Origin: Nemertoderma westbladi
Taxonomy: Eukaryota > Animalia > Xenacoelomorpha
Direction of reading: 5' to 3'
Assembly: GCA_032718475.1 (NCBI GenBank)
Contig: JAUCBJ010007849.1
Location: forward strand, 9,724-73,723
DNA: 64,000 bases
In this document: one piece after another, positions 1 through 64,000 of the stretch
How the letters are laid out: the number at the start of each line of letters is the position of its first letter
Numbering within the stretch: position 1 is the stretch's first letter
The notes under the pieces: generated by a model
What the model was told of the DNA's origin: nothing
The model's database searches: none
What the model saw: only the letters and a program-made list of their open reading frames with translations
Position numbers and translations under genes: made by a program

Positions 1-689
1 GCCAACATGTAGCAACAGCACGACAACGATAACCGGCACAAGTCACTCCACCGTCCGTCCCAAAGGCTTGAATCTACTTTAGGTTCTTTCTATAGGAGAG
101 TTGGGCTACTTTCACAATTGCGACTAGCTACTGTAAACATACTTTAGCAGTAACATTCACCTATAAACGCACAAATTCCACACAACTGTCACCAATTGTA
201 CACATACAGGCCATTTGTCCGTTAGTCAGTGCCTTCCAGAATGTCACGTTATTACTGTGTATCTTTGGATACTAACAGTGTGCTATGTATTCTCTATGCT
301 ATGCAATGTGACAAGCTTTCTATTGTTCTTTTAACTTGCTTCTAATTCTAGCGTGGGTGTTGCTATGGTGACATTATGGAAAGCTAGCGGTAGAATTAGG
401 GTAATTCTCATGCATACAGATCTGGAATGCTATTTAATAGTAATTCTTTAATTGTCAATATCCTCTTTATACATGATTTTATTAATTTTATCGGCTATTG
501 ACTATATGTTGGAGATTCTCGCACTCTAATACACTCAATAGGATGAATCTCCGCTCCCATGATCTATTAATTAATGGAATTTTGGGAATGTTATAAATTG
601 CACAAAATGACAATTTATGAAATTCATTTAAAATATGAATTTAAATTTATTCCCGTGAATTTTATTATTTGATAGTACAATTGACACAA

Positions 690-950
690 TTTGATTCCAG
701 AGCAGGTCTGGGGAGGATCCTTAATTCTATGAAAATTGTCTTTTAAGAGTATCTGTAAGTGCTGCGATATCTTAATTGACTAGAAATTTTAAAGGATCTG
801 AATTTTACAGATTTTAATAAATATTAAATTAATATTTAAGATGGGCACCGATTTATTCCAGAACTTGTCTGGGGACGTTAACCACTGATTCTAGAATTTG
901 TCTTTCAAGTATATCGGTGGGTGCCGCGATATCTTAATCGACTAGAATTA
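690..950. repeat. Degenerate ~100-bp direct duplication downstream of pol
   Basis: attccaga..gtctgggga..tgtcttt..gtgc(t/c)gcgatatcttaat(t/c)gactagaa occurs at about 694-785 and 855-947. Confidence 0.6.
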
Positions 951-1468
951 CAGATGGTCAAAAGGTTTAACAGATTTATTTGCGTTTTACGCTACTGTTA
1001 TATGGACATCACGCTACTATATGTATTATTTAATATAAGGTAGAAGAGCAATATCGCACGAAGCAATGTCAGTGTGAAGAGGCAAGTCGTTTCCAAGGTC
1101 TACCCAGAGCTTGGTTTAGCCGAGACACGAGGATCTGAACTTTGCATTCCTAATACTCTGCCTACCAATAATACTTAAATATAGTAGGGGCTTTATTGTA
1201 CTTTAATAAGTACGGACATTTCATCTTACTGTAGTCACATATTTATAATATGATACGGACAGTAAGGAAAGAGAAAAATTATTTCTCGCCGTCACACTAA
1301 ATATATATTATATATATGTAATTACGTAATAAACACTAATATATTGCACTAATCTACCAAATAATCTAAAATAACCTTCTACTAAATAAAATTGAATAAA
1401 AACGATTATAATAAAGTACATAATAATGTTCACATATAAAATATAATAAAATAGATAAAATAATATAG

Positions 1469-4400
1469 TCATACACCCACTCCAGACGTATCACGTTGGG
1501 GAGATGTTTGAGGAATTAGGGAGGTGGTCGTGGGAAGAGTGTCTTGCCTTCCATAGTTTCCGGAGAGTTCTCTGTCTCTTTCCAGTAAACATAAACGACC
1601 AACTGGGCGGTTGAGTTGTTGCGTCTCAAAGATTATGCCTGGCTTCTTGAAGTTACGCCGCATGACGACGAGTTCTACCGAGCGTACTAAACCATCATCC
1701 GAGATGTGGGTCTCGATGATACGACCTGTCTGCCACCGTTTACGTGGGAGGTCTGGATCTACAATAAGCACCATATCTCCGGCGCTGACGTTTTCTTGCT
1801 GCGCAAACCACTTAGTTCGAAGTTGTAGCGTGGGCAGATAATGTTTCTCGAAATGGTCAGCGAAACGACGGGATAGCAACTGCATAAGTTGCCAAGTTCG
1901 ACGGCAGTATTCGTCTCCGTCGGCAATCTCCGATCGTGGGAGCATGGCTACAGGTTTCTTCAGTAGGAAGTGCGCGGGTGTTAGCGCTTCCAGGGAATCG
2001 GGACTCGATGAGACTGGCATAAGCGGTCTCTCGTTGAGATAGGCAGCTATTTCCTCCATTAATGTCCGCAAAAGTTCGTCGGTGAGATACGCGCGGCATG
2101 GCACTATAAAGTGAAATGCGGTCTTAACACTTCTAATTAATCTCTCCCAACTTCCTCCCCACCAAGGGGCGTCGGCGGCGTTGAAGGTCCAGCTAGACGC
2201 TGTTATCCTTAGCTGATCGTCCACCTGTCTTTGGTTCCAGTCCTTCACGTAAGCCTGTATTTCGTTGTTGGCACCAATGAAGTTCGTTCCCTTATCCGAT
2301 CTCATGGTATTACTCGTCCCGAAGCGAGCGATCTGTCGGCGTAAACTTAATACGAAGCTGTTGGTAGATAGATCGTTCACCATATCGAGATGGATGGCTC
2401 TACAAGTCATGCATACGAAGATGACACACCATCTCTTGACTATAGTCCTAGCACGATATACTTCAATAGGGCCAAATAAATCTACACCAGTATTAGTAAA
2501 AGGTGGTTCATAGAAGCTTACTCGTTCCCTAGGTAATTCTGCCTCTCGCTGTGTTAAAGGCCTACTGAATGCTTTCCTACAGGGTATGCAGTTCCTAAGA
2601 ACTTGGTTCAGAGCTCTACGGGGTTTATAAAAATAATAGCGAGTTCGGATTTTGCTAAGAACTCGTTCTCTACCAGCATGATAAAGTTTGCTGTGAACAT
2701 CTACAATCATCTTGATTTGTACTTCAAGATTTCTAATGAGTATGGGGTATTTAGTGTCAAAGGATAATGGTGCATTGGTGAGCCTTCCTCCAACACGTAT
2801 TAACCCATCTATCATTGTGCTAGAGAAGCGATCCCTTAAGCGCATCTGCGGATTTCTCAACAACAGGAAATACTTATCGGAATCCTCATAGCATTGCAGG
2901 AGTCTCAGTATCTGCTTATTGGTTTCTTCATGCTCCTGGTAACTAATTTTCTCCTTTAGAAACCGGTCGGATGTCTTATATTTGGGTAAATTTTTAATAA
3001 CATGAACTTGCGCAGATGTCAATGGAGCGGTATCACTAATGGTCTTCGTCCTGGAGTAGTGATGATGAAAACATCTCCTTAAATATGTGACGGCTTTACA
3101 GAGCCGATTCCAGGAACTGTAGTGATGCATTGCTCTCTGCAGCAGGGGTGAGATTCCTTGCGAGACGTCTGGTATTCCAGATTTCCAATCTCTATATCTA
3201 ATTTCCACAACAGACTTATTTGTGGCGAGGGATTGTGGATCCGAAGCATCATTTCCGGAAGTATGTAATACAGATAGATCGATCGTCGGTTTAAATAACT
3301 TCGATTTACTCGCCCGGGTTTTAGGGTTGACTGTCTCCGCTCCCTTGGCTTGTCTAATCTCCGCCGTAGTAAGGTGAGGAGGCCATTCATCCTCTTCCTT
3401 GCTCAGGAAGTCGGGTCCACCCAACCAGTCTGGAGTATCTATCAGTTCCTGTGGAGTTGCTCCCCTGGAGGCGATATCGGCTGGATTAATCGTACCAGGG
3501 CAATGTCTCCATTGATCTATCTTTGTGCGACTAAGAATAATAGCTACCCTGTTAGTAACAAAAACGCTGAACTGACAGACTTCATTGGTTAGATACTCCA
3601 ACACGAGTAAAGCGTCGGTCCAATAAACCGTTTTCTCCAGTGGATAGTCGATTTGTTCTGTTACGTTCCGGCCGATGGCTGTAGTGTATAAAGCCGCCTT
3701 TAACTCCGCTCGAGGAACCTTTAACTTGTTGTTAATCAATGCCTTAGAGGTAACCAAGGCGACTTTGATTCCATCCGGAGTTTCGACTCGCAGATATGCT
3801 ACTATACCTATTCCCATGTCGCTGGCGTCTCCAAACACATGGAGTTGATAGGAATACGTAGGAAGAACATGACCAAAATATGCACGGGAAATTATAAAGT
3901 TCTCGATGGCCAGTAGAGAATCTTCCCATTTCATCCATTTCTTCAACAGTTCTCCCTTAAGCGGATCGTCCCATGAGTGGTTTTCAAGCCACATTTGTTG
4001 TACTAAACTCCGAGCAATCAATATAACTGGGCTAATAAATCCTAATGGGTCGAAATAAGTGCTCAGGATACTTAAACAAATCCGTTTGGTCCGAACTGGA
4101 TTATCTCGCTGTTTGAGCTGAAAAAACAGGATATCTCTTTCAGTGTCCCACTTCAAGCCAAGCGTCTTGGTTTCTGGAAGATCATCCTTTATTAAGTCTA
4201 GGTCTTTCGCTCCTCGGTCTTCTACCGGTATCGCTTCCAGAAACTCACGGGAGTTGCTGGTGAATTTCGTCAGTCGAAATCCACCTCTTTTCAAACACTC
4301 TACCGTTCCTTTCGCGACATCAATGGCTTCTTCTACTGATGGAAGGGACCTTAAATTGTCGTCCATGTATATATTACGCTTGATGTTGTCTATCACCTCT

Positions 4401-5605
4401 TTTGAGAAGGCGTCTCGGTTGTCATTCGCAGTGGTCCGCACCACGGAGCAGGCGTTGGAAGGGCTTGATATGATCCCAAAAGCCTGGATGGTCATCCAGT
4501 ACTCTACCGGTTTCTGGTTGAGATCTCCTTCAGGCCACCACAGAAATCTCAGGCTGTCTCTATCTCTATCCAGCGCCTTGACTTGTAAGAACATTCCTTC
4601 TATATCGGAGGCGAATGCGATGGAATATTGTCTTAATCTTAAAAGTATTCCCAACAAAGATTGGAGTAAGTTGGGTCCTGGTAACAACTCGGAATTGAGG
4701 GATTGGCCCATATATAGGGCGGAGCCATCGAATACGACTCGTACTTCGTGGGGTTTACCGGGTTTGGGAACGTAATGATGTGTTAAGTAATACGTTCTCT
4801 CAGTCACTGGTGTTCCTTCCGGTACTTGCTCCGCGTATCCCTTTGTTATAAATTTCTTCAACTGAGTTTGGTACATTTCTTTAGCTGAAGCATTAGCCGT
4901 AAGGCGTCGATGCAATTGAGCAATTCTTTTCTCTGCCAAGGGTCTGTTATTTATAAATCTAGGTTCACGTTTTCGAAATGGTAGGCCGATTTCATATCTA
5001 CCTTGGTCCTTTAAAAAACGTGTAGTTGTTTCCTGGATTTGCTTGGCTCTTTCTTCTTCTATCAATAGGGCCTTATCGTATGAATTGGGCTCTACCAGTT
5101 CTTGAGTAAAGAATCGTACGGCGAGTTCGTCCCGAGTTCTAGCGTTGCAGCGCTCTATCTCATCATTTAGTTCGTCATTGTAATCAATGGGCCCCGATGG
5201 GCGAATCAGTTGACATAGGTTCACCTGGTTTTTCCACGTTTTGTTTTCTGTAAGTAGGTCGATTGTGTTCTCTTCATCGAAGAGTTGGTAGATGTCGTCA
5301 TTATCTGAGGAGTATGGTGTTCCCTCAGTTAGTTCGTCCACCTCACTGCTCTCCACTTCCCCATCGTTTACTTGGTATATTCGTTCTTGTGGCATTCTCT
5401 CTTCGAGAGTTCTGCGGGAAGGGCCAGTAAAGTACCAACCTACTCTAGTTCTTACCGCATAGGTTTGCAGTGGCTGCGGTTGAGCAGGCCGTTTCTCCAA
5501 TGTCTCGAGCGCCTCATGCGCGTTTTGGCCGATGAGTATTTGCACTCCAGGATAATCTGTCTGGAATCGAGGTATCTTAAGATGTTGGATGCTCTCATCC
5601 TCGTC
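1469..5605 (-). CDS. pol: BEL/Pao Pol (protease C-half, RT, RNase H, integrase), same frame as gag
   Basis: ILIGQN protease end; RT VRVVFDGS, SDIEGMFLQV, YMDD; RNase H LHVFGDAS, YWTDA, NPADIASRG; integrase H-H-C-C, GVDLFGP, RSDKGTNF, WERLIRSVK. The frame is open from just after the gag TGA, 20 codons before the track's GTG start at 5545. Confidence 0.93.
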   Translation of the reverse strand, partial: DEDESIQHLKIPRFQTDYPGVQILIGQNAHEALETLEKRPAQPQPLQTYAVRTRVGWYFTGPSRRTLEERMPQERIYQVNDGEVESSEVDELTEGTPYSSDNDDIYQLFDEENTIDLLTENKTWKNQVNLCQLIRPSGPIDYNDELNDEIERCNARTRDELAVRFFTQELVEPNSYDKALLIEEERAKQIQETTTRFLKDQGRYEIGLPFRKREPRFINNRPLAEKRIAQLHRRLTANASAKEMYQTQLKKFITKGYAEQVPEGTPVTERTYYLTHHYVPKPGKPHEVRVVFDGSALYMGQSLNSELLPGPNLLQSLLGILLRLRQYSIAFASDIEGMFLQVKALDRDRDSLRFLWWPEGDLNQKPVEYWMTIQAFGIISSPSNACSVVRTTANDNRDAFSKEVIDNIKRNIYMDDNLRSLPSVEEAIDVAKGTVECLKRGGFRLTKFTSNSREFLEAIPVEDRGAKDLDLIKDDLPETKTLGLKWDTERDILFFQLKQRDNPVRTKRICLSILSTYFDPLGFISPVILIARSLVQQMWLENHSWDDPLKGELLKKWMKWEDSLLAIENFIISRAYFGHVLPTYSYQLHVFGDASDMGIGIVAYLRVETPDGIKVALVTSKALINNKLKVPRAELKAALYTTAIGRNVTEQIDYPLEKTVYWTDALLVLEYLTNEVCQFSVFVTNRVAIILSRTKIDQWRHCPGTINPADIASRGATPQELIDTPDWLGGPDFLSKEEDEWPPHLTTAEIRQAKGAETVNPKTRASKSKLFKPTIDLSVLHTSGNDASDPQSLATNKSVVEIRYRDWKSGIPDVSQGISPLLQRAMHHYSSWNRLCKAVTYLRRCFHHHYSRTKTISDTAPLTSAQVHVIKNLPKYKTSDRFLKEKISYQEHEETNKQILRLLQCYEDSDKYFLLLRNPQMRLRDRFSSTMIDGLIRVGGRLTNAPLSFDTKYPILIRNLEVQIKMIVDVHSKLYHAGRERVLSKIRTRYYFYKPRRALNQVLRNCIPCRKAFSRPLTQREAELPRERVSFYEPPFTNTGVDLFGPIEVYRARTIVKRWCVIFVCMTCRAIHLDMVNDLSTNSFVLSLRRQIARFGTSNTMRSDKGTNFIGANNEIQAYVKDWNQRQVDDQLRITASSWTFNAADAPWWGGSWERLIRSVKTAFHFIVPCRAYLTDELLRTLMEEIAAYLNERPLMPVSSSPDSLEALTPAHFLLKKPVAMLPRSEIADGDEYCRRTWQLMQLLSRRFADHFEKHYLPTLQLRTKWFAQQENVSAGDMVLIVDPDLPRKRWQTGRIIETHISDDGLVRSVELVVMRRNFKKPGIIFETQQLNRPVGRLCLLERDRELSGNYGRQDTLPTTTSLIPQTSPQRDTSGVGV

Positions 5606-8600
5606 TCAATTATAAAGGTCTGCTTGAGTAGTAGCGAAGTTCTTTATAGCCACCATTTTTACCGACCTTATACCTTGTGCTCCTAATTTATCCTGGGGGG
5701 TGGACAACACACCTACATAGTAATCTGCCATTAGGGTAGATTTCCAAACCTGCATAATTCCTGACATATTCAATTTAGTCCGGAATTTGGGTTGTCCAGC
5801 AAAGATATCTTCGGCTAGTTCTTGATCGATGAATGTTCCTGTGCTGCCGGAGTCAAGGAGGGCGTTCACTATGTAACTTTTGTTAGGACCATGAACTCTT
5901 ACCTGCACTACAGGAAATTCTCTGATTCCTATGTTGGAAGTTGGAGCTTTCCAAGATGGTTGTCTGGCAAAAGTAGTTGTGGGGAACTCATTGTCGGTGT
6001 CCTTTTCATAAGTAAGTGCTCGATACACCGCGGTATTGATTAGATAACAGGATTCGTTGGCGTCGGAGAATTCGTCAGTATAGAATCCTTCCATCTCAGA
6101 TTCTTGATCAGTGTCATTTACATCACTGAATTGGACATGTAGTTCGGGCTCACTTACCTGACTCGGGTTGTCTCGTTCGAACTCACTGTGTAACAAGATG
6201 TGATGTTTCGCGCCACACTTTGCACACTTTACGTCGGAGTAACAGGTTCGCCGTTGGTGTCCTGGTCTGAGGCAATTATAGCATAACCGCTTATCCCACA
6301 CGACTGCACGTCTGTCTACAAGGGATTTCTTTAGAAATTCAGCACACGCACTCAAACGGTGGGTCCCGTCGCACAGCGCACAGTTAGGTTTTATGTTACT
6401 CACTTTACCTTGGGTAACTTGATGCACTCTCGTTCTTTCTTCGGGCTTTCTTCCGTGCATTCTGTTAGGAGACTGAGGAGGGGTCTTGGCAACCTGTTCT
6501 CTCCTATCGTTGGTTCGAGCCTTGTATTTACTTACGTCTTTTGAGGTTTTGTTAACGTAGTAAAATTTGTCAGTGTCTTTTCCTCTGTCCTCTTCTTGAG
6601 AAGCTTGGCTTTCGCCGTCGTCAGTGTAACACACTGGTGTTACTCTTCTCCTAGAAACGTGTTTCTCACTTACCTTATTTTCCGATGTTTTCTCTCTGGA
6701 CTGCTTGATGAGTTGTAGTTTTACTTCACCATCTAAGAAGGACATGAGATCGGCCATGGTAGGGCTTCGTCGTTGCTGCTCATTCATATACAACACTTTC
6801 TTGTCCCAACGTGTACATACTCCACCCTTTGGTAAAGTAGAGACTATGGCTCCAATAACCATGGAACTCTGATATTCATGAGACTTACCTAACCAGTCCA
6901 ATTGTCTACAGATCTCCTGAATCTCATCGGAAAACTCTATAATCCCGCTACTAAGAAAGTTTCGGGGGGCTACTAATTTTGCATACAAATACTTAGCTAT
7001 GTTATCCTTGTTACCATACCTGATGTTTAATGTATCCCAAACTTGTCTTAATCCTTCTGGATGTCCAATAAACTTTAACGCCATTAACTTGGGAGGTCCT
7101 TCCAAGCACTTGATGAGGAATCTAAGTTTCTCTCCGTTAGATAGTACAGAGTTCTGCATGCTATCTTTGTAATATTCATTAAAAGGTAACCATTTCATCT
7201 CATCTCCATTGAATTTGACGATTTCTCCCACTTTGACCGCTTGGCGGGCTTCTGTACTAGCCATCTGACGCGTAAAGCTTTCTTGGGCCATCATGTTATT
7301 TAATATCGAATTATCGGTATATAAATTTCTCGGATTATTATCAGGTCTATAGGGAATATCATTAACAACAGGTTTATAATCACCCTTAATAGGGTTTGCT
7401 ATAGGAGTTTCTACTTCACTAGCAGTATAGATGCGTGTAGGCTCCACACCTTGCGCATGTAATACTTCAGACCTAACAGGTTGACACAATGTTACTGGGG
7501 GTATTGGTATCGCTTTTTGTATATTGACTAATTTGTCGCGTTCTAGCGCGATACTTTGCTGCACTTCTTGCAATTCGGCCCTACCTTCCCTTACTGTTCC
7601 CTTAAGTTGGTGTACAGTCTCCTGCATCTGTCCGAGCAGGAGATTCATCCCCCGCCGTCCCTCCTCTACCCACTCGACCGCCGAAGCGGGAGTCGCCAAC
7701 ATTGTAGCGGGCTGACGCGGGACGACGGGAGACAAATCCTTGATTTCTCTCTCAGCTTCCAGGACAGGGATATTCTCATGGACTGTTCTACCGGGTACAG
7801 GCAGTGTAGTACTGTGTAAAGGGAATTTAGAGTTAAGCACTGGAAGTACAGGGGTCTCTAGCACAGGAGTGACTTGGGGAACGACAGGCCTAATTATTTC
7901 AGGCTCATCAACTATAGTAGGGAGTTTTTTGACTTTAATAATTTGGTCTGTAGGTTCTATACTACTCAAGTCTGTGCTAGCTAGTTGTCTTCTAACTGCT
8001 GGGGGCAAATCAGGCAATTTGTGACGGTGAGATGTTTTTCTACGCCTGTTTAGACGAGATCTATTTCCTCCGCCTTCAGGATCGGTGGTATCGCCTTCCT
8101 CCGATGATGTGTATCCTTGGCGTTTGGGAGTAGATCGTCTCATCATCTGCATTTGACTAGCAGTTAACTGTTTATTTATGCAGTCTTGCGTCTCTTGCAG
8201 ATTTTCCAACTCCAGTTGGGTAGTCTCCTCAGACGCTCTCCGTTCTGCTTCTGCCACTGCCTTTGCCGCCTTTCTTTCCGCTGCTACTGCTGCTGCCTCT
8301 CTTTCCACTTCTGCCATTGCCGCTGCTACTGCTGCTGCCTTTCTTTCCACTTCTGCTTCTGCCATTACCGCTGCTACTGCTGCTGCCTTTCGGTCCTCTA
8401 TCCGTCTTTTCTTTACTTGTTCTTCTTGGACTCTAGCGAGGCGGAGTTTTTCATCAAATTTAGCTTGGTTTGCAGCTAACATTTCCGCATCGATTGAGTC
8501 CAACACAAGCTTGGTTCCTTCACTATTAGGGGAAAGTCCAGACAGCCGTCTCCTCAACTCTTCATCACCCAAGAAACGTTGATAGTCTGACAGATAGATG

Positions 8601-9568
8601 TCTATGGCGTCTCTCGAGGGCGGCTTCTCTGCTGCTGTCTCTTCGCTTTCCACTTGAGAAAGGGTGGCATCGGTTGGTTCTTCATAGGTTGGTCTCTCAG
8701 CCAGCTGGGATTTCCACTGGGCCGTTTCTTGAACTTTGAGACCTACCCGCTGGAACCAAGTCTTGACAGCAACTTGCAGCGACGTGTCCTGTCTTCTTTT
8801 AGAAGTTTCCTCAAAGGCTGATAGGATTAGTCTAATGCGTAGGGTTCTTTCGCGTACTTGATATAGCAGCTCTTCCTGCTCTTGCGGTCCTTGGGGTTGT
8901 CGAAACAGTTGTTCTTCTAATCGCTCTAAGGAGCCGAAGAATCCCTGCACATATCCTGCTGCCGACCTCTTCCAAACAGCTGGATCCATCGTATCTTTAG
9001 TCACTCCCATCCTGTGTATGTCTTCCCAAGTAGCTTCGGACAAATCTAACAGGAGTCCGGGTCTGGGAAAGTTCCATTGTGACTCGACAATAGACATCAA
9101 TTCTTCCCTGGCGTATCCCGCATAACTATCTTGGGTCGCTCGCTTACTTCTCGCCCAATCAGCTTGATGTTCCTCCACCGCAATCAATATTGTAGTTAGC
9201 ACTGCGGCAGGAAGGGTGAGAAGGGGATCCGAGTAGGCTGTAGCCGCCATCTGCACTCCGCGTTCGGGGGTCAGCTCTACAGTATCCGAACTACTGGAGC
9301 TATCGGGTCGCTGGGAACGAGTTTCTTGACTAGGCTGTTGCTGCTGTTGGACAGCTGCTTCCTGGTTCCGTTTGACTTGGGCCCGAGTGCCGATGATAGA
9401 CCTACGGTGTTGGATTAGCTTAGGGTCTGATACTACTACTGGAGGGATGACCTTTCTTTCAGTAGGAGGTGAGCTGAACTCCTTTCTTAATCGCTCCACA
9501 CTTCTATCGGTGTCACAGATGGTTGTATCGATTAGACTGTCTGACAGGGTTTGCTGGGTGTCAGACAT
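5606..9568 (-). CDS. gag: BEL/Pao Gag plus N-terminal half of protease (1320 aa)
   Basis: DUF1759-like KFNGDEMKWLPF; knuckles CALCDGTHRLSAC, CYNCLRPGHQRRTC, CAKCGAKHHILLH; protease active site ALLDSGS; ends at TGA 5606-5608. Confidence 0.9.
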   Translation of the reverse strand: MSDTQQTLSDSLIDTTICDTDRSVERLRKEFSSPPTERKVIPPVVVSDPKLIQHRRSIIGTRAQVKRNQEAAVQQQQQPSQETRSQRPDSSSSSDTVELTPERGVQMAATAYSDPLLTLPAAVLTTILIAVEEHQADWARSKRATQDSYAGYAREELMSIVESQWNFPRPGLLLDLSEATWEDIHRMGVTKDTMDPAVWKRSAAGYVQGFFGSLERLEEQLFRQPQGPQEQEELLYQVRERTLRIRLILSAFEETSKRRQDTSLQVAVKTWFQRVGLKVQETAQWKSQLAERPTYEEPTDATLSQVESEETAAEKPPSRDAIDIYLSDYQRFLGDEELRRRLSGLSPNSEGTKLVLDSIDAEMLAANQAKFDEKLRLARVQEEQVKKRRIEDRKAAAVAAVMAEAEVERKAAAVAAAMAEVEREAAAVAAERKAAKAVAEAERRASEETTQLELENLQETQDCINKQLTASQMQMMRRSTPKRQGYTSSEEGDTTDPEGGGNRSRLNRRRKTSHRHKLPDLPPAVRRQLASTDLSSIEPTDQIIKVKKLPTIVDEPEIIRPVVPQVTPVLETPVLPVLNSKFPLHSTTLPVPGRTVHENIPVLEAEREIKDLSPVVPRQPATMLATPASAVEWVEEGRRGMNLLLGQMQETVHQLKGTVREGRAELQEVQQSIALERDKLVNIQKAIPIPPVTLCQPVRSEVLHAQGVEPTRIYTASEVETPIANPIKGDYKPVVNDIPYRPDNNPRNLYTDNSILNNMMAQESFTRQMASTEARQAVKVGEIVKFNGDEMKWLPFNEYYKDSMQNSVLSNGEKLRFLIKCLEGPPKLMALKFIGHPEGLRQVWDTLNIRYGNKDNIAKYLYAKLVAPRNFLSSGIIEFSDEIQEICRQLDWLGKSHEYQSSMVIGAIVSTLPKGGVCTRWDKKVLYMNEQQRRSPTMADLMSFLDGEVKLQLIKQSREKTSENKVSEKHVSRRRVTPVCYTDDGESQASQEEDRGKDTDKFYYVNKTSKDVSKYKARTNDRREQVAKTPPQSPNRMHGRKPEERTRVHQVTQGKVSNIKPNCALCDGTHRLSACAEFLKKSLVDRRAVVWDKRLCYNCLRPGHQRRTCYSDVKCAKCGAKHHILLHSEFERDNPSQVSEPELHVQFSDVNDTDQESEMEGFYTDEFSDANESCYLINTAVYRALTYEKDTDNEFPTTTFARQPSWKAPTSNIGIREFPVVQVRVHGPNKSYIVNALLDSGSTGTFIDQELAEDIFAGQPKFRTKLNMSGIMQVWKSTLMADYYVGVLSTPQDKLGAQGIRSVKMVAIKNFATTQADLYN
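8240..8395 (-). repeat. Coding tandem repeat in Gag (Ala-rich helical repeat)
   Basis: Units of about 42-48 bp encode RKAAAVAAVMAEAEVE / RKAAAVAAAMAEVE / REAAAVAAE. Confidence 0.75.
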
Positions 9569-9644
9569 GTTTAGCTATTCGGTTGAATGCCTGCTGCTAT
9601 AGTTACAGTTAAAGCAAGTCTAGTACTGCAGTATGACCGTTGGC

Positions 9645-9920
9645 CTAGTACCGGTAATTTATTACAGTATATTAGAATACCGGTATACACTTATAATATA
9701 TATAAGTATTGCAAACTAGGTTTGTTACAGAGTACCGGTATATAATTTTAGCACAAATATATATAAATATATAATAGGCCTATCGTGAATACCGGTATAC
9801 AGCCTACACTTATAGTATATAAGTATAATTTTGGTCTAGAATTAATTACAGAATACCGGTATAATTTTAGCCTAAATTTATAGAAATAAAGATAATAGGC
9901 CTATCGTGAATACCGGTATA
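9645..9920. repeat. Degenerate repeats centred on TACCGGTA upstream of gag
   Basis: TACCGGTA at 9649, 9678, 9733, 9790, 9854 and 9911; ataataggcctatcgtgaataccggtata duplicated at about 9771 and 9892. Confidence 0.7.
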
Positions 9921-11323
9921 TCAATTATTTAAATAATTGAATTTCTGAATTTTAAAGGTTACTTAGTTACTTTAACTTACTTTATTACCGTTATTTAAGC
10001 AGTAGTCCAACTGATATTGAGACCTAGTTGTTGTATGGCAGGCCTACTATTTATAAATCGTTTGAGTTGATTTATAATATATATATACCCGTTTAAAATG
10101 GGTTTTGTCAATATTTGAAATAAATGTTATTATTTCTGGGGGGAGTCACTACACAGAAGCTGTGCGCTCTCAGTGGAGTGCTACTTATTGGACACTAAAA
10201 CAGATTATTCTAATTTACCTAAGTTACTTAATACTACGAATTACGTACGATACGGGTGAGATTAATTTTCTAATTAAAACACAACAAAATATTATGTATG
10301 AAATTTTAGGGTAATTTTACAGGAAGTCTACAGACCAGTCTAACAAAGGGTTAGAATTCTGGTTATTACAACGGACAGGGTACTACGGTATTTGAAAATA
10401 ATAAGTAGTAGTAAATATATTGCACTGTCCAGATAGGAAAATACCACCGCCTGACGACCTATAGCCGTATCGCTATAGGTACTACGTTATGTATCACGGA
10501 GTGTTCCTACCTGGAAGTTAATTACCGCGGACTACCAGATCCAACGTGCCTATTAACCACTTTACAACACAATACACTGCCTACACACCAATTACTTTCG
10601 GAAAGCACTGTACACTAAACCCTAAATTAGGTACAAGTACTTATTAAAAACAGATAACTAGTAGTTAAATATACTTGAACAGTTAAAAGAACCACGGCAT
10701 CTGCTGGAGTGACCAGAGCACAAAGTCACCAGTCTTTACCTACGCCAAGCAGCCCGTGTAGTACCGGGGTTAATTTAACTATAACGGTATGTGTAACAAA
10801 CACAATTACTGTAGGAATAAACTTGGGGACATGAATGTTGCGAATAATCGCATAAACTCTGAATAATAAATATTACGCTACCCGTACAGAATACTCAAAC
10901 AAAATACAAACCAAACGCTGGCAGACTACCATCAAGCCTAAATAAACTACAGTATGTGCAGATTCCAAAATGGTTAGTTAGTATGCGTTCTAACACGGTA
11001 GTACGACTTATTCTTTAAGAGGGGATTGACCTTATAGCTCTGGCTGCCCCAACTTACTAACTGGCACTTTATCAGACAAACTCTACACACGCCGTAATCT
11101 CTCCAAACCCAACAACAGTCCGACAACTATCCGGCCTACTAATTGTCTGTATAGACTGAGCAAGCTTACACGCCTTCTGCTCAAAACTGGCCTACAAATA
11201 AATAAAACTGACAGAAATAAGTAAGCTCCAAAAGAAACAAGGGGTGTACAGTCCCTAATCTCTTAAACAGCCTACCGGTATGCAATAATCAAAATCGAAT
11301 AATACTAATGTACTTATACTGGA

Positions 11324-11565
11324 AGTACCGGTTAGGACAGTTAGGCCTACAGACCTACAGCAGTACCGGTTCAGGCAGTTAGGCCTACGGACCTACAGCA
11401 GTACCGGTTCAAGTAGTTGGGCCTACGGACCTATAGCAGTACCGATTCTGGCAGTTGGGCCTACGGACCTACAGCAGTACCGATTCTGGCAGTTGGGCCT
11501 ACGGACCTACAGCAGTACCGATTCTGGCAGTTGGGCCTACGGACCTACGGCAGTACCGGTTCAGG
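11324..11565. repeat. 38-bp minisatellite, about 6.4 copies
   Basis: Unit agtaccgattctggcagttgggcctacggacctacagc starts at 11324, 11362, 11400, 11438, 11476, 11514 and 11552. Confidence 0.92.
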
Positions 11566-12694
11566 TTTACCGGTTGACCGGTACTTTCAACTTTATTGCT
11601 TACTGCAATAAAGACAATAACTGTTATTGTACGCGCTTTTGAAGACCTTTAGCAGTTTAACCTGCCAAAATTTATATGTCTTTTGGTTTATAAATAGACT
11701 TTAGAAAATGACAAGTATTTAATACCAATAAATACAACATTAGCCGAAGCCAGCCTAGTGCGCGTCCATTCACCCGCTGGATATACCCGGGAGACTGGAT
11801 TCGGAGGGCTTAGATTGTTATTGCAGTGTAAGCTTAATGTATTATTCGATTGATCGTTAATAAATAATTTCTGACCAATATTATTCACTTTCGGGAAATA
11901 TTAACAGTTCCTTTAGGACGTGGCGCTCTATCTAGGTAAACAGAGATATGACTTATACTAAACACAACGGTAAGTCGGTAAGGCTTATGATTCACGTATG
12001 AGGCGCATTCTTTAGGAAATGCTTAGTTATCAGTCACAATCATGCACACTACCGGTAACACACAATACTGCACACTAATTTGCCGACCGTCAATGAATTT
12101 TATCATATATAAAGAGAACAGCAATTGACTCATGTAGTGCTTATCAAATAGCATTAAATTCACTACAAACCACAATAATATAAGTCGCAATCGCTATATG
12201 TAACCCGTCTAACCTGTAGTGTATCAAGAAAATTGGGAAATTTGGGTTCTTTATAGATGTTCTCCAGATAATAATATTCCACCATAACACAACAGTAAAT
12301 AGCAGTATAATAATGTATGTTGCAGTGATATAAGACTACTGCTGATTGCACTGATTGTACTGGACCGATAACAGTTATACGCTCTATAATCTAAGCCTAC
12401 TAATGTTTCTTCTAAAGTCTGAAACGAATTGACTCTAGAGCCGGTGTTCCTGGCCTAGATAGAAACAACACAACAGTATTAAGAAAAACAGTAAGACTGA
12501 ACACTCCTAGCATGATCTGCCAAATATCTCCACATCGACAGAAAAAATCGCTCTGATTGGCTGTTAAGCTAAACAAAGAACCATGTATCCAATGGCCGTT
12601 TCCTTGTCAGCAACCAGCTGTTAGATGTCGTAATCTGAATCATCAAGGCTAAGCTGTGCCAGGGTATTTAACGCATTGCGGGTTTTTGCCTTAC

Positions 12695-13025
12695 CATGTC
12701 CTCCAAAGCACACATATAGAAGAATGACTTTTATGTCCGTTAAAACACCTATAACGGTACCTTGCGGGCGAGGGGGACTGAGTATTTCCGCAAAAGCTTT
12801 TACAGATGTCGTCATCTTGAACTACACTGTATCAAGAGTATTTGGCGTATTGCGACATAAAATTGCTAGTTATGTCCGCTAAAGTACACATACAGAAGAA
12901 ATGGCTTTTTATGTCCACTAAAACACCGGTACAGTAAGGAAACGGCTTTTTATGTCCGCTAAAACACCTACAGAGTACTTTGCGGGAAAAATGACTAGCT
13001 AATTCCGCAAAAGCCTTTACAAAGT
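12695..13025. repeat. Degenerate direct repeats, possibly LTR U3
   Basis: ttttatgtcc...taaaacacc occurs three times; ttgcggg...ttccgcaaaagc(t/c)tttaca occurs twice. Confidence 0.55.
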
Positions 13026-13230
13026 CTCTGCCATTAGGTCGGATGTGTTACGTGCAATTCGTTACTGTAGCACTCGCGTTCTACTAAATGACGAAATTAA
13101 ATTTATTATAAATAAATTCCATGCCTATGGCTACCCTACTATTTTAATGTTAGAGACCTACAATCAAGAACGAACTTCTTAAACCAGAGCCTTACCTGCG
13201 CCCCCTACTGTTTATCCCAGTCATAATTAC

Positions 13231-14290
13231 TACGTATCTATCCCATTTATCGGACATGTTTTTTACTGCCTTAAGCGTGAGGCTGCTAAGATACACATAA
13301 CCTTAGTGTCTAATTCATTTAACACTATTGGTCAATGTCTATGTAGTCAGACTAAGCATAAACTCCCCCCAGACCAGGTCTCTGGAGTAGTATATTCGAT
13401 TGTCTGTAGCTGTGGGGGACGACGTATTGGTGAAACGGACCAAGAACTGAAGGACAGGGTAAATCAGCATAAGAGAGGGTGGGTACATAGTTCTCGAAAT
13501 TCGGCAGTTGGTAGCCATGGCAACTGTATACCCAGTTTCAACGACGTGGAAACATTAGCTTTTCAGTCTTCAATTACAAATGTTTTCTTGTTTGATAATC
13601 CAGTTGAAATTGTTGAGCAATTTTCATATTTAGGCCATATTTTACATTCTAGTACAGACGATGACATTGATATCAAGGCCCAATATTATGCATTAATGTA
13701 TTAATTAATGCATTAATGCAAGAGCCAATATGTTAATGAGAAAGTTTGGAAATTGTTCCCGTGCAGTAAAAATATGCCTTAATAGTTTATGGGCTAGGGT
13801 GAACTACTCTGATTGTGTTTATAGAAAACTGAAAGTAGCGTACAATAATGCACTTCGTTTGTTTTTTCGGATATCTAGAGTTACTGATGACATACCAACG
13901 AGTGATGTCATTAACATGTGGAGAATTAAATATACCTGTTTTGACTCATAGAACGTACAACAGCCTTTGTAGACGAACCAAACGTCTAAACTGTCTAAAA
14001 TAGTATTTTGCGTACTATCCATAAAGAATGTCATCAGGATTCTAGAATTTTTTGTGCATGATTACATATTTTCAATATATTAAAGAAGATATATTATTTT
14101 GTTCTGCTGTGCTATTAAATAACAACTGTATTTAGTTTATCTTACGTACCGGTACCCAATTTGTTTCTTTGCAACATTATTAACTAATTATTTTATGGGC
14201 CTAGGCCTGGATTAAAGAATATAGTCTAACCTGAGGTTGAGGCTACTTTTGGAGTCAGCCTTTATCCGGACTTTGGTCGCAGGGAAACTA
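13231..14290 (+). mobile_element. Penelope-like element remnant (linker plus GIY-YIG endonuclease), interrupted
   Basis: YVSIPFIG linker; SGVVYSIVCSCGGRRIGET..LKDRVNQHKR; reads on as AFQS|NLRLRLLLESAFIRTL once 13570-14227 is removed. Confidence 0.75.
13570..14222 (+). mobile_element. 5'-truncated, decayed non-LTR retrotransposon 3' fragment
   Basis: EQFSYLGHIL..DDDIDI, MLMRKFGNCS..VKI and LKVAYNNALR resemble the post-RT region of LINE ORF2; flanked by AGTCT at 13565-13569 and 14223-14227. Confidence 0.7.
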
Positions 14291-15694
14291 TTATACGCTC
14301 TCCCAATGATGACTCAATCAATAGGAACTCCGGTAGTCTACTGAATGAATGTTGGCTTCCTGCTATTGCCAACTCAATTCCCAATTAAGGCCCCCCCCCC
14401 CCCCCCCCCTTTTTTTTTTTTTATTTAGTCTAGGAATATAATTTTTTCTATATTTCTTTATATTTTCTTTTATATTTCGTAAATTTTTTAAACTAAAATT
14501 TAAACCCTGTTTAACCCCAATTTTGTCGTACAGTATTACTGATAATGTCAAATACTGTATATTTGATATATCCAATTGTCTAATTTTTGTTTTATACTGT
14601 ACATTACTGTGCGAATATCGATATATATTTTTTCAAATTGCATATACAGTATATTGCTGTAGAATGTAAAGTAAATTCGATATGTCGTGTCGTCCACTAT
14701 ATGTACCGGTAGTGTACGTACAACATTAATCAGTACTGCATTGATAAAGATAAACATTGTTTATTGAAACGTCTGCAATACACTATAACACTTTTTGTGG
14801 CTGAAACTCCTTACACCATTGTTTTTTCAAACATTGTGTTATTATATAGGCCTATGTCAGTATGTGTTATAGCCAGGCCTATGTGCTGATGTGTGCTGTG
14901 CTTTGGCAGCCTCATCCCTCATGCACGCTTCATGTACTGATGTACCTACTGTATTCCATATTTAGGCCTAACTAGTTGAAATAGGCCTGCTATCAATCAT
15001 TCAATAATTTATCATTTTAATATCTGCTACACTGGGTTTAAATGTGTGGTTTTTTTCTGTAGGCCCCCCTATAATAATAATAAAATATAATAAATAATAT
15101 TCCTGTATTATTCTATTCCACTACTGGTACCGGTGATCGGTGAACACATTTTTCGGCTTATTTATTGTGTGTAAAGTGTAAACAACACAACACAACAACG
15201 CCAACCGCTTTCAGGCTTTTAGGTACGAACAAAAACTGAAAAATGAAACCGGAACATGCGCTCTTTTTTGTTAGAATAACTTTACCTGTCTAATCTGCTT
15301 CTTTCCCCTAACAGCCTAACATTTATAACGGTTACGGTATCCGTTGTGGCTGTCGGTTGTCGAGCAACGTTTCAAACGTTGCTATTTATTTGTATCGTAT
15401 TTATCGTATTTATTTGGCTGTTATTCCAGTATTTTTACTTATTTACTTATTTCCAGTTATTACAATATTTACATAATATACATACATTATTATATTTTTC
15501 AGTATATTACCACTGTGCTGCATGAGCATGCTATGTGGGAATTGTTATTAAACAATAAACAATACAGCAATATATTAGTATTATTTATTATTAATAAAAT
15601 ATTATATATATATTACTTGACAAATCCTTGCCTACCGGTACATCTGTACAGCTGTATAATACTGTAATAACATTAAAGCTTCCAACAACGAGCA

Positions 15695-16757
15695 ATGCCT
15701 TCCCCGAGCGATTCCACATCCGTAACTCCGCTTCTCCTAGACAACGGCTACGAAAACGCCGACCAATCAGACGCCTCTGAGGTCCCTGACCACGGAGCCC
15801 TACTGTTCTACAAACTGTCCCGCAGTCTGAGCGGCTCCCCTGTAAGGGAAGTTAACCGCAACACGCGACAACTCTCCACATTCTTCGGCGTACTCATACC
15901 ATGCGTTCTATCGATGTTCAGCTCTATACTGTTCCTTAGAATGGGCCTAATAGCGGGGCAATGTGGGCTGCTACTAACTCTACTATTAATAACCATCGCG
16001 TACGTCATCATTATGCTAACTGTACTGTCGATATCCGCTATATCTACGAACGGGGCTATTTCCGGGGGCGGCCCCTACTTTATGATCAGCCGGGCTTTAG
16101 GTCCGGAATTCGGCGGCGCGATCGGAGTTATGTTTTTCCTGGCGAACGTTTTCGCTTCCGGTTCTTATTGTATCGCCCTTAGCGAATCGCTAGTGGCCGA
16201 TTTCGGCCCTTCCGGTTCTATAATACCGTCGGCTATTCCTGGCGGCTACTGGTATAAACTTATCTACTCAACTTCGATCCTCCTTATTGGGCTAATGGTC
16301 TGTTTAATTGGAGCTAAAATGTTCGCTCGTGCGTCTTTCTTCATTTTTATTATAGTTTTTGCATCGATTCTTACCGGGATAGTCTCGTTTTTCGTTGTTA
16401 AACATCGTAAAGTCGCTATTCCGGCGGACAACAACTCCACAAATATTAGTTTCGGTTTATACCACTGGATGAATTCCCATACCTTATCGGCTAACTTGTA
16501 CCACAACTACTCGGTAGATTACACTACAGGGAATATGAATTCTTTTCCCATTGTTTTCGCGATATTTTTCAACGGGGTTACGGGAATCATGGCCGGTGCC
16601 AATATGTCTGGTGACCTCCGCAATCCGTCCCGGAGTATTCCCGTGGGAACGCTACTCTCGGTGGCTATTACTTTCAGTATCTATGTCCTGGTGTCTTTGC
16701 TTATTTGCATGTCTTGCGATCGTTTCCTTTTGCAGAATAACTACGGATTCCTCCAAG
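15695..16757 (+). CDS. SLC12A9: SLC12A9 coding exon 1
   Basis: LSTFFGVLIPCVLSMFSSILFLR, GGGPYFMISRALGPEFGGAIG, FNGVTGIMAGANMSGDL..P.RSIP.GT; donor AAG|GTAATC at 16757/16758, phase 1. Confidence 0.92.
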
Positions 16758-17056
16758 GTAATCAATGACAACATTTAAAATGTATTAATTTTAATTAGCA
16801 ATTTATTTTTTAACATTCAGATAGCGTTAGGGACTGGAGGATGAGAGCAGATGGGCATTTATGGATTCGGGTAGTTTTATGGCACGGATTTTCGGCAATA
16901 ATTATTATTTCGCTTGTGTAAGTTTCAAAAATAGTAAAAATTTCCATAATAAATCAAATTGAATTAATTTATTTCAAGTTTTATTTATTTAATAATCGGA
17001 GCTATAAAATCAATTCATTTAAATTTAGTTACAATTTCGGAAATATGTATCTATAT

Positions 17057-17969
17057 TAGAGTTGAAACAGAGACCTATTTTTCTTAATTCCGGTAAACCA
17101 GAGACCCAGAGAATTATTTTGAAAAATACCGGAGACCAGAGCCAGAGATCAGAGACTTTGCTTATTTTTGTACTTACAATTTGACTATAGCACAAACAGG
17201 TACGTATGAACTGAACTATTTATGGTTGAATTACAGTAAATCCTACCGATTCAAACCTTACCAAATGAAAAAAATAAGCGCAAGTACAGTTTGGGTTAAT
17301 GTTAAATGTTACATTAATTTGTTTTGCTACATAGGGACTTTGTTAAATAAAAGAGGCACTGAATTCACAACTGTTAAAATCATATACCTTTTAATGGATT
17401 CTATAAACTTGGTCATTTACGAATACAGTTAGTGCACAGGTCCAGTACTCTATTCGACCCTATTGCAAGTCTCGTTACGCTCGTTCTCTTCATTTGGTCG
17501 CTGTAATATATAGCCTACAACAAGGTGAAGAGAGCTCTGCCTTTACTTTTACATGTAGACTTTATGTGTGCTCAAATTAAGCACCCTTATTCTTAAATAA
17601 GAACTCTCTTTAGGTGCAAATTTAACTTGAACTGAAACGCACCTTAAATAAAATAGAAGATTACTGGTTCATTTGGTGTGAGTCATGCTTAAAAATAGGG
17701 TAGAAGTTGCTATATAATTTTGTTGAAGCGGAGTATTAAAAATTGTTAAAAATTAAAGTAATTATTTATAATAGTAAAAACGTTTTTGTGATAAAATCAT
17801 GATTTATCATTTTATGTTGTACAAGATAAATATATTTTTAATTTGAAAAATCACTGATCTCTGGGTAAAATGTCTGTTTTCAATACCCAGGAATCAGAGA
17901 CCTATCCAGAGACCAAAAAACTGCCCGAAGAATCCAGAGATCAGTGAACAGGTCTCTGTTTCAACTCTA
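17057..17969. mobile_element. Non-autonomous hAT-like DNA transposon in SLC12A9 intron 1
   Basis: Perfect 20-bp TIRs TAGAGTTGAAACAGAGACCT / AGGTCTCTGTTTCAACTCTA; subterminal CAGAGA(C/T)C repeats at both ends; flanks ATCTATAT / ATCATATA resemble a decayed 8-bp TSD. Confidence 0.8.
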
Positions 17970-18178
17970 ATCATATAGTTAGAATTATGTGTATTATTTA
18001 AATTTCCCGCCGCTTTTTTCCGATGAACATCACAAACATAACGATGATACTGTAGTCTTTTATCTTACTAATTATAACTATTACAGCTTCATACGATATT
18101 CTGGAATTACCGTCCCAAATCTACTGAAGAGTAATTATTACGATCACTAGGCCCAGGTTTGTCATCCTTTATTTCCAG

Positions 18179-18417
18179 GAATAAACGTCTGGCCTCCAGC
18201 CATCGCTATAGGTATATTCTCCGCAACTTTCTCCGCATCCCTCTCCTGTCTCATCGGTGCTTCCCGTATATTATTCGCGTTGGCTGAGGACCTGGTCTTT
18301 GGCGTGATACTGCGGCCGATTTCTACCGGTGTCTCAGATTCCGGTAACCCATATGCGGCTGTTCTCTTTTCCTGGGCTGTAATTCAGTTAATTCTGTTTA
18401 TTGGGGAGCTGAATGAG
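18179..18417 (+). CDS. SLC12A9: SLC12A9 coding exon 2 (absent from the ORF track)
   Basis: Acceptor tttatttccag|; phase-compatible translation (G)INVWPPAIAIGIFSATFSASLSCLIGASRILFALAEDLVFG...GNPYAAVLFSWAVIQLILFIGELNE; donor GAG|GTATAA, phase 0. Confidence 0.92.
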
Positions 18418-19359
18418 GTATAAATAATTATATTAATTTGTAGTTAATTTGTAGTACACCATTTTCGGACAACTCTTCGTTTTATCACTCTCAGCGTTTC
18501 AAAATTGTTTGATTTTGGCTATAATTTGGAATATAGGTGCCTAAGATGCTATTCTACATGACAGGTCAGAACATTTTTATTTTTCGCTATTTAATATTAG
18601 TTAATACTAGTTAACAACAAAAAAAACTTGGTTGCGCTTAAAACCCTAAGGCTTTTACAGTTTTGAATCTATTCACATGAAAGTTTTTTTATATGAAAGA
18701 TCAAAGATGGGGCAACATATCTATCAGGCGAAATTTTGTTAAAATAATTCTGCATCGCTAGGTGGCGCTGCAAATTTATGCCTAATTATTAGGTTTTTTA
18801 TAAATAGTATTAAATTTTATTAACAAATAATTTCGAAAACTTGTCTGATACTTCTATGCAGGGTGGCTATCTAGACACCCACAGAAAGTTTCAGACTAAT
18901 TGCTCAAAAATTATAGAAGTAGTAGGGTTTTGAAGTTGACAATTTCATTAAAAAAATATTTGGAGATAATCGACCTTTCATTATACATAGTAATAGTAAT
19001 TTCAATAGGATTCCCTAAATGGAAATTTTTCTATTTCAAATTTGAAATCAGCGAAATGTTGATCCGTGTGGTTTAGGAGACGAGCGAATTTACAAAGTGA
19101 TTGCAAGTAGAATTGGTACGAGGATCAAAACGGAGGAGATTATTCTGCAATAAATCATTCATAGAATAGAATGTAACAGTAAGAAACGAATGCTTATTAA
19201 AAAAAAACTGCTTGAGAAATTTTGTTTTTTTGTTAAATAATATTTTAAGTTGAAATTTCTCGAATTTTATTTCCACCTGATTTTAAAAGTTATTTACTTT
19301 ATCCCCCCCCCCCCCTCCCTCCCTCCCTCCCTCCCCCCATCCCCCCCCCCCCCTCCCTC

Positions 19360-19670
19360 TGGCTACCGCGCTACCTTTATTACATTACCTCATACAGCTC
19401 TTTACTGATGATCATTGTAATGATGTCTGCCAATCTGTAATTGTGTAATAATAACGGTCCCCCCAGAACTTTACTCCCCAAAGGAAACTGCAGTACTCAT
19501 TTAGCTACCACTTACGGATGCATTGTAGAAAAGCGCCCTGGATAGCTCCTTTAGATAAAGCTCATGCCGAAACGAAAACTACCCTGTCCCAATGCGGGGA
19601 TGGAACCTACAACGGATAGATGTGCATTCAAGATTTAACGGTTTAAACCACTAAATCCAAGTTGAGACCG
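19360..19670 (-). mobile_element. Possible decayed tRNA-derived SINE
   Basis: Minus strand has A-box-like TGGATTTAGTGG and B-box-like GGTTCCATCCC about 30 nt apart; boundaries uncertain. Confidence 0.35.
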
Positions 19671-19813
19671 TATATATAATGTCAGAGTCTCAGAAGTATT
19701 CATCTGTTCTCTTGATCATGTTATCATTTTGTAAAGTAATTAATTCATTCCTAATTTATTAATTGAACAAAAACGAATTAACCCTTTAATTATTATATTA
19801 AACACAAACAGTA

Positions 19814-22800
19814 AATTTTCTCTATACAATTACTTTCACTTTCCACAGCTCATATAGTATCAATATTCTCTATACAATTACTTTCACTTTCCACAGGTTG
19901 CTCCTATAGGCTCAATATTCTCTAAACAATTACTTTCACTTTCCACAGGTTGCTCCTATAGTCTCAATATTATCTATACAATTACTTTCACTTTCCACAG
20001 GTTGCTCCTATAGTCTCAATATTCTCTATACAATTACTTTCACTTTCCACGAGTTGCTCCTATAGACTCAATATTCTCTATACAATTACTTTCACTTTCC
20101 ACAGGTTGCTCCTATAGTCTCAATATTATCTATACAATTACTTTCACTTTCCACAGGTTGCTCCTATAGTCTCAATATTCTCTATACAATTACTTTCACT
20201 TTCCACAGGTTGCTCCTATAGTCTCAATATTATCTATACAATTACTTTCACTTTCCACGAGTTGCTCCTATAGACTCAATATTCTCTATACAATTACTTT
20301 CACTTTCCACAGGTTGCTCCTATAGTCTCAATATTATCTATACAATTACTTTCACTTTCCACGAGTTGCTCCTATAGACTCAATATTCTCTATACAATTA
20401 CTTTCACTTTCCACAGGTTGCTCCTATAGTCTCAATATTATCTATACAATTACTTTCACTTTCCACAGGTTGCTCCTATAGTCTCAATATTATCTATACA
20501 ATTACTTTCACTTTCCACAGGTTGCTCCTATAGTCTCAATATTATCTATACAATTACTTTCACTTTCCACAGGTTGCTCCTATAGTCTCAATATTCTCTA
20601 TACAATTACTTTCACTTTCCACGAGTTGCTCCTATAGACTCAATATTCTCTGTACAATTACTTTCACTTTCCACAGGTTGCTCCTATAGTCTCAATATTA
20701 TCTATACAATTACTTTCACTTTCCACAGGTTGCTCCTATAGTCTCAATATTCTCTATACAATTACTTTCACTTTCCACAGGTTGCTCCTATAGGCTCAAT
20801 ATTCTCTAAACAATTACTTTCACTTTCCACAGGTTGCTCCTATAGTCTCAATATTATCTATACAATTACTTTCACTTTCCACAGGTTGCTCCTATAGTCT
20901 CAATATTCTCTATACAATTACTTTCACTTTCCACAGGTTGCTCCTATAGTCTCAATATTATCTATACAATTACTTTCACTTTCCACAGGTTGCTCCTATA
21001 GGCTCAATATTCTCTATACAATTACTTTCACTTTCCACAGGTTGCTCCTATAGTCTCAATATTCTCTATACAATTACTTTCACTTTCCACGAGGTTGCTC
21101 CTATAGACTCAATATTCTCTATACAATTACTTTCACTTTCCACAGGTTGCTCCTATAGTCTCAATATTATCTATACAATTACTTTCACTTTCCACAGGTT
21201 GCTCCTATAGTCTCAATATTCTCTATACAATTACTTTCACTTTCCACAGGTTGCTCCTATAGTCTCAATATTCTCTATACAATTACTTTCACTTTCCACA
21301 GGTTGCTCCTATAGACTCAATATTCTCTATACAATTACTTTCACTTTCCACAGGTTGCTCTTATAGTCTCAATATTCTCTATACAATTACTTTCACTTTC
21401 CACAGGTTGCTCCTATAGTCTCAATATTCTCTATACAATTACTTTCACTTTCCACAGGTTGCTCCTATAGTCTCAATATTATCTATACAATTACTTTCAC
21501 TTTCCACAGGTTGCTCCTATAGTCTCAATATTCTCTATACAATTACTTTCACTTTCCACAGGTTGCTCCTATAGACTCAATATTCTCTAAACAATTACTT
21601 TCACTTTCCACAGGTTGCTCTTTTAGTCTCAATATTCTCTATACAATTACTTTCACTTTCCACAGGTTGCTCTTATAGTCTCAATATTCTCTATACAATT
21701 ACTTTCACTTTCCACAGGTTGCTCCTATAGTCTCAATATTATCTATACAATTACTTTCACTTTCCACAGGTTGCTCTTATAGTCTCAATATTCTCTATAC
21801 AATTACTTTCACTTTCCACAGGTTGCTCCTATAGTCTCAATATTCTCTATACAATTACTTTCACTTTCCACAGGTTGCTCCTATAGTCTCAATATTATCT
21901 ATACAATTACTTTCACTTTCCACAGGTTGCTCCTATAGTCTCAATATTCTCTATACAATTACTTTCACTTTCCACAGTGCTCCTATAGTCTCAATATTAT
22001 CTATACAATTACTTTCACTTTCCACAGGTTGCTCCTATAGTCTCAATATTATCTATACAATTACTTTCACTTTCCACAGGTTGCTCCTATAGACTCAATA
22101 TTCTCTATACAATTACTTTCACTTTCCACAGGTTGCTCCTATAGTCTCAATATTCTCTATACAATTACTTTCACTTTCCACAGGTTGCTCCTATAGACTC
22201 AATATTCTCTATACAATTACTTTCACTTTCCACAGGTTGCTCCTATAGTCTCAATATTATCTATACAATTACTTTCACTTTCCACAGGTTGCTCCTATAG
22301 TCTCAATATTCTCTATACAATTACTTTCACTTTCCACAGGTTGCTCCTATAGTCTCAATATTATCTATACAATTACTTTCACTTTCCACAGGTTGCTCCT
22401 ATAGTCTCAATATTCTCTATACAATTACTTTCACTTTCCACAGGCTCCTATAGTCTCAATATTATCTATACAATTACTTTCACTTTCCACAGGTTGCTCC
22501 TATAGTCTCAATATTATCTATACAATTACTTTCACTTTCCACAGGTTGCTCTTATAGTCTCAATATTCTCTATACAATTACTTTCACTTTCCACAGGTTG
22601 CTCCTATAGTCTCAATATTCTCTATACAATTACTTTCACTTTCCACAGGTTGCTCCTATAGTCTCAATATTATCTATACAATTACTTTCACTTTCCACAG
22701 GTTGCTCCTATAGTCTCAATATTCTCTATACAATTACTTTCACTTTCCACAGGTTGCTCCTATAGTCTCAATATTCTCTATACAATTACTTTCACTTTCC

Positions 22801-25800
22801 ACAGGTTGCTCCTATAGTCTCAATATTCTCTATACAATTACTTTCACTTTCCACAGGTTGCTCCTATAGTCTCAATATTCTCTATACAATTACTTTCACT
22901 TTCCACAGGTTGCTCTTATAGTCTCAATATTATCTATACAATTACTTTCACTTTCCACAGGTTGCTCCTATAGTCTCAATATTCTCTATACAATTACTTT
23001 CACTTTCCACAGGTTGCTCCTATAGTCTCAATATTATCTATACAATTACTTTCACTTTCCACAGGTTGCTCCTATAGTCTCAATATTCTCTATACAATTA
23101 CTTTCACTTTCCACAGGTTGCTCCTATAGTCTCAATATTATCTATACAATTACTTTCACTTTCCACAGGTTGCTCCTATAGTCTCAATATTATCTATACA
23201 ATTACTTTCACTTTCCACAGGTTGCTCTTATAGTCTCAATATTCTCTATACAATTACTTTCACTTTCCACAGGTTGCTCCTATAGTCTCAATATTCTCTA
23301 TACAATTACTTTCACTTTCCACAGAGGCTCCTATAGTCTCAATATTCTCTATACAATTACTTTCACTTTCCACAGGTTGCTCCTATAGTCTCAATATTCT
23401 CTAAACAATTACTTTCAATTTCCACAGGTTGCTCCTATAGTCTCAATATTATCTATACAATTACTTTCACTTTCCACAGGTTGCTCCTATAGTCTCAATA
23501 TTATCTATACAATTACTTTCACTTTCCACAGGTTGCTCTTATAGTCTCAATATTCTCTATACAATTACTTTCACTTTCCACAGGTTGCTCCTATAGTCTC
23601 AATATTCTCTATACAATTACTTTCACTTTCCACAGGTTGCTCCTATAGTCTCAATATTATCTATACAATTACTTTCACTTTCCACAGGTTGCTCCTATAG
23701 TCTCAATATTCTCTATACAATTACTTTCACTTTCCACAGGTTGCTCCTATAGTCTCAATATTCTCTATACAATTACTTTCACTTTCCACAGGTTGCTCCT
23801 ATAGTCTCAATATTCTCTATACAATTACTTTCACTTTCCACAGGTTGCTCCTATAGTCTCAATATTCTCTAAACAATTACTTTCACTTTCCACAGGTTGC
23901 TTCTATAGTCTCAATATTCTCTATACAATTACTTTCACTTTCCACAGGTTGCTCCTATAGTCTCAATATTCTCTATACAATTACTTTCACTTTCCACAGG
24001 TTGCTCCTATAGTCTCAATATTCTCTAAACAATTACTTTCAATTTCCACAGGTTGCTCCTATAGTCTCAATATTCTCTATACAATTACTTTCACTTTCCA
24101 CAGGTTGCTCCTATAGTCTCAATATTCTCTATACAATTACTTTCACTTTCCACAGGTTGCTCCTATAGTCTCAATATTTTCTAAACAATTACTTTCAATT
24201 TCCACAGGTTGCTCCTATAGTCTCAATATTCTCTATACAATTACTTTCACTTTCCACAGGTTGCTCCTATAGTCTCAATATTCTCTAATACAATTACTTT
24301 CACTTTCCACAGGTTGCTCCTATAGTCTCAATATTCTCTATACAATTACTTTCACTTTCCACAGGTTGCTCCTATAGTCTCAATATTCTCTAAACAATTA
24401 CTTTCAATTTCCACAGGTTGCTCCTATAGTCTCAATATTCTCTATACAATTACTTTCACTTTCCACAGGTTGCTCCTATAGTCTCAATATTATCTATACA
24501 ATTACTTTCACTTTCCACAGGTTGCTCCTATAGTCTCAATATTCTCTAGAAAATTACTTTCACTTTCCACAGGTTGCTCCTATAGTCTCAATATTCTCTA
24601 TACAATTACTTTCACTTTCCACAGGTTGCTCCTATAGTCTCAATATTCTCTATACAATTACTTTCACTTTCCACAGGTTGCTCCTATAGTCTCAATATTA
24701 TCTATACAATTACTTTCACTTTCCACAGGTTGCTCCTATAGTCTCAATATTCTCTATACAATTACTTTCACTTTCCACAGGTTGCTCCTATAGTCTCAAT
24801 ATTCTCTATACAATTACTTTCACTTTCCACAGGTTGCTCCTATAGGCTCAATATTCTCTATACAATTACTTTCACTTTCCACGAGTTGCTCCTATAGTCT
24901 CAATATTCTCTATACAATTACTTTCACTTTCCACAGGTTGCTCCTATGGTCTCAATATTCTCTATACAATTACTTTCACTTTCCACAGGTTGCTTCTATA
25001 GTCTCAATATTCTCTATACAATTACTTTCACTTTCCACGAGTTGCTCCTATAGTCTCAATATTCTCTATACAATTACTTTCACTTTCCACAGGTTGCTCC
25101 TATAGTCTCAATATTCTCTATACAATTACTTTCACTTTCCACAGGTTGCTCCTATAACCTCAATATTCTCTATACAATTACTTTCACTTTCCACAGGTTG
25201 CTCCTATAGTCTCAATATTCTCTATACAATTACTTTCACTTTCCACAAGTGGCTCCTATAGTCTCAATATTATCTATACAATTACTTTCACTTTCCACAA
25301 GTGGCTCCTATAGTCTCAATATTCTCTATACAATTACTTTCACTTTCCACAAGTGGCTCCTATAGTCTCAATATTCTCTATACAATTACTTTCACTTTCC
25401 ACAAGTGGCTCCTATAGTCTCAATATTCTCTATACAATTACTTTCACTTTCCACAAGTGGCTCCTATAGTCTCAATATTATCTATACAATTACTTTCACT
25501 TTCCACGAGTTGCTCCTATAGACTCAATATTATCTATACAATTACTTTCACTTTCCACAGGTTGCTCCTATAGTCTCAATATTCTCTATACAATTACTTT
25601 CACTTTCCACAGGTTGCTTCTATAGTCTCAATATTCTCTATACAATTACTTTCACTTTCCACGAGATGCTCCTATAGTCTCAATATTCTCTATACAATTA
25701 CTTTCACTTTCCACAGGTTGCTCCTATAGTCTCAATATTCTCTATACAATTACTTTCACTTTCCACAGGTTGCTTCTATAGTCTCAATATTCTCTATACA

Positions 25801-28800
25801 ATTACTTTCACTTTCCACGAGTTGCTCCTATAGTCTCAATATTCTCTATACAATTACTTTCACTTTCCACAGGTTGCTCCTATAGTCTCAATATTCTCTA
25901 TACAATTACTTTCACTTTCCACAGGTTGCTCCTATAGTCTCAATATTATCTATACAATTACTTTCACTTTCCACAAGTGGCTCCTATAGTCTCAATATTC
26001 TCTATACAATTACTTTCACTTTCCACGAGTTGCTCCTATAGTCTCAATATTCTCTATACAATTACTTTCACTTTCCACAGGTTGCTCCTATAGTCTCAAT
26101 ATTCTCTATACAATTACTTTCACTTTCCACAGGTTGCTCCTATAGTCTCAATATTCTCTATACAATTACTTTCACTTTCCACAGGTTGCTCCTATAGTCT
26201 CAATATTCTCTATACAATTACTTTCACTTTCCACAGGTTGCTCCTATAGTCTCAATATTCTCTATACAATTACTTTCACTTTCCACAGGTTGCTCCTATA
26301 GTCTCAATATTCTCTATACAATTACTTTCACTTTCCACAGGTTGCTCCTATAGTCTCAATATTCTCTATACAATTACTTTCACTTTCCACAGGTTGCTCC
26401 TATAGTCTCAATATTCTCTATACAATTACTTTCACTTTCCACAGGTTGCTCCTATAGTCTCAATATTCTCTATACAATTACTTTCACTTTCCACAGGTTG
26501 CTCCTATAGTCTCAATATTCTCTATACAATTACTTTCACTTTCCACAGGTTGCTCCTATAGTCTCAATATTCTCTATACAATTACTTTCACTTTCCACAG
26601 GTTGCTCCTATAGTCTCAATATTCTCTATACAATTACTTTCACTTTCCACAGGTTGCTCCTATAGTCTCAATATTCTCTATACAATTACTTTCACTTTCC
26701 ACAGGTTGCTCCTATAGTCTCAATATTCTCTATACAATTACTTTCACTTTCCACAGGTTGCTCCTATAGTCTCAATATTCTCTATACAATTACTTTCACT
26801 TTCCACAGGTTGCTCCTATAGTCTCAATATTCTCTATACAATTACTTTCACTTTCCACAGGTTGCTCCTATAGTCTCAATATTATCTATACAATTACTTT
26901 CACTTTCCACGAGTTGCTCCTATAGTCTCAATATTCTCTATACAATTACTTTCACTTTCCACAGGTTGCTTTTATAGTCTCAATATTCTCTATACAATTA
27001 CTTTCACTTTCCACAGCTCCTATAGTCTCAATATTCTCTATACAATTACTTTCACTTTCCACAGGTTGCTCCTATAGTCTCAATATTCTCTAAACAATTA
27101 CTTTCAATTTCCACAGGTTGCTCCTATAGTCTCAATATTCTCTATACAATTACTTTCACTTTCCACAGGTTGCTCCTATAGTCTCAATATTATCTATACA
27201 ATTACTTTCACTTTCCACAGGTTGCTCCTATAGTCTCAATATTCTCTATAAAATTACTTTCACTTTCCACAGGTTGCTCCTATAGTCTCAATATTCTCTA
27301 TACAATTACTTTCACTTTCCACAGGTTGCTCCTATAGTCTCAATATTCTCTATACAATTACTTTCACTTTCCACAGGTTGCTCCTATAGTCTCAATATTA
27401 TCTATACAATTACTTTCACTTTCCACAGGTTGCTCCTATAGTCTCAATATTCTCTATACAATTACTTTCACTTTCCACAGGTTGCTCCTATAGTCTCAAT
27501 ATTCTCTATACAATTACTTTCACTTTCCACAGGTTGCTCCTATAGGCTCAATATTCTCTATACAATTACTTTCACTTTCCACGAGTTGCTCCTATAGTCT
27601 CAATATTCTCTATACAATTACTTTCACTTTCCACAGGTTGCTCCTATAGTCTCAATATTCTCTATACAATTACTTTCACTTTCCACAGGTTGCTTCTATA
27701 GTCTCAATATTCTCTATACAATTACTTTCACTTTCCACGAGTTGCTCCTATAGTCTCAATATTCTCTATACAATTACTTTCACTTTCCACAGGTTGCTCC
27801 TATAGTCTCAATATTCTCTATACAATTACTTTCACTTTCCACAGGTTGCTCCTATAACCTCAATATTCTCTATACAATTACTTTCACTTTCCACAGGTTG
27901 CTCCTATAGTCTCAATATTCTCTATACAATTACTTTCACTTTCCACAAGTGGTTCCTATAGTCTCAATATTATCTATACAATTACTTTCACTTTCCACAA
28001 GTGGCTCCTATAGTCTCAATATTCTCTATACAATTACTTTCACTTTCCACAAGTGGCTCCTATAGTCTCAATATTCTCTATACAATTACTTTCACTTTCC
28101 ACAAGTGGCTCCTATAGTCTCAATATTCTCTATACAATTACTTTCACTTTCCACAAGTGGCTCCTATAGTCTCAATATTATCTATACAATTACTTTCACT
28201 TTCCACGAGTTGCTCCTATAGACTCAATATTATCTATACAATTACTTTCACTTTCCACAGGTTGCTCCTATAGTCTCAATATTCTCTATACAATTACTTT
28301 CACTTTCCACAGGTTGCTTCTATAGTCTCAATATTCTCTATACAATTACTTTCACTTTCCACGAGATGCTCCTATAGTCTCAATATTCTCTATACAATTA
28401 CTTTCACTTTCCACAGGTTGCTCCTATAGTCTCAATATTCTCTATACAATTACTTTCACTTTCCACAGGTTGCTTCTATAGTCTCAATATTCTCTATACA
28501 ATTACTTTCACTTTCCACGAGTTGCTCCTATAGTCTCAATATTCTCTATACAATTACTTTCACTTTCCACAGGTTGCTCCTATAGTCTCAATATTCTCTA
28601 TACAATTACTTTCACTTTCCACAGGTTGCTCCTATAGTCTCAATATTATCTATACAATTACTTTCACTTTCCACAAGTGGCTCCTATAGTCTCAATATTC
28701 TCTATACAATTACTTTCACTTTCCACGAGTTGCTCCTATAGTCTCAATATTCTCTATACAATTACTTTCACTTTCCACAGGTTGCTCCTATAGTCTCAAT

Positions 28801-31800
28801 ATTCTCTATACAATTACTTTCACTTTCCACAGGTTGCTCCTATAGTCTCAATATTCTCTATACAATTACTTTCACTTTCCACAGGTTGCTCCTATAGTCT
28901 CAATATTCTCTATACAATTACTTTCACTTTCCACAGGTTGCTCCTATAGTCTCAATATTCTCTATACAATTACTTTCACTTTCCACAGGTTGCTCCTATA
29001 GTCTCAATATTCTCTATACAATTACTTTCACTTTCCACAGGTTGCTCCTATAGTCTCAATATTCTCTATACAATTACTTTCACTTTCCACAGGTTGCTCC
29101 TATAGTCTCAATATTCTCTATACAATTACTTTCACTTTCCACAGGTTGCTCCTATAGTCTCAATATTCTCTATACAATTACTTTCACTTTCCACAGGTTG
29201 CTCCTATAGTCTCAATATTCTCTATACAATTACTTTCACTTTCCACAGGTTGCTCCTATAGTCTCAATATTCTCTATACAATTACTTTCACTTTCCACAG
29301 GTTGCTCCTATAGTCTCAATATTCTCTATACAATTACTTTCACTTTCCACAGGTTGCTCCTATAGTCTCAATATTCTCTATACAATTACTTTCACTTTCC
29401 ACAGGTTGCTCCTATAGTCTCAATATTCTCTATACAATTACTTTCACTTTCCACAGGTTGCTCCTATAGTCTCAATATTCTCTATACAATTACTTTCACT
29501 TTCCACAGGTTGCTCCTATAGTCTCAATATTCTCTAAACAATTACTTTCACTTTCCACAGGTTGCTCCTATAGTCTCAATATTCTCTATACAATTACTTT
29601 CACTTTCCACGAGTTGCTCCTATAGTCTCAATATTCTCTATACAATTACTTTCACTTTCCACAGGTTGCTTCTATAGTCTCAATATTCTCTATACAATTA
29701 CTTTCACTTTCCACAGTGCTCCTATAGTCTCAATATTCTCTATACAATTACTTTCACTTTCCACAGGTTGCTTCTATAGTCTCAATATTCTCTATACAAT
29801 TACTTTCACTTTCCACAGGTTGCTCCTATATACTCAATATTCTCTATACAATTACTTTCACTTTCCACAGGTTGCTTCTATAGTCTCAATATTCTCTATA
29901 CAATTACTTTCACTTTCCACAGGTTGCTCCTATATACTCAATATTCTCTATACAATTACTTTCACTTTCCACAGGTTGCTCCTATAGTCTCAATATTCTC
30001 TATACAATTACTTTCACTTTCCACAGGTTGCTTCTATAGTCTCAATATTCTCTATACAATTACTTTCACTTTCCACAGGTTGCTCCTATAGTACTCAATA
30101 TTCTCTATACAATTACTTTCACTTTCCACAGGTTGCTCCTATAGTCTCAATATTCTCTAATACAATTACTTTCACTTTCCACAGGTTGCTCCTATAGTCT
30201 CAATATTCTCTATACAATTACTTTCACTTTCCACAGGTTGCTCCTATAGTCTCAATATTCTCTAAACAATTACTTTCAATTTCCACAGGTTGCTCCTATA
30301 GTCTCAATATTCTCTATACAATTACTTTCACTTTCCACAGGTTGCTCCTATAGTCTCAATATTCTCTAAACAATTACTTTCAATTTCCACAAGTGGCTCC
30401 TATAGTCTCAATATTCTCTATACAATTACTTTCACTTTCCACAGGTTGCTCCTATAGTCTCAATATTCTCTATACAATTACTTTCACTTTCCACAGGTTG
30501 CTCCTATAGTCTCAATATTCTCTATACAATTACTTTCAATTTCCACAGGTTGCTCCTATAGTCTCAATATTCTCTATACAATTACTTTCACTTTCCACAG
30601 GTTGCTCCTATAGTCTCAATATTCTCTAATACAATTACTTTCACTTTCCACAGGTTGCTCCTATAGTCTCAATATTCTCTATACAATTACTTTCACTTTC
30701 CACAGGTTGCTCCTATAGTCTCAATATTCTCTAAACAATTACTTTCAATTTCCACAGGTTGCTCCTATAGTCTCAATATTCTCTATACAATTACTTTCAC
30801 TTTCCACAGGTTGCTCCTATAGTCTCAATATTCTCTATACAATTACTTTCACTTTCCACAGGTTGCTCCTATAGTCTCAATATTCTCTAATACAATTACT
30901 TTGACTTTCCACGAGTTGCTCCTATAGTCTCAATATTCTCTATACAATTACTTTCACTTTCCACAGGTTGCTCCTATAGTCTCAATATTCTCTATACAAT
31001 TACTTTCACTTTCCACAGGTTGCTTCTATAGTCTCAATATTCTCTATACAATTACTTTCACTTTCCACGAGTTGCTCCTATAGTCTCAATATTCTCTATA
31101 CAATTACTTTCACTTTCCACAGGTTGCTCCTATAGTCTCAATATTCTCTATACAATTACTTTCACTTTCCACAGGTTGCTCCTATAGTCTCAATATTCTC
31201 TATACAATTACTTTCACTTTCCACAGGTTGCTTCTATAGTCTCAATATTCTCTATACAATTACTTTCACTTTCCACAGGTTGCTCCTATAGTACTCAATA
31301 TTCTCTATACAATTACTTTCACTTTCCACAGGTTGCTCTTATAGTCTCAATATTCTCTATACAATTACTTTCACTTTCCACAGGTTGCTCCTATAGTCTC
31401 AATATTCTCTATACAATTACTTTCACTTTCCACAGGTTGCTCCTATAGACTCAATATTCTCTAAACAATTACTTTCAATTTCCACAGGTTGCTCTTATAG
31501 TCTCAATATTCTCTATACAATTACTTTCACTTTCCACAGGTTGCTCCTATAGTCTCAATATTATCTATACAATTACTTTCACTTTCCACAGGTTGCTCCT
31601 ATAGACTCAATATTCTCTAAACAATTACTTTCAATTTCCACAGGTTGCTCTTATAGTCTCAATATTCTCTATACAATTACTTTCACTTTCCACAGGTTGC
31701 TCCTATAGTCTCAATATTCTCTATACAATTACTTTCACTTTCCACAGGTTGCTCCTATAGTCTCAATATTCTCTATACAATTACTTTCACTTTCCACAGG

Positions 31801-34800
31801 TTGCTCCTATAACCTCAATATTATCTATACAATTACTTTCACTTTCCACAGGTTGCTCCTATAGACTCAATATTCTCTATACAATTACTTTCACTTTCCA
31901 CAGGTTGCTCCTATAGTCTCAATATTCTCTATACAATTACTTTCACTTTCCACAGGTTGCTCCTATAGTCTCAATATTCTCTATACAATTACTTTCACTT
32001 TCCACAGGTTGCTCCTATAGTCTCAATATTCTCTATACAATTACTTTCACTTTCCACAGGTTGCTCCTATAGTCTCAATATTCTCTATACAATTACTTTC
32101 ACTTTCCACAGGTTGCTCCTATAACCTCAATATTATCTATACAATTACTTTCACTTTCCACAGGTTGCTCCTATAACCTCAATATTATCTATACAATTAC
32201 TTTCACTTTCCACGAATTGCTCCTATAGACTCAATATTCTCTATACAATTACTTTCAATTTCCACAGGTTGCTCCTATAGTCTCAATATTCTCTATACAA
32301 TTACTTTCACTTTCCACAGGTTGCTCTTATAGTCTCAATATTCTCTATACAATTACTTTCACTTTCCACAGGTTGCTCCTATAGTCTCAATATTCTCTAT
32401 ACAATTACTTTCACTTTCCACAGGTTGCTCCTATAACCTCAATATTATCTATACAATTACTTTCACTTTCCACAGGTTGCTCCTATAACCTCAATATTAT
32501 CTATACAATTACTTTCACTTTCCACGAATTGCTCCTATAGACTCAATATTCTCTATACAATTACTTTCAATTTCCACAGGTTGCTCCTATAGTCTCAATA
32601 TTATCTATACAATTACTTTCACTTTCCACAGGTTGCTCTTATAGTCTCAATATTCTCTATACAATTACTTTCACTTTCCACAGGTTGCTCCTATAGTCTC
32701 AATATTCTCTATACAATTACTTTCACTTTCCACAGGTTGCTCCTATAGTCTCAATATTCTCTATACAATTACTTTCACTTTCCACAGGTTGCTCCTATAA
32801 CCTCAATATTATCTATACAATTACTTTCACTTTCCACAGGTTGCTCCTATAACCTCAATATTATCTATACAATTACTTTCACTTTCCACGAATTGCTCCT
32901 ATAGACTCAATATTCTCTATACAATTACTTTCAATTTCCACAGGTTGCTCCTATAGTCTCAATATTCTCTATACAATTACTTTCACTTTCCACAGGTTGC
33001 TCTTATAGTCTCAATATTCTCTATACAATTACTTTCACTTTCCACAGGTTGCTCCTATAGTCTCAATATTCTCTATACAATTACTTTCACTTTCCACAGG
33101 TTGCTCCTATAACCTCAATATTATCTATACAATTACTTTCACTTTCCACAGGTTGCTCCTATAACCTCAATATTATCTATACAATTACTTTCACTTTCCA
33201 CGAATTGCTCCTATAGACTCAATATTCTCTATACAATTACTTTCAATTTCCACAGGTTGCTCCTATAGTCTCAATATTATCTATACAATTACTTTCACTT
33301 TCCACAGGTTGCTCTTATAGTCTCAATATTCTCTATACAATTACTTTCACTTTCCACAGGTTGCTCCTATAGTCTCAATATTCTCTATACAATTACTTTC
33401 ACTTTCCACAGGTTGCTCCTATAGTCTCAATATTCTCTATACAATTACTTTCACTTTCCACAGGTTGCTTCTATAGTCTCAATATTCTCTATACAATTAC
33501 TTTCACTTTCCACAGGTTGCTCCTATAGACTCAATATTCTCTATACAATTACTTTCACTTTCCACGAATTGCTCCTATAGTCTCAATATTCTCTAAACAA
33601 TTACTTTCAATTTCCACAGGTTGCTCCTATAGTCTCAATATTCTCTATACAATTACTTTCACTTTCCACAGGTTGCTCCTATAGGCTCAATATTCTCTAA
33701 TACAATTACTTTCAATTTCCACAGGTTGCTCTTATAGTCTCAATATTCTCTATACAATTACTTTCACTTTCCACAGGTTGCTCCTATAGTCTCAATATTC
33801 TCTATACAATTACTTTCACTTTCCACAGGTTGCTCCTATAGGCTCAATATTCTCTAATACAATTACTTTCAATTTCCACAGGTTGCTCTTATAGTCTCAA
33901 TATTCTCTATACAATTACTTTCACTTTCCAAAGGTTGCTCTTATAGTCTCAATATTCTCTATACAATTACTTTCACTTTCCACAGGTTGCTTCTATAGTC
34001 TCAATATTCTCTATACAATTACTTTCACTTTCCACAGGTTGCTCCTATAGACTCAATATTCTCTATACAATTACTTTCACTTTCCACAGGTTGCTCCTAT
34101 AGGCTCAATATTCTCTAATACAATTACTTTCAATTTCCACAGGTTGCTCTTATAGTCTCAATATTCTCTATACAATTACTTTCACTTTCCAAAGGTTGCT
34201 CTTATAGTCTCAATATTCTCTATACAATTACTTTCACTTTCCACAGGTTGCTTCTATAGTCTCAATATTCTCTATACAATTACTTTCACTTTCCACAGGT
34301 TGCTCCTATAGGCTCAATATTCTCTAATACAATTACTTTCAATTTCCACAGGTTGCTCTTATAGTCTCAATATTCTCTATACAATTACTTTCACTTTCCA
34401 AAGGTTGCTCTTATAGTCTCAATATTCTCTATACAATTACTTTCACTTTCCACAAGTTGCTCCTATAGTCTCAATATTCTCTATACAATTACTTTCACTT
34501 TCCACAGGTTGCTCCTATAGTCTCAATATTCTCTATACAATTACTTTCACTTTCCACAGGTTGCTCCTATAGTCTCAATATTCTCTATACAATTACTTTC
34601 ACTTTCCACAGGTTGCTTCTATAGTCTCAATATTCTCTATACAATTACTTTCACTTTCCACAGGTTGCTCCTATAGACTCAATATTCTCTATACAATTAC
34701 TTTCACTTTCCACGAATTGCTCTTATAGTCTCAATATTCTCTATACAATTACTTTCACTTTCCACAGGTTGCTCCTATAGTCTCAATATTCTCTATACAA

Positions 34801-37800
34801 TTACTTTCACTTTCCACAGGTTGCTCCTATAGACTCAATATTCTCTAAACAATTACTTTCAATTTCCACAGGTTGCTCTTATAGTCTCAATATTCTCTAT
34901 ACAATTACTTTCACTTTCCACAGGTTGCTCCTATAGTCTCAATATTATCTATACAATTACTTTCACTTTCCACAGGTTGCTCCTATAGACTCAATATTCT
35001 CTAAACAATTACTTTCAATTTCCACAGGTTGCTCTTATAGTCTCAATATTCTCTATACAATTACTTTCACTTTCCACAGGTTGCTCCTATAGTCTCAATA
35101 TTCTCTATACAATTACTTTCACTTTCCACAGGTTGCTCCTATAGTCTCAATATTCTCTATACAATTACTTTCACTTTCCACAGGTTGCTCCTATAACCTC
35201 AATATTATCTATACAATTACTTTCACTTTCCACAGGTTGCTCCTATAGACTCAATATTCTCTATACAATTACTTTCACTTTCCACAGGTTGCTCCTATAG
35301 TCTCAATATTCTCTATACAATTACTTTCACTTTCCACAGGTTGCTCCTATAGTCTCAATATTCTCTATACAATTACTTTCACTTTCCACAGGTTGCTCCT
35401 ATAGTCTCAATATTCTCTATACAATTACTTTCACTTTCCACAGGTTGCTCCTATAGTCTCAATATTCTCTATACAATTACTTTCACTTTCCACAGGTTGC
35501 TCCTATAACCTCAATATTATCTATACAATTACTTTCACTTTCCACAGGTTGCTCCTATAACCTCAATATTATCTATACAATTACTTTCACTTTCCACGAA
35601 TTGCTCCTATAGACTCAATATTCTCTATACAATTACTTTCAATTTCCACAGGTTGCTCTTATAGTCTCAATATTCTCTATACAATTACTTTCACTTTCCA
35701 CAGGTTGCTCCTATAGTCTCAATATTCTCTATACAATTACTTTCACTTTCCACAGGTTGCTCCTATAGTCTCAATATTCTCTATACAATTACTTTCACTT
35801 TCCACAGGTTGCTTCTATAGTCTCAATATTCTCTATACAATTACTTTCACTTTCCACAGGTTGCTCCTATAGACTCAATATTCTCTATACAATTACTTTC
35901 ACTTTCCACGAATTGCTCCTATAGTCTCAATATTCTCTAAACAATTACTTTCAATTTCCACAGGTTGCTCCTATAGTCTCAATATTCTCTATACAATTAC
36001 TTTCACTTTCCACAGGTTGCTCCTATAGGCTCAATATTCTCTAATACAATTACTTTCAATTTCCACAGGTTGCTCTTATAGTCTCAATATTCTCTATACA
36101 ATTACTTTCAATTTCCACAGGTTGCTCCTATAGTCTCAATATTCTCTATACAATTACTTTCACTTTCCACAGGTTGCTTCTATAGTCTCAATATTCTCTA
36201 AACAATTACTTTCACTTTCCACAGGTTGCTCCTATAGGCTCAATATTCTCTAATACAATTACTTTCAATTTCCACAGGTTGCTCTTATAGTCTCAATATT
36301 CTCTATACAATTACTTTCAATTTCCACAGGTTGCTCCTATAGTCTCAATATTCTCTATACAATTACTTTCACTTTCCACAGGTTGCTCCTATAGGCTCAA
36401 TATTCTCTAATACAATTACTTTCAATTTCCACAGGTTGCTCTTATAGTCTCAATATTCTCTATACAATTACTTTCAATTTCCACAGGTTGCTCCTATAGT
36501 CTCAATATTCTCTATACAATTACTTTCACTTTCCACAGGTTGCTCCTATAGTCTCAATATTCTCTATACAATTACTTTCACTTTCCACAGGTTGCTCCTA
36601 TAGGCTCAATATTCTCTAATACAATTACTTTGACTTTCCACGAGTTGCTCCTATAGTCTCAATATTCTCTATACAATTACTTTCACTTTCCACAGGTTGC
36701 TCCTATAGTCTCAATATTCTCTATACAATTACTTTCACTTTCCACAGGTTGCTACTATAGTCTCAATATTCTCTAAACAATTACTTTCAATTTCCACAGG
36801 TTGCTCCTATAGTCTCAATATTCTCTATACAATTACTTTCACTTTCCACAGGTTGCTCCTATAGTCTCAATATTCTCTATACAATTACTTTCACTTTCCA
36901 CAGGTTGCTCCTATAGGCTCAATATTCTCTAATACAATTACTTTGACTTTCCACGAGTTGCTCCTATAGTCTCAATATTCTCTATACAATTACTTTCACT
37001 TTCCACAGGTTGCTTCTATAGACTCAATATTCTCTAAACAATTACTTTCACTTTCCACAGGTTGCTCCTATAGTCTCAATATTCTCTATACAATTACTTT
37101 CACTTTCCACAAGTTGCTTCTATAGTCTCAATATTCTCTATACAATTACTTTCACTTTCCACAGGTTGCTTCTATAGTCTCAATATTCTCTATACAATTA
37201 CTTTCACTTTCCACAGGTTGCTCCTATAGACTCAATATTCTCTATACAATTACTTTCACTTTCCACGAATTGCTCCTATAGTCTCAATATTCTCTAAACA
37301 ATTACTTTCAATTTCCACAGGTTGCTCCTATAGTCTCAATATTCTCTATACAATTACTTTCACTTTCCACAGGTTGCTCCTATAGGCTCAATATTCTCTA
37401 ATACAATTACTTTCAATTTCCACAGGTTGCTCTTATAGTCTCAATATTCTCTATACAATTACTTTCAATTTCCACAGGTTGCTCCTATAGTCTCAATATT
37501 CTCTATACAATTACTTTCACTTTCCACAGGTTGCTTCTATAGTCTCAATATTCTCTAAACAATTACTTTCACTTTCCACAGGTTGCTCCTATAGGCTCAA
37601 TATTCTCTAATACAATTACTTTCAATTTCCACAGGTTGCTCTTATAGTCTCAATATTCTCTATACAATTACTTTCAATTTCCACAGGTTGCTCCTATAGT
37701 CTCAATATTCTCTATACAATTACTTTCACTTTCCACAGGTTGCTCCTATAGGCTCAATATTCTCTAATACAATTACTTTCAATTTCCACAGGTTGCTCTT

Positions 37801-40800
37801 ATAGTCTCAATATTCTCTATACAATTACTTTCAATTTCCACAGGTTGCTCCTATAGTCTCAATATTCTCTATACAATTACTTTCACTTTCCACAGGTTGC
37901 TCCTATAGTCTCAATATTCTCTATACAATTACTTTCACTTTCCACAGGTTGCTCCTATAGGCTCAATATTCTCTAATACAATTACTTTGACTTTCCACGA
38001 GTTGCTCCTATAGTCTCAATATTCTCTATACAATTACTTTCACTTTCCACAGGTTGCTCCTATAGTCTCAATATTCTCTATACAATTACTTTCACTTTCC
38101 ACAGGTTGCTCCTATAGTCTCAATATTCTCTATACAATTACTTTCACTTTCCACAGGTTGCTCCTATAGTCTCAATATTCTCTATACAATTACTTTCACT
38201 TTCCACAAGTGGCTTCTATAGTCTCAATATTCTCTATACAATTACTTTCACTTTCCACAGGTTGCTCCTATAGTCTCAATATTCTCTAAACAATTACTTT
38301 CAATTTCCACAGGTTGCTCCTATAGTCTCAATATTCTCTATACAATTACTTTCACTTTCCACAGGTTGCTCCTATAGTCTCAATATTCTCTATACAATTA
38401 CTTTCACTTTCCACAGGTTGCTCCTATAGTCTCAATATTCTCTATACAATTACTTTCACTTTCCACAGGTTGCTCCTATAGTCTCAATATTCTCTAAACA
38501 ATTACTTTCAATTTCCACAGGTTGCTCCTATAGTCTCAATATTCTCTATACAATTACTTTCACTTTCCACAGGTTGCTCCTATAGTCTCAATATTCTCTA
38601 TACAATTACTTTCACTTTCCACAAGTGGCTCCTATAGTCTCAATATTCTCTATACAATTACTTTCACTTTCCACAGGTTGCTCCTATAGTCTCAATATTC
38701 TCTATACAATTACTTTCAATTTCCACAGGTTGCTCCTATAGTCTCAATATTCTCTATACAATTACTTTCACTTTCCACGAATTGCTCCTATAGACTCAAT
38801 ATTCTCTATACAATTACTTTCACTTTCCACAGGTTGCTCCTATAGTCTCAATATTCTCTATACAATTACTTTCACTTTCCACAGGTTGCTCCTATAGGCT
38901 CAATATTCTCTAATACAATTACTTTGACTTTCCACGAGTTGCTCCTATAGTCTCAATATTCTCTATACAATTACTTTCACTTTCCACAGGTTGCTTCTAT
39001 AGTCTCAATATTCTCTATACAATTACTTTCACTTTCCACAGGTTGCTCCTATAGTCTCAATATTCTCCATACAATTATTTTCACTTTCCACAGGTTGCTT
39101 CTATAGTCTCAATATTCTCTATACAATTACTTTCACTTTCCACAGGTTGCTCCTATAGTCTCAATATTCTCTATACAATTACTTTCACTTTCCACAGGTT
39201 GCTTCTATAGTCTCAATATTCTCTATACAATTACTTTCACTTTCCACAGGTTGCTCCTATAGTCTCAATATTCTCTAAACAATTACTTTCAATTTCCACA
39301 GGTTGCTCCTATAGTCTCAATATTCTCTATACAATTACTTTCACTTTCCACAGGTTGCTCCTATAGTCTCAATATTCTCTATACAATTACTTTCACTTTC
39401 CACAGGTTGCTCCTATAGTCTCAATATTCTCTAAACAATTACTTTCAATTTCCACAGGTTGCTCCTATAGTCTCAATATTCTCTATACAATTACTTTCAC
39501 TTTCCACGAATTGCTCCTATAGACTCAATATTCTCTATACAATTACTTTCACTTTCCACAGGTTGCTCCTATAGTCTCAATATTCTCTATACAATTACTT
39601 TCACTTTCCACAGGTTGCTTCTATAGTCTCAATATTCTCTATACAATTACTTTGACTTTCCACGAGTTGCTCCTATAGTCTCAATATTCTCTATACAATT
39701 ACTTTCACTTTCCACAGGTTGCTCCTATAGTCTCAATATTCTCTATACAATTACTTTCACTTTCCACAGGTTGCTTCTATAGTCTCAATATTCTCTATAC
39801 AATTACTTTCACTTTCCACGAGTTGCTCCTATAGTCTCAATATTCTCTATACAATTACTTTCACTTTCCACAGGTTGCTCCTATAGTCTCAATATTCTCT
39901 ATACAATTACTTTCACTTTCCACAGGTTGCTCCTATAGTCTCAATATTCTCTATACAATTACTTTCACTTTCCACAGGTTGCTTCTATAGTCTCAATATT
40001 CTCTATACAATTACTTTCACTTTCCACAGGTTGCTCCTATATACTCAATATTCTCTATACAATTACTTTCACTTTCCACAGGTTGCTCTTATAGTCTCAA
40101 TATTCTCTATACAATTACTTTCACTTTCCACAGGTTGCTCCTATAGTCTCAATATTCTCTATACAATTACTTTCACTTTCCACAGGTTGCTCCTATAGAC
40201 TCAATATTCTCTAAACAATTACTTTCAATTTCCACAGGTTGCTCTTATAGTCTCAATATTCTCTATACAATTACTTTCACTTTCCACAGGTTGCTCCTAT
40301 AGTCTCAATATTATCTATACAATTACTTTCACTTTCCACAGGTTGCTCCTATAGACTCAATATTCTCTAAACAATTACTTTCAATTTCCACAGGTTGCTC
40401 TTATAGTCTCAATATTCTCTATACAATTACTTTCACTTTCCACAGGTTGCTCCTATAGTCTCAATATTCTCTATACAATTACTTTCACTTTCCACAGGTT
40501 GCTCCTATAGTCTCAATATTCTCTATACAATTACTTTCACTTTCCACAGGTTGCTCCTATAACCTCAATATTATCTATACAATTACTTTCACTTTCCACA
40601 GGTTGCTCCTATAGACTCAATATTCTCTATACAATTACTTTCACTTTCCACAGGTTGCTCCTATAGTCTCAATATTCTCTATACAATTACTTTCACTTTC
40701 CACAGGTTGCTCCTATAGTCTCAATATTCTCTATACAATTACTTTCACTTTCCACAGGTTGCTCCTATAGTCTCAATATTCTCTATACAATTACTTTCAC

Positions 40801-43800
40801 TTTCCACAGGTTGCTCCTATAGTCTCAATATTCTCTATACAATTACTTTCACTTTCCACAGGTTGCTCCTATAACCTCAATATTATCTATACAATTACTT
40901 TCACTTTCCACAGGTTGCTCCTATAACCTCAATATTATCTATACAATTACTTTCACTTTCCACGAATTGCTCCTATAGACTCAATATTCTCTATACAATT
41001 ACTTTCAATTTCCACAGGTTGCTCTTATAGTCTCAATATTCTCTATACAATTACTTTCACTTTCCACAGGTTGCTCCTATAGTCTCAATATTCTCTATAC
41101 AATTACTTTAACTTTCCACAGGTTGCTCCTATAGTCTCAATATTCTCTATACAATTACTTTCACTTTCCACAGGTTGCTTCTATAGTCTCAATATTCTCT
41201 ATACAATTACTTTCACTTTCCACGAGTTGCTCCTATAGTCTCAATATTCTCTATACAATTACTTTCACTTTCCACAGGTTGCTCCTATAGTCTCAATATT
41301 CTCTATACAATTACTTTCACTTTCCACAGGTTGCTCCTATAGTCTCAATATTCTCTATACAATTACTTTCACTTTCCACAGGTTGCTTCTATAGTCTCAA
41401 TATTCTCTATACAATTACTTTCACTTTCCACAGGTTGCTCCTATATACTCAATATTCTCTATACAATTACTTTCACTTTCCACAGGTTGCTCTTATAGTC
41501 TCAATATTCTCTATACAATTACTTTCACTTTCCACAGGTTGCTCCTATAGTCTCAATATTCTCTATACAATTACTTTCACTTTCCACAGGTTGCTCCTAT
41601 AGACTCAATATTCTCTAAACAATTACTTTCAATTTCCACAGGTTGCTCTTATAGTCTCAATATTCTCTATACAATTACTTTCACTTTCCACAGGTTGCTC
41701 CTATAGTCTCAATATTCTCTATACAATTACTTTCACTTTCCACAGGTTGCTCCTATAACCTCAATATTATCTATACAATTACTTTCACTTTCCACAGGTT
41801 GCTCCTATAGACTCAATATTCTCTATACAATTACTTTCACTTTCCACAGGTTGCTCCTATAGTCTCAATATTCTCTATACAATTACTTTCACTTTTCACA
41901 GGTTGCTCCTATAGTCTCAATATTCTCTATACAATTACTTTCACTTTCCACAGGTTGCTCCTATAGTCTCAATATTCTCTATACAATTACTTTCACTTTC
42001 CACAGGTTGCTCCTATAACCTCAATATTATCTATACAATTACTTTCACTTTCCACAGGTTGCTCCTATAACCTCAATATTATCTATACAATTACTTTCAC
42101 TTTCCACGAATTGCTCCTATAGACTCAATATTCTCTATACAATTACTTTCAATTTCCACAGGTTGCTCTTATAGTCTCAATATTCTCTATACAATTACTT
42201 TCACTTTCCACAGGTTGCTCCTATAGTCTCAATATTCTCTATACAATTACTTTCACTTTCCACAGGTTGCTTCTATAGTCTCAATATTCTCTATACAATT
42301 ACTTTCACTTTCCACAGGTTGCTCCTATATACTCAATATTATCTAAACAATTACTTTCAATTTCCACAGGTTGCTCTTATAGTCTCAATATTCTCTATAC
42401 AATTACTTTCACTTTCCACAGGTTGCTCCTATAGTCTCAATATTCTCTATACAATTACTTTCACTTTCCACAGGTTGCTCCTATAGTCTCAATATTCTCT
42501 ATACAATTACTTTCACTTTCCACAGGTTGCTCCTATAACCTCAATATTATCTATACAATTACTTTCACTTTCCACAGGTTGCTCCTATAGACTCAATATT
42601 CTCTATACAATTACTTTCACTTTCCACAGGTTGCTCCTATAGTCTCAATATTCTCTATACAATTACTTTCACTTTCCACAGGTTGCTCCTATAGTCTCAA
42701 TATTCTCTATACAATTGCTTTCACTTTCCACAGGTTGCTCCTATAGTCTCAATATTCTCTATACAATTACTTTCACTTTCCACAGGTTGCTCCTATAGTC
42801 TCAATATTCTCTATACAATTACTTTCACTTTCCACAGGTTGCTCCTATAACCTCAATATTATCTATACAATTACTTTCACTTTCCACAGGTTGCTCCTAT
42901 AACCTCAATATTATCTATACAATTACTTTCACTTTCCACGAATTGCTCCTATAGACTCAATATTCTCTATACAATTACTTTCACTTTCCACAGGTTGCTC
43001 TTATAGTCTCAATATTCTCTAAACAATTACTTTCACTTTCCACAGGTTGCTCTTATAGTCTCAATATTCTCTATACAATTACTTTCACTTTCCACAGGTT
43101 GCTCCTATAGACTAAATATTCTCTAAACAATTACTTTCACTTTCCACAGGTTGCTCCTATAGTCTTAATATTCTCTAATACAATTACTTTGACTTTCCAC
43201 GAGTTGCTCCTATAGACTCAATATTCTCTATACAATTACTTTCACTTTCCACGAATTGCTCCTATAGACTCAATATTCTCTATACAATTACTTTCACTTT
43301 CCACAAGTGGCTCCTATAGTCTCAATATTCTCTATTCAATTACTTTCACTTTCCACAGGTTGCTCCTATAGACTCAATATTCTCTAAACAATTACTTTCA
43401 CTTTCCACAGGTTGCTCCTATAGTCTTAATATTCTCTAATACAATTACTTTCACTTTCCACGAATTGCTCCTATAGACTCAATATTCTCTATACAATTAC
43501 TTTCACTTTCCACAAGTGGCTCCTATAGTCTCAATATTCTCTATACAATTACTTTCACTTTCCACAGGTTGCTCCTATAGTCTCAATATTCTCTATACAA
43601 TTACTTTCACTTTCCACAGGTTGCTCTTATAGTCTCAATATTCTCTATACAATTACTTTCACTTTCCACAGGTTGCTCCTATAGACTCAATATTCTCTAA
43701 ACAATTACTTTCAATTTCCACAGGTTGCTCCTATAGTCTTAATATTCTCTAATACAATTACTTTCACTTTCCACGAATTGCTCCTATAGACTCAATATTA

Positions 43801-46800
43801 TCTATACAATTACTTTCACTTTCCACAGGTTGCTCCTATAACCTCAATATTATCTATACAATTACTTTCACTTTCCACGAATTGCTCCTATAGACTCAAT
43901 ATTCTCTATACAATTACTTTCACTTTCCACGAATTGCTCCAATAGACTCAATATTCTCTATACAATTACTTTCACTTTCCACAGGTTGCTCCTATAGACT
44001 CAATATTCTCTAAACAATTACTTTCAATTTCCACAGGTTGCTCCTATAGACTCAATATTCTCTATACAATTACTTTCACTTTCCACGAATTGCTCCTATA
44101 GACTCAATATTCTCTATACAATTACTTTCACTTTCCACAGGTTGCTCCTATAGACTCAATATTCTCTAAACAATTACTTTCAATTTCCACAGGTTGCTCC
44201 TATAGACTCAATATTCTCTATACAATTACTTTCACTTTCCACGAATTGCTCCTATAGACTCAATATTCTCTATACAATTACTTTCACTTTCCACAGGTTG
44301 CTCCTATAGACTCAATATTCTCTAAACAATTACTTTCAATTTCCACAGGTTGCTCCTATAGACTCAATATTCTCTATACAATTACTTTCACTTTCCACGA
44401 ATTGCTCCTATAGACTCAATATTCTCTATACAATTACTTTCACTTTCCACAGGTTGCTCCTATAGTCTCAATATTCTCTATACAATTACTTTCACTTTCC
44501 ACAGGTTGCTCCTATAACCTCAATATTATCTATACAATTACTTTCACTTTCCACAGGTTGCTCCTATAACCTCAATATTATCTATACAATTACTTTCACT
44601 TTCCACGAATTGCTCCTATAGACTCAATATTCTCTATACAATTACTTTCACTTTCCACAGGTTGCTCCTATAGTCTCAATATTCTCTATAAAATTACTTT
44701 CACTTTCCACAGGTTGCTTTTATAGTCTCAATATTCTCTATACAATTACTTTCACTTTCCACAAGTGGCTCCTATAGTCTCAATATTCTCTATACAATTA
44801 CTTTCACTTTCCACAGGTTGCTCCTATAACCTCAATATTATCTATACAATTACTTTCACTTTCCACGAATTGCTCCTATAGACTCAATATTCTCTATACA
44901 ATTACTTTCACTTTCCACAGGTTGCTCCTATAGTCTCAATATTCTCTATAAAATTACTTTCACTTTCCACAGGTTGCTCCTATAGTCTCAATATTCTCTA
45001 TAAAATTACTTTCACTTTTCACAGGTTGCTTTTATAGTCTCAATATTCTCTATACAATTACTTTCACTTTCCACAGGTTGCTCCTATAACCTCAATATTA
45101 TCTATACAATTACTTTCACTTTCCACAGGTTGCTCCTATAACCTCAATATTATCTATACAATTACTTTCACTTTCCACGAATTGCTCCTATAGACTCAAT
45201 ATTCTCTATACAATTACTTTCACTTTCCACAGGTTGCTCCTATAGTCTCAATATTCTCTATAAAATTACTTTCACTTTCCACAGGTTGCTTTTATAGTCT
45301 CAATATTCTCTATACAATTACTTTCACTTTCCACAAGTGGCTCCTATAGTCTCAATATTCTCTATATAATTACTTTCACTTTCCACAAGTGGCTCCTATA
45401 GTCTCAATATTCTCTATACAATTACTTTCACTTTCCACAAGTGGCTCCTATAGTCTCAATATTCTCTATACAATTACTTTCACTTTCCACAAGTGGCTCC
45501 TATAGTCTCAATATTCTCTATACAATTACTTTCACTTTCCACAAGTGGCTCCTATAGTCTCAATATTCTCTATACAATTACTTTCACTTTCCACAAGTGG
45601 CTCCTATAGACTCAATATTCTCTAAACAATTACTTTCACTTTCCACAGGTTGCTCTTATAGTCTCAATATTCTCTATACAATTACTTTCACTTTCCACAA
45701 GTGGCTCCTATAGTCTCAATATTATCTATACAATTACTTTCACTTTCCACAAGTGGCTCCTATAGTCTCAATATTCTCTATACAATTACTTTCACTTTCC
45801 ACAAGTGGCTCCTATAGTCTCAATATTCTCTATACAATTACTTTCACTTTCCACAGGTTGCTCCTATAGTCTCAATATTCTCTATACAATTACTTTCACT
45901 TTCCACAGGTTGCTCCTATAACCTCAATATTATCTATACAATTACTTTCACTTTCCACAGGTTGCTCCTATAACCTCAATATTATCTATACAATTACTTT
46001 CACTTTCCACGAATTGCTCCTATAGACTCAATATTCTCTATACAATTACTTTCACTTTCCACAGGTTGCTCTTATAGTCTCAATATTCTCTAAACAATTA
46101 CTTTCACTTTCCACAGGTTGCTCTTATAGTCTCAATATTCTCTATACAATTACTTTCACTTTCCACAGGTTGCTCCTATAGACTCAATATTCTCTAAACA
46201 ATTACTTTCACTTTCCACAGGTTGCTCCTATAGTCTTAATATTCTCTAATACAATTACTTTGACTTTCCACGAGTTGCTCCTATAGACTCAATATTCTCT
46301 ATACAATTACTTTCACTTTCCACGAATTGCTCCTATAGACTCAATATTCTCTATACAATTACTTTCACTTTCCACAAGTGGCTCCTATAGTCTCAATATT
46401 CTCTATACAATTACTTTCACTTTCCACAGGTTGCTCCTATAGACTCAATATTCTCTAAACAATTACTTTCACTTTCCACAGGTTGCTCCTATAGTCTTAA
46501 TATTCTCTAATACAATTACTTTCACTTTCCACGAATTGCTCCTATAGACTCAATATTCTCTATACAATTACTTTCACTTTCCACAAGTGGCTCCTATAGT
46601 CTCAATATTCTCTATACAATTACTTTCACTTTCCACAGGTTGCTCCTATAGTCTCAATATTCTCTATACAATTACTTTCACTTTCCACAGGTTGCTCTTA
46701 TAGTCTCAATATTCTCTATACAATTACTTTCACTTTCCACAGGTTGCTCCTATAGACTCAATATTCTCTAAACAATTACTTTCAATTTCCACAGGTTGCT

Positions 46801-46870
46801 CCTATAGTCTTAATATTCTCTAATACAATTACTTTCACTTTCCACGAATTGCTCCTATAGACTCAATATT
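19814..46870 (+). repeat. 52-bp splice-junction satellite, left block (about 520 units)
   Basis: Consensus tctatacaattactttcactttccacag|gttgctcctatagtctcaatattc, period 52, near-identical copies with recurrent variants. Confidence 0.98.
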
Positions 46871-47353
46871 TTCGCAGTCCTCTGTGATACTGCCGAGGAA
46901 CCAACAGTTGGTGGTAAAGTACCTCCAAGTGGGACGGTAGATCTTGTAGCACCCATCAAAGGGATCTCACCTGCACCCGTTGTACTCAAACCGAAAAAAC
47001 ATAAGAAATCTATAAACGAAATATCGGATGAGTTATCCTTAACTCAACACACAATAAAAGAAAACGCTAATGGGGCGGCTAAGCGACGAGGCCGTAGTGC
47101 AACTAGAGGTAGTCGATCTGGTAGTGTGGGTGACATTGGCAAACAACGGGCCAACTCCCGCAGTATGATAAGTCGCTCAGCTCGGAGCAAGGAGGCTACC
47201 CAGCAGGGACCCAGTCAGGGCGAGAAACAGGATCCGAACCCAACGTGTCCTAACCAAGACATGGTTGGTACCAGTCGTGGTGACCTTGCGGGTGGCGTTA
47301 GCGAGGGTCAATCTGCAAACCCTACGAGCTCCGACACCTTCGAAATAGGGTGA
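46871..47353 (+). pseudogene. Truncated LINE ORF1 C-terminus
   Basis: Frame is open from the insertion junction (FAVLCDTAEEP...KPKKHKK...KRRGRS) to TGA at 47351-47353, with no initiator at the junction. Confidence 0.7.
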
Positions 47354-47400
47354 CCAGTACGACCAGTGGCGGTAACCTGAACTCGAGACCAATTAATTAT

Positions 47401-50400
47401 ATGCCTATAAGTTCACTAAAAGTTGGGTCTTTGAATGTTGAAGGTATAGTTAACAAATTACCAGACTTGGAGTTCCAGGAAGTATTAAATAATTATGATA
47501 TTTTTGTATGTACAGAAACCTGGCTGAGCCCTGAAAATTCACTCATTGCGGATATTGCAGGTTTTAATTATTTTGCCGTAACAAGGTTGAATAAAAATCC
47601 CAAAGCTAGACGTTTTAGTGGAGGGATAAACGTGTATTACAAAAAACAGCTTGAAGGACATATAACTGTTCTAGAACGTAATGAGGATATAATTTTTCTA
47701 AATATCTGTGGAACTATTGTAAATTCACCGATTGATATATTATTTTGTGCAATTTATATACCCCCAGAAGGATCAACTTCCCATTGTGGTGACCCTGCAT
47801 CTTTATATGACTTACTTGAAAATGGAATTGCTAAATTTGGTTCGAGCAGGGAAACTATTATAGCAGGCGATTTCAATGCCAGAACTGCAGAACTGAATGA
47901 TTTCATTTGTGATGAATATTCTGACAGGCCCAATGACTTAAATGAGTTATTGCCCCCAGATTATGTTTTCGATGATGACAATGGTGACTGGGAAGGTTCT
48001 GTAAATAAAATTAGGAGAAATCAGGATGAAGTAAAAAATAACCATGGTAAACTACTTCTAAATTTGTGTAAAAATGCCAGGGTCAGAATATTGAATGGAA
48101 GGGCTGGGCGCGATGATGGCGTAGGAAAGTTTACATTTTTTGCACCTGGTGAAAGGAGAACTAGGGCTTCGACCATAGACTATATCCTAGCTGGATGCGG
48201 TCTATTATCTCACTGCTCAAATTTTTATGTTGGGGACCCAAATTTGTTTAGTCCTCACGTTATTGTCACTGCCGAATTTTATTGGCCAGTAGAAATTGAA
48301 ACGCAAGTGGATACTAATATCGATAAAACAACGAAATGCGGGGAACAAAATAGTAGGTTTAAATGGAAGGAAAAATTCAGTGATAAGTTTAAAAAAGAGC
48401 TATCTTCAGAAGTGGTACAAACTAAATTAGACAATATCGCCGACAAACTATGCACAGGACTTAACACTCCGGCGGATATTGATAATGCAACAGAGGAGAT
48501 AGTTGACTGCATTAGACAAGTGGCAGGACGATACTTCAAAGTAAGGGAAGGCGGATCACCGGGTGATAAATGTAATGTTTCTTACCCGTGGTACAATGAT
48601 GAGTGTGCGGATAAGCGTTTTATTTTTCGTAGAGAATTTAATGCATGGAAAAATAGTCCCACTCACAGTACCTTCAACAGACTAGCTACATCTCGTTCAC
48701 AGTACTGTAAGTGCATTCGTCAAGCAAAGGCAAGATATGATCGAGAACAGTCACAAACATTAGAACGCACTAGGGTGGTGAATAGCCAACAGTTTTGGGC
48801 AATGTTAAAAAACTCAACAGGAACAGGTTCTAGAACTCGCGAGGGGGGGCCTACATTAGACTCATTCTCAAAGTATTACGAGACCCTACTGTCAAATAAT
48901 AACAATTTTGTAGATGTAGGCATCTCACCACCAGAAACGGTTAACGTAGATGAGTGCCAAGGCATGTTCGAAAACGATATTTCGGTTGCTTTAACTGAAT
49001 GTGAGTTGGAAAATGCTATTGATAGATTGAAGAAACGTAAATCCCCTGGAATAGATAACATTTTGAACGAGTTCCTGATTGAAGGTAAAGATTTCCTCAT
49101 TCCAATTTTAACAGTACTTTTCAATGCCATTTTGGCATCTGGCAAATTCCCCACAGAATGGGCGATTGCGATAATTTCTCCTATATATAAGAAGAAAGGT
49201 ACATTTTCTGACCCAGATAACTATAGGGGTATATCTCTTATTAGTTGCATAGCCAAACTATTCACCAGCATAGTAAATTCAAGATTGTCATTTTGGGCAG
49301 ACTGTATGGAAGTTCTATCGGAAGCACAGGCGGGTTTCAGATATGGATACAGTACGATCGATCATATCTTCTTGTTAAATGGACTAGTTGAACATTTCAC
49401 TCGTAATCAAGTTGGTAAGCTATACGCGGCCTTTATTGACTTCTCAAAGGCGTTTGATAGCGTTAACAGGGACGCACTGTGGATAAAACTAGCTAGTATT
49501 GGGTTCAGTGGTAAGCTGTTTGATGTGATCAAGAGCATGTATAGTTGCGTCAAATCGTGTGTGCGCTCTAATGGAGAAGTCTCTGATTGTTTTCCGTGTT
49601 TGTCAGGTGTGAGACAGGGTGATTGTTTGTCTCCCTTTTTATTTGCGATGTTCATGAACGATCTGGAGGCAGAGCTTGCGAAGGATGGTTTTGAAGGGAT
49701 TACTATAGGATATTTACATTTATTTCTCATCCTTTATGCCGACGATATTGTATTACTTGCAAGCAGTCCATCAGACTTACAACATTGTCTCGACACGTTA
49801 GGTGACTATTGCGACTACTGGGGTTTAAGGGTTAATCTCGCCAAATCAAATGTTATGGTGTTTCGCAAAGGTGGGCAACTTGCAAGATTAGAAAGGTGGT
49901 CATACAAGGGTGTTGCTATGGAAACGGTTTCACATTATTTGTATCTGGGAGTTACCTTTTCTTGTATGGGGTCCTTCACCGAGGCTCAACGTGTACTTGC
50001 AGAGAAGGCGAATAAGGCATTGTTTTCGTTGAACAAATATCTATTCACATTCCCATGTATCACATTTGATCTTCGCTACAAACTATTTAACTCTCTAATA
50101 CTTCCGATCCTGCACTACGGGTGCCCAGTATGGGGGGACATCGCAGGTCCAGACGTGGAAAAGGTACATCTAAAATTTCTCAAGAGAGGTCTGGGCGTGA
50201 AAACGACAACCCCAAACTTTATGGTGTATGGAGAGACAGGGACGGTACCGCTACGTCTCCATCGACAATTTGCTATGTTAAAATTTTGGGTGAGGATTCT
50301 GAAGCTCCCTGAGAAACGCCTGACAAAACAGATATATTACACACTGCTTAAGGACATGCATACGCAAACATCGAGTAAAAGGGGTGCGACAAACTGGGTA

Positions 50401-50943
50401 GTACAAATACGTAACTTAATCAACAATATTGGATTGAGCTCTTTTTGGACGGAACAAAATGTACACAATGAAAAAACCTTCCTTGCCAGCGCCAAGAGGA
50501 GGCTTCATGATCAGTTCATCCAGGGATGGTGGGCTGATTGCGAAGCGTCTTCTAAGGGAGCCCTATATATAAAATATAACTTTCGAGTTGAGGGTTACTT
50601 AAACATTTTGACTGACCACCCCAAACTGAAAGTAGCCTTGGCACGCCTACGTTGTTCTTCACATAATTTACGTGTGGAAGAAGGCAGATGGCGGAAAGAA
50701 AACCCATTGGAAAGATTATGTGTTTTTTGCACACTAAATGCAATAGAGGACGAAATGCATTTCATCCTGATCTGCCCAGCTTATGCGGAACTACGATTGC
50801 AATTAATACCCGAAACTTTTTGGCGAGACCCAACGAAACAAAATTACCGCCAATTGTTGTCAACGAACTCCAAATCAGCCCTTGTAAATCTGAGCCTGTT
50901 CATTTATAAGGCGATGAAAATCAGAAATGAAACTAACAAATAA
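47401..50943 (+). CDS. LINE ORF2: AP endonuclease, reverse transcriptase and C-terminal Cys/His motif
   Basis: SLNVEG, TETW, AGDFNAR, IDYI; KSPGID, NYRGISL, QAGFR, FIDFSKAFDSV, GVRQGDCLSP, LYADD, YLGV; CVFC...EDEMHFILIC. First ATG is at 47401. Confidence 0.95.
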   Translation: MPISSLKVGSLNVEGIVNKLPDLEFQEVLNNYDIFVCTETWLSPENSLIADIAGFNYFAVTRLNKNPKARRFSGGINVYYKKQLEGHITVLERNEDIIFLNICGTIVNSPIDILFCAIYIPPEGSTSHCGDPASLYDLLENGIAKFGSSRETIIAGDFNARTAELNDFICDEYSDRPNDLNELLPPDYVFDDDNGDWEGSVNKIRRNQDEVKNNHGKLLLNLCKNARVRILNGRAGRDDGVGKFTFFAPGERRTRASTIDYILAGCGLLSHCSNFYVGDPNLFSPHVIVTAEFYWPVEIETQVDTNIDKTTKCGEQNSRFKWKEKFSDKFKKELSSEVVQTKLDNIADKLCTGLNTPADIDNATEEIVDCIRQVAGRYFKVREGGSPGDKCNVSYPWYNDECADKRFIFRREFNAWKNSPTHSTFNRLATSRSQYCKCIRQAKARYDREQSQTLERTRVVNSQQFWAMLKNSTGTGSRTREGGPTLDSFSKYYETLLSNNNNFVDVGISPPETVNVDECQGMFENDISVALTECELENAIDRLKKRKSPGIDNILNEFLIEGKDFLIPILTVLFNAILASGKFPTEWAIAIISPIYKKKGTFSDPDNYRGISLISCIAKLFTSIVNSRLSFWADCMEVLSEAQAGFRYGYSTIDHIFLLNGLVEHFTRNQVGKLYAAFIDFSKAFDSVNRDALWIKLASIGFSGKLFDVIKSMYSCVKSCVRSNGEVSDCFPCLSGVRQGDCLSPFLFAMFMNDLEAELAKDGFEGITIGYLHLFLILYADDIVLLASSPSDLQHCLDTLGDYCDYWGLRVNLAKSNVMVFRKGGQLARLERWSYKGVAMETVSHYLYLGVTFSCMGSFTEAQRVLAEKANKALFSLNKYLFTFPCITFDLRYKLFNSLILPILHYGCPVWGDIAGPDVEKVHLKFLKRGLGVKTTTPNFMVYGETGTVPLRLHRQFAMLKFWVRILKLPEKRLTKQIYYTLLKDMHTQTSSKRGATNWVVQIRNLINNIGLSSFWTEQNVHNEKTFLASAKRRLHDQFIQGWWADCEASSKGALYIKYNFRVEGYLNILTDHPKLKVALARLRCSSHNLRVEEGRWRKENPLERLCVFCTLNAIEDEMHFILICPAYAELRLQLIPETFWRDPTKQNYRQLLSTNSKSALVNLSLFIYKAMKIRNETNK

Positions 50944-51311
50944 TTATTTATATTTTCTAACAATATTAATATTTCATCTATTAACTTAAATTGTTGTGTG
51001 TTTCATTTTCATTGTTGATTTATGCATTGGGGTCACGGCGCTAAGTAGAAATATAATATATCTATTATACTTTGAAGTATACGAACACGACTATTAATGA
51101 TAAAATAGAATATTGTTTCCTTATACGGTGTAACTCAGATTATAGATAGGATAATTTCGCTATTCTGTCCTACCTTCTAAGAAATTGTTATTTATAATAG
51201 TTCAGCTGGTGTACTGATTGATCAATTTATATTACATGGTGTCTACCGGTAAAGTGCAACAATTACATTAATTTGTATGTTGAAATAATAAATAAATAAT
51301 AAAAAAAAAAA

Positions 51312-54300
51312 AATATTATCTATACAATTACTTTCACTTTCCACAGGTTGCTCCTATAACCTCAATATTATCTATACAATTACTTTCACTTTCCACGAAT
51401 TGCTCCTATAGACTCAATATTCTCTATACAATTACTTTCACTTTCCACGAATTGCTCCTATAGACTCAATATTCTCTATACAATTACTTTCACTTTCCAC
51501 AGGTTGCTCCTATAGACTCAATATTCTCTAAACAATTACTTTCAATTTCCACAGGTTGCTCCTATAGACTCAATATTCTCTATACAATTACTTTCACTTT
51601 CCACGAATTGCTCCTATAGACTCAATATTCTCTATACAATTACTTTCACTTTCCACAGGTTGCTCCTATAGACTCAATATTCTCTAAACAATTACTTTCA
51701 ATTTCCACAGGTTGCTCCTATAGACTCAATATTCTCTATACAATTACTTTCACTTTCCACGAATTGCTCCTATAGACTCAATATTCTCTATACAATTACT
51801 TTCACTTTCCACAGGTTGCTCCTATAGACTCAATATTCTCTAAACAATTACTTTCAATTTCCACAGGTTGCTCCTATAGACTCAATATTCTCTATACAAT
51901 TACTTTCACTTTCCACGAATTGCTCCTATAGACTCAATATTCTCTATACAATTACTTTCACTTTCCACAGGTTGCTCCTATAGTCTCAATATTCTCTATA
52001 CAATTACTTTCACTTTCCACAGGTTGCTTTTATAGTCTCAATATTCTCTATACAATTACTTTCACTTTCCACAGGTTGCTCCTATAACCTCAATATTATC
52101 TATACAATTACTTTCACTTTCCACGAATTGCTCCTATAGACTCAATATTATCTATACAATTACTTTCACTTTCCACGAATTGCTCCTATAGACTCAATAT
52201 TCTCTATACAATTACTTTCACTTTCCACAGGTTGCTCCTATAGTCTCAATATTCTCTATAAAATTACTTTCACTTTCCACAGGTTGCTCCTATAGTCTCA
52301 ATATTCTCTATAAAATTACTTTCACTTTTCACAGGTTGCTTTTATAGTCTCAATATTCTCTATACAATTACTTTCACTTTCCACAGGTTGCTCCTATAAC
52401 CTCAATATTATCTATACAATTACTTTCACTTTCCACAGGTTGCTCCTATAACCTCAATATTATCTATACAATTACTTTCACTTTCCACGAATTGCTCCTA
52501 TAGACTCAATATTCTCTATACAATTACTTTCACTTTCCACAGGTTGCTCCTATAGACTCAATATTCTCTAAACAATTACTTTCAATTTCCACAGGTTGCT
52601 CCTATAGACTCAATATTCTCTATACAATTACTTTCACTTTCCACGAATTGCTCCTATAGACTCAATATTCTCTATACAATTACTTTCACTTTCCACAGGT
52701 TGCTCCTATAGACTCAATATTCTCTAAACAGTTACTTTCAATTTCCACAGGTTGCTCCTATAGACTCAATATTCTCTATACAATTACTTTCACTTTCCAC
52801 GAATTGCTCCTATAGACTCAATATTCTCTATACAATTACTTTCACTTTCCACGAATTGCTCCTATAGACTCAATATTCTCTATACAATTACTTTCACTTT
52901 CCACAGGTTGCTCCTATAGACTCAATATTCTCTAAACAATTACTTTCAATTTCCACAGGTTGCTCCTATAGACTCAATATTCTCTATACAATTACTTTCA
53001 CTTTCCACGAATTGCTCCTATAGACTCAATATTCTCTATACAATTACTTTCACTTTCCACAGGTTGCTCCTATAGTCTCAATATTCTCTATAAAATTACT
53101 TTCACTTTCCACAGGTTGCTTTTATAGTCTCAATATTCTCTATACAATTACTTTCACTTTCCACAAGTGGCTCCTATAGTCTCAATATTCTCTATACAAT
53201 TACTTTCACTTTCCACAGGTTGCTCCTATAACCTCAATATTATCTATACAATTACTTTCACTTTCCACGAATTGCTCCTATAGACTCAATATTCTCTATA
53301 CAATTACTTTCACTTTCCACAGGTTGCTCCTATAGTCTCAATATTCTCTATAAAATTACTTTCACTTTCCACAGGTTGCTCCTATAGTCTCAATATTCTC
53401 TATAAAATTACTTTCACTTTTCACAGGTTGCTTTTATAGTCTCAATATTCTCTATACAATTACTTTCACTTTCCACAGGTTGCTCCTATAACCTCAATAT
53501 TATCTATACAATTACTTTCACTTTCCACAGGTTGCTCCTATAACCTCAATATTATCTATACAATTACTTTCACTTTCCACGAATTGCTCCTATAGACTCA
53601 ATATTCTCTATACAATTACTTTCACTTTCCACAGGTTGCTCCTATAGTCTCAATATTCTCTATAAAATTACTTTCACTTTTCACAGGTTGCTTTTATAGT
53701 CTCAATATTCTCTATACAATTACTTTCACTTTCCACAGGTTGCTCCTATAGTCTCAATATTATCTATACAATTACTGGTACTTTCACTTTCCACAGGTTG
53801 CTCCTATAACCTCAATATTATCTATACAATTACTTTCACTTTCCACAGGTTGCTCCTATAACCTCAATATTATCTATACAATTACTTTCACTTTCCACGA
53901 ATTGCTCCTATAGACTCAATATTCTCTATACAATTACTTTCACTTTCCACAGGTTGCTCCTATAGTCTCAATATTCTCTATAAAATTACTTTCACTTTCC
54001 ACAGGTTGCTTTTATAGTCTCAATATTCTCTATACAATTACTTTCACTTTCCACAAGTGGCTCCTATAGTCTCAATATTCTCTATACAATTACTTTCACT
54101 TTCCACAAGTGGCTCCTATAGTCTCAATATTCTCTATACAATTACTCTCACTTTCCACAAGTGGCTCCTATAGTCTCAATATTCTCTATACAATTACTTT
54201 CACTTTCCACAAGTGGCTCCTATAGTCTCAATATTCTCTATACAATTACTTTCACTTTCCACAAGTGGCTCCTATAGTCTCAATATTCTCTATACAATTA

Positions 54301-55797
54301 CTTTCACTTTCCACAAGTGGCTCCTATAGACTCAATATTCTCTAAACAATTACTTTCACTTTCCACAGGTTGCTCTTATAGTCTCAATATTCTCTATACA
54401 ATTACTTTCACTTTCCACAAGTGGCTCCTATAGTCTCAATATTATCTATACAATTACTTTCACTTTCCACAAGTGGCTCCTATAGTCTCAATATTCTCTA
54501 TACAATTACTTTCACTTTCCACAAGTGGCTCCTATAGTCTCAATATTCTCTATACAATTACTTTCACTTTCCACAAGTGGCTCCTATAGTCTCAATATTC
54601 TCTATACAATTACTTTCACTTTCCACAAGTGGCTCCTATAGTCTCAATATTCTCTATACAATTACTTTCACTTTCCACAAGTGGCTCCTATAGACTCAAT
54701 ATTATCTAAACAATTACTTTCACTTTCCACAGGTTGCTCTTATAGTCTCAATATTCTCTATACAATTACTTTCACTTTCCACAGGTTGCTCTTATAGTCT
54801 CAATATTCTCTATACAATTACTTTCACTTTCCACAGGTTGCTCCTATAGTCTCAATATTATCTATACAATTACTTTCACTTTCCACAAGTGGCTCCTATA
54901 GTCTCAATATTCTCTATACAATTACTTTCACTTTCCACAAGTGGCTCCTATAGTCTCAATATTCTCTATACAATTACTTTCACTTTCCACAAGTGGCTCC
55001 TATAGTCTCAATATTCTCTATACAATTACTTTCACTTTCCACAGGTTGCTCCTATAGTCTCAATATTATCTATACAATTACTTTCACTTTCCACAAGTGG
55101 CTCCTATAGTCTCAATATTCTCTATACAATTACTTTCACTTTCCACAAGTGGCTCCTATAGTCTCAATATTCGCTATACAATTACTTTAACTTTCCACAA
55201 GTGGCTCCTATAGTCTCAATATTCTCTATACAATTACTTTCACTTTCCACAAGTGGCTCCTATAGTCTCAATATTCTCTATACAATTACTTTCACTTTCC
55301 ACAGGTTGCTCCTATAGTCTCAATATTATCTATACAATTACTTTCACTTTCCACAAGTGGCTCCTATAGTCTCAATATTCTCTATACAATTACTTTCACT
55401 TTCCACAAGTGGCTCCTATAGTCTCAATATTCTCTATACAATTACTTTCACTTTCCACAAGTGGCTCCTATAGTCTCAATATTCTCTATACAATTACTTT
55501 CACTTTCCACAAGTGGCTCCTATAGTCTCAATATTATCTATACAATTACTTTCACTTTCCACGAATTGCTCCTATAGACTCAATATTCTCTATACAATTA
55601 CTTTCACTTTCCACAGGTTGCTCTTATAGTCTCAATATTCTCTATACAATTACTTTCACTTTCCACAAGTGGCTCCTATAGTCTCAATATTCTCTATACA
55701 ATTACTTTCACTTTCCACAAGTGGCTCCTATAGACTCAATATTCTCTATACAATTACTTTCACTTTCCACAGGTTGCTCCTATAGTCTCAATATTCT
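51312..55797 (+). repeat. 52-bp splice-junction satellite, right block (about 86 units), overlapping the first 8 codons of exon 3
   Basis: Same unit; the last copy supplies the functional acceptor AG at 55771-55772. Confidence 0.98.
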
Positions 55798-57182
55798 TCC
55801 TGCTCAGCTATTGCGCTACCAATCTCGCTTGCATGGCGTTGGATGTGGCCTCCGCTCCGAACTTCCGCCCAACTTTCCGCTATTTCAGCTGGTACACCTC
55901 GTTACTCGGTGTCCTCTCCACGCTCGTTATGATGTTCCTTATCTCCCCGGCCTACGCTGCCGTCAGCATCGTCGTCTGTCTCCTCATGATCATCGCTATC
56001 CACTACCGGGAACCTCCTATCAGCTGGGGTTCCATCAGCCAGGCTCTAATCTTCCACCAAGTTAGAAAATACCTCCTTCTTCTCGACACAAGGAAAGACC
56101 ACATTAAATTCTGGCGTCCGCAGATTTTACTACTCGTAGCTAACGCTCGCAGTGCCTGTCATTTAATAAGTTTTGCTAATGATATCAAAAAAAGTGGGTT
56201 GTTAGTCATTGGCAATGTTGTTGTTGGAGATTTGGATGACTTTGTAATTGATCCAGTTCATAAACTCTGTAACACTTGGTTGTCGCTTGTGGATATCCTT
56301 AAAGTAAAAGCCTTTGTGGAAGTTACTTTATCGAAGTCGATTAGACACGGGGCCCATCAGTTAATGCGACTATCTGGCATCGGGGGAATGAAACCGAACA
56401 CCGTGGTCTTGGGTTTCCACGACGACTGTCTACCGACAGACACTTTGTCCGGGACACTGGACAGCAATCGGACGCGGTCAAGCAACTGGTTCCACACCGC
56501 CCCGGACAACTCGAACAAAGACACCGAGATGTCCGGCTTTCCGAACCTCCGGACCGAGTTTTCTGACCCGGAACACCGAATCCGACTTCCGGATTACGTT
56601 CTAATCGTCCGAGACGCGATCAAAATGAACAAGAACGTCATATTAGCGAGAGGTTTCCAGCAATCTAGACCGCTACATCGCTTCAACCACAGTTACATTG
56701 ATGTCTGGCTTGTTAACTTCTTTATCTCGATGTCGGAAGTTATTCTCGATACAACCAGTTTACTTAGTCTACAATTGGCTTGCATCTTAAAAATGACTCC
56801 GAAATGGAAGAAGCGATCTAGCCTCCGGGTATATTTCGCGGCGCATTCTTCCAACTACGCCTCCTTGGAGGCGAACCTTCGGGAACTCCTCATCCAACTC
56901 CGTATCCCCGGCGCCATTATCCGCGTCGACATCGACGAACTCCAGGCGTCCTACGATCAGGACTCACTCCTATTCAACGCGGATTACGCTAGACGCGCGA
57001 ACCAAGTGATCCGACAACATTCCGTGAACACTGAGGTTTCTGTTGTTTATCTTCCGCGGCCTCCCGACGACCCCATTAATGACGAGCCCTACATCAATCA
57101 ACTCGATTTATTGACTCGCAATCTCCATGTCTCTACTATCCTAGTCCATGGAGTCAGCGCTGTAACCTCAATACACTTGTAA
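55773..57182 (+). CDS. SLC12A9: SLC12A9 terminal coding exon 3
   Basis: Begins in the last satellite unit: ttccacag|GTT GCT CCT = VAPIVSIFFLLSYCATNLACMALDVASAPNFRPTF, then WGSISQALIFHQVRKYLLLLD, KFWRPQILLLV, GGMKPNT. Spliced CDS 1063+239+1410 = 2712 nt (903 aa). Confidence 0.92.
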   Translation, partial: VAPIVSIFFLLSYCATNLACMALDVASAPNFRPTFRYFSWYTSLLGVLSTLVMMFLISPAYAAVSIVVCLLMIIAIHYREPPISWGSISQALIFHQVRKYLLLLDTRKDHIKFWRPQILLLVANARSACHLISFANDIKKSGLLVIGNVVVGDLDDFVIDPVHKLCNTWLSLVDILKVKAFVEVTLSKSIRHGAHQLMRLSGIGGMKPNTVVLGFHDDCLPTDTLSGTLDSNRTRSSNWFHTAPDNSNKDTEMSGFPNLRTEFSDPEHRIRLPDYVLIVRDAIKMNKNVILARGFQQSRPLHRFNHSYIDVWLVNFFISMSEVILDTTSLLSLQLACILKMTPKWKKRSSLRVYFAAHSSNYASLEANLRELLIQLRIPGAIIRVDIDELQASYDQDSLLFNADYARRANQVIRQHSVNTEVSVVYLPRPPDDPINDEPYINQLDLLTRNLHVSTILVHGVSAVTSIHL

Positions 57183-57622
57183 GGATTTAATACTAATTGT
57201 GGTTGAGTTTGATCATTGTCTTAGAAATGTGAAATTCAGCAAAATTTGCTTACACACCATTGTGTGAAAAGGGCAGTAAGGGCTATTATGAGCCGCATAT
57301 GCCAAGTGCTATTAATTTTTCACATAGTTTTGTAAATTTGTTGAGTACTTATAGTCAGTCAATCATAATTTTTTAAATATTTATTATAATTATTGGTCAA
57401 TTCTTAATTTGTTGATATATAATATATTATTTTTATGGAGTAATTGCTGCATATATTATGTATATATTTATTCACATATTAAAGTATTAGAACGAATAGA
57501 TATATATATATAACGAATAGAACGATGGTTTATGTTCTGCTTGCTTGATATTCTGTTTAGCGTACAAATTGTACTTAGAGCGGCTTTATTTACTATTGCA
57601 AAATTAAGTATTTTTATTTTGG

Positions 57623-57628
57623 AATAAA
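57623..57628 (+). terminator. Candidate SLC12A9 polyadenylation signal
   Basis: AATAAA about 440 nt after the stop codon; the context is AT-rich, so support is weak. Confidence 0.35.
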
Positions 57629-57735
57629 TATACCTTATATTTCTAAATATTTACTATTTATTACACTGAAAAATGGACTATTAGAGCTATTATTCCCGCG
57701 CTTTTAGTGATCTAGGACGATCTAAGTAGAACAAA

Positions 57736-57930
57736 TAGGGGGAGGAGGGGGGGGGGGGGGGGGGTATAAACGCAATCAATATTAAACCCTCAACAGACGT
57801 AAATCGACGCAAATAATAGCTGATTACCAGAAAAAATTTAAACTGTAACGTGTGCTGTTGAATTTGGGCCGATATGCCACTGTAACCTGCTCCTTTCCCC
57901 TCATTCGCAGAAACGAGATATTAATTCGCC
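57736..57930. mobile_element. Decayed copy of the short MITE-like family also at 61594-61824 (opposite orientation)
   Basis: Shares tcgacgcaaataa, aaactgtaac, cactgtaacctgctcctttcccc and gatattaattcgcc with the reverse complement of 61594-61824. Confidence 0.65.
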
Positions 57931-58059
57931 GAGTTTGGATTTCTGTCGATTTAGTACAAACCACAAGCTGTTGTCATGAGGGAAAGTTGCAGAGAAGTGC
58001 CTCTTCTTATTCGCAATGCAATATTTTGCAAGCATTCGTGCTACAAATATCGTCATGTG

Positions 58060-58460
58060 TGTAGTTTAAAAGGGAACCTCAAGGTTCGATTATTTATGGC
58101 AGTAGTAATACCAATATGCTGGGCTCTAACTGATGAGGACACCAAATCTCTGGATGGCACATTCACAAAAATGCTGCGCCGGGTTCATTGTGTCAAGTAC
58201 AATGAACACATCTCCAATCAGACTCTATACAACATTGGAGGTGTTACATTAGTCTCCCCTAGCTTGACACTTGAATGGAACCACCTCCGCTTTACAAGAC
58301 ATTGCTTTCGCCGTCTAGTGCATTGGCGACCTCATTGAATGAATAAGCATTATGGGCAGCCCATGACTTTCTTGAGACTCATTTTAAAGGACGCTGGCCT
58401 TGAAGATGCGGATGATCTAGCAAATGTCATGGGTGATATAGGGAGTTGTGGCGGCGCAAT
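58060..58460 (+). mobile_element. Decayed RTE-like LINE ORF2 3' fragment
   Basis: LKVRLFMAVVIPI..WALT....SLDGTFTKMLRRV....HISNQTLY resembles the RTE post-RT region. Confidence 0.6.
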
Positions 58461-58889
58461 TTTGTCAACAACCCGACACAGCATTCTTAATATATGTAAT
58501 ATATATAATGCTGATGCAATGCAGCATGCCGATAATAATAGTATGTGTGTAGTCTGTCACGTCTGAAATATAATTTTGCATTGGTGACTCAGCATTTCTC
58601 AGCAGAGCGACTGACTAGGCAACGGTTTAAATAATGTTTCCGTATGATAGCTTGCGAAGGCCGATATAAGATACTTGGACCTCCGATAAGGTCTCGCGAA
58701 CGTCAACTAAAGAATTGCCCTTAACAAACTATTGCCACTATTATCTGATTGGTTATAAAGATTAAATTACAACCAATCATAAATTAGTGCAAATTAGTTG
58801 TTTTAATAGTTTATTCAGAAAATGCACTAAAAAGCACTTATATATGCTATCATAGGACAGGACTGGCAAAACAGCCGTGTTTGTTAGTT

Positions 58890-58990
58890 ACAGTAGTTGT
58901 TGGTTTTGGTTAGAAAAGCTGTCTCTGTAACCTGCTCCTTTCCCTCAATTGGTAACAACATTGTTTATTGTTTCGGTTAGAAAAAGCCAT
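58890..58990. repeat. Partial copy of the same MITE-like family
   Basis: ttttggttagaaaa..ctgtaacctgctcctttccc and gtttattgtttcggttag match the family core. Confidence 0.5.
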
Positions 58991-59659
58991 CTCTATCCAA
59001 ACTTGGTACACATGTAGTCTGGGAAAAGTTTAGAAATTTTCCAGGTTGAATTTGCGTGTGGCCTTCGAGAAGCTAAGATAATTTCAGGTATAATTATTTA
59101 ATTAAGTTGATTACGTTAAAAAAACAGCATGTTCAACATGCCTTTTAATGGGTATTAATTATTTTCTAGTATAAGATTTAAATAATTACTTCAAAATTAT
59201 ACAGCTGTAATCCCCATTCCATTATAGTTCTTAATTAGTTCAAGTGATTTGCTTTATTAAATGTGTCTTTAATTTATCTAAACGTAATTAAAACGGCACA
59301 ATTATTGAATAATAAAGTTTTGTTTATTGCTTCGAAGCAACATATGATAATCCAGGCATAGATACCGTGCACGGAAAGTCATCTCTAATCAGGCTATTAT
59401 ATTTTTAACATCATTGCTGAACATCATTTCCTGTTTACAGCCAATAAGGAAACTTCTCATTCTTAGTTATTCATCGTATACCCCAGTTCAATGCACTGTT
59501 ATAATAGGATATCAGCACTGACAAGGGGTTGTTGCACCACTACTGCATTGTACCGGTATGCTTTGACTTGCCTTAGTTTGGCATATAATAACAGTATAAT
59601 GCGATTTGATTGTTGATAACAATATTGTTACAGTACCAGTACATCGTGGCTCAAATATA

Positions 59660-61123
59660 ATGGATTTCATCAGTATATTGATTTTTATTAGTTTTGTTAC
59701 TATCATATATTTCGTTTTGAATCGCTCCAATGTTGTTGTTAGACCTCCATCCCCACCGGGTTTACCCATCATAGGAGGGTTCCTCAATGCTTGGAAAGTC
59801 CGAGGCGGCAGAACTATCGCTTGGACGAAGTGGTGTAAAGAACTCAACTCGGATATCATTAGTTTACCTGTCCCTGGCTATTCTATAATTGTCTTGAATT
59901 CATTTAATTTGATTCGACAAGCTTTTGTTGAAAATAGTTCCCAATTTTCTCATCGTCCAGGTCGATTAAACCCTAATGGCCTTATATCATCCAGCGGAAA
60001 AGTATGGATGCATCAACGGAAGTTGTTCATGTCTGTGTTGCGACAATTCTACCTCGGTAAACGAAGCTTCGAAGACCGCATTGTGGAAGAGGCCGATTTG
60101 ATGAATGATTGGATCGCTAAACTAGATGGCAGTGAGTTCGATTCGTTTAATATCCTCGGGAAAGCTGTTTCTAATGTTATCAGCAGCGTTGTCTTTAACG
60201 ACAGATTTGATTACGACGATAAAGAATTTCATTACCTTTTACAATTAGTAAATCAACATTTTCGGATCAATCCATTTCTATTCACAATACCCAAGTTTCT
60301 TTCAAATATATTACTTTCTGATAATGTTAATCAGTATAGGAATATAGAAAACATGTATATAGTGTTCCGAAAGTTCGTAAAAGATCATCGTCAGACGATC
60401 GACTTCGAATCTCCCAGAGATTTCATTGACTGTCACATTATAGAAGAGAAGAAATGGATTGATTTGCGCCAACAAGATACGGCTTGTTTCTACACAGACA
60501 TCAACCTGGAACAGTCAATAACAGATATTTTCCTTGCTGGAGCAGAAACAACCACTAGCTCCATGTACTGGTTTGGCCTCGTAATGGTTTCACATCCAGA
60601 TATTCAAGCGAAATGTCAGCGAACATTAGATGAAGTTGTTGGTAGAGACAGACTTCCAACCATCGATGATTTCTCCAAGATGCCCTATTTTGAGGCTTGT
60701 TTGTTAGAAGTTCTCAGATTTGGAGCAATTGCTCCAACAACGCTTGCCCACAGAGTTCCTCAAGAAATCAAGTTAAACAATTACACAATCTATCCCAGCG
60801 ATATAATTATGGCCAACTTATGGAATGTCCTAAGAGACCCGAAAGTATGGGAGAAACCCAATGAATTCTTCCCCCAACATTTCCTATCGGAAGACGGTTC
60901 GACTATAAGAAAACCAGCTGAATTCATTCCGTTTGGAGTTGGACCTCGGCTCTGCGCTGGTGAACGCCTCGCCCAAATGGAGTTTAGAATTTTCAGCAGC
61001 CATTTACTCCATAGATTTACTCTGGTTGCCAGCGGCCAACTTCCCAGCTTGCACGAACAAGTACCCGGGTTAACACTTCTACCTAAACCGTATAAAATCC
61101 GAGCTCTACCGAGACTAGATTAA
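59660..61123 (+). CDS. Cytochrome P450, CYP2 clan, intronless CDS (487 aa)
   Basis: N-terminal TM anchor, PPSPPGLPIIG hinge, WxxxR, I-helix AGAETT, K-helix EVLR, PQHF meander, heme motif FGVGPRLCAG; ATG at 59660. Confidence 0.95.
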   Translation: MDFISILIFISFVTIIYFVLNRSNVVVRPPSPPGLPIIGGFLNAWKVRGGRTIAWTKWCKELNSDIISLPVPGYSIIVLNSFNLIRQAFVENSSQFSHRPGRLNPNGLISSSGKVWMHQRKLFMSVLRQFYLGKRSFEDRIVEEADLMNDWIAKLDGSEFDSFNILGKAVSNVISSVVFNDRFDYDDKEFHYLLQLVNQHFRINPFLFTIPKFLSNILLSDNVNQYRNIENMYIVFRKFVKDHRQTIDFESPRDFIDCHIIEEKKWIDLRQQDTACFYTDINLEQSITDIFLAGAETTTSSMYWFGLVMVSHPDIQAKCQRTLDEVVGRDRLPTIDDFSKMPYFEACLLEVLRFGAIAPTTLAHRVPQEIKLNNYTIYPSDIIMANLWNVLRDPKVWEKPNEFFPQHFLSEDGSTIRKPAEFIPFGVGPRLCAGERLAQMEFRIFSSHLLHRFTLVASGQLPSLHEQVPGLTLLPKPYKIRALPRLD

Positions 61124-61593
61124 TTACTTCAATATATTGGCCTACTAAATACTGTAGTACAGTACAGTAGCTTGTAATTTTTGGATTTCACCACACACGG
61201 TTGGACAGTTTGGACTCCCTTTAATTGGTTGTGTTATTTGATTTTATCTTACAGGTAGATAGATATTTAAATGAAAAAAAATAGTTGATTAATTTGTTTT
61301 TTCAATTATAATTATAATAATTTAAATACAAACATGAAGTACAAAATATATGCATTAATTATTAAGAACATCGGTTATGGTGGGTTTGTGTGGTGGTTTC
61401 GTGGTTTCAAGTCTAAAAGTGAAACATCAACGTCAATGAAAAAATAATGAGTTGAGAGTGGCTTAGCGAAATAAACAAGGTGAAATTGTTACTAAAGTCC
61501 CAAACTCTTCTTATAAGCACTACGCAGTACAGTCCTCTGGGTAAAAAGATAACAAAAATCCCAGACTCAAAAAAATTGACAATTCTAGAGACA

Positions 61594-61824
61594 GGGGGGG
61601 GGGGGACTGGACGCAAATCGCGCATTGGCGAATTAATATCCCGCCTCAATATTAATTTCTCAATTTGGGGAAAGGAGCAGGTTACAGTGTCACGTTATTT
61701 TAACCAAAACAATAAACTAAGCACAATAGAACAGGTTACAGTTTTATTTTTGAGAATCACCTGTTATTTGCGTCGAATTTCCCCTGGAGCGGGATGAATT
61801 TTTATTGCGTCCAGTTTCCCCCCC
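61594..61824. mobile_element. ~230-bp MITE-like element
   Basis: Terminal inverted repeats GGGGG-ACTGGACGCAA ... TTGCGTCCAGT-TT-CCCCCC. Confidence 0.7.
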
Positions 61825-62342
61825 TATCTGCCATTTTAACACTAACCGATTACAATTTTATCTACACGTTGAGTCTGCGCCCAGAGAAACGTATCTAAAA
61901 CTGTGAGACATTTATCTAGGCCTATGGGTAGGTAATAAATTTTAAGTACCGCCCAAGAAAAAACGATTTAAAACTGTTGGAACAAATATATAATTTGGGA
62001 TAATGAATATCTCGTCTCGGCGAGTCACACGTTTAATCTTCTGATTTACTTTTAATTTTCAGGATTGTTAATGAATTTATTTAATTACTGTTTTTAACTA
62101 TTGATGTTTTTACACCGGGCAATATTGATCGGCAATTATTATTAAATAAGACAGACATAAACAAACAAAGTAAGATCTCAGATAGGGGAGGCTTAGAATC
62201 AGTTTCTTTTCAGCTATGCCATAGGGCATAGGGGTCTAAACGTTTACACGTTTAAACGTTTGTCGGGTGTAACCGTTACGCCGAAAGCATACAAACCGTG
62301 TGATGATTACGGATTAGTAACTAATAATTAGTATATTTGTTT

Positions 62343-62427
62343 TTAAGGTAGATTGTAAGAGAATATTGCTAGGTCGAGATTGAACAGCTGTCGTTGTTGC
62401 ATTTGTGATTTTGATATTATGTTTAAA
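62343..62427 (-). other. Possible short terminal exon of a minus-strand gene lying beyond the window
   Basis: Minus-strand acceptor ccacccccctctcttcccag| followed by a short open frame LNIISKSQMQQRQLFNLDLAIFSYNLP*; no homology confirmed. Confidence 0.25.
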
Positions 62428-62451
62428 CTGGGAAGAGAGGGGGGTGGAATT

Positions 62452-64000
62452 GATATTACGTAGAGTTGAGTGTTACAGATATTGTGTAGAGTTGAGTGTT
62501 ACAGATATTGTGTAGAGTTGAGTGTTACAGATATTGTGTAGAGTTGAGTGTTACAGATATTGTGTAGAGTTGAGTGTTACAGATATTGTGTAGAGTTGAG
62601 TGTTACAGATATTGTGTAGAGTTGAGTGTTACAGATATTGTGTAGAGTTGAGTGTTACAGATATTGTGTAGTGTTGAGTGTTACAGATATTGTGTAGTGT
62701 TGAGTGTTACAGATATTGTGTAGTGTTGAGTGTTACAGATATTGTGTAGAGTTGAGTGTTACAGATATTGTGTAGAGTTGAGTGTTACAGATATTGTGTA
62801 GAGTTGAGTGTTACAGATATTGTGTAGAGTTGAGTGTTACAGATATTGTGTAGAGTTGAGTGTTACAGATATTGTGTTGAGTTGAGTGTTACAGATATTG
62901 TGTAGAGTTGAGTGTTACAGATATTGTGTAGAGTTGAGTGTTACAGATATTGTGTAGTATTGAGTGTTACAGATATTGTGTAGAGTTGAGTGTTACAGAT
63001 ATTGTGTAGAGTTGAGTGTTACAGATATTGTGTAGAGTTGAGTGTTACAGATATTGTGTAGAGTTGAGTGTTACAGATATTGCGTAGAGTTGAGTGTTAC
63101 AGATATTGTGTAGTGTTGAGTGTTACAGATATTGTGTAGTGTTGAGTGTTACAGATATTGTGTAGAGTTGAGTGTTACAGATATTGTGTAGAGTTGAGTG
63201 TTACAGATATTGTGTAGAGTTGAGTGTTACAGATATTGTGTAGTGTTGAGTGTTACAGATATTGTGTAGAGTTGAGTGTTACAGATATTGTGTAGAGTTG
63301 AGTGTTACATATATTGTGTAGTGTTGAGTGTTACAGATGTTGTGTAGAGTTGAGTGTTACAGATATTGTGTAGAGTTGAGTGTTACAGATATTGTGTAGA
63401 GTTGAGTGTTACAGATATTGTGTAGAGTTGAGTGTTACAGATATTGTGTAGAGTTGAGTGTTACAGATATTGTGTAGAGTTGAGTGTTACAGATATTGTG
63501 TAGAGTTGAGTGTTACAGATATTGTGTAGAGTTGAGTGTTACAGATATTGTGTAGAGTTGAGTGTTACAGATATTGTGTAGAGTTGAGTGTTACAGATAT
63601 TGTGTAGTGTTGAGTGTTACAGATATTGTGTCGTGTTGAGTGTTACAGATATTGTGTAGTGTTGAGTGTTACAGATATTGTGTAGAGTTGAGTGTTACAG
63701 ATATTGTGTAGAGTTGAGTGTTACAGATATTGTTTAGAGTTGAGTGTTACAGATATTGTGTACTGTTGAGTGTTACAGATATTGTGTAGAGTTGAGTGTT
63801 ACAGATATTGTGTAGAGTTGAGTGTTACAGATATTTGTGTAGAGTTGAGTGTTACAGATATTGTGTAGAGTTGAGTGTTACAGATATTGTGTAGAGTTGA
63901 GTGTTACAGATATTGTGTAGAGTTGAGTGTTACAGATATTGTGTAGAGTTGAGTGTTACAGATATTGTGTAGTGTTGAGTGTTACAGATATTGTGTAGTG
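62452..64000. repeat. 26-bp satellite (at least 59 units, continues past the window)
   Basis: Unit tagagttgagtgttacagatattgtg with a common tagtg variant. Confidence 0.97.

Follow-up and report, generated by a model that had tools for sequence, protein, structure and literature searches.

How does a gene keep finding its true 3' splice site once that site has been copied hundreds of times upstream of itself? The question is raised by a 64,000-nt stretch of DNA from Nemertoderma westbladi (the window), in which the second intron of an SLC12A9-like gene houses a satellite whose unit is the end of the intron and the start of the next exon.

The gene and the features described below lie on the + strand. 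Coding exon 1 (15695..16757; AA_permease, E=7e-37) runs from the ATG to a phase-1 donor, AAG|GTAATC, and is followed by intron 1 (16758..18178; 1,421 nt, GT..AG), the splicing of which we infer from frame and homology. Exon 2 (18179..18417) ends in a phase-0 donor, GAG|GTATAA. Intron 2 (18418..55772; 37,355 nt, GT..AG) separates it from terminal exon 3 (55773..57637), which encodes an SLC12 domain, is coding to 57182, carries AATAAA at 57623 and stops at 57637, where the transcript contig described below also ends. The coding segments 15695-16757, 18179-18417 and 55773-57182 join into a frame of 903 codons in which the sole stop is the terminal one, in agreement with a preliminary description of the locus, according to which all three exons are open and phase-compatible. 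That description also held that the final repeat unit restores a conserved SLC12 segment; indeed, the junction protein (ELNE| and the 13 residues that follow) is colinear without indel in 118 of 120 homologues, as compared over residues 420-460.

AA_permease and SLC12 domains were found in the encoded protein. SLC12A9 or SLC12A9-like proteins make up nearly all the named matches among the 120 listed (44-49% identity, 414-457 bits), and solved KCC/NKCC/NCC chains score at most 138 bits against the host protein. Judged by its nearest named homologues, which are SLC12A9, the gene is SLC12A9-like; in a FastTree tree of 73 of 241 sequences, which contains no SLC12A8 outgroup, the protein sits on a long, unresolved branch. 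Neither of two homologue searches returned a homologue with more than 49% identity over the whole exon, and gap ends in 240 homologues, with no peak at residue 355 or 435, are uninformative on the ancestry of intron 2. In exon 3 of a divergent sequencing run (X4), 13 of the 15 coding substitutions are synonymous compared to 23% expected (P about 4e-7); the exon is under purifying selection in this run. A pseudogene was rejected on the basis of this selection, the intact 903-codon frame and the spliced transcript contig.

Intron 2 opens with about 1.4 kb of unique sequence (18418..19813), likely the ancestral intron body. The array then occupies two blocks: block 1 (19814..46870) holds about 520 copies of the 52-bp unit (520.1 by TRF), the first of them degraded, and block 2 (51312..55744) about 85 units (TRF: 86.2 copies over 51312-55797, real unit included). 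The real unit (55745..55796) consists of 28 intron bases, the acceptor CAG|GTT at 55772/55773 and the first 24 exon-3 coding bases. TRF reports head-to-tail repeats of period 52 with 94-95% matches and 606 copies, an anchor-motif count gives 602 units, and the array totals 31,543 bp. As already proposed, the consensus unit is an exact match to the last 28 bases of intron 2 plus the first 24 bases of exon 3. The exact 52-mer occurs 179 times, the real one included, which means that 178 upstream copies are identical to the real site. The sizes first put forward, 31.5 kb of satellite and a 37.4-kb intron, were accurate but made no mention of the 4.4 kb of intron growth contributed by a LINE. As for the hundreds of decoy acceptors first announced, only 464 of about 601 upstream units retain an intact CAG|GT.

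The units fall into 78 distinct types arranged in nested higher-order blocks, with a mean pairwise difference of 4.9%, and block duplications within the array extend to 29 units in identical order. Individual units can be recognised by their variants, and array length seems to vary from allele to allele. The exon part of the unit is ancestral coding sequence conserved in SLC12A9 homologues, and a horizontal origin of the unit from elsewhere was rejected for this reason. The unit had 0 matches in metagenome contigs, and an Rfam search of the window returned nothing. The LINE that splits the array (46871..51311; APE-type non-LTR retrotransposon, sense-oriented, +) has an endonuclease and RT ORF open for 1,179 codons, a poly(A) tail and a 6-bp target-site duplication; an empty-site copy of the LINE-bearing block is present at 43540-43800. 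As read from these sequence features, the insertion is recent and entered an already expanded array.

Contigs assembled from sequencing runs were compared with the window over 55721-57900. None of the runs is registered as RNA; one, X1, was judged RNA-like by content alone and represents one sample and one transcript assembly. Its contig (1,952 nt, depth 238.8) shows 0 mismatches over 55771-57637, and its 85-nt loose end is the end of exon 2, with 30 letters matching 18386-18415. The contig joins exon 2 exactly to the last copy (18417|55773) and continues into the unique exon, the very junction that the preliminary description had singled out for a check. The share of this contig in the first bin (238.8 x 23/73 = 75.2) equals all the X1 depth in that bin, which leaves no room for a second X1 contig on the repeat. 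As for the assembled contigs of X1, from which rare forms are dropped, none is a satellite contig or a mis-spliced contig. Normal mRNA is still made across the array, as observed in this one run. Because the gene is live and correctly spliced in X1, the decoys, hundreds in number, are either bypassed or passed through step by step, as had been suggested, provided that the X1 allele is long. The X1 exon 3 equals the window base for base, and the X1 individual may carry fewer copies. Note that decay would hide mis-spliced RNA and that contigs do not show by which path the final junction is reached.

The length of the array was also approached from DNA. Three DNA runs (X2, X3 and X4) branch into the repeat at the exon-3 acceptor, a loose end in X3 shows the left array junction (9 letters), and exon 3 of X2 agrees with the window at every one of 1,453 nt. 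Summed repeat depth amounts to 997x single copy in X2 and 1,529x in X3, 4-6 times lower than the 5,656x simulated for the window's array with an unsimplified graph. Scaled as conservatively as possible, these depths imply about 100 copies in X2 and about 160 in X3, if all are at the locus. In X4, a single consensus cycle at 22-57x, versus 291x expected, implies dozens of copies, library bias being possible. About 600 copies is the count in this assembly, and the DNA runs independently imply roughly 100 or more (two runs) and dozens (one run). It is very unlikely, in our opinion, that the array is real but owes its length in the window to an assembly expansion or a rare allele, with the RNA coming from a short allele and the locus reducing to a repeat of the size ordinarily seen in amphioxus 'mirages'. 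Such a reading would account for the depth deficits just described and for the fact that no read spans the array. However, the 78 unit types in nested blocks, their 4.9% difference, the LINE and its empty-site copy are unlike a collapsed or looped assembly, and even the conservative scale leaves about 100 copies in X2, which has the window's exon 3, and about 160 in X3, if all belong to the locus. A dead allele and a pure assembly expansion, both envisaged in the preliminary description, are unlikely in view of the spliced X1 contig on the one hand and of the DNA runs and unit variation on the other.

Use of a decoy would be costly for the reading frame. All 464 are predicted to lead to a stop within 90 codons, 362 of them to the 38-codon product foreseen for splicing to an upstream unit, and of the 1,122 AGs in the array only 1 leads into a frame that stays open as far as the true stop. 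Decoys as in-frame extra coding modules were rejected, since 464 of 464 stop this early. Predicted accessibility of the acceptor region is alike in decoys (0.83; 40 of 459 sampled) and at the real site (0.82); therefore, structure does not single out the real site, and structural hiding of the decoys was rejected. The sequence downstream of the acceptor has a GC content of 55% at the real site versus 34% at the decoys. Neither GTAAG nor GTGAG occurs in the array (0), from which AATAAA and ATTAAA are also absent. Among the 52 positions, changes are most frequent at number 22, which is the G of the AG (128 of 562 units). In bins of 50 units, AG loss climbs from 10% to 58% toward the real site (Spearman 0.70, P 0.012, with non-independent bins), a trend suggesting that the array may be less than fully neutral. 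Only 7 units with an intact acceptor are left among the final 33 before the real one, the counts elsewhere having a minimum of 16 and a median of 28 per window of units.

We consider it rather probable that the array arose by runaway tandem duplication of the intron-2/exon-3 boundary of its host gene, the last copy being the one that is spliced, and that it is a likely neutral by-product, acceptor choice being probably made on the exon side. The first 52-bp duplication may have arisen when 7 nt of the intron (19814-19820), microhomologous to exon bases 18-24 (6/7 match), paired with them in a slippage or unequal-exchange event; ordinary satellite turnover (block duplications, homogenisation) would then have amplified it, the LINE landing later. 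As regards tolerance, the upstream signals of a decoy would be essentially the same as those of the real site. A decoy would be followed by only 24 exon bases and then by AT-rich repeat that lacks both a strong donor and a poly(A) signal, and could therefore not be defined as an exon, whether internal or terminal. The GC-rich exon body and the poly(A) site lie only behind the last copy, so that the exon-2 donor would wait for 36 kb of transcription before pairing with that copy. No exonic enhancer was identified. In beta-globin constructs with duplicated 3' sites, splicing is reported to be exclusively distal, though very inefficient (PMC5389562), and proximity under exon definition is described as exon-centric, with reference to 5' sites (PMC9225289). 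The classical intron-centric rule of Reed and Maniatis, as recounted in the same source, favours the upstream acceptor and argues against our proposal (PMC9225289). The locus is a natural experiment on acceptor choice: 464 intact copies over 36 kb are transcribed before the true acceptor, and a first-come-first-served or nearest-acceptor rule must yield either to information more than 24 bases into the exon or to re-splicing or decay.

Re-splicing could take a specific form here. Exon 3 begins with GT, so every intact unit is an AG|GT site. Once joined to a decoy, exon 2 would again end in a donor, GAG|GTTGCT, open to a further round of splicing; the intron would come out in steps, with errors self-correcting to the last copy. 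The 464 CAG|GT sites are present, the final mRNA would equal the X1 contig, and the regenerated donor scores 5/9 against the U1 9-mer, tying the real donor GAG|GTATAA in what is a crude count with no organism-specific donor model. In addition, a duplicated AGGT is reported to form a working intron, 6-16% spliced (PMC3265369), and UBC to splice a tandem array of dual-specific AGGT sites (PMC10809524). We nevertheless regard such a ratchet as quite unlikely: the regenerated donor has T, G, C at +3 to +5, without +3A/G and +5G, while both real donors have +3 A; strong motifs are described as general at fly recursive sites (PMC6110457); and the mature junction itself reads GAG|GTTGCT. Ratchet intermediates were not seen in the contigs, which could not have shown any. 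There is a similarly small chance that decoys are often used and their products, in which the stop is premature and the 3' tail very long, destroyed, so that output is lowered and AG-dead units are favoured near the real site. The early stops (464/464 within 90 codons; 1/1,122 AGs open to the true stop), the last 33 units with the fewest intact acceptors of any window of units (7) and the frequent change of position 22 (128/562) are what it would predict. However, AG-dead units are locally enriched 3.6-fold, a value bracketed by those of seven other common variants (2.3- to 4.2-fold); the AG-dead types may go back to a single origin and so reflect one event rather than many; and X1 has no mis-spliced contig. 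Selection on AG-dead variants was not established. We also think it unlikely that the array is an active splicing device, either a self-correcting AG|GT ratchet or a copy-number-dependent drain, with allele length varying about tenfold and acceptor-dead variants selected near the real site. If it were, giant introns would have a distinct origin in this animal lineage, namely the runaway copying of an acceptor within its own gene.

The satellites in the introns of the Drosophila Y genes kl-3 and kl-5 are simple satellites unrelated to splice sites. These giant introns reach megabases in genes that are expressed (PMC6508621, PMC11207136). The present locus resembles them in that satellite DNA drives intron size and the gene is still expressed, but here the intron measures 37 kb, and it is the acceptor that makes up the satellite. 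The absence of precedent implied in the preliminary description does not stand, since amphioxus mirages and an acceptor duplication in CBS were known (PMC3087553, PMC3902484, PMC2630376, PMC1802585). Mirage minisatellites are described in amphioxus Adh3, troponin C, the globins BflGb6 and BflGb9, and PGBD5, reportedly without disturbance of splicing (PMC3087553, PMC3902484). As here, their tandem units lie across an intron-exon boundary (in BflGb6, the 3' intron end together with the beginning of the following exon), splice signals survive in many units though not in every one, and normal mRNA is made. Unstable length and concerted turnover are described for mirages; here, X4 stands at 22-57x versus 291x expected, with X2 and X3 far higher. 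BflGb6 is reported with 6 and 3 units of 150-160 bp, compared to about 600 units and 31.5 kb here, in a non-amphioxus animal, with higher-order blocks, a LINE inside and a 37-kb intron. In human CBS 844ins68, an intron end and exon start are duplicated, and of two identical acceptors the distal one is used, giving normal mRNA (PMC2630376, PMC1802585), a choice ascribed to runs of G that lie between them (PMC1802585). Our locus has hundreds of copies instead of two, and its unit is G-poor (8%), so the G-run mechanism does not carry over.

Donor-side VNTRs are described in F7 intron 7 (5-9 x 37 bp), IFI6/6-16 (25 pseudo-sites), CBS intron 13 (15-20), LMNB2 (10-15) and PDGF (16-18) (PMC1557585). 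As at this locus, a minisatellite multiplies a splice site, and it is mainly the copy beside the intact exon that is used, but their real site is transcribed first, whereas the real acceptor here comes last, after 464 decoys and 36 kb. The AGGT units also recall recursive and dual-specific sites, in which GT is described as directly following the acceptor (PMC6110457, PMC10809524, PMC3265369); unlike in recursive sites, the donor half GTTGCT is far from consensus, and its use as a donor would be hypothetical. No boundary repeat of hundreds of copies appeared in the literature searched, which excluded subscription journals and supplements. What is new is scale: about 600 copies, 31.5 kb and a giant intron, where boundary or splice-site repeats have 2-26 copies as described in the sources at hand. 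The case thereby links the small mirage minisatellites to satellite-driven intron gigantism, two separate literatures.

The 52-bp array occupies intron 2 of an SLC12A9-like gene on the forward strand, whose three exons (15695–16757, 18179–18417 and 55773–57182) join into a frame of 903 codons with a single terminal stop. A profile search identified the Pfam domains AA_permease and SLC12. Of the proteins with names in the list of 120 matches, almost all were SLC12A9 or SLC12A9-like (44–49% identity), these matching far better than the solved KCC/NKCC/NCC chains. Since the protein encoded across the junction is colinear in 118 of 120 homologues, the exon-derived part of the unit is long-standing coding sequence: the gene gave birth to the satellite. 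Tandem Repeats Finder (TRF) placed the array at 19814–46870 (520.1 copies) and 51312–55797 (86.2 copies), 31,543 bp in all, within an intron of 37,355 nt; the remainder, once array and LINE are subtracted, is about 1.4 kb, similar to intron 1. The consensus is identical to the final 28 bases of intron 2 followed by the initial 24 of exon 3, as the preliminary description had proposed, and all of its coordinates and numbers were confirmed.

The exact consensus occurs 179 times, real site included, and 464 upstream units (decoys) retain CAG|GT. The mean difference between units is 4.9% (over 562 units, each of 52 bp). They fall into 78 types, and blocks of as many as 29 units recur in the same order as nested duplications. 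The left array edge (19814–19820) matches exon bases 18–24 at 6 of 7 positions, as would be expected had slippage between these segments produced the first duplication. The sense-oriented LINE that splits the array (46871–51311; endonuclease and RT, long open frame, poly(A) tail, 6-bp target-site duplication) inserted after array growth, because the same block (260 identical bases) is present without it 3 kb upstream. It carries five AATAAA motifs behind some 400 acceptors in intron 2 and, judging from sequence, could with an upstream decoy form a premature terminal exon.

Other repeats are present in the window: a second young satellite (62452–63998; TRF, 26-bp unit, 59.5 copies, 97% matches) that runs off its end; a reverse-strand BEL/Pao LTR retrotransposon (1469–9574; DUF1759, Pao peptidase, integrase zinc finger, DUF5641) with ORFs of 1,322 and 1,378 codons in one frame, a single stop between them; and, close to the end of that element, a 38-bp unit repeated 6.4 times (11324–11565, 92% matches). 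A cytochrome P450 ORF at 59600–61123 is intronless which, with only three exons in the SLC12A9 gene, suggests an intron-poor genome.

Exon 3 is present in four sequencing runs (X1–X4) from three studies, none recorded as RNA and three marked as potential sources of the window itself; their contigs were compared with 55721–57900. Note that a dispersed repeat with a G run (57730–57900) has very high depth in all four. The exon-3 contigs of X2, X3 and X4 all begin at 55768, the branch point required of a 31-letter graph if the repeat is attached there; in X3, 9 letters of the left array junction are also visible. Summed repeat depth, in single-copy units, is 997x in X2 and 1,529x in X3; the array of the window, simulated without graph simplification, gives 5,656x. 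On the most conservative scale this is about 100 and about 160 copies, respectively, some of which may lie elsewhere in the genome; the numbers would be higher if contigs were lost to graph simplification. In X4 the repeat is one 82-nt consensus cycle at 22–57x, where 291x would be expected, pointing to either a much shorter allele or library bias. X4 (covering 55768–57269), filed with X3's sample, shows 16 differing positions compared with 1 in X3, and its repeat cycle is homogeneous and of low depth; it is probably a different individual or lineage carrying a shorter array. A pure assembly expansion is unlikely; the figure of 600 copies has the window as its sole basis.

X1 differs: its single contig (1,952 nt, depth 238.8) has no mismatches over 55771–57637, ends just beyond AATAAA at 57623, and bears an 85-nt loose end of which the 30 printed letters are identical to 18386–18415, an AG shared by both sides completing the junction 18417|55773. 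This contig fully accounts for the first-bin depth (75.2 = 238.8 x 23/73), which leaves X1 without any repeat contig. Because the contig crosses the junction and ends past AATAAA, and no repeat contig exists, we read X1 as RNA in which the correct junction, running into unique exon 3 as anticipated, appears to be the dominant form, for one sample and with contigs that lose rare forms. Furthermore, of 15 coding differences in exon 3 of X4, 13 are synonymous where 23% would be expected (P about 4e-7); hence purifying selection acts on the gene while it carries the repeat, and a dead allele is unlikely. The array is real and its host gene expressed.

How the last acceptor is chosen is best explained by exon-side definition, a reading we consider somewhat probable. 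All 464 decoys reach a stop within 90 codons, 362 of them after 38, in agreement with the earlier prediction of a 38-codon product or a frameshift, and among the 1,122 AGs of the array a single one, lying 39 bases before the real site, keeps the reading frame and leaves it open; decoys are thus unable to yield protein. Structural hiding of decoys was ruled out, the predicted unpaired fraction being 0.83 for decoys (40 of 459) and 0.82 for the real site. The distinction is to be sited downstream of +24, where GC is 55% at the real site versus 34% at decoys; a motif scan of the repeat found neither GTAAG or GTGAG donors nor a poly(A) hexamer. A decoy would be unable to complete an exon, whether internal or terminal; the last copy alone could. 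CBS 844ins68 fits this scheme (PMC2630376, PMC1802585), as do an exon-centric rule described for 5' sites (PMC9225289) and duplicated beta-globin acceptors, of which the distal one alone is spliced, albeit inefficiently (PMC5389562). Against it stands the classical intron-centric rule, under which the upstream acceptor is preferred (PMC9225289). The G runs invoked for distal choice in CBS are absent from the SLC12A9-like unit.

Stepwise removal through the array is improbable: intact units are all AG|GT, so that a decoy joined to exon 2 would recreate GAG|GTTGCT and could be spliced onward; this donor equals the real one when U1 matches are crudely counted, but is poor at +3 to +5. Bearing on this idea, both real donors lack G at +5 (GTAATC at 16758–16763, GTATAA at 18418–18423), so the organism may tolerate weak donors. 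We give equally little credence to leaky decoy use with decay of the products. Intact acceptors are scarcest in the last 33 units (7, against a minimum of 16 elsewhere in the array) and AG loss increases toward the 3' end, but this is only a hint, since seven other variants show local enrichments of 2.3- to 4.2-fold, a range that includes the 3.6-fold seen for AG loss. Less probable still is that the array length is overstated or that the RNA derives from a short allele, the array of the X1 individual being one that may differ in length from the window's.

At this size the array qualifies as satellite-driven intron gigantism, and it offers a clean system for asking how the last among hundreds of identical acceptors is chosen. 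Donor-side VNTRs of 5–26 copies are described in F7, IFI6, CBS, LMNB2 and PDGF (PMC1557585). The preliminary description implied that acceptor-built repeats lacked precedent; that implication fails, as the class is described in amphioxus mirages (PMC3087553, PMC3902484), tandem repeats that span intron–exon boundaries, keep splice signals and vary in length, reportedly without disturbing splicing. Four of the five mirage features were found here; for the fifth, length instability, the low X4 repeat depth may reflect either a shorter allele or library bias. We found no boundary repeat of this size in the literature outside subscription journals, supplements and the original Adh3 paper. The class is already known and what is new is the scale: the BflGb6 mirage has 6 and 3 units (PMC3087553, PMC3902484), and the intron-2 array, of the same boundary-spanning class, has about twenty times the copy number of any boundary repeat that we found.

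Follow-up and report, generated by a model that had tools for sequence, protein, structure and literature searches.

A 606-copy repeat of an intron/exon boundary in an SLC12A9-like gene of Nemertoderma westbladi and its terminal patch of altered acceptors

Intron 2 of an SLC12A9-like cation-chloride cotransporter gene was found by monomer decomposition to carry 606 tandem copies of a 52-bp unit, or 31.5 kb, in the window, the whole 64,000-nt stretch of Nemertoderma westbladi DNA analyzed here. The unit joins 27 nt from the end of intron 2 to the 25 nt with which exon 3 begins, and the last unit is the boundary itself. As judged from its sequence, the array is a mirage minisatellite, a head-to-tail repeat across an authentic intron/exon boundary. 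As in other mirages, the splice signal has been retained by many copies and lost by others: 464 of the 605 nonfunctional units read CACAG|GT, and the remaining 141 (23%) are altered. Most of the 33 units directly 5' of the functional one are altered and read AAG in place of CAG. We lean, with reservations, toward a reading in which the array is a tolerated mirage and the AAG-rich patch is one hairpin-forming variant spread by slippage and short duplications, with no selected buffer.

The host gene and the structure of the array

The gene lies on the forward strand and has three coding exons, which together form a 903-aa frame without internal stop. Coding exon 1 extends from the ATG to its donor at 15695..16757 and encodes the Pfam AA_permease domain, while exon 2 (18179..18417) ends in phase 0 with the donor GAG|GTATAA. 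Intron 2 spans 37,355 nt (18418..55772) and is followed by the coding part of exon 3, the last exon (55773..57182), with its stop codon at 57180-57182 and an AATAAA at 57623. The product contains the AA_permease (PF00324) and SLC12 (PF03522) domains. Named matches among the best 120 of 1870 homologues were mostly SLC12A9 or SLC12A9-like, at 44-49% identity, and the exon 2/3 junction aligned without a gap in 119 of these best 120. On the sequence criteria of both domains, a length of about 900 aa and such top named matches, the transporter is a putative SLC12A9 (CIP1) orthologue.

Other repeats and genes were noted around these exons. Introns 1 and 2 hold interspersed repeat insertions at 16965-17984 and 18449-19032, both polymorphic for presence, the first being missing from the contigs of run X1 and the second from those of run X3. 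A 38-bp minisatellite of 6.4 copies (11324-11565) lies 5' of the gene. An LTR retrotransposon occupies the minus strand at 1469-9574 and has two long frames, of 1322 and 1378 aa, with an in-frame stop between them; from its appearance we take it to be of the BEL/Pao type. An intronless cytochrome P450 frame was found at 59600-61123 (Pfam p450, E 5e-96), and a second tandem array, with a 26-bp unit in 59.5 copies at 97% matches, begins at 62452 and continues past the window end at 64000. By-eye inspection of this second array showed no tie to a splice site.

The 52-bp array is in two parts on the forward strand, 520 units at 19814..46870, the first of which is diverged and carries the original intron end, and 86 units at 51312..55797. 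The functional unit occupies 55738..55797, and its acceptor AG at 55771-55772 was identified both from the exon join in run X1 and from the homologue alignment. The unit consensus is identical to this functional copy, and therefore all variants are derived. We counted 82 distinct monomers arranged in coherent higher-order repeats. An 8-nt near-match links the intron just 5' of the first unit (19813-19821) to the exon-side end of the unit and suggests that microhomology-mediated duplication may have created the 52-bp intron/exon unit. A metagenome scan for the unit gave 0 matches.

The two parts are separated by a LINE (46871..51311, + strand) with endonuclease and reverse transcriptase, a poly-A tail, a 1213-aa open frame at 47302-50943 and a short AATATT target duplication. 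It lies in sense orientation relative to the gene. A 33-unit higher-order repeat spans the LINE, which was therefore inserted after that duplication. The element looks full-length and carries three AATAAA at 51287-51298; host transcripts could be polyadenylated too early at these signals, and the array could furnish the acceptors of a spurious terminal exon.

The terminal patch and the origin of its variant

The terminal patch comprises units 573-605 (54022..55737, + strand), of which 25 are AAG, one is GAA and seven are CAG. The count made by hand in the initial annotation, 25 CACAAG-TGG, one CACGAA-TTG and seven CACAG|GTT in the 33 units before the true acceptor, was reproduced exactly, as was the AAG state of the two units directly 5' of the functional one (604 and 605). 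Consensus units form a run at 26050-26450, within the stretch 26050-26850 described there as pure CAG, and the interior AAG clusters it had mentioned are present at 25214-25473, 27914-28173 and 45302-45821. In rotation tests, the enrichment at the 3' end exceeded simple chance, with at least 26 altered units in only 0.3% of circular 33-unit windows (rotation p = 0.003) and a rotation p of 0.008 in a scan over window sizes 5-150. The enrichment persisted after exact de-duplication of the whole array (p 0.01-0.03). A binomial p of 3e-11 was discarded as invalid because the units are non-independent. The gradient that had been proposed was not smooth and took the form of a step, a Spearman test over 19 blocks giving p = 0.08, or 0.21 without the terminal block.

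The initial annotation had read the patch as a buffer of weakened acceptors next to the real one. Haplotypes with disabled last units would then have been favored, as purifying selection weeded out intact decoys close to the last exon. We regard such selection as unlikely. In its favor are the position of the patch at the 3' end, with the rotation p values given above, and the share of altered units, which is 45% in the 3' 165 units versus 15% in the first 440. The 3' domain is, however, also richer in non-acceptor changes (1.80 per unit in units 441-572 versus 0.93), and the 33-unit patch was picked after inspection of the data. Nor are the decoys uniformly disabled. The nearest intact one, unit 603 (55582..55633, + strand), has its AG at 55615-55616, 156 nt 5' of the true acceptor, and intact decoys number 7 within 1.75 kb, 43 within 4.5 kb and 464 in total. 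The TAG behind the pyrimidine stretch is kept in all 33 terminal units.

We compared the patch with neutral arrays simulated by block duplication and deletion with the last unit fixed; the parameter ranges were chosen by us, and the model was run without hairpin-biased slippage. Acceptance was based on the consensus share, the number of monomers and the positions of variants (4219 of 64556, 2314 of 34696 and 2123 of 30910). A terminus with at least 26 of 33 units altered was seen in 11 of the 4219 accepted arrays and, in the second simulation set, in 6 of 2314 under uniform turnover and 14 of 2123 under 3'-polar turnover; its frequency in unconditioned neutral simulations, 0.3-1.5%, counts in favor of a buffer. 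When arrays were conditioned on 12-35% altered units, the corresponding counts were 3/222 (uniform) and 3/184 (3'-polar). The scan statistic gave 8/222 and 11/184 under the same conditioning, and 6/92 and 8/78 when arrays were also matched for patchiness. Plain neutrality makes such a terminal patch uncommon, about 1-10% once conditioned, and it is this rarity that preserves for selection the low probability we assign to it.

The altered units share much of their ancestry. A G>A change at unit position 35 is common to 131 of the 141, and the alleles are nested on this change or its swap: AAG-TGG in 55 units, GAG in 29 (with two sub-variants) and GAA in 45. The several recurrent variants that had been said to strike exactly the acceptor thus reduce to one root, and their independence had been overstated. 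Commonly variant positions fall on 11 of the 18 G/C but 4 of the 34 A/T positions of the unit, and 4 of these 15 lie within positions 34-38 (p = 0.02, post hoc). Through the double change that defines AAG, positions 34-38 become exactly complementary, in reverse, to positions 24-28, and the unit gains a perfect 5-bp inverted repeat, CACTT/AAGTG. Only 29 of 468 comparable double changes (6%) would yield such a repeat, which makes it plausible that the double change arose once, by a single template switch perfecting the hairpin.

The DNA hairpin predicted for AAG was the most stable among six unit types on both strands, with -5.6/-6.2 against -1.8/-2.2 kcal/mol for two units. Within units 1-572, the unit after an AAG unit is itself AAG in 48% of cases versus 5% expected, the highest value among 16 alleles. 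The non-acceptor allele 49T>A, which improves a hairpin on the opposite strand, is carried by 24 of the 33 units 520-552, a patch as dense as the AAG one, and has the longest run of all (11); it rides in part on GAA units. Under the reading we favor, the AAG hairpin would promote one-unit slippage and so give rise to local AAG runs, and slippage together with short duplications would have spread AAG beside exon 3.

Duplication is also evident at a larger scale. The stretch 53814-54541, which includes the first part of the terminal patch, has a higher-order copy at 45094..45821 (+ strand) with nine AAG units and 12 of 14 monomers identical, and the interior cluster at that place is therefore not independent. 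The clusters at 25.2 kb and 27.9 kb form another such pair of copies; the interior AAG runs amount to only about two independent clusters, one being a copy of the terminal patch. Eleven tandem de-duplications reduce the acceptor string of the terminal patch to 6 letters, whereas at the level of exact monomers the 33 units reduce only to 23. Several observations count against spread by local turnover: the patch lies at exactly the end expected under selection, it is rare in the neutral simulations, its enrichment outlasts de-duplication, variant positions are in excess within 34-38, and the series CAG > AAG > GAG > GAA resembles stepwise decay.

Choice of the last acceptor

Run X1 skips intron 1 at GT..AG, and both introns are absent from its spliced contigs; one contig of 1952 nt (depth 239) runs from the 3' end of exon 2 directly into position 55773. 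X1 is recorded as 'DNA?' but was treated as RNA-like because both introns are skipped; with an exon depth of about 240 versus 13 for intron 1, a processed DNA copy is the less likely source. The X1 contigs, which are presence-only data and drop rare forms, contained no exon 2-decoy junction, and no X1 sequence was placed in the two units 5' of the functional one within the exon 2-exon 3 contig. X1 covers neither the array nor the unique parts of intron 2 and is silent on its own array genotype. Since X1 differs from the window haplotype and its contigs drop rare forms, it attests to correct splicing in the species and not to fidelity on this allele.

The likeliest rule for this choice is terminal-exon definition, an established idea, by which the spliceosome would take the last acceptor; the last copy alone precedes a real exon and a poly(A) signal, so decoys would be ignored whether intact or altered. 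If decoys did compete strongly, the gene would still be exposed to the intact ones at -156 nt and beyond. Joining to any CAG, AAG or GAG decoy leads to an early stop, which counts in favor of a buffer. The only frame-keeping decoy AG is that of the TAG in the penultimate unit (55731..55733, + strand), which would add 13 residues (open frame 55734-57182).

A different use of the decoys, on account of which the array would be tolerated, is imaginable in recursive splicing. Joining of exon 2 to a decoy would regenerate GAG|GT, from which the transcript would be spliced onward to the last unit, and AAG would be neutral or slightly harmful. Every intact unit does read AG|GT, and since exon 3 is the last exon such a ladder would end at the true acceptor. 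The regenerated donor, GTTGCT, nevertheless fits the usual donor consensus poorly; the X1 contigs are without the exon 2-decoy junction that would be its intermediate; and the AAG patch would be left unexplained. We consider recursive splicing improbable.

It had been cautioned that AAG units still contain an AG, shifted by 1 nt. This concern is answered by the hairpin, which is predicted to bury both the pyrimidine tract and the AG, the modeled RNA accessibility of the two being 0.57-0.60 in AAG units versus 0.78-0.82. Lower access would probably make AAG units weaker decoys, in keeping with either a by-product of spread or selection. It is conceivable, if doubtful, that a hairpin variant masking tract and AG was favored beside the last exon, the satellite thereby evolving its own splicing shield.

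Other haplotypes and known boundary repeats

Depth-based copy numbers were about 400-880 in run X2, 690-860 in X3 and 16-36 in X4, ratios that are rough, as library types are off record. The array appears to differ in size by about 20- to 50-fold between runs, showing the length instability between haplotypes that belongs to the mirage definition; within a single species, copy number seems to range from tens to hundreds. The Adh3 mirage of amphioxus reportedly shows somatic instability.

The same depths bear on whether the order of the 3' units could be an artefact of collapsed or mis-ordered repeats in the assembly. The read data cannot resolve the order of units lying more than about 30 nt away from the exon, and no AAG-specific contig was identified in X2, a possible source of the window DNA, or in X3. 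Against an artefact, the array size in the window agrees with depth in both runs, and the 82 distinct monomers form coherent higher-order repeats, one of them spanning the LINE; we hold such an artefact to be very improbable. A 75-nt contig of X2 (depth 593) was considered as an AAG path and dropped, since its boundaries misfit an AAG bubble.

The short X4 array was represented by one cyclic contig of 82 nt at depth 394, compared with 11-25 for single-copy sequence, and is a single simple cycle. This contig ends at 55797, and the X4 exon contig starts at 55768. In model graphs a CAG array gives exactly these limits, whereas an AAG array gives 55771 and 55742. Under either a CAG or an AAG cycle the contig shows 3 differences from the window, so the boundaries alone decide. 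Assembly bubble removal may hide minority units, and up to about half of the X4 units could be AAG; the dominant unit of X4 is CAG, while minority AAG units may be hidden. The four listed exon-3 differences of X4 are all synonymous, which together with the contig limits indicates that a short, CAG-dominated array adjoins an apparently constrained exon. X3 and X4 share one sample label yet differ in exon 3 (0 versus 5 other letters in 433). The initial annotation had asked whether its gradient recurs in other haplotypes. X4 offers a short array in which CAG predominates, which weighs against a buffer but falls short of refuting it outright, as minority AAG units may be present and the units are unphased.

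Of the proposed buffer, then, one part stands: the 3' enrichment is real, is rare under position-uniform neutrality and involves an allele with a stable predicted hairpin. Selection as its cause is countered by the derivation of the patch from a single allele in a single haplotype through few duplications, by AAG runs far from the exon, by the intact decoy at -156 nt, by the CAG unit of X4, by the X1 contigs, among which, as presence-only data, no decoy-joined form was seen, and by known mirages, which splice unbuffered.

Those mirages are minisatellites of amphioxus in Adh3, the globin genes BflGb6 and BflGb9, troponin C and PGBD5; as described in the available parts of the reports, regular splicing is preserved, and splice signals persist in many copies though not in every one (PMC3087553, PMC3902484). 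Like the array described here, they repeat the intron 3' end and exon start in tandem, BflGb6 on the acceptor side (PMC3087553), their copy number differs between haplotypes, and their boundary units escape homogenization (PMC3087553, PMC3902484). They are far smaller: BflGb6 has 3 and 6 copies (PMC3087553), whereas the array described here reaches 606 copies and 31.5 kb, contains higher-order repeats and is interrupted by a LINE. Positional bias of altered sites is not described in the available parts of PMC3087553 and PMC3902484. In the literature searched, which was thin on subscription journals, we found no description of positional decay of decoy acceptors in tandem arrays.

Two human loci offer partial parallels, again from the available parts of the reports. 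CBS 844ins68 duplicates an intron/exon junction, giving two identical 3' splice sites of which the downstream one is used; it has only two copies, and G runs between the two sites promote the distal one, whereas the 52-bp unit is without a G run (PMC2630376, PMC1802585). The 37-bp VNTR of F7 intron 7 likewise spans an exon/intron boundary, and its functional pseudo-donors are silent by position and not degraded, but it lies on the donor side and has few copies; the 5'-to-3' scanning model proposed for it is not directly transferable to acceptors, for which the final copy has to be the one chosen (PMC1557585).

The array is an extreme case of a known repeat type, with about 100 times the copy number of the amphioxus globin mirage as given in the available part of PMC3087553. 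It offers a natural test of terminal acceptor choice among hundreds of identical upstream acceptors. Should the buffer prove to be selected, the order of variants within a satellite would be under selection through splicing fidelity, a rare situation.
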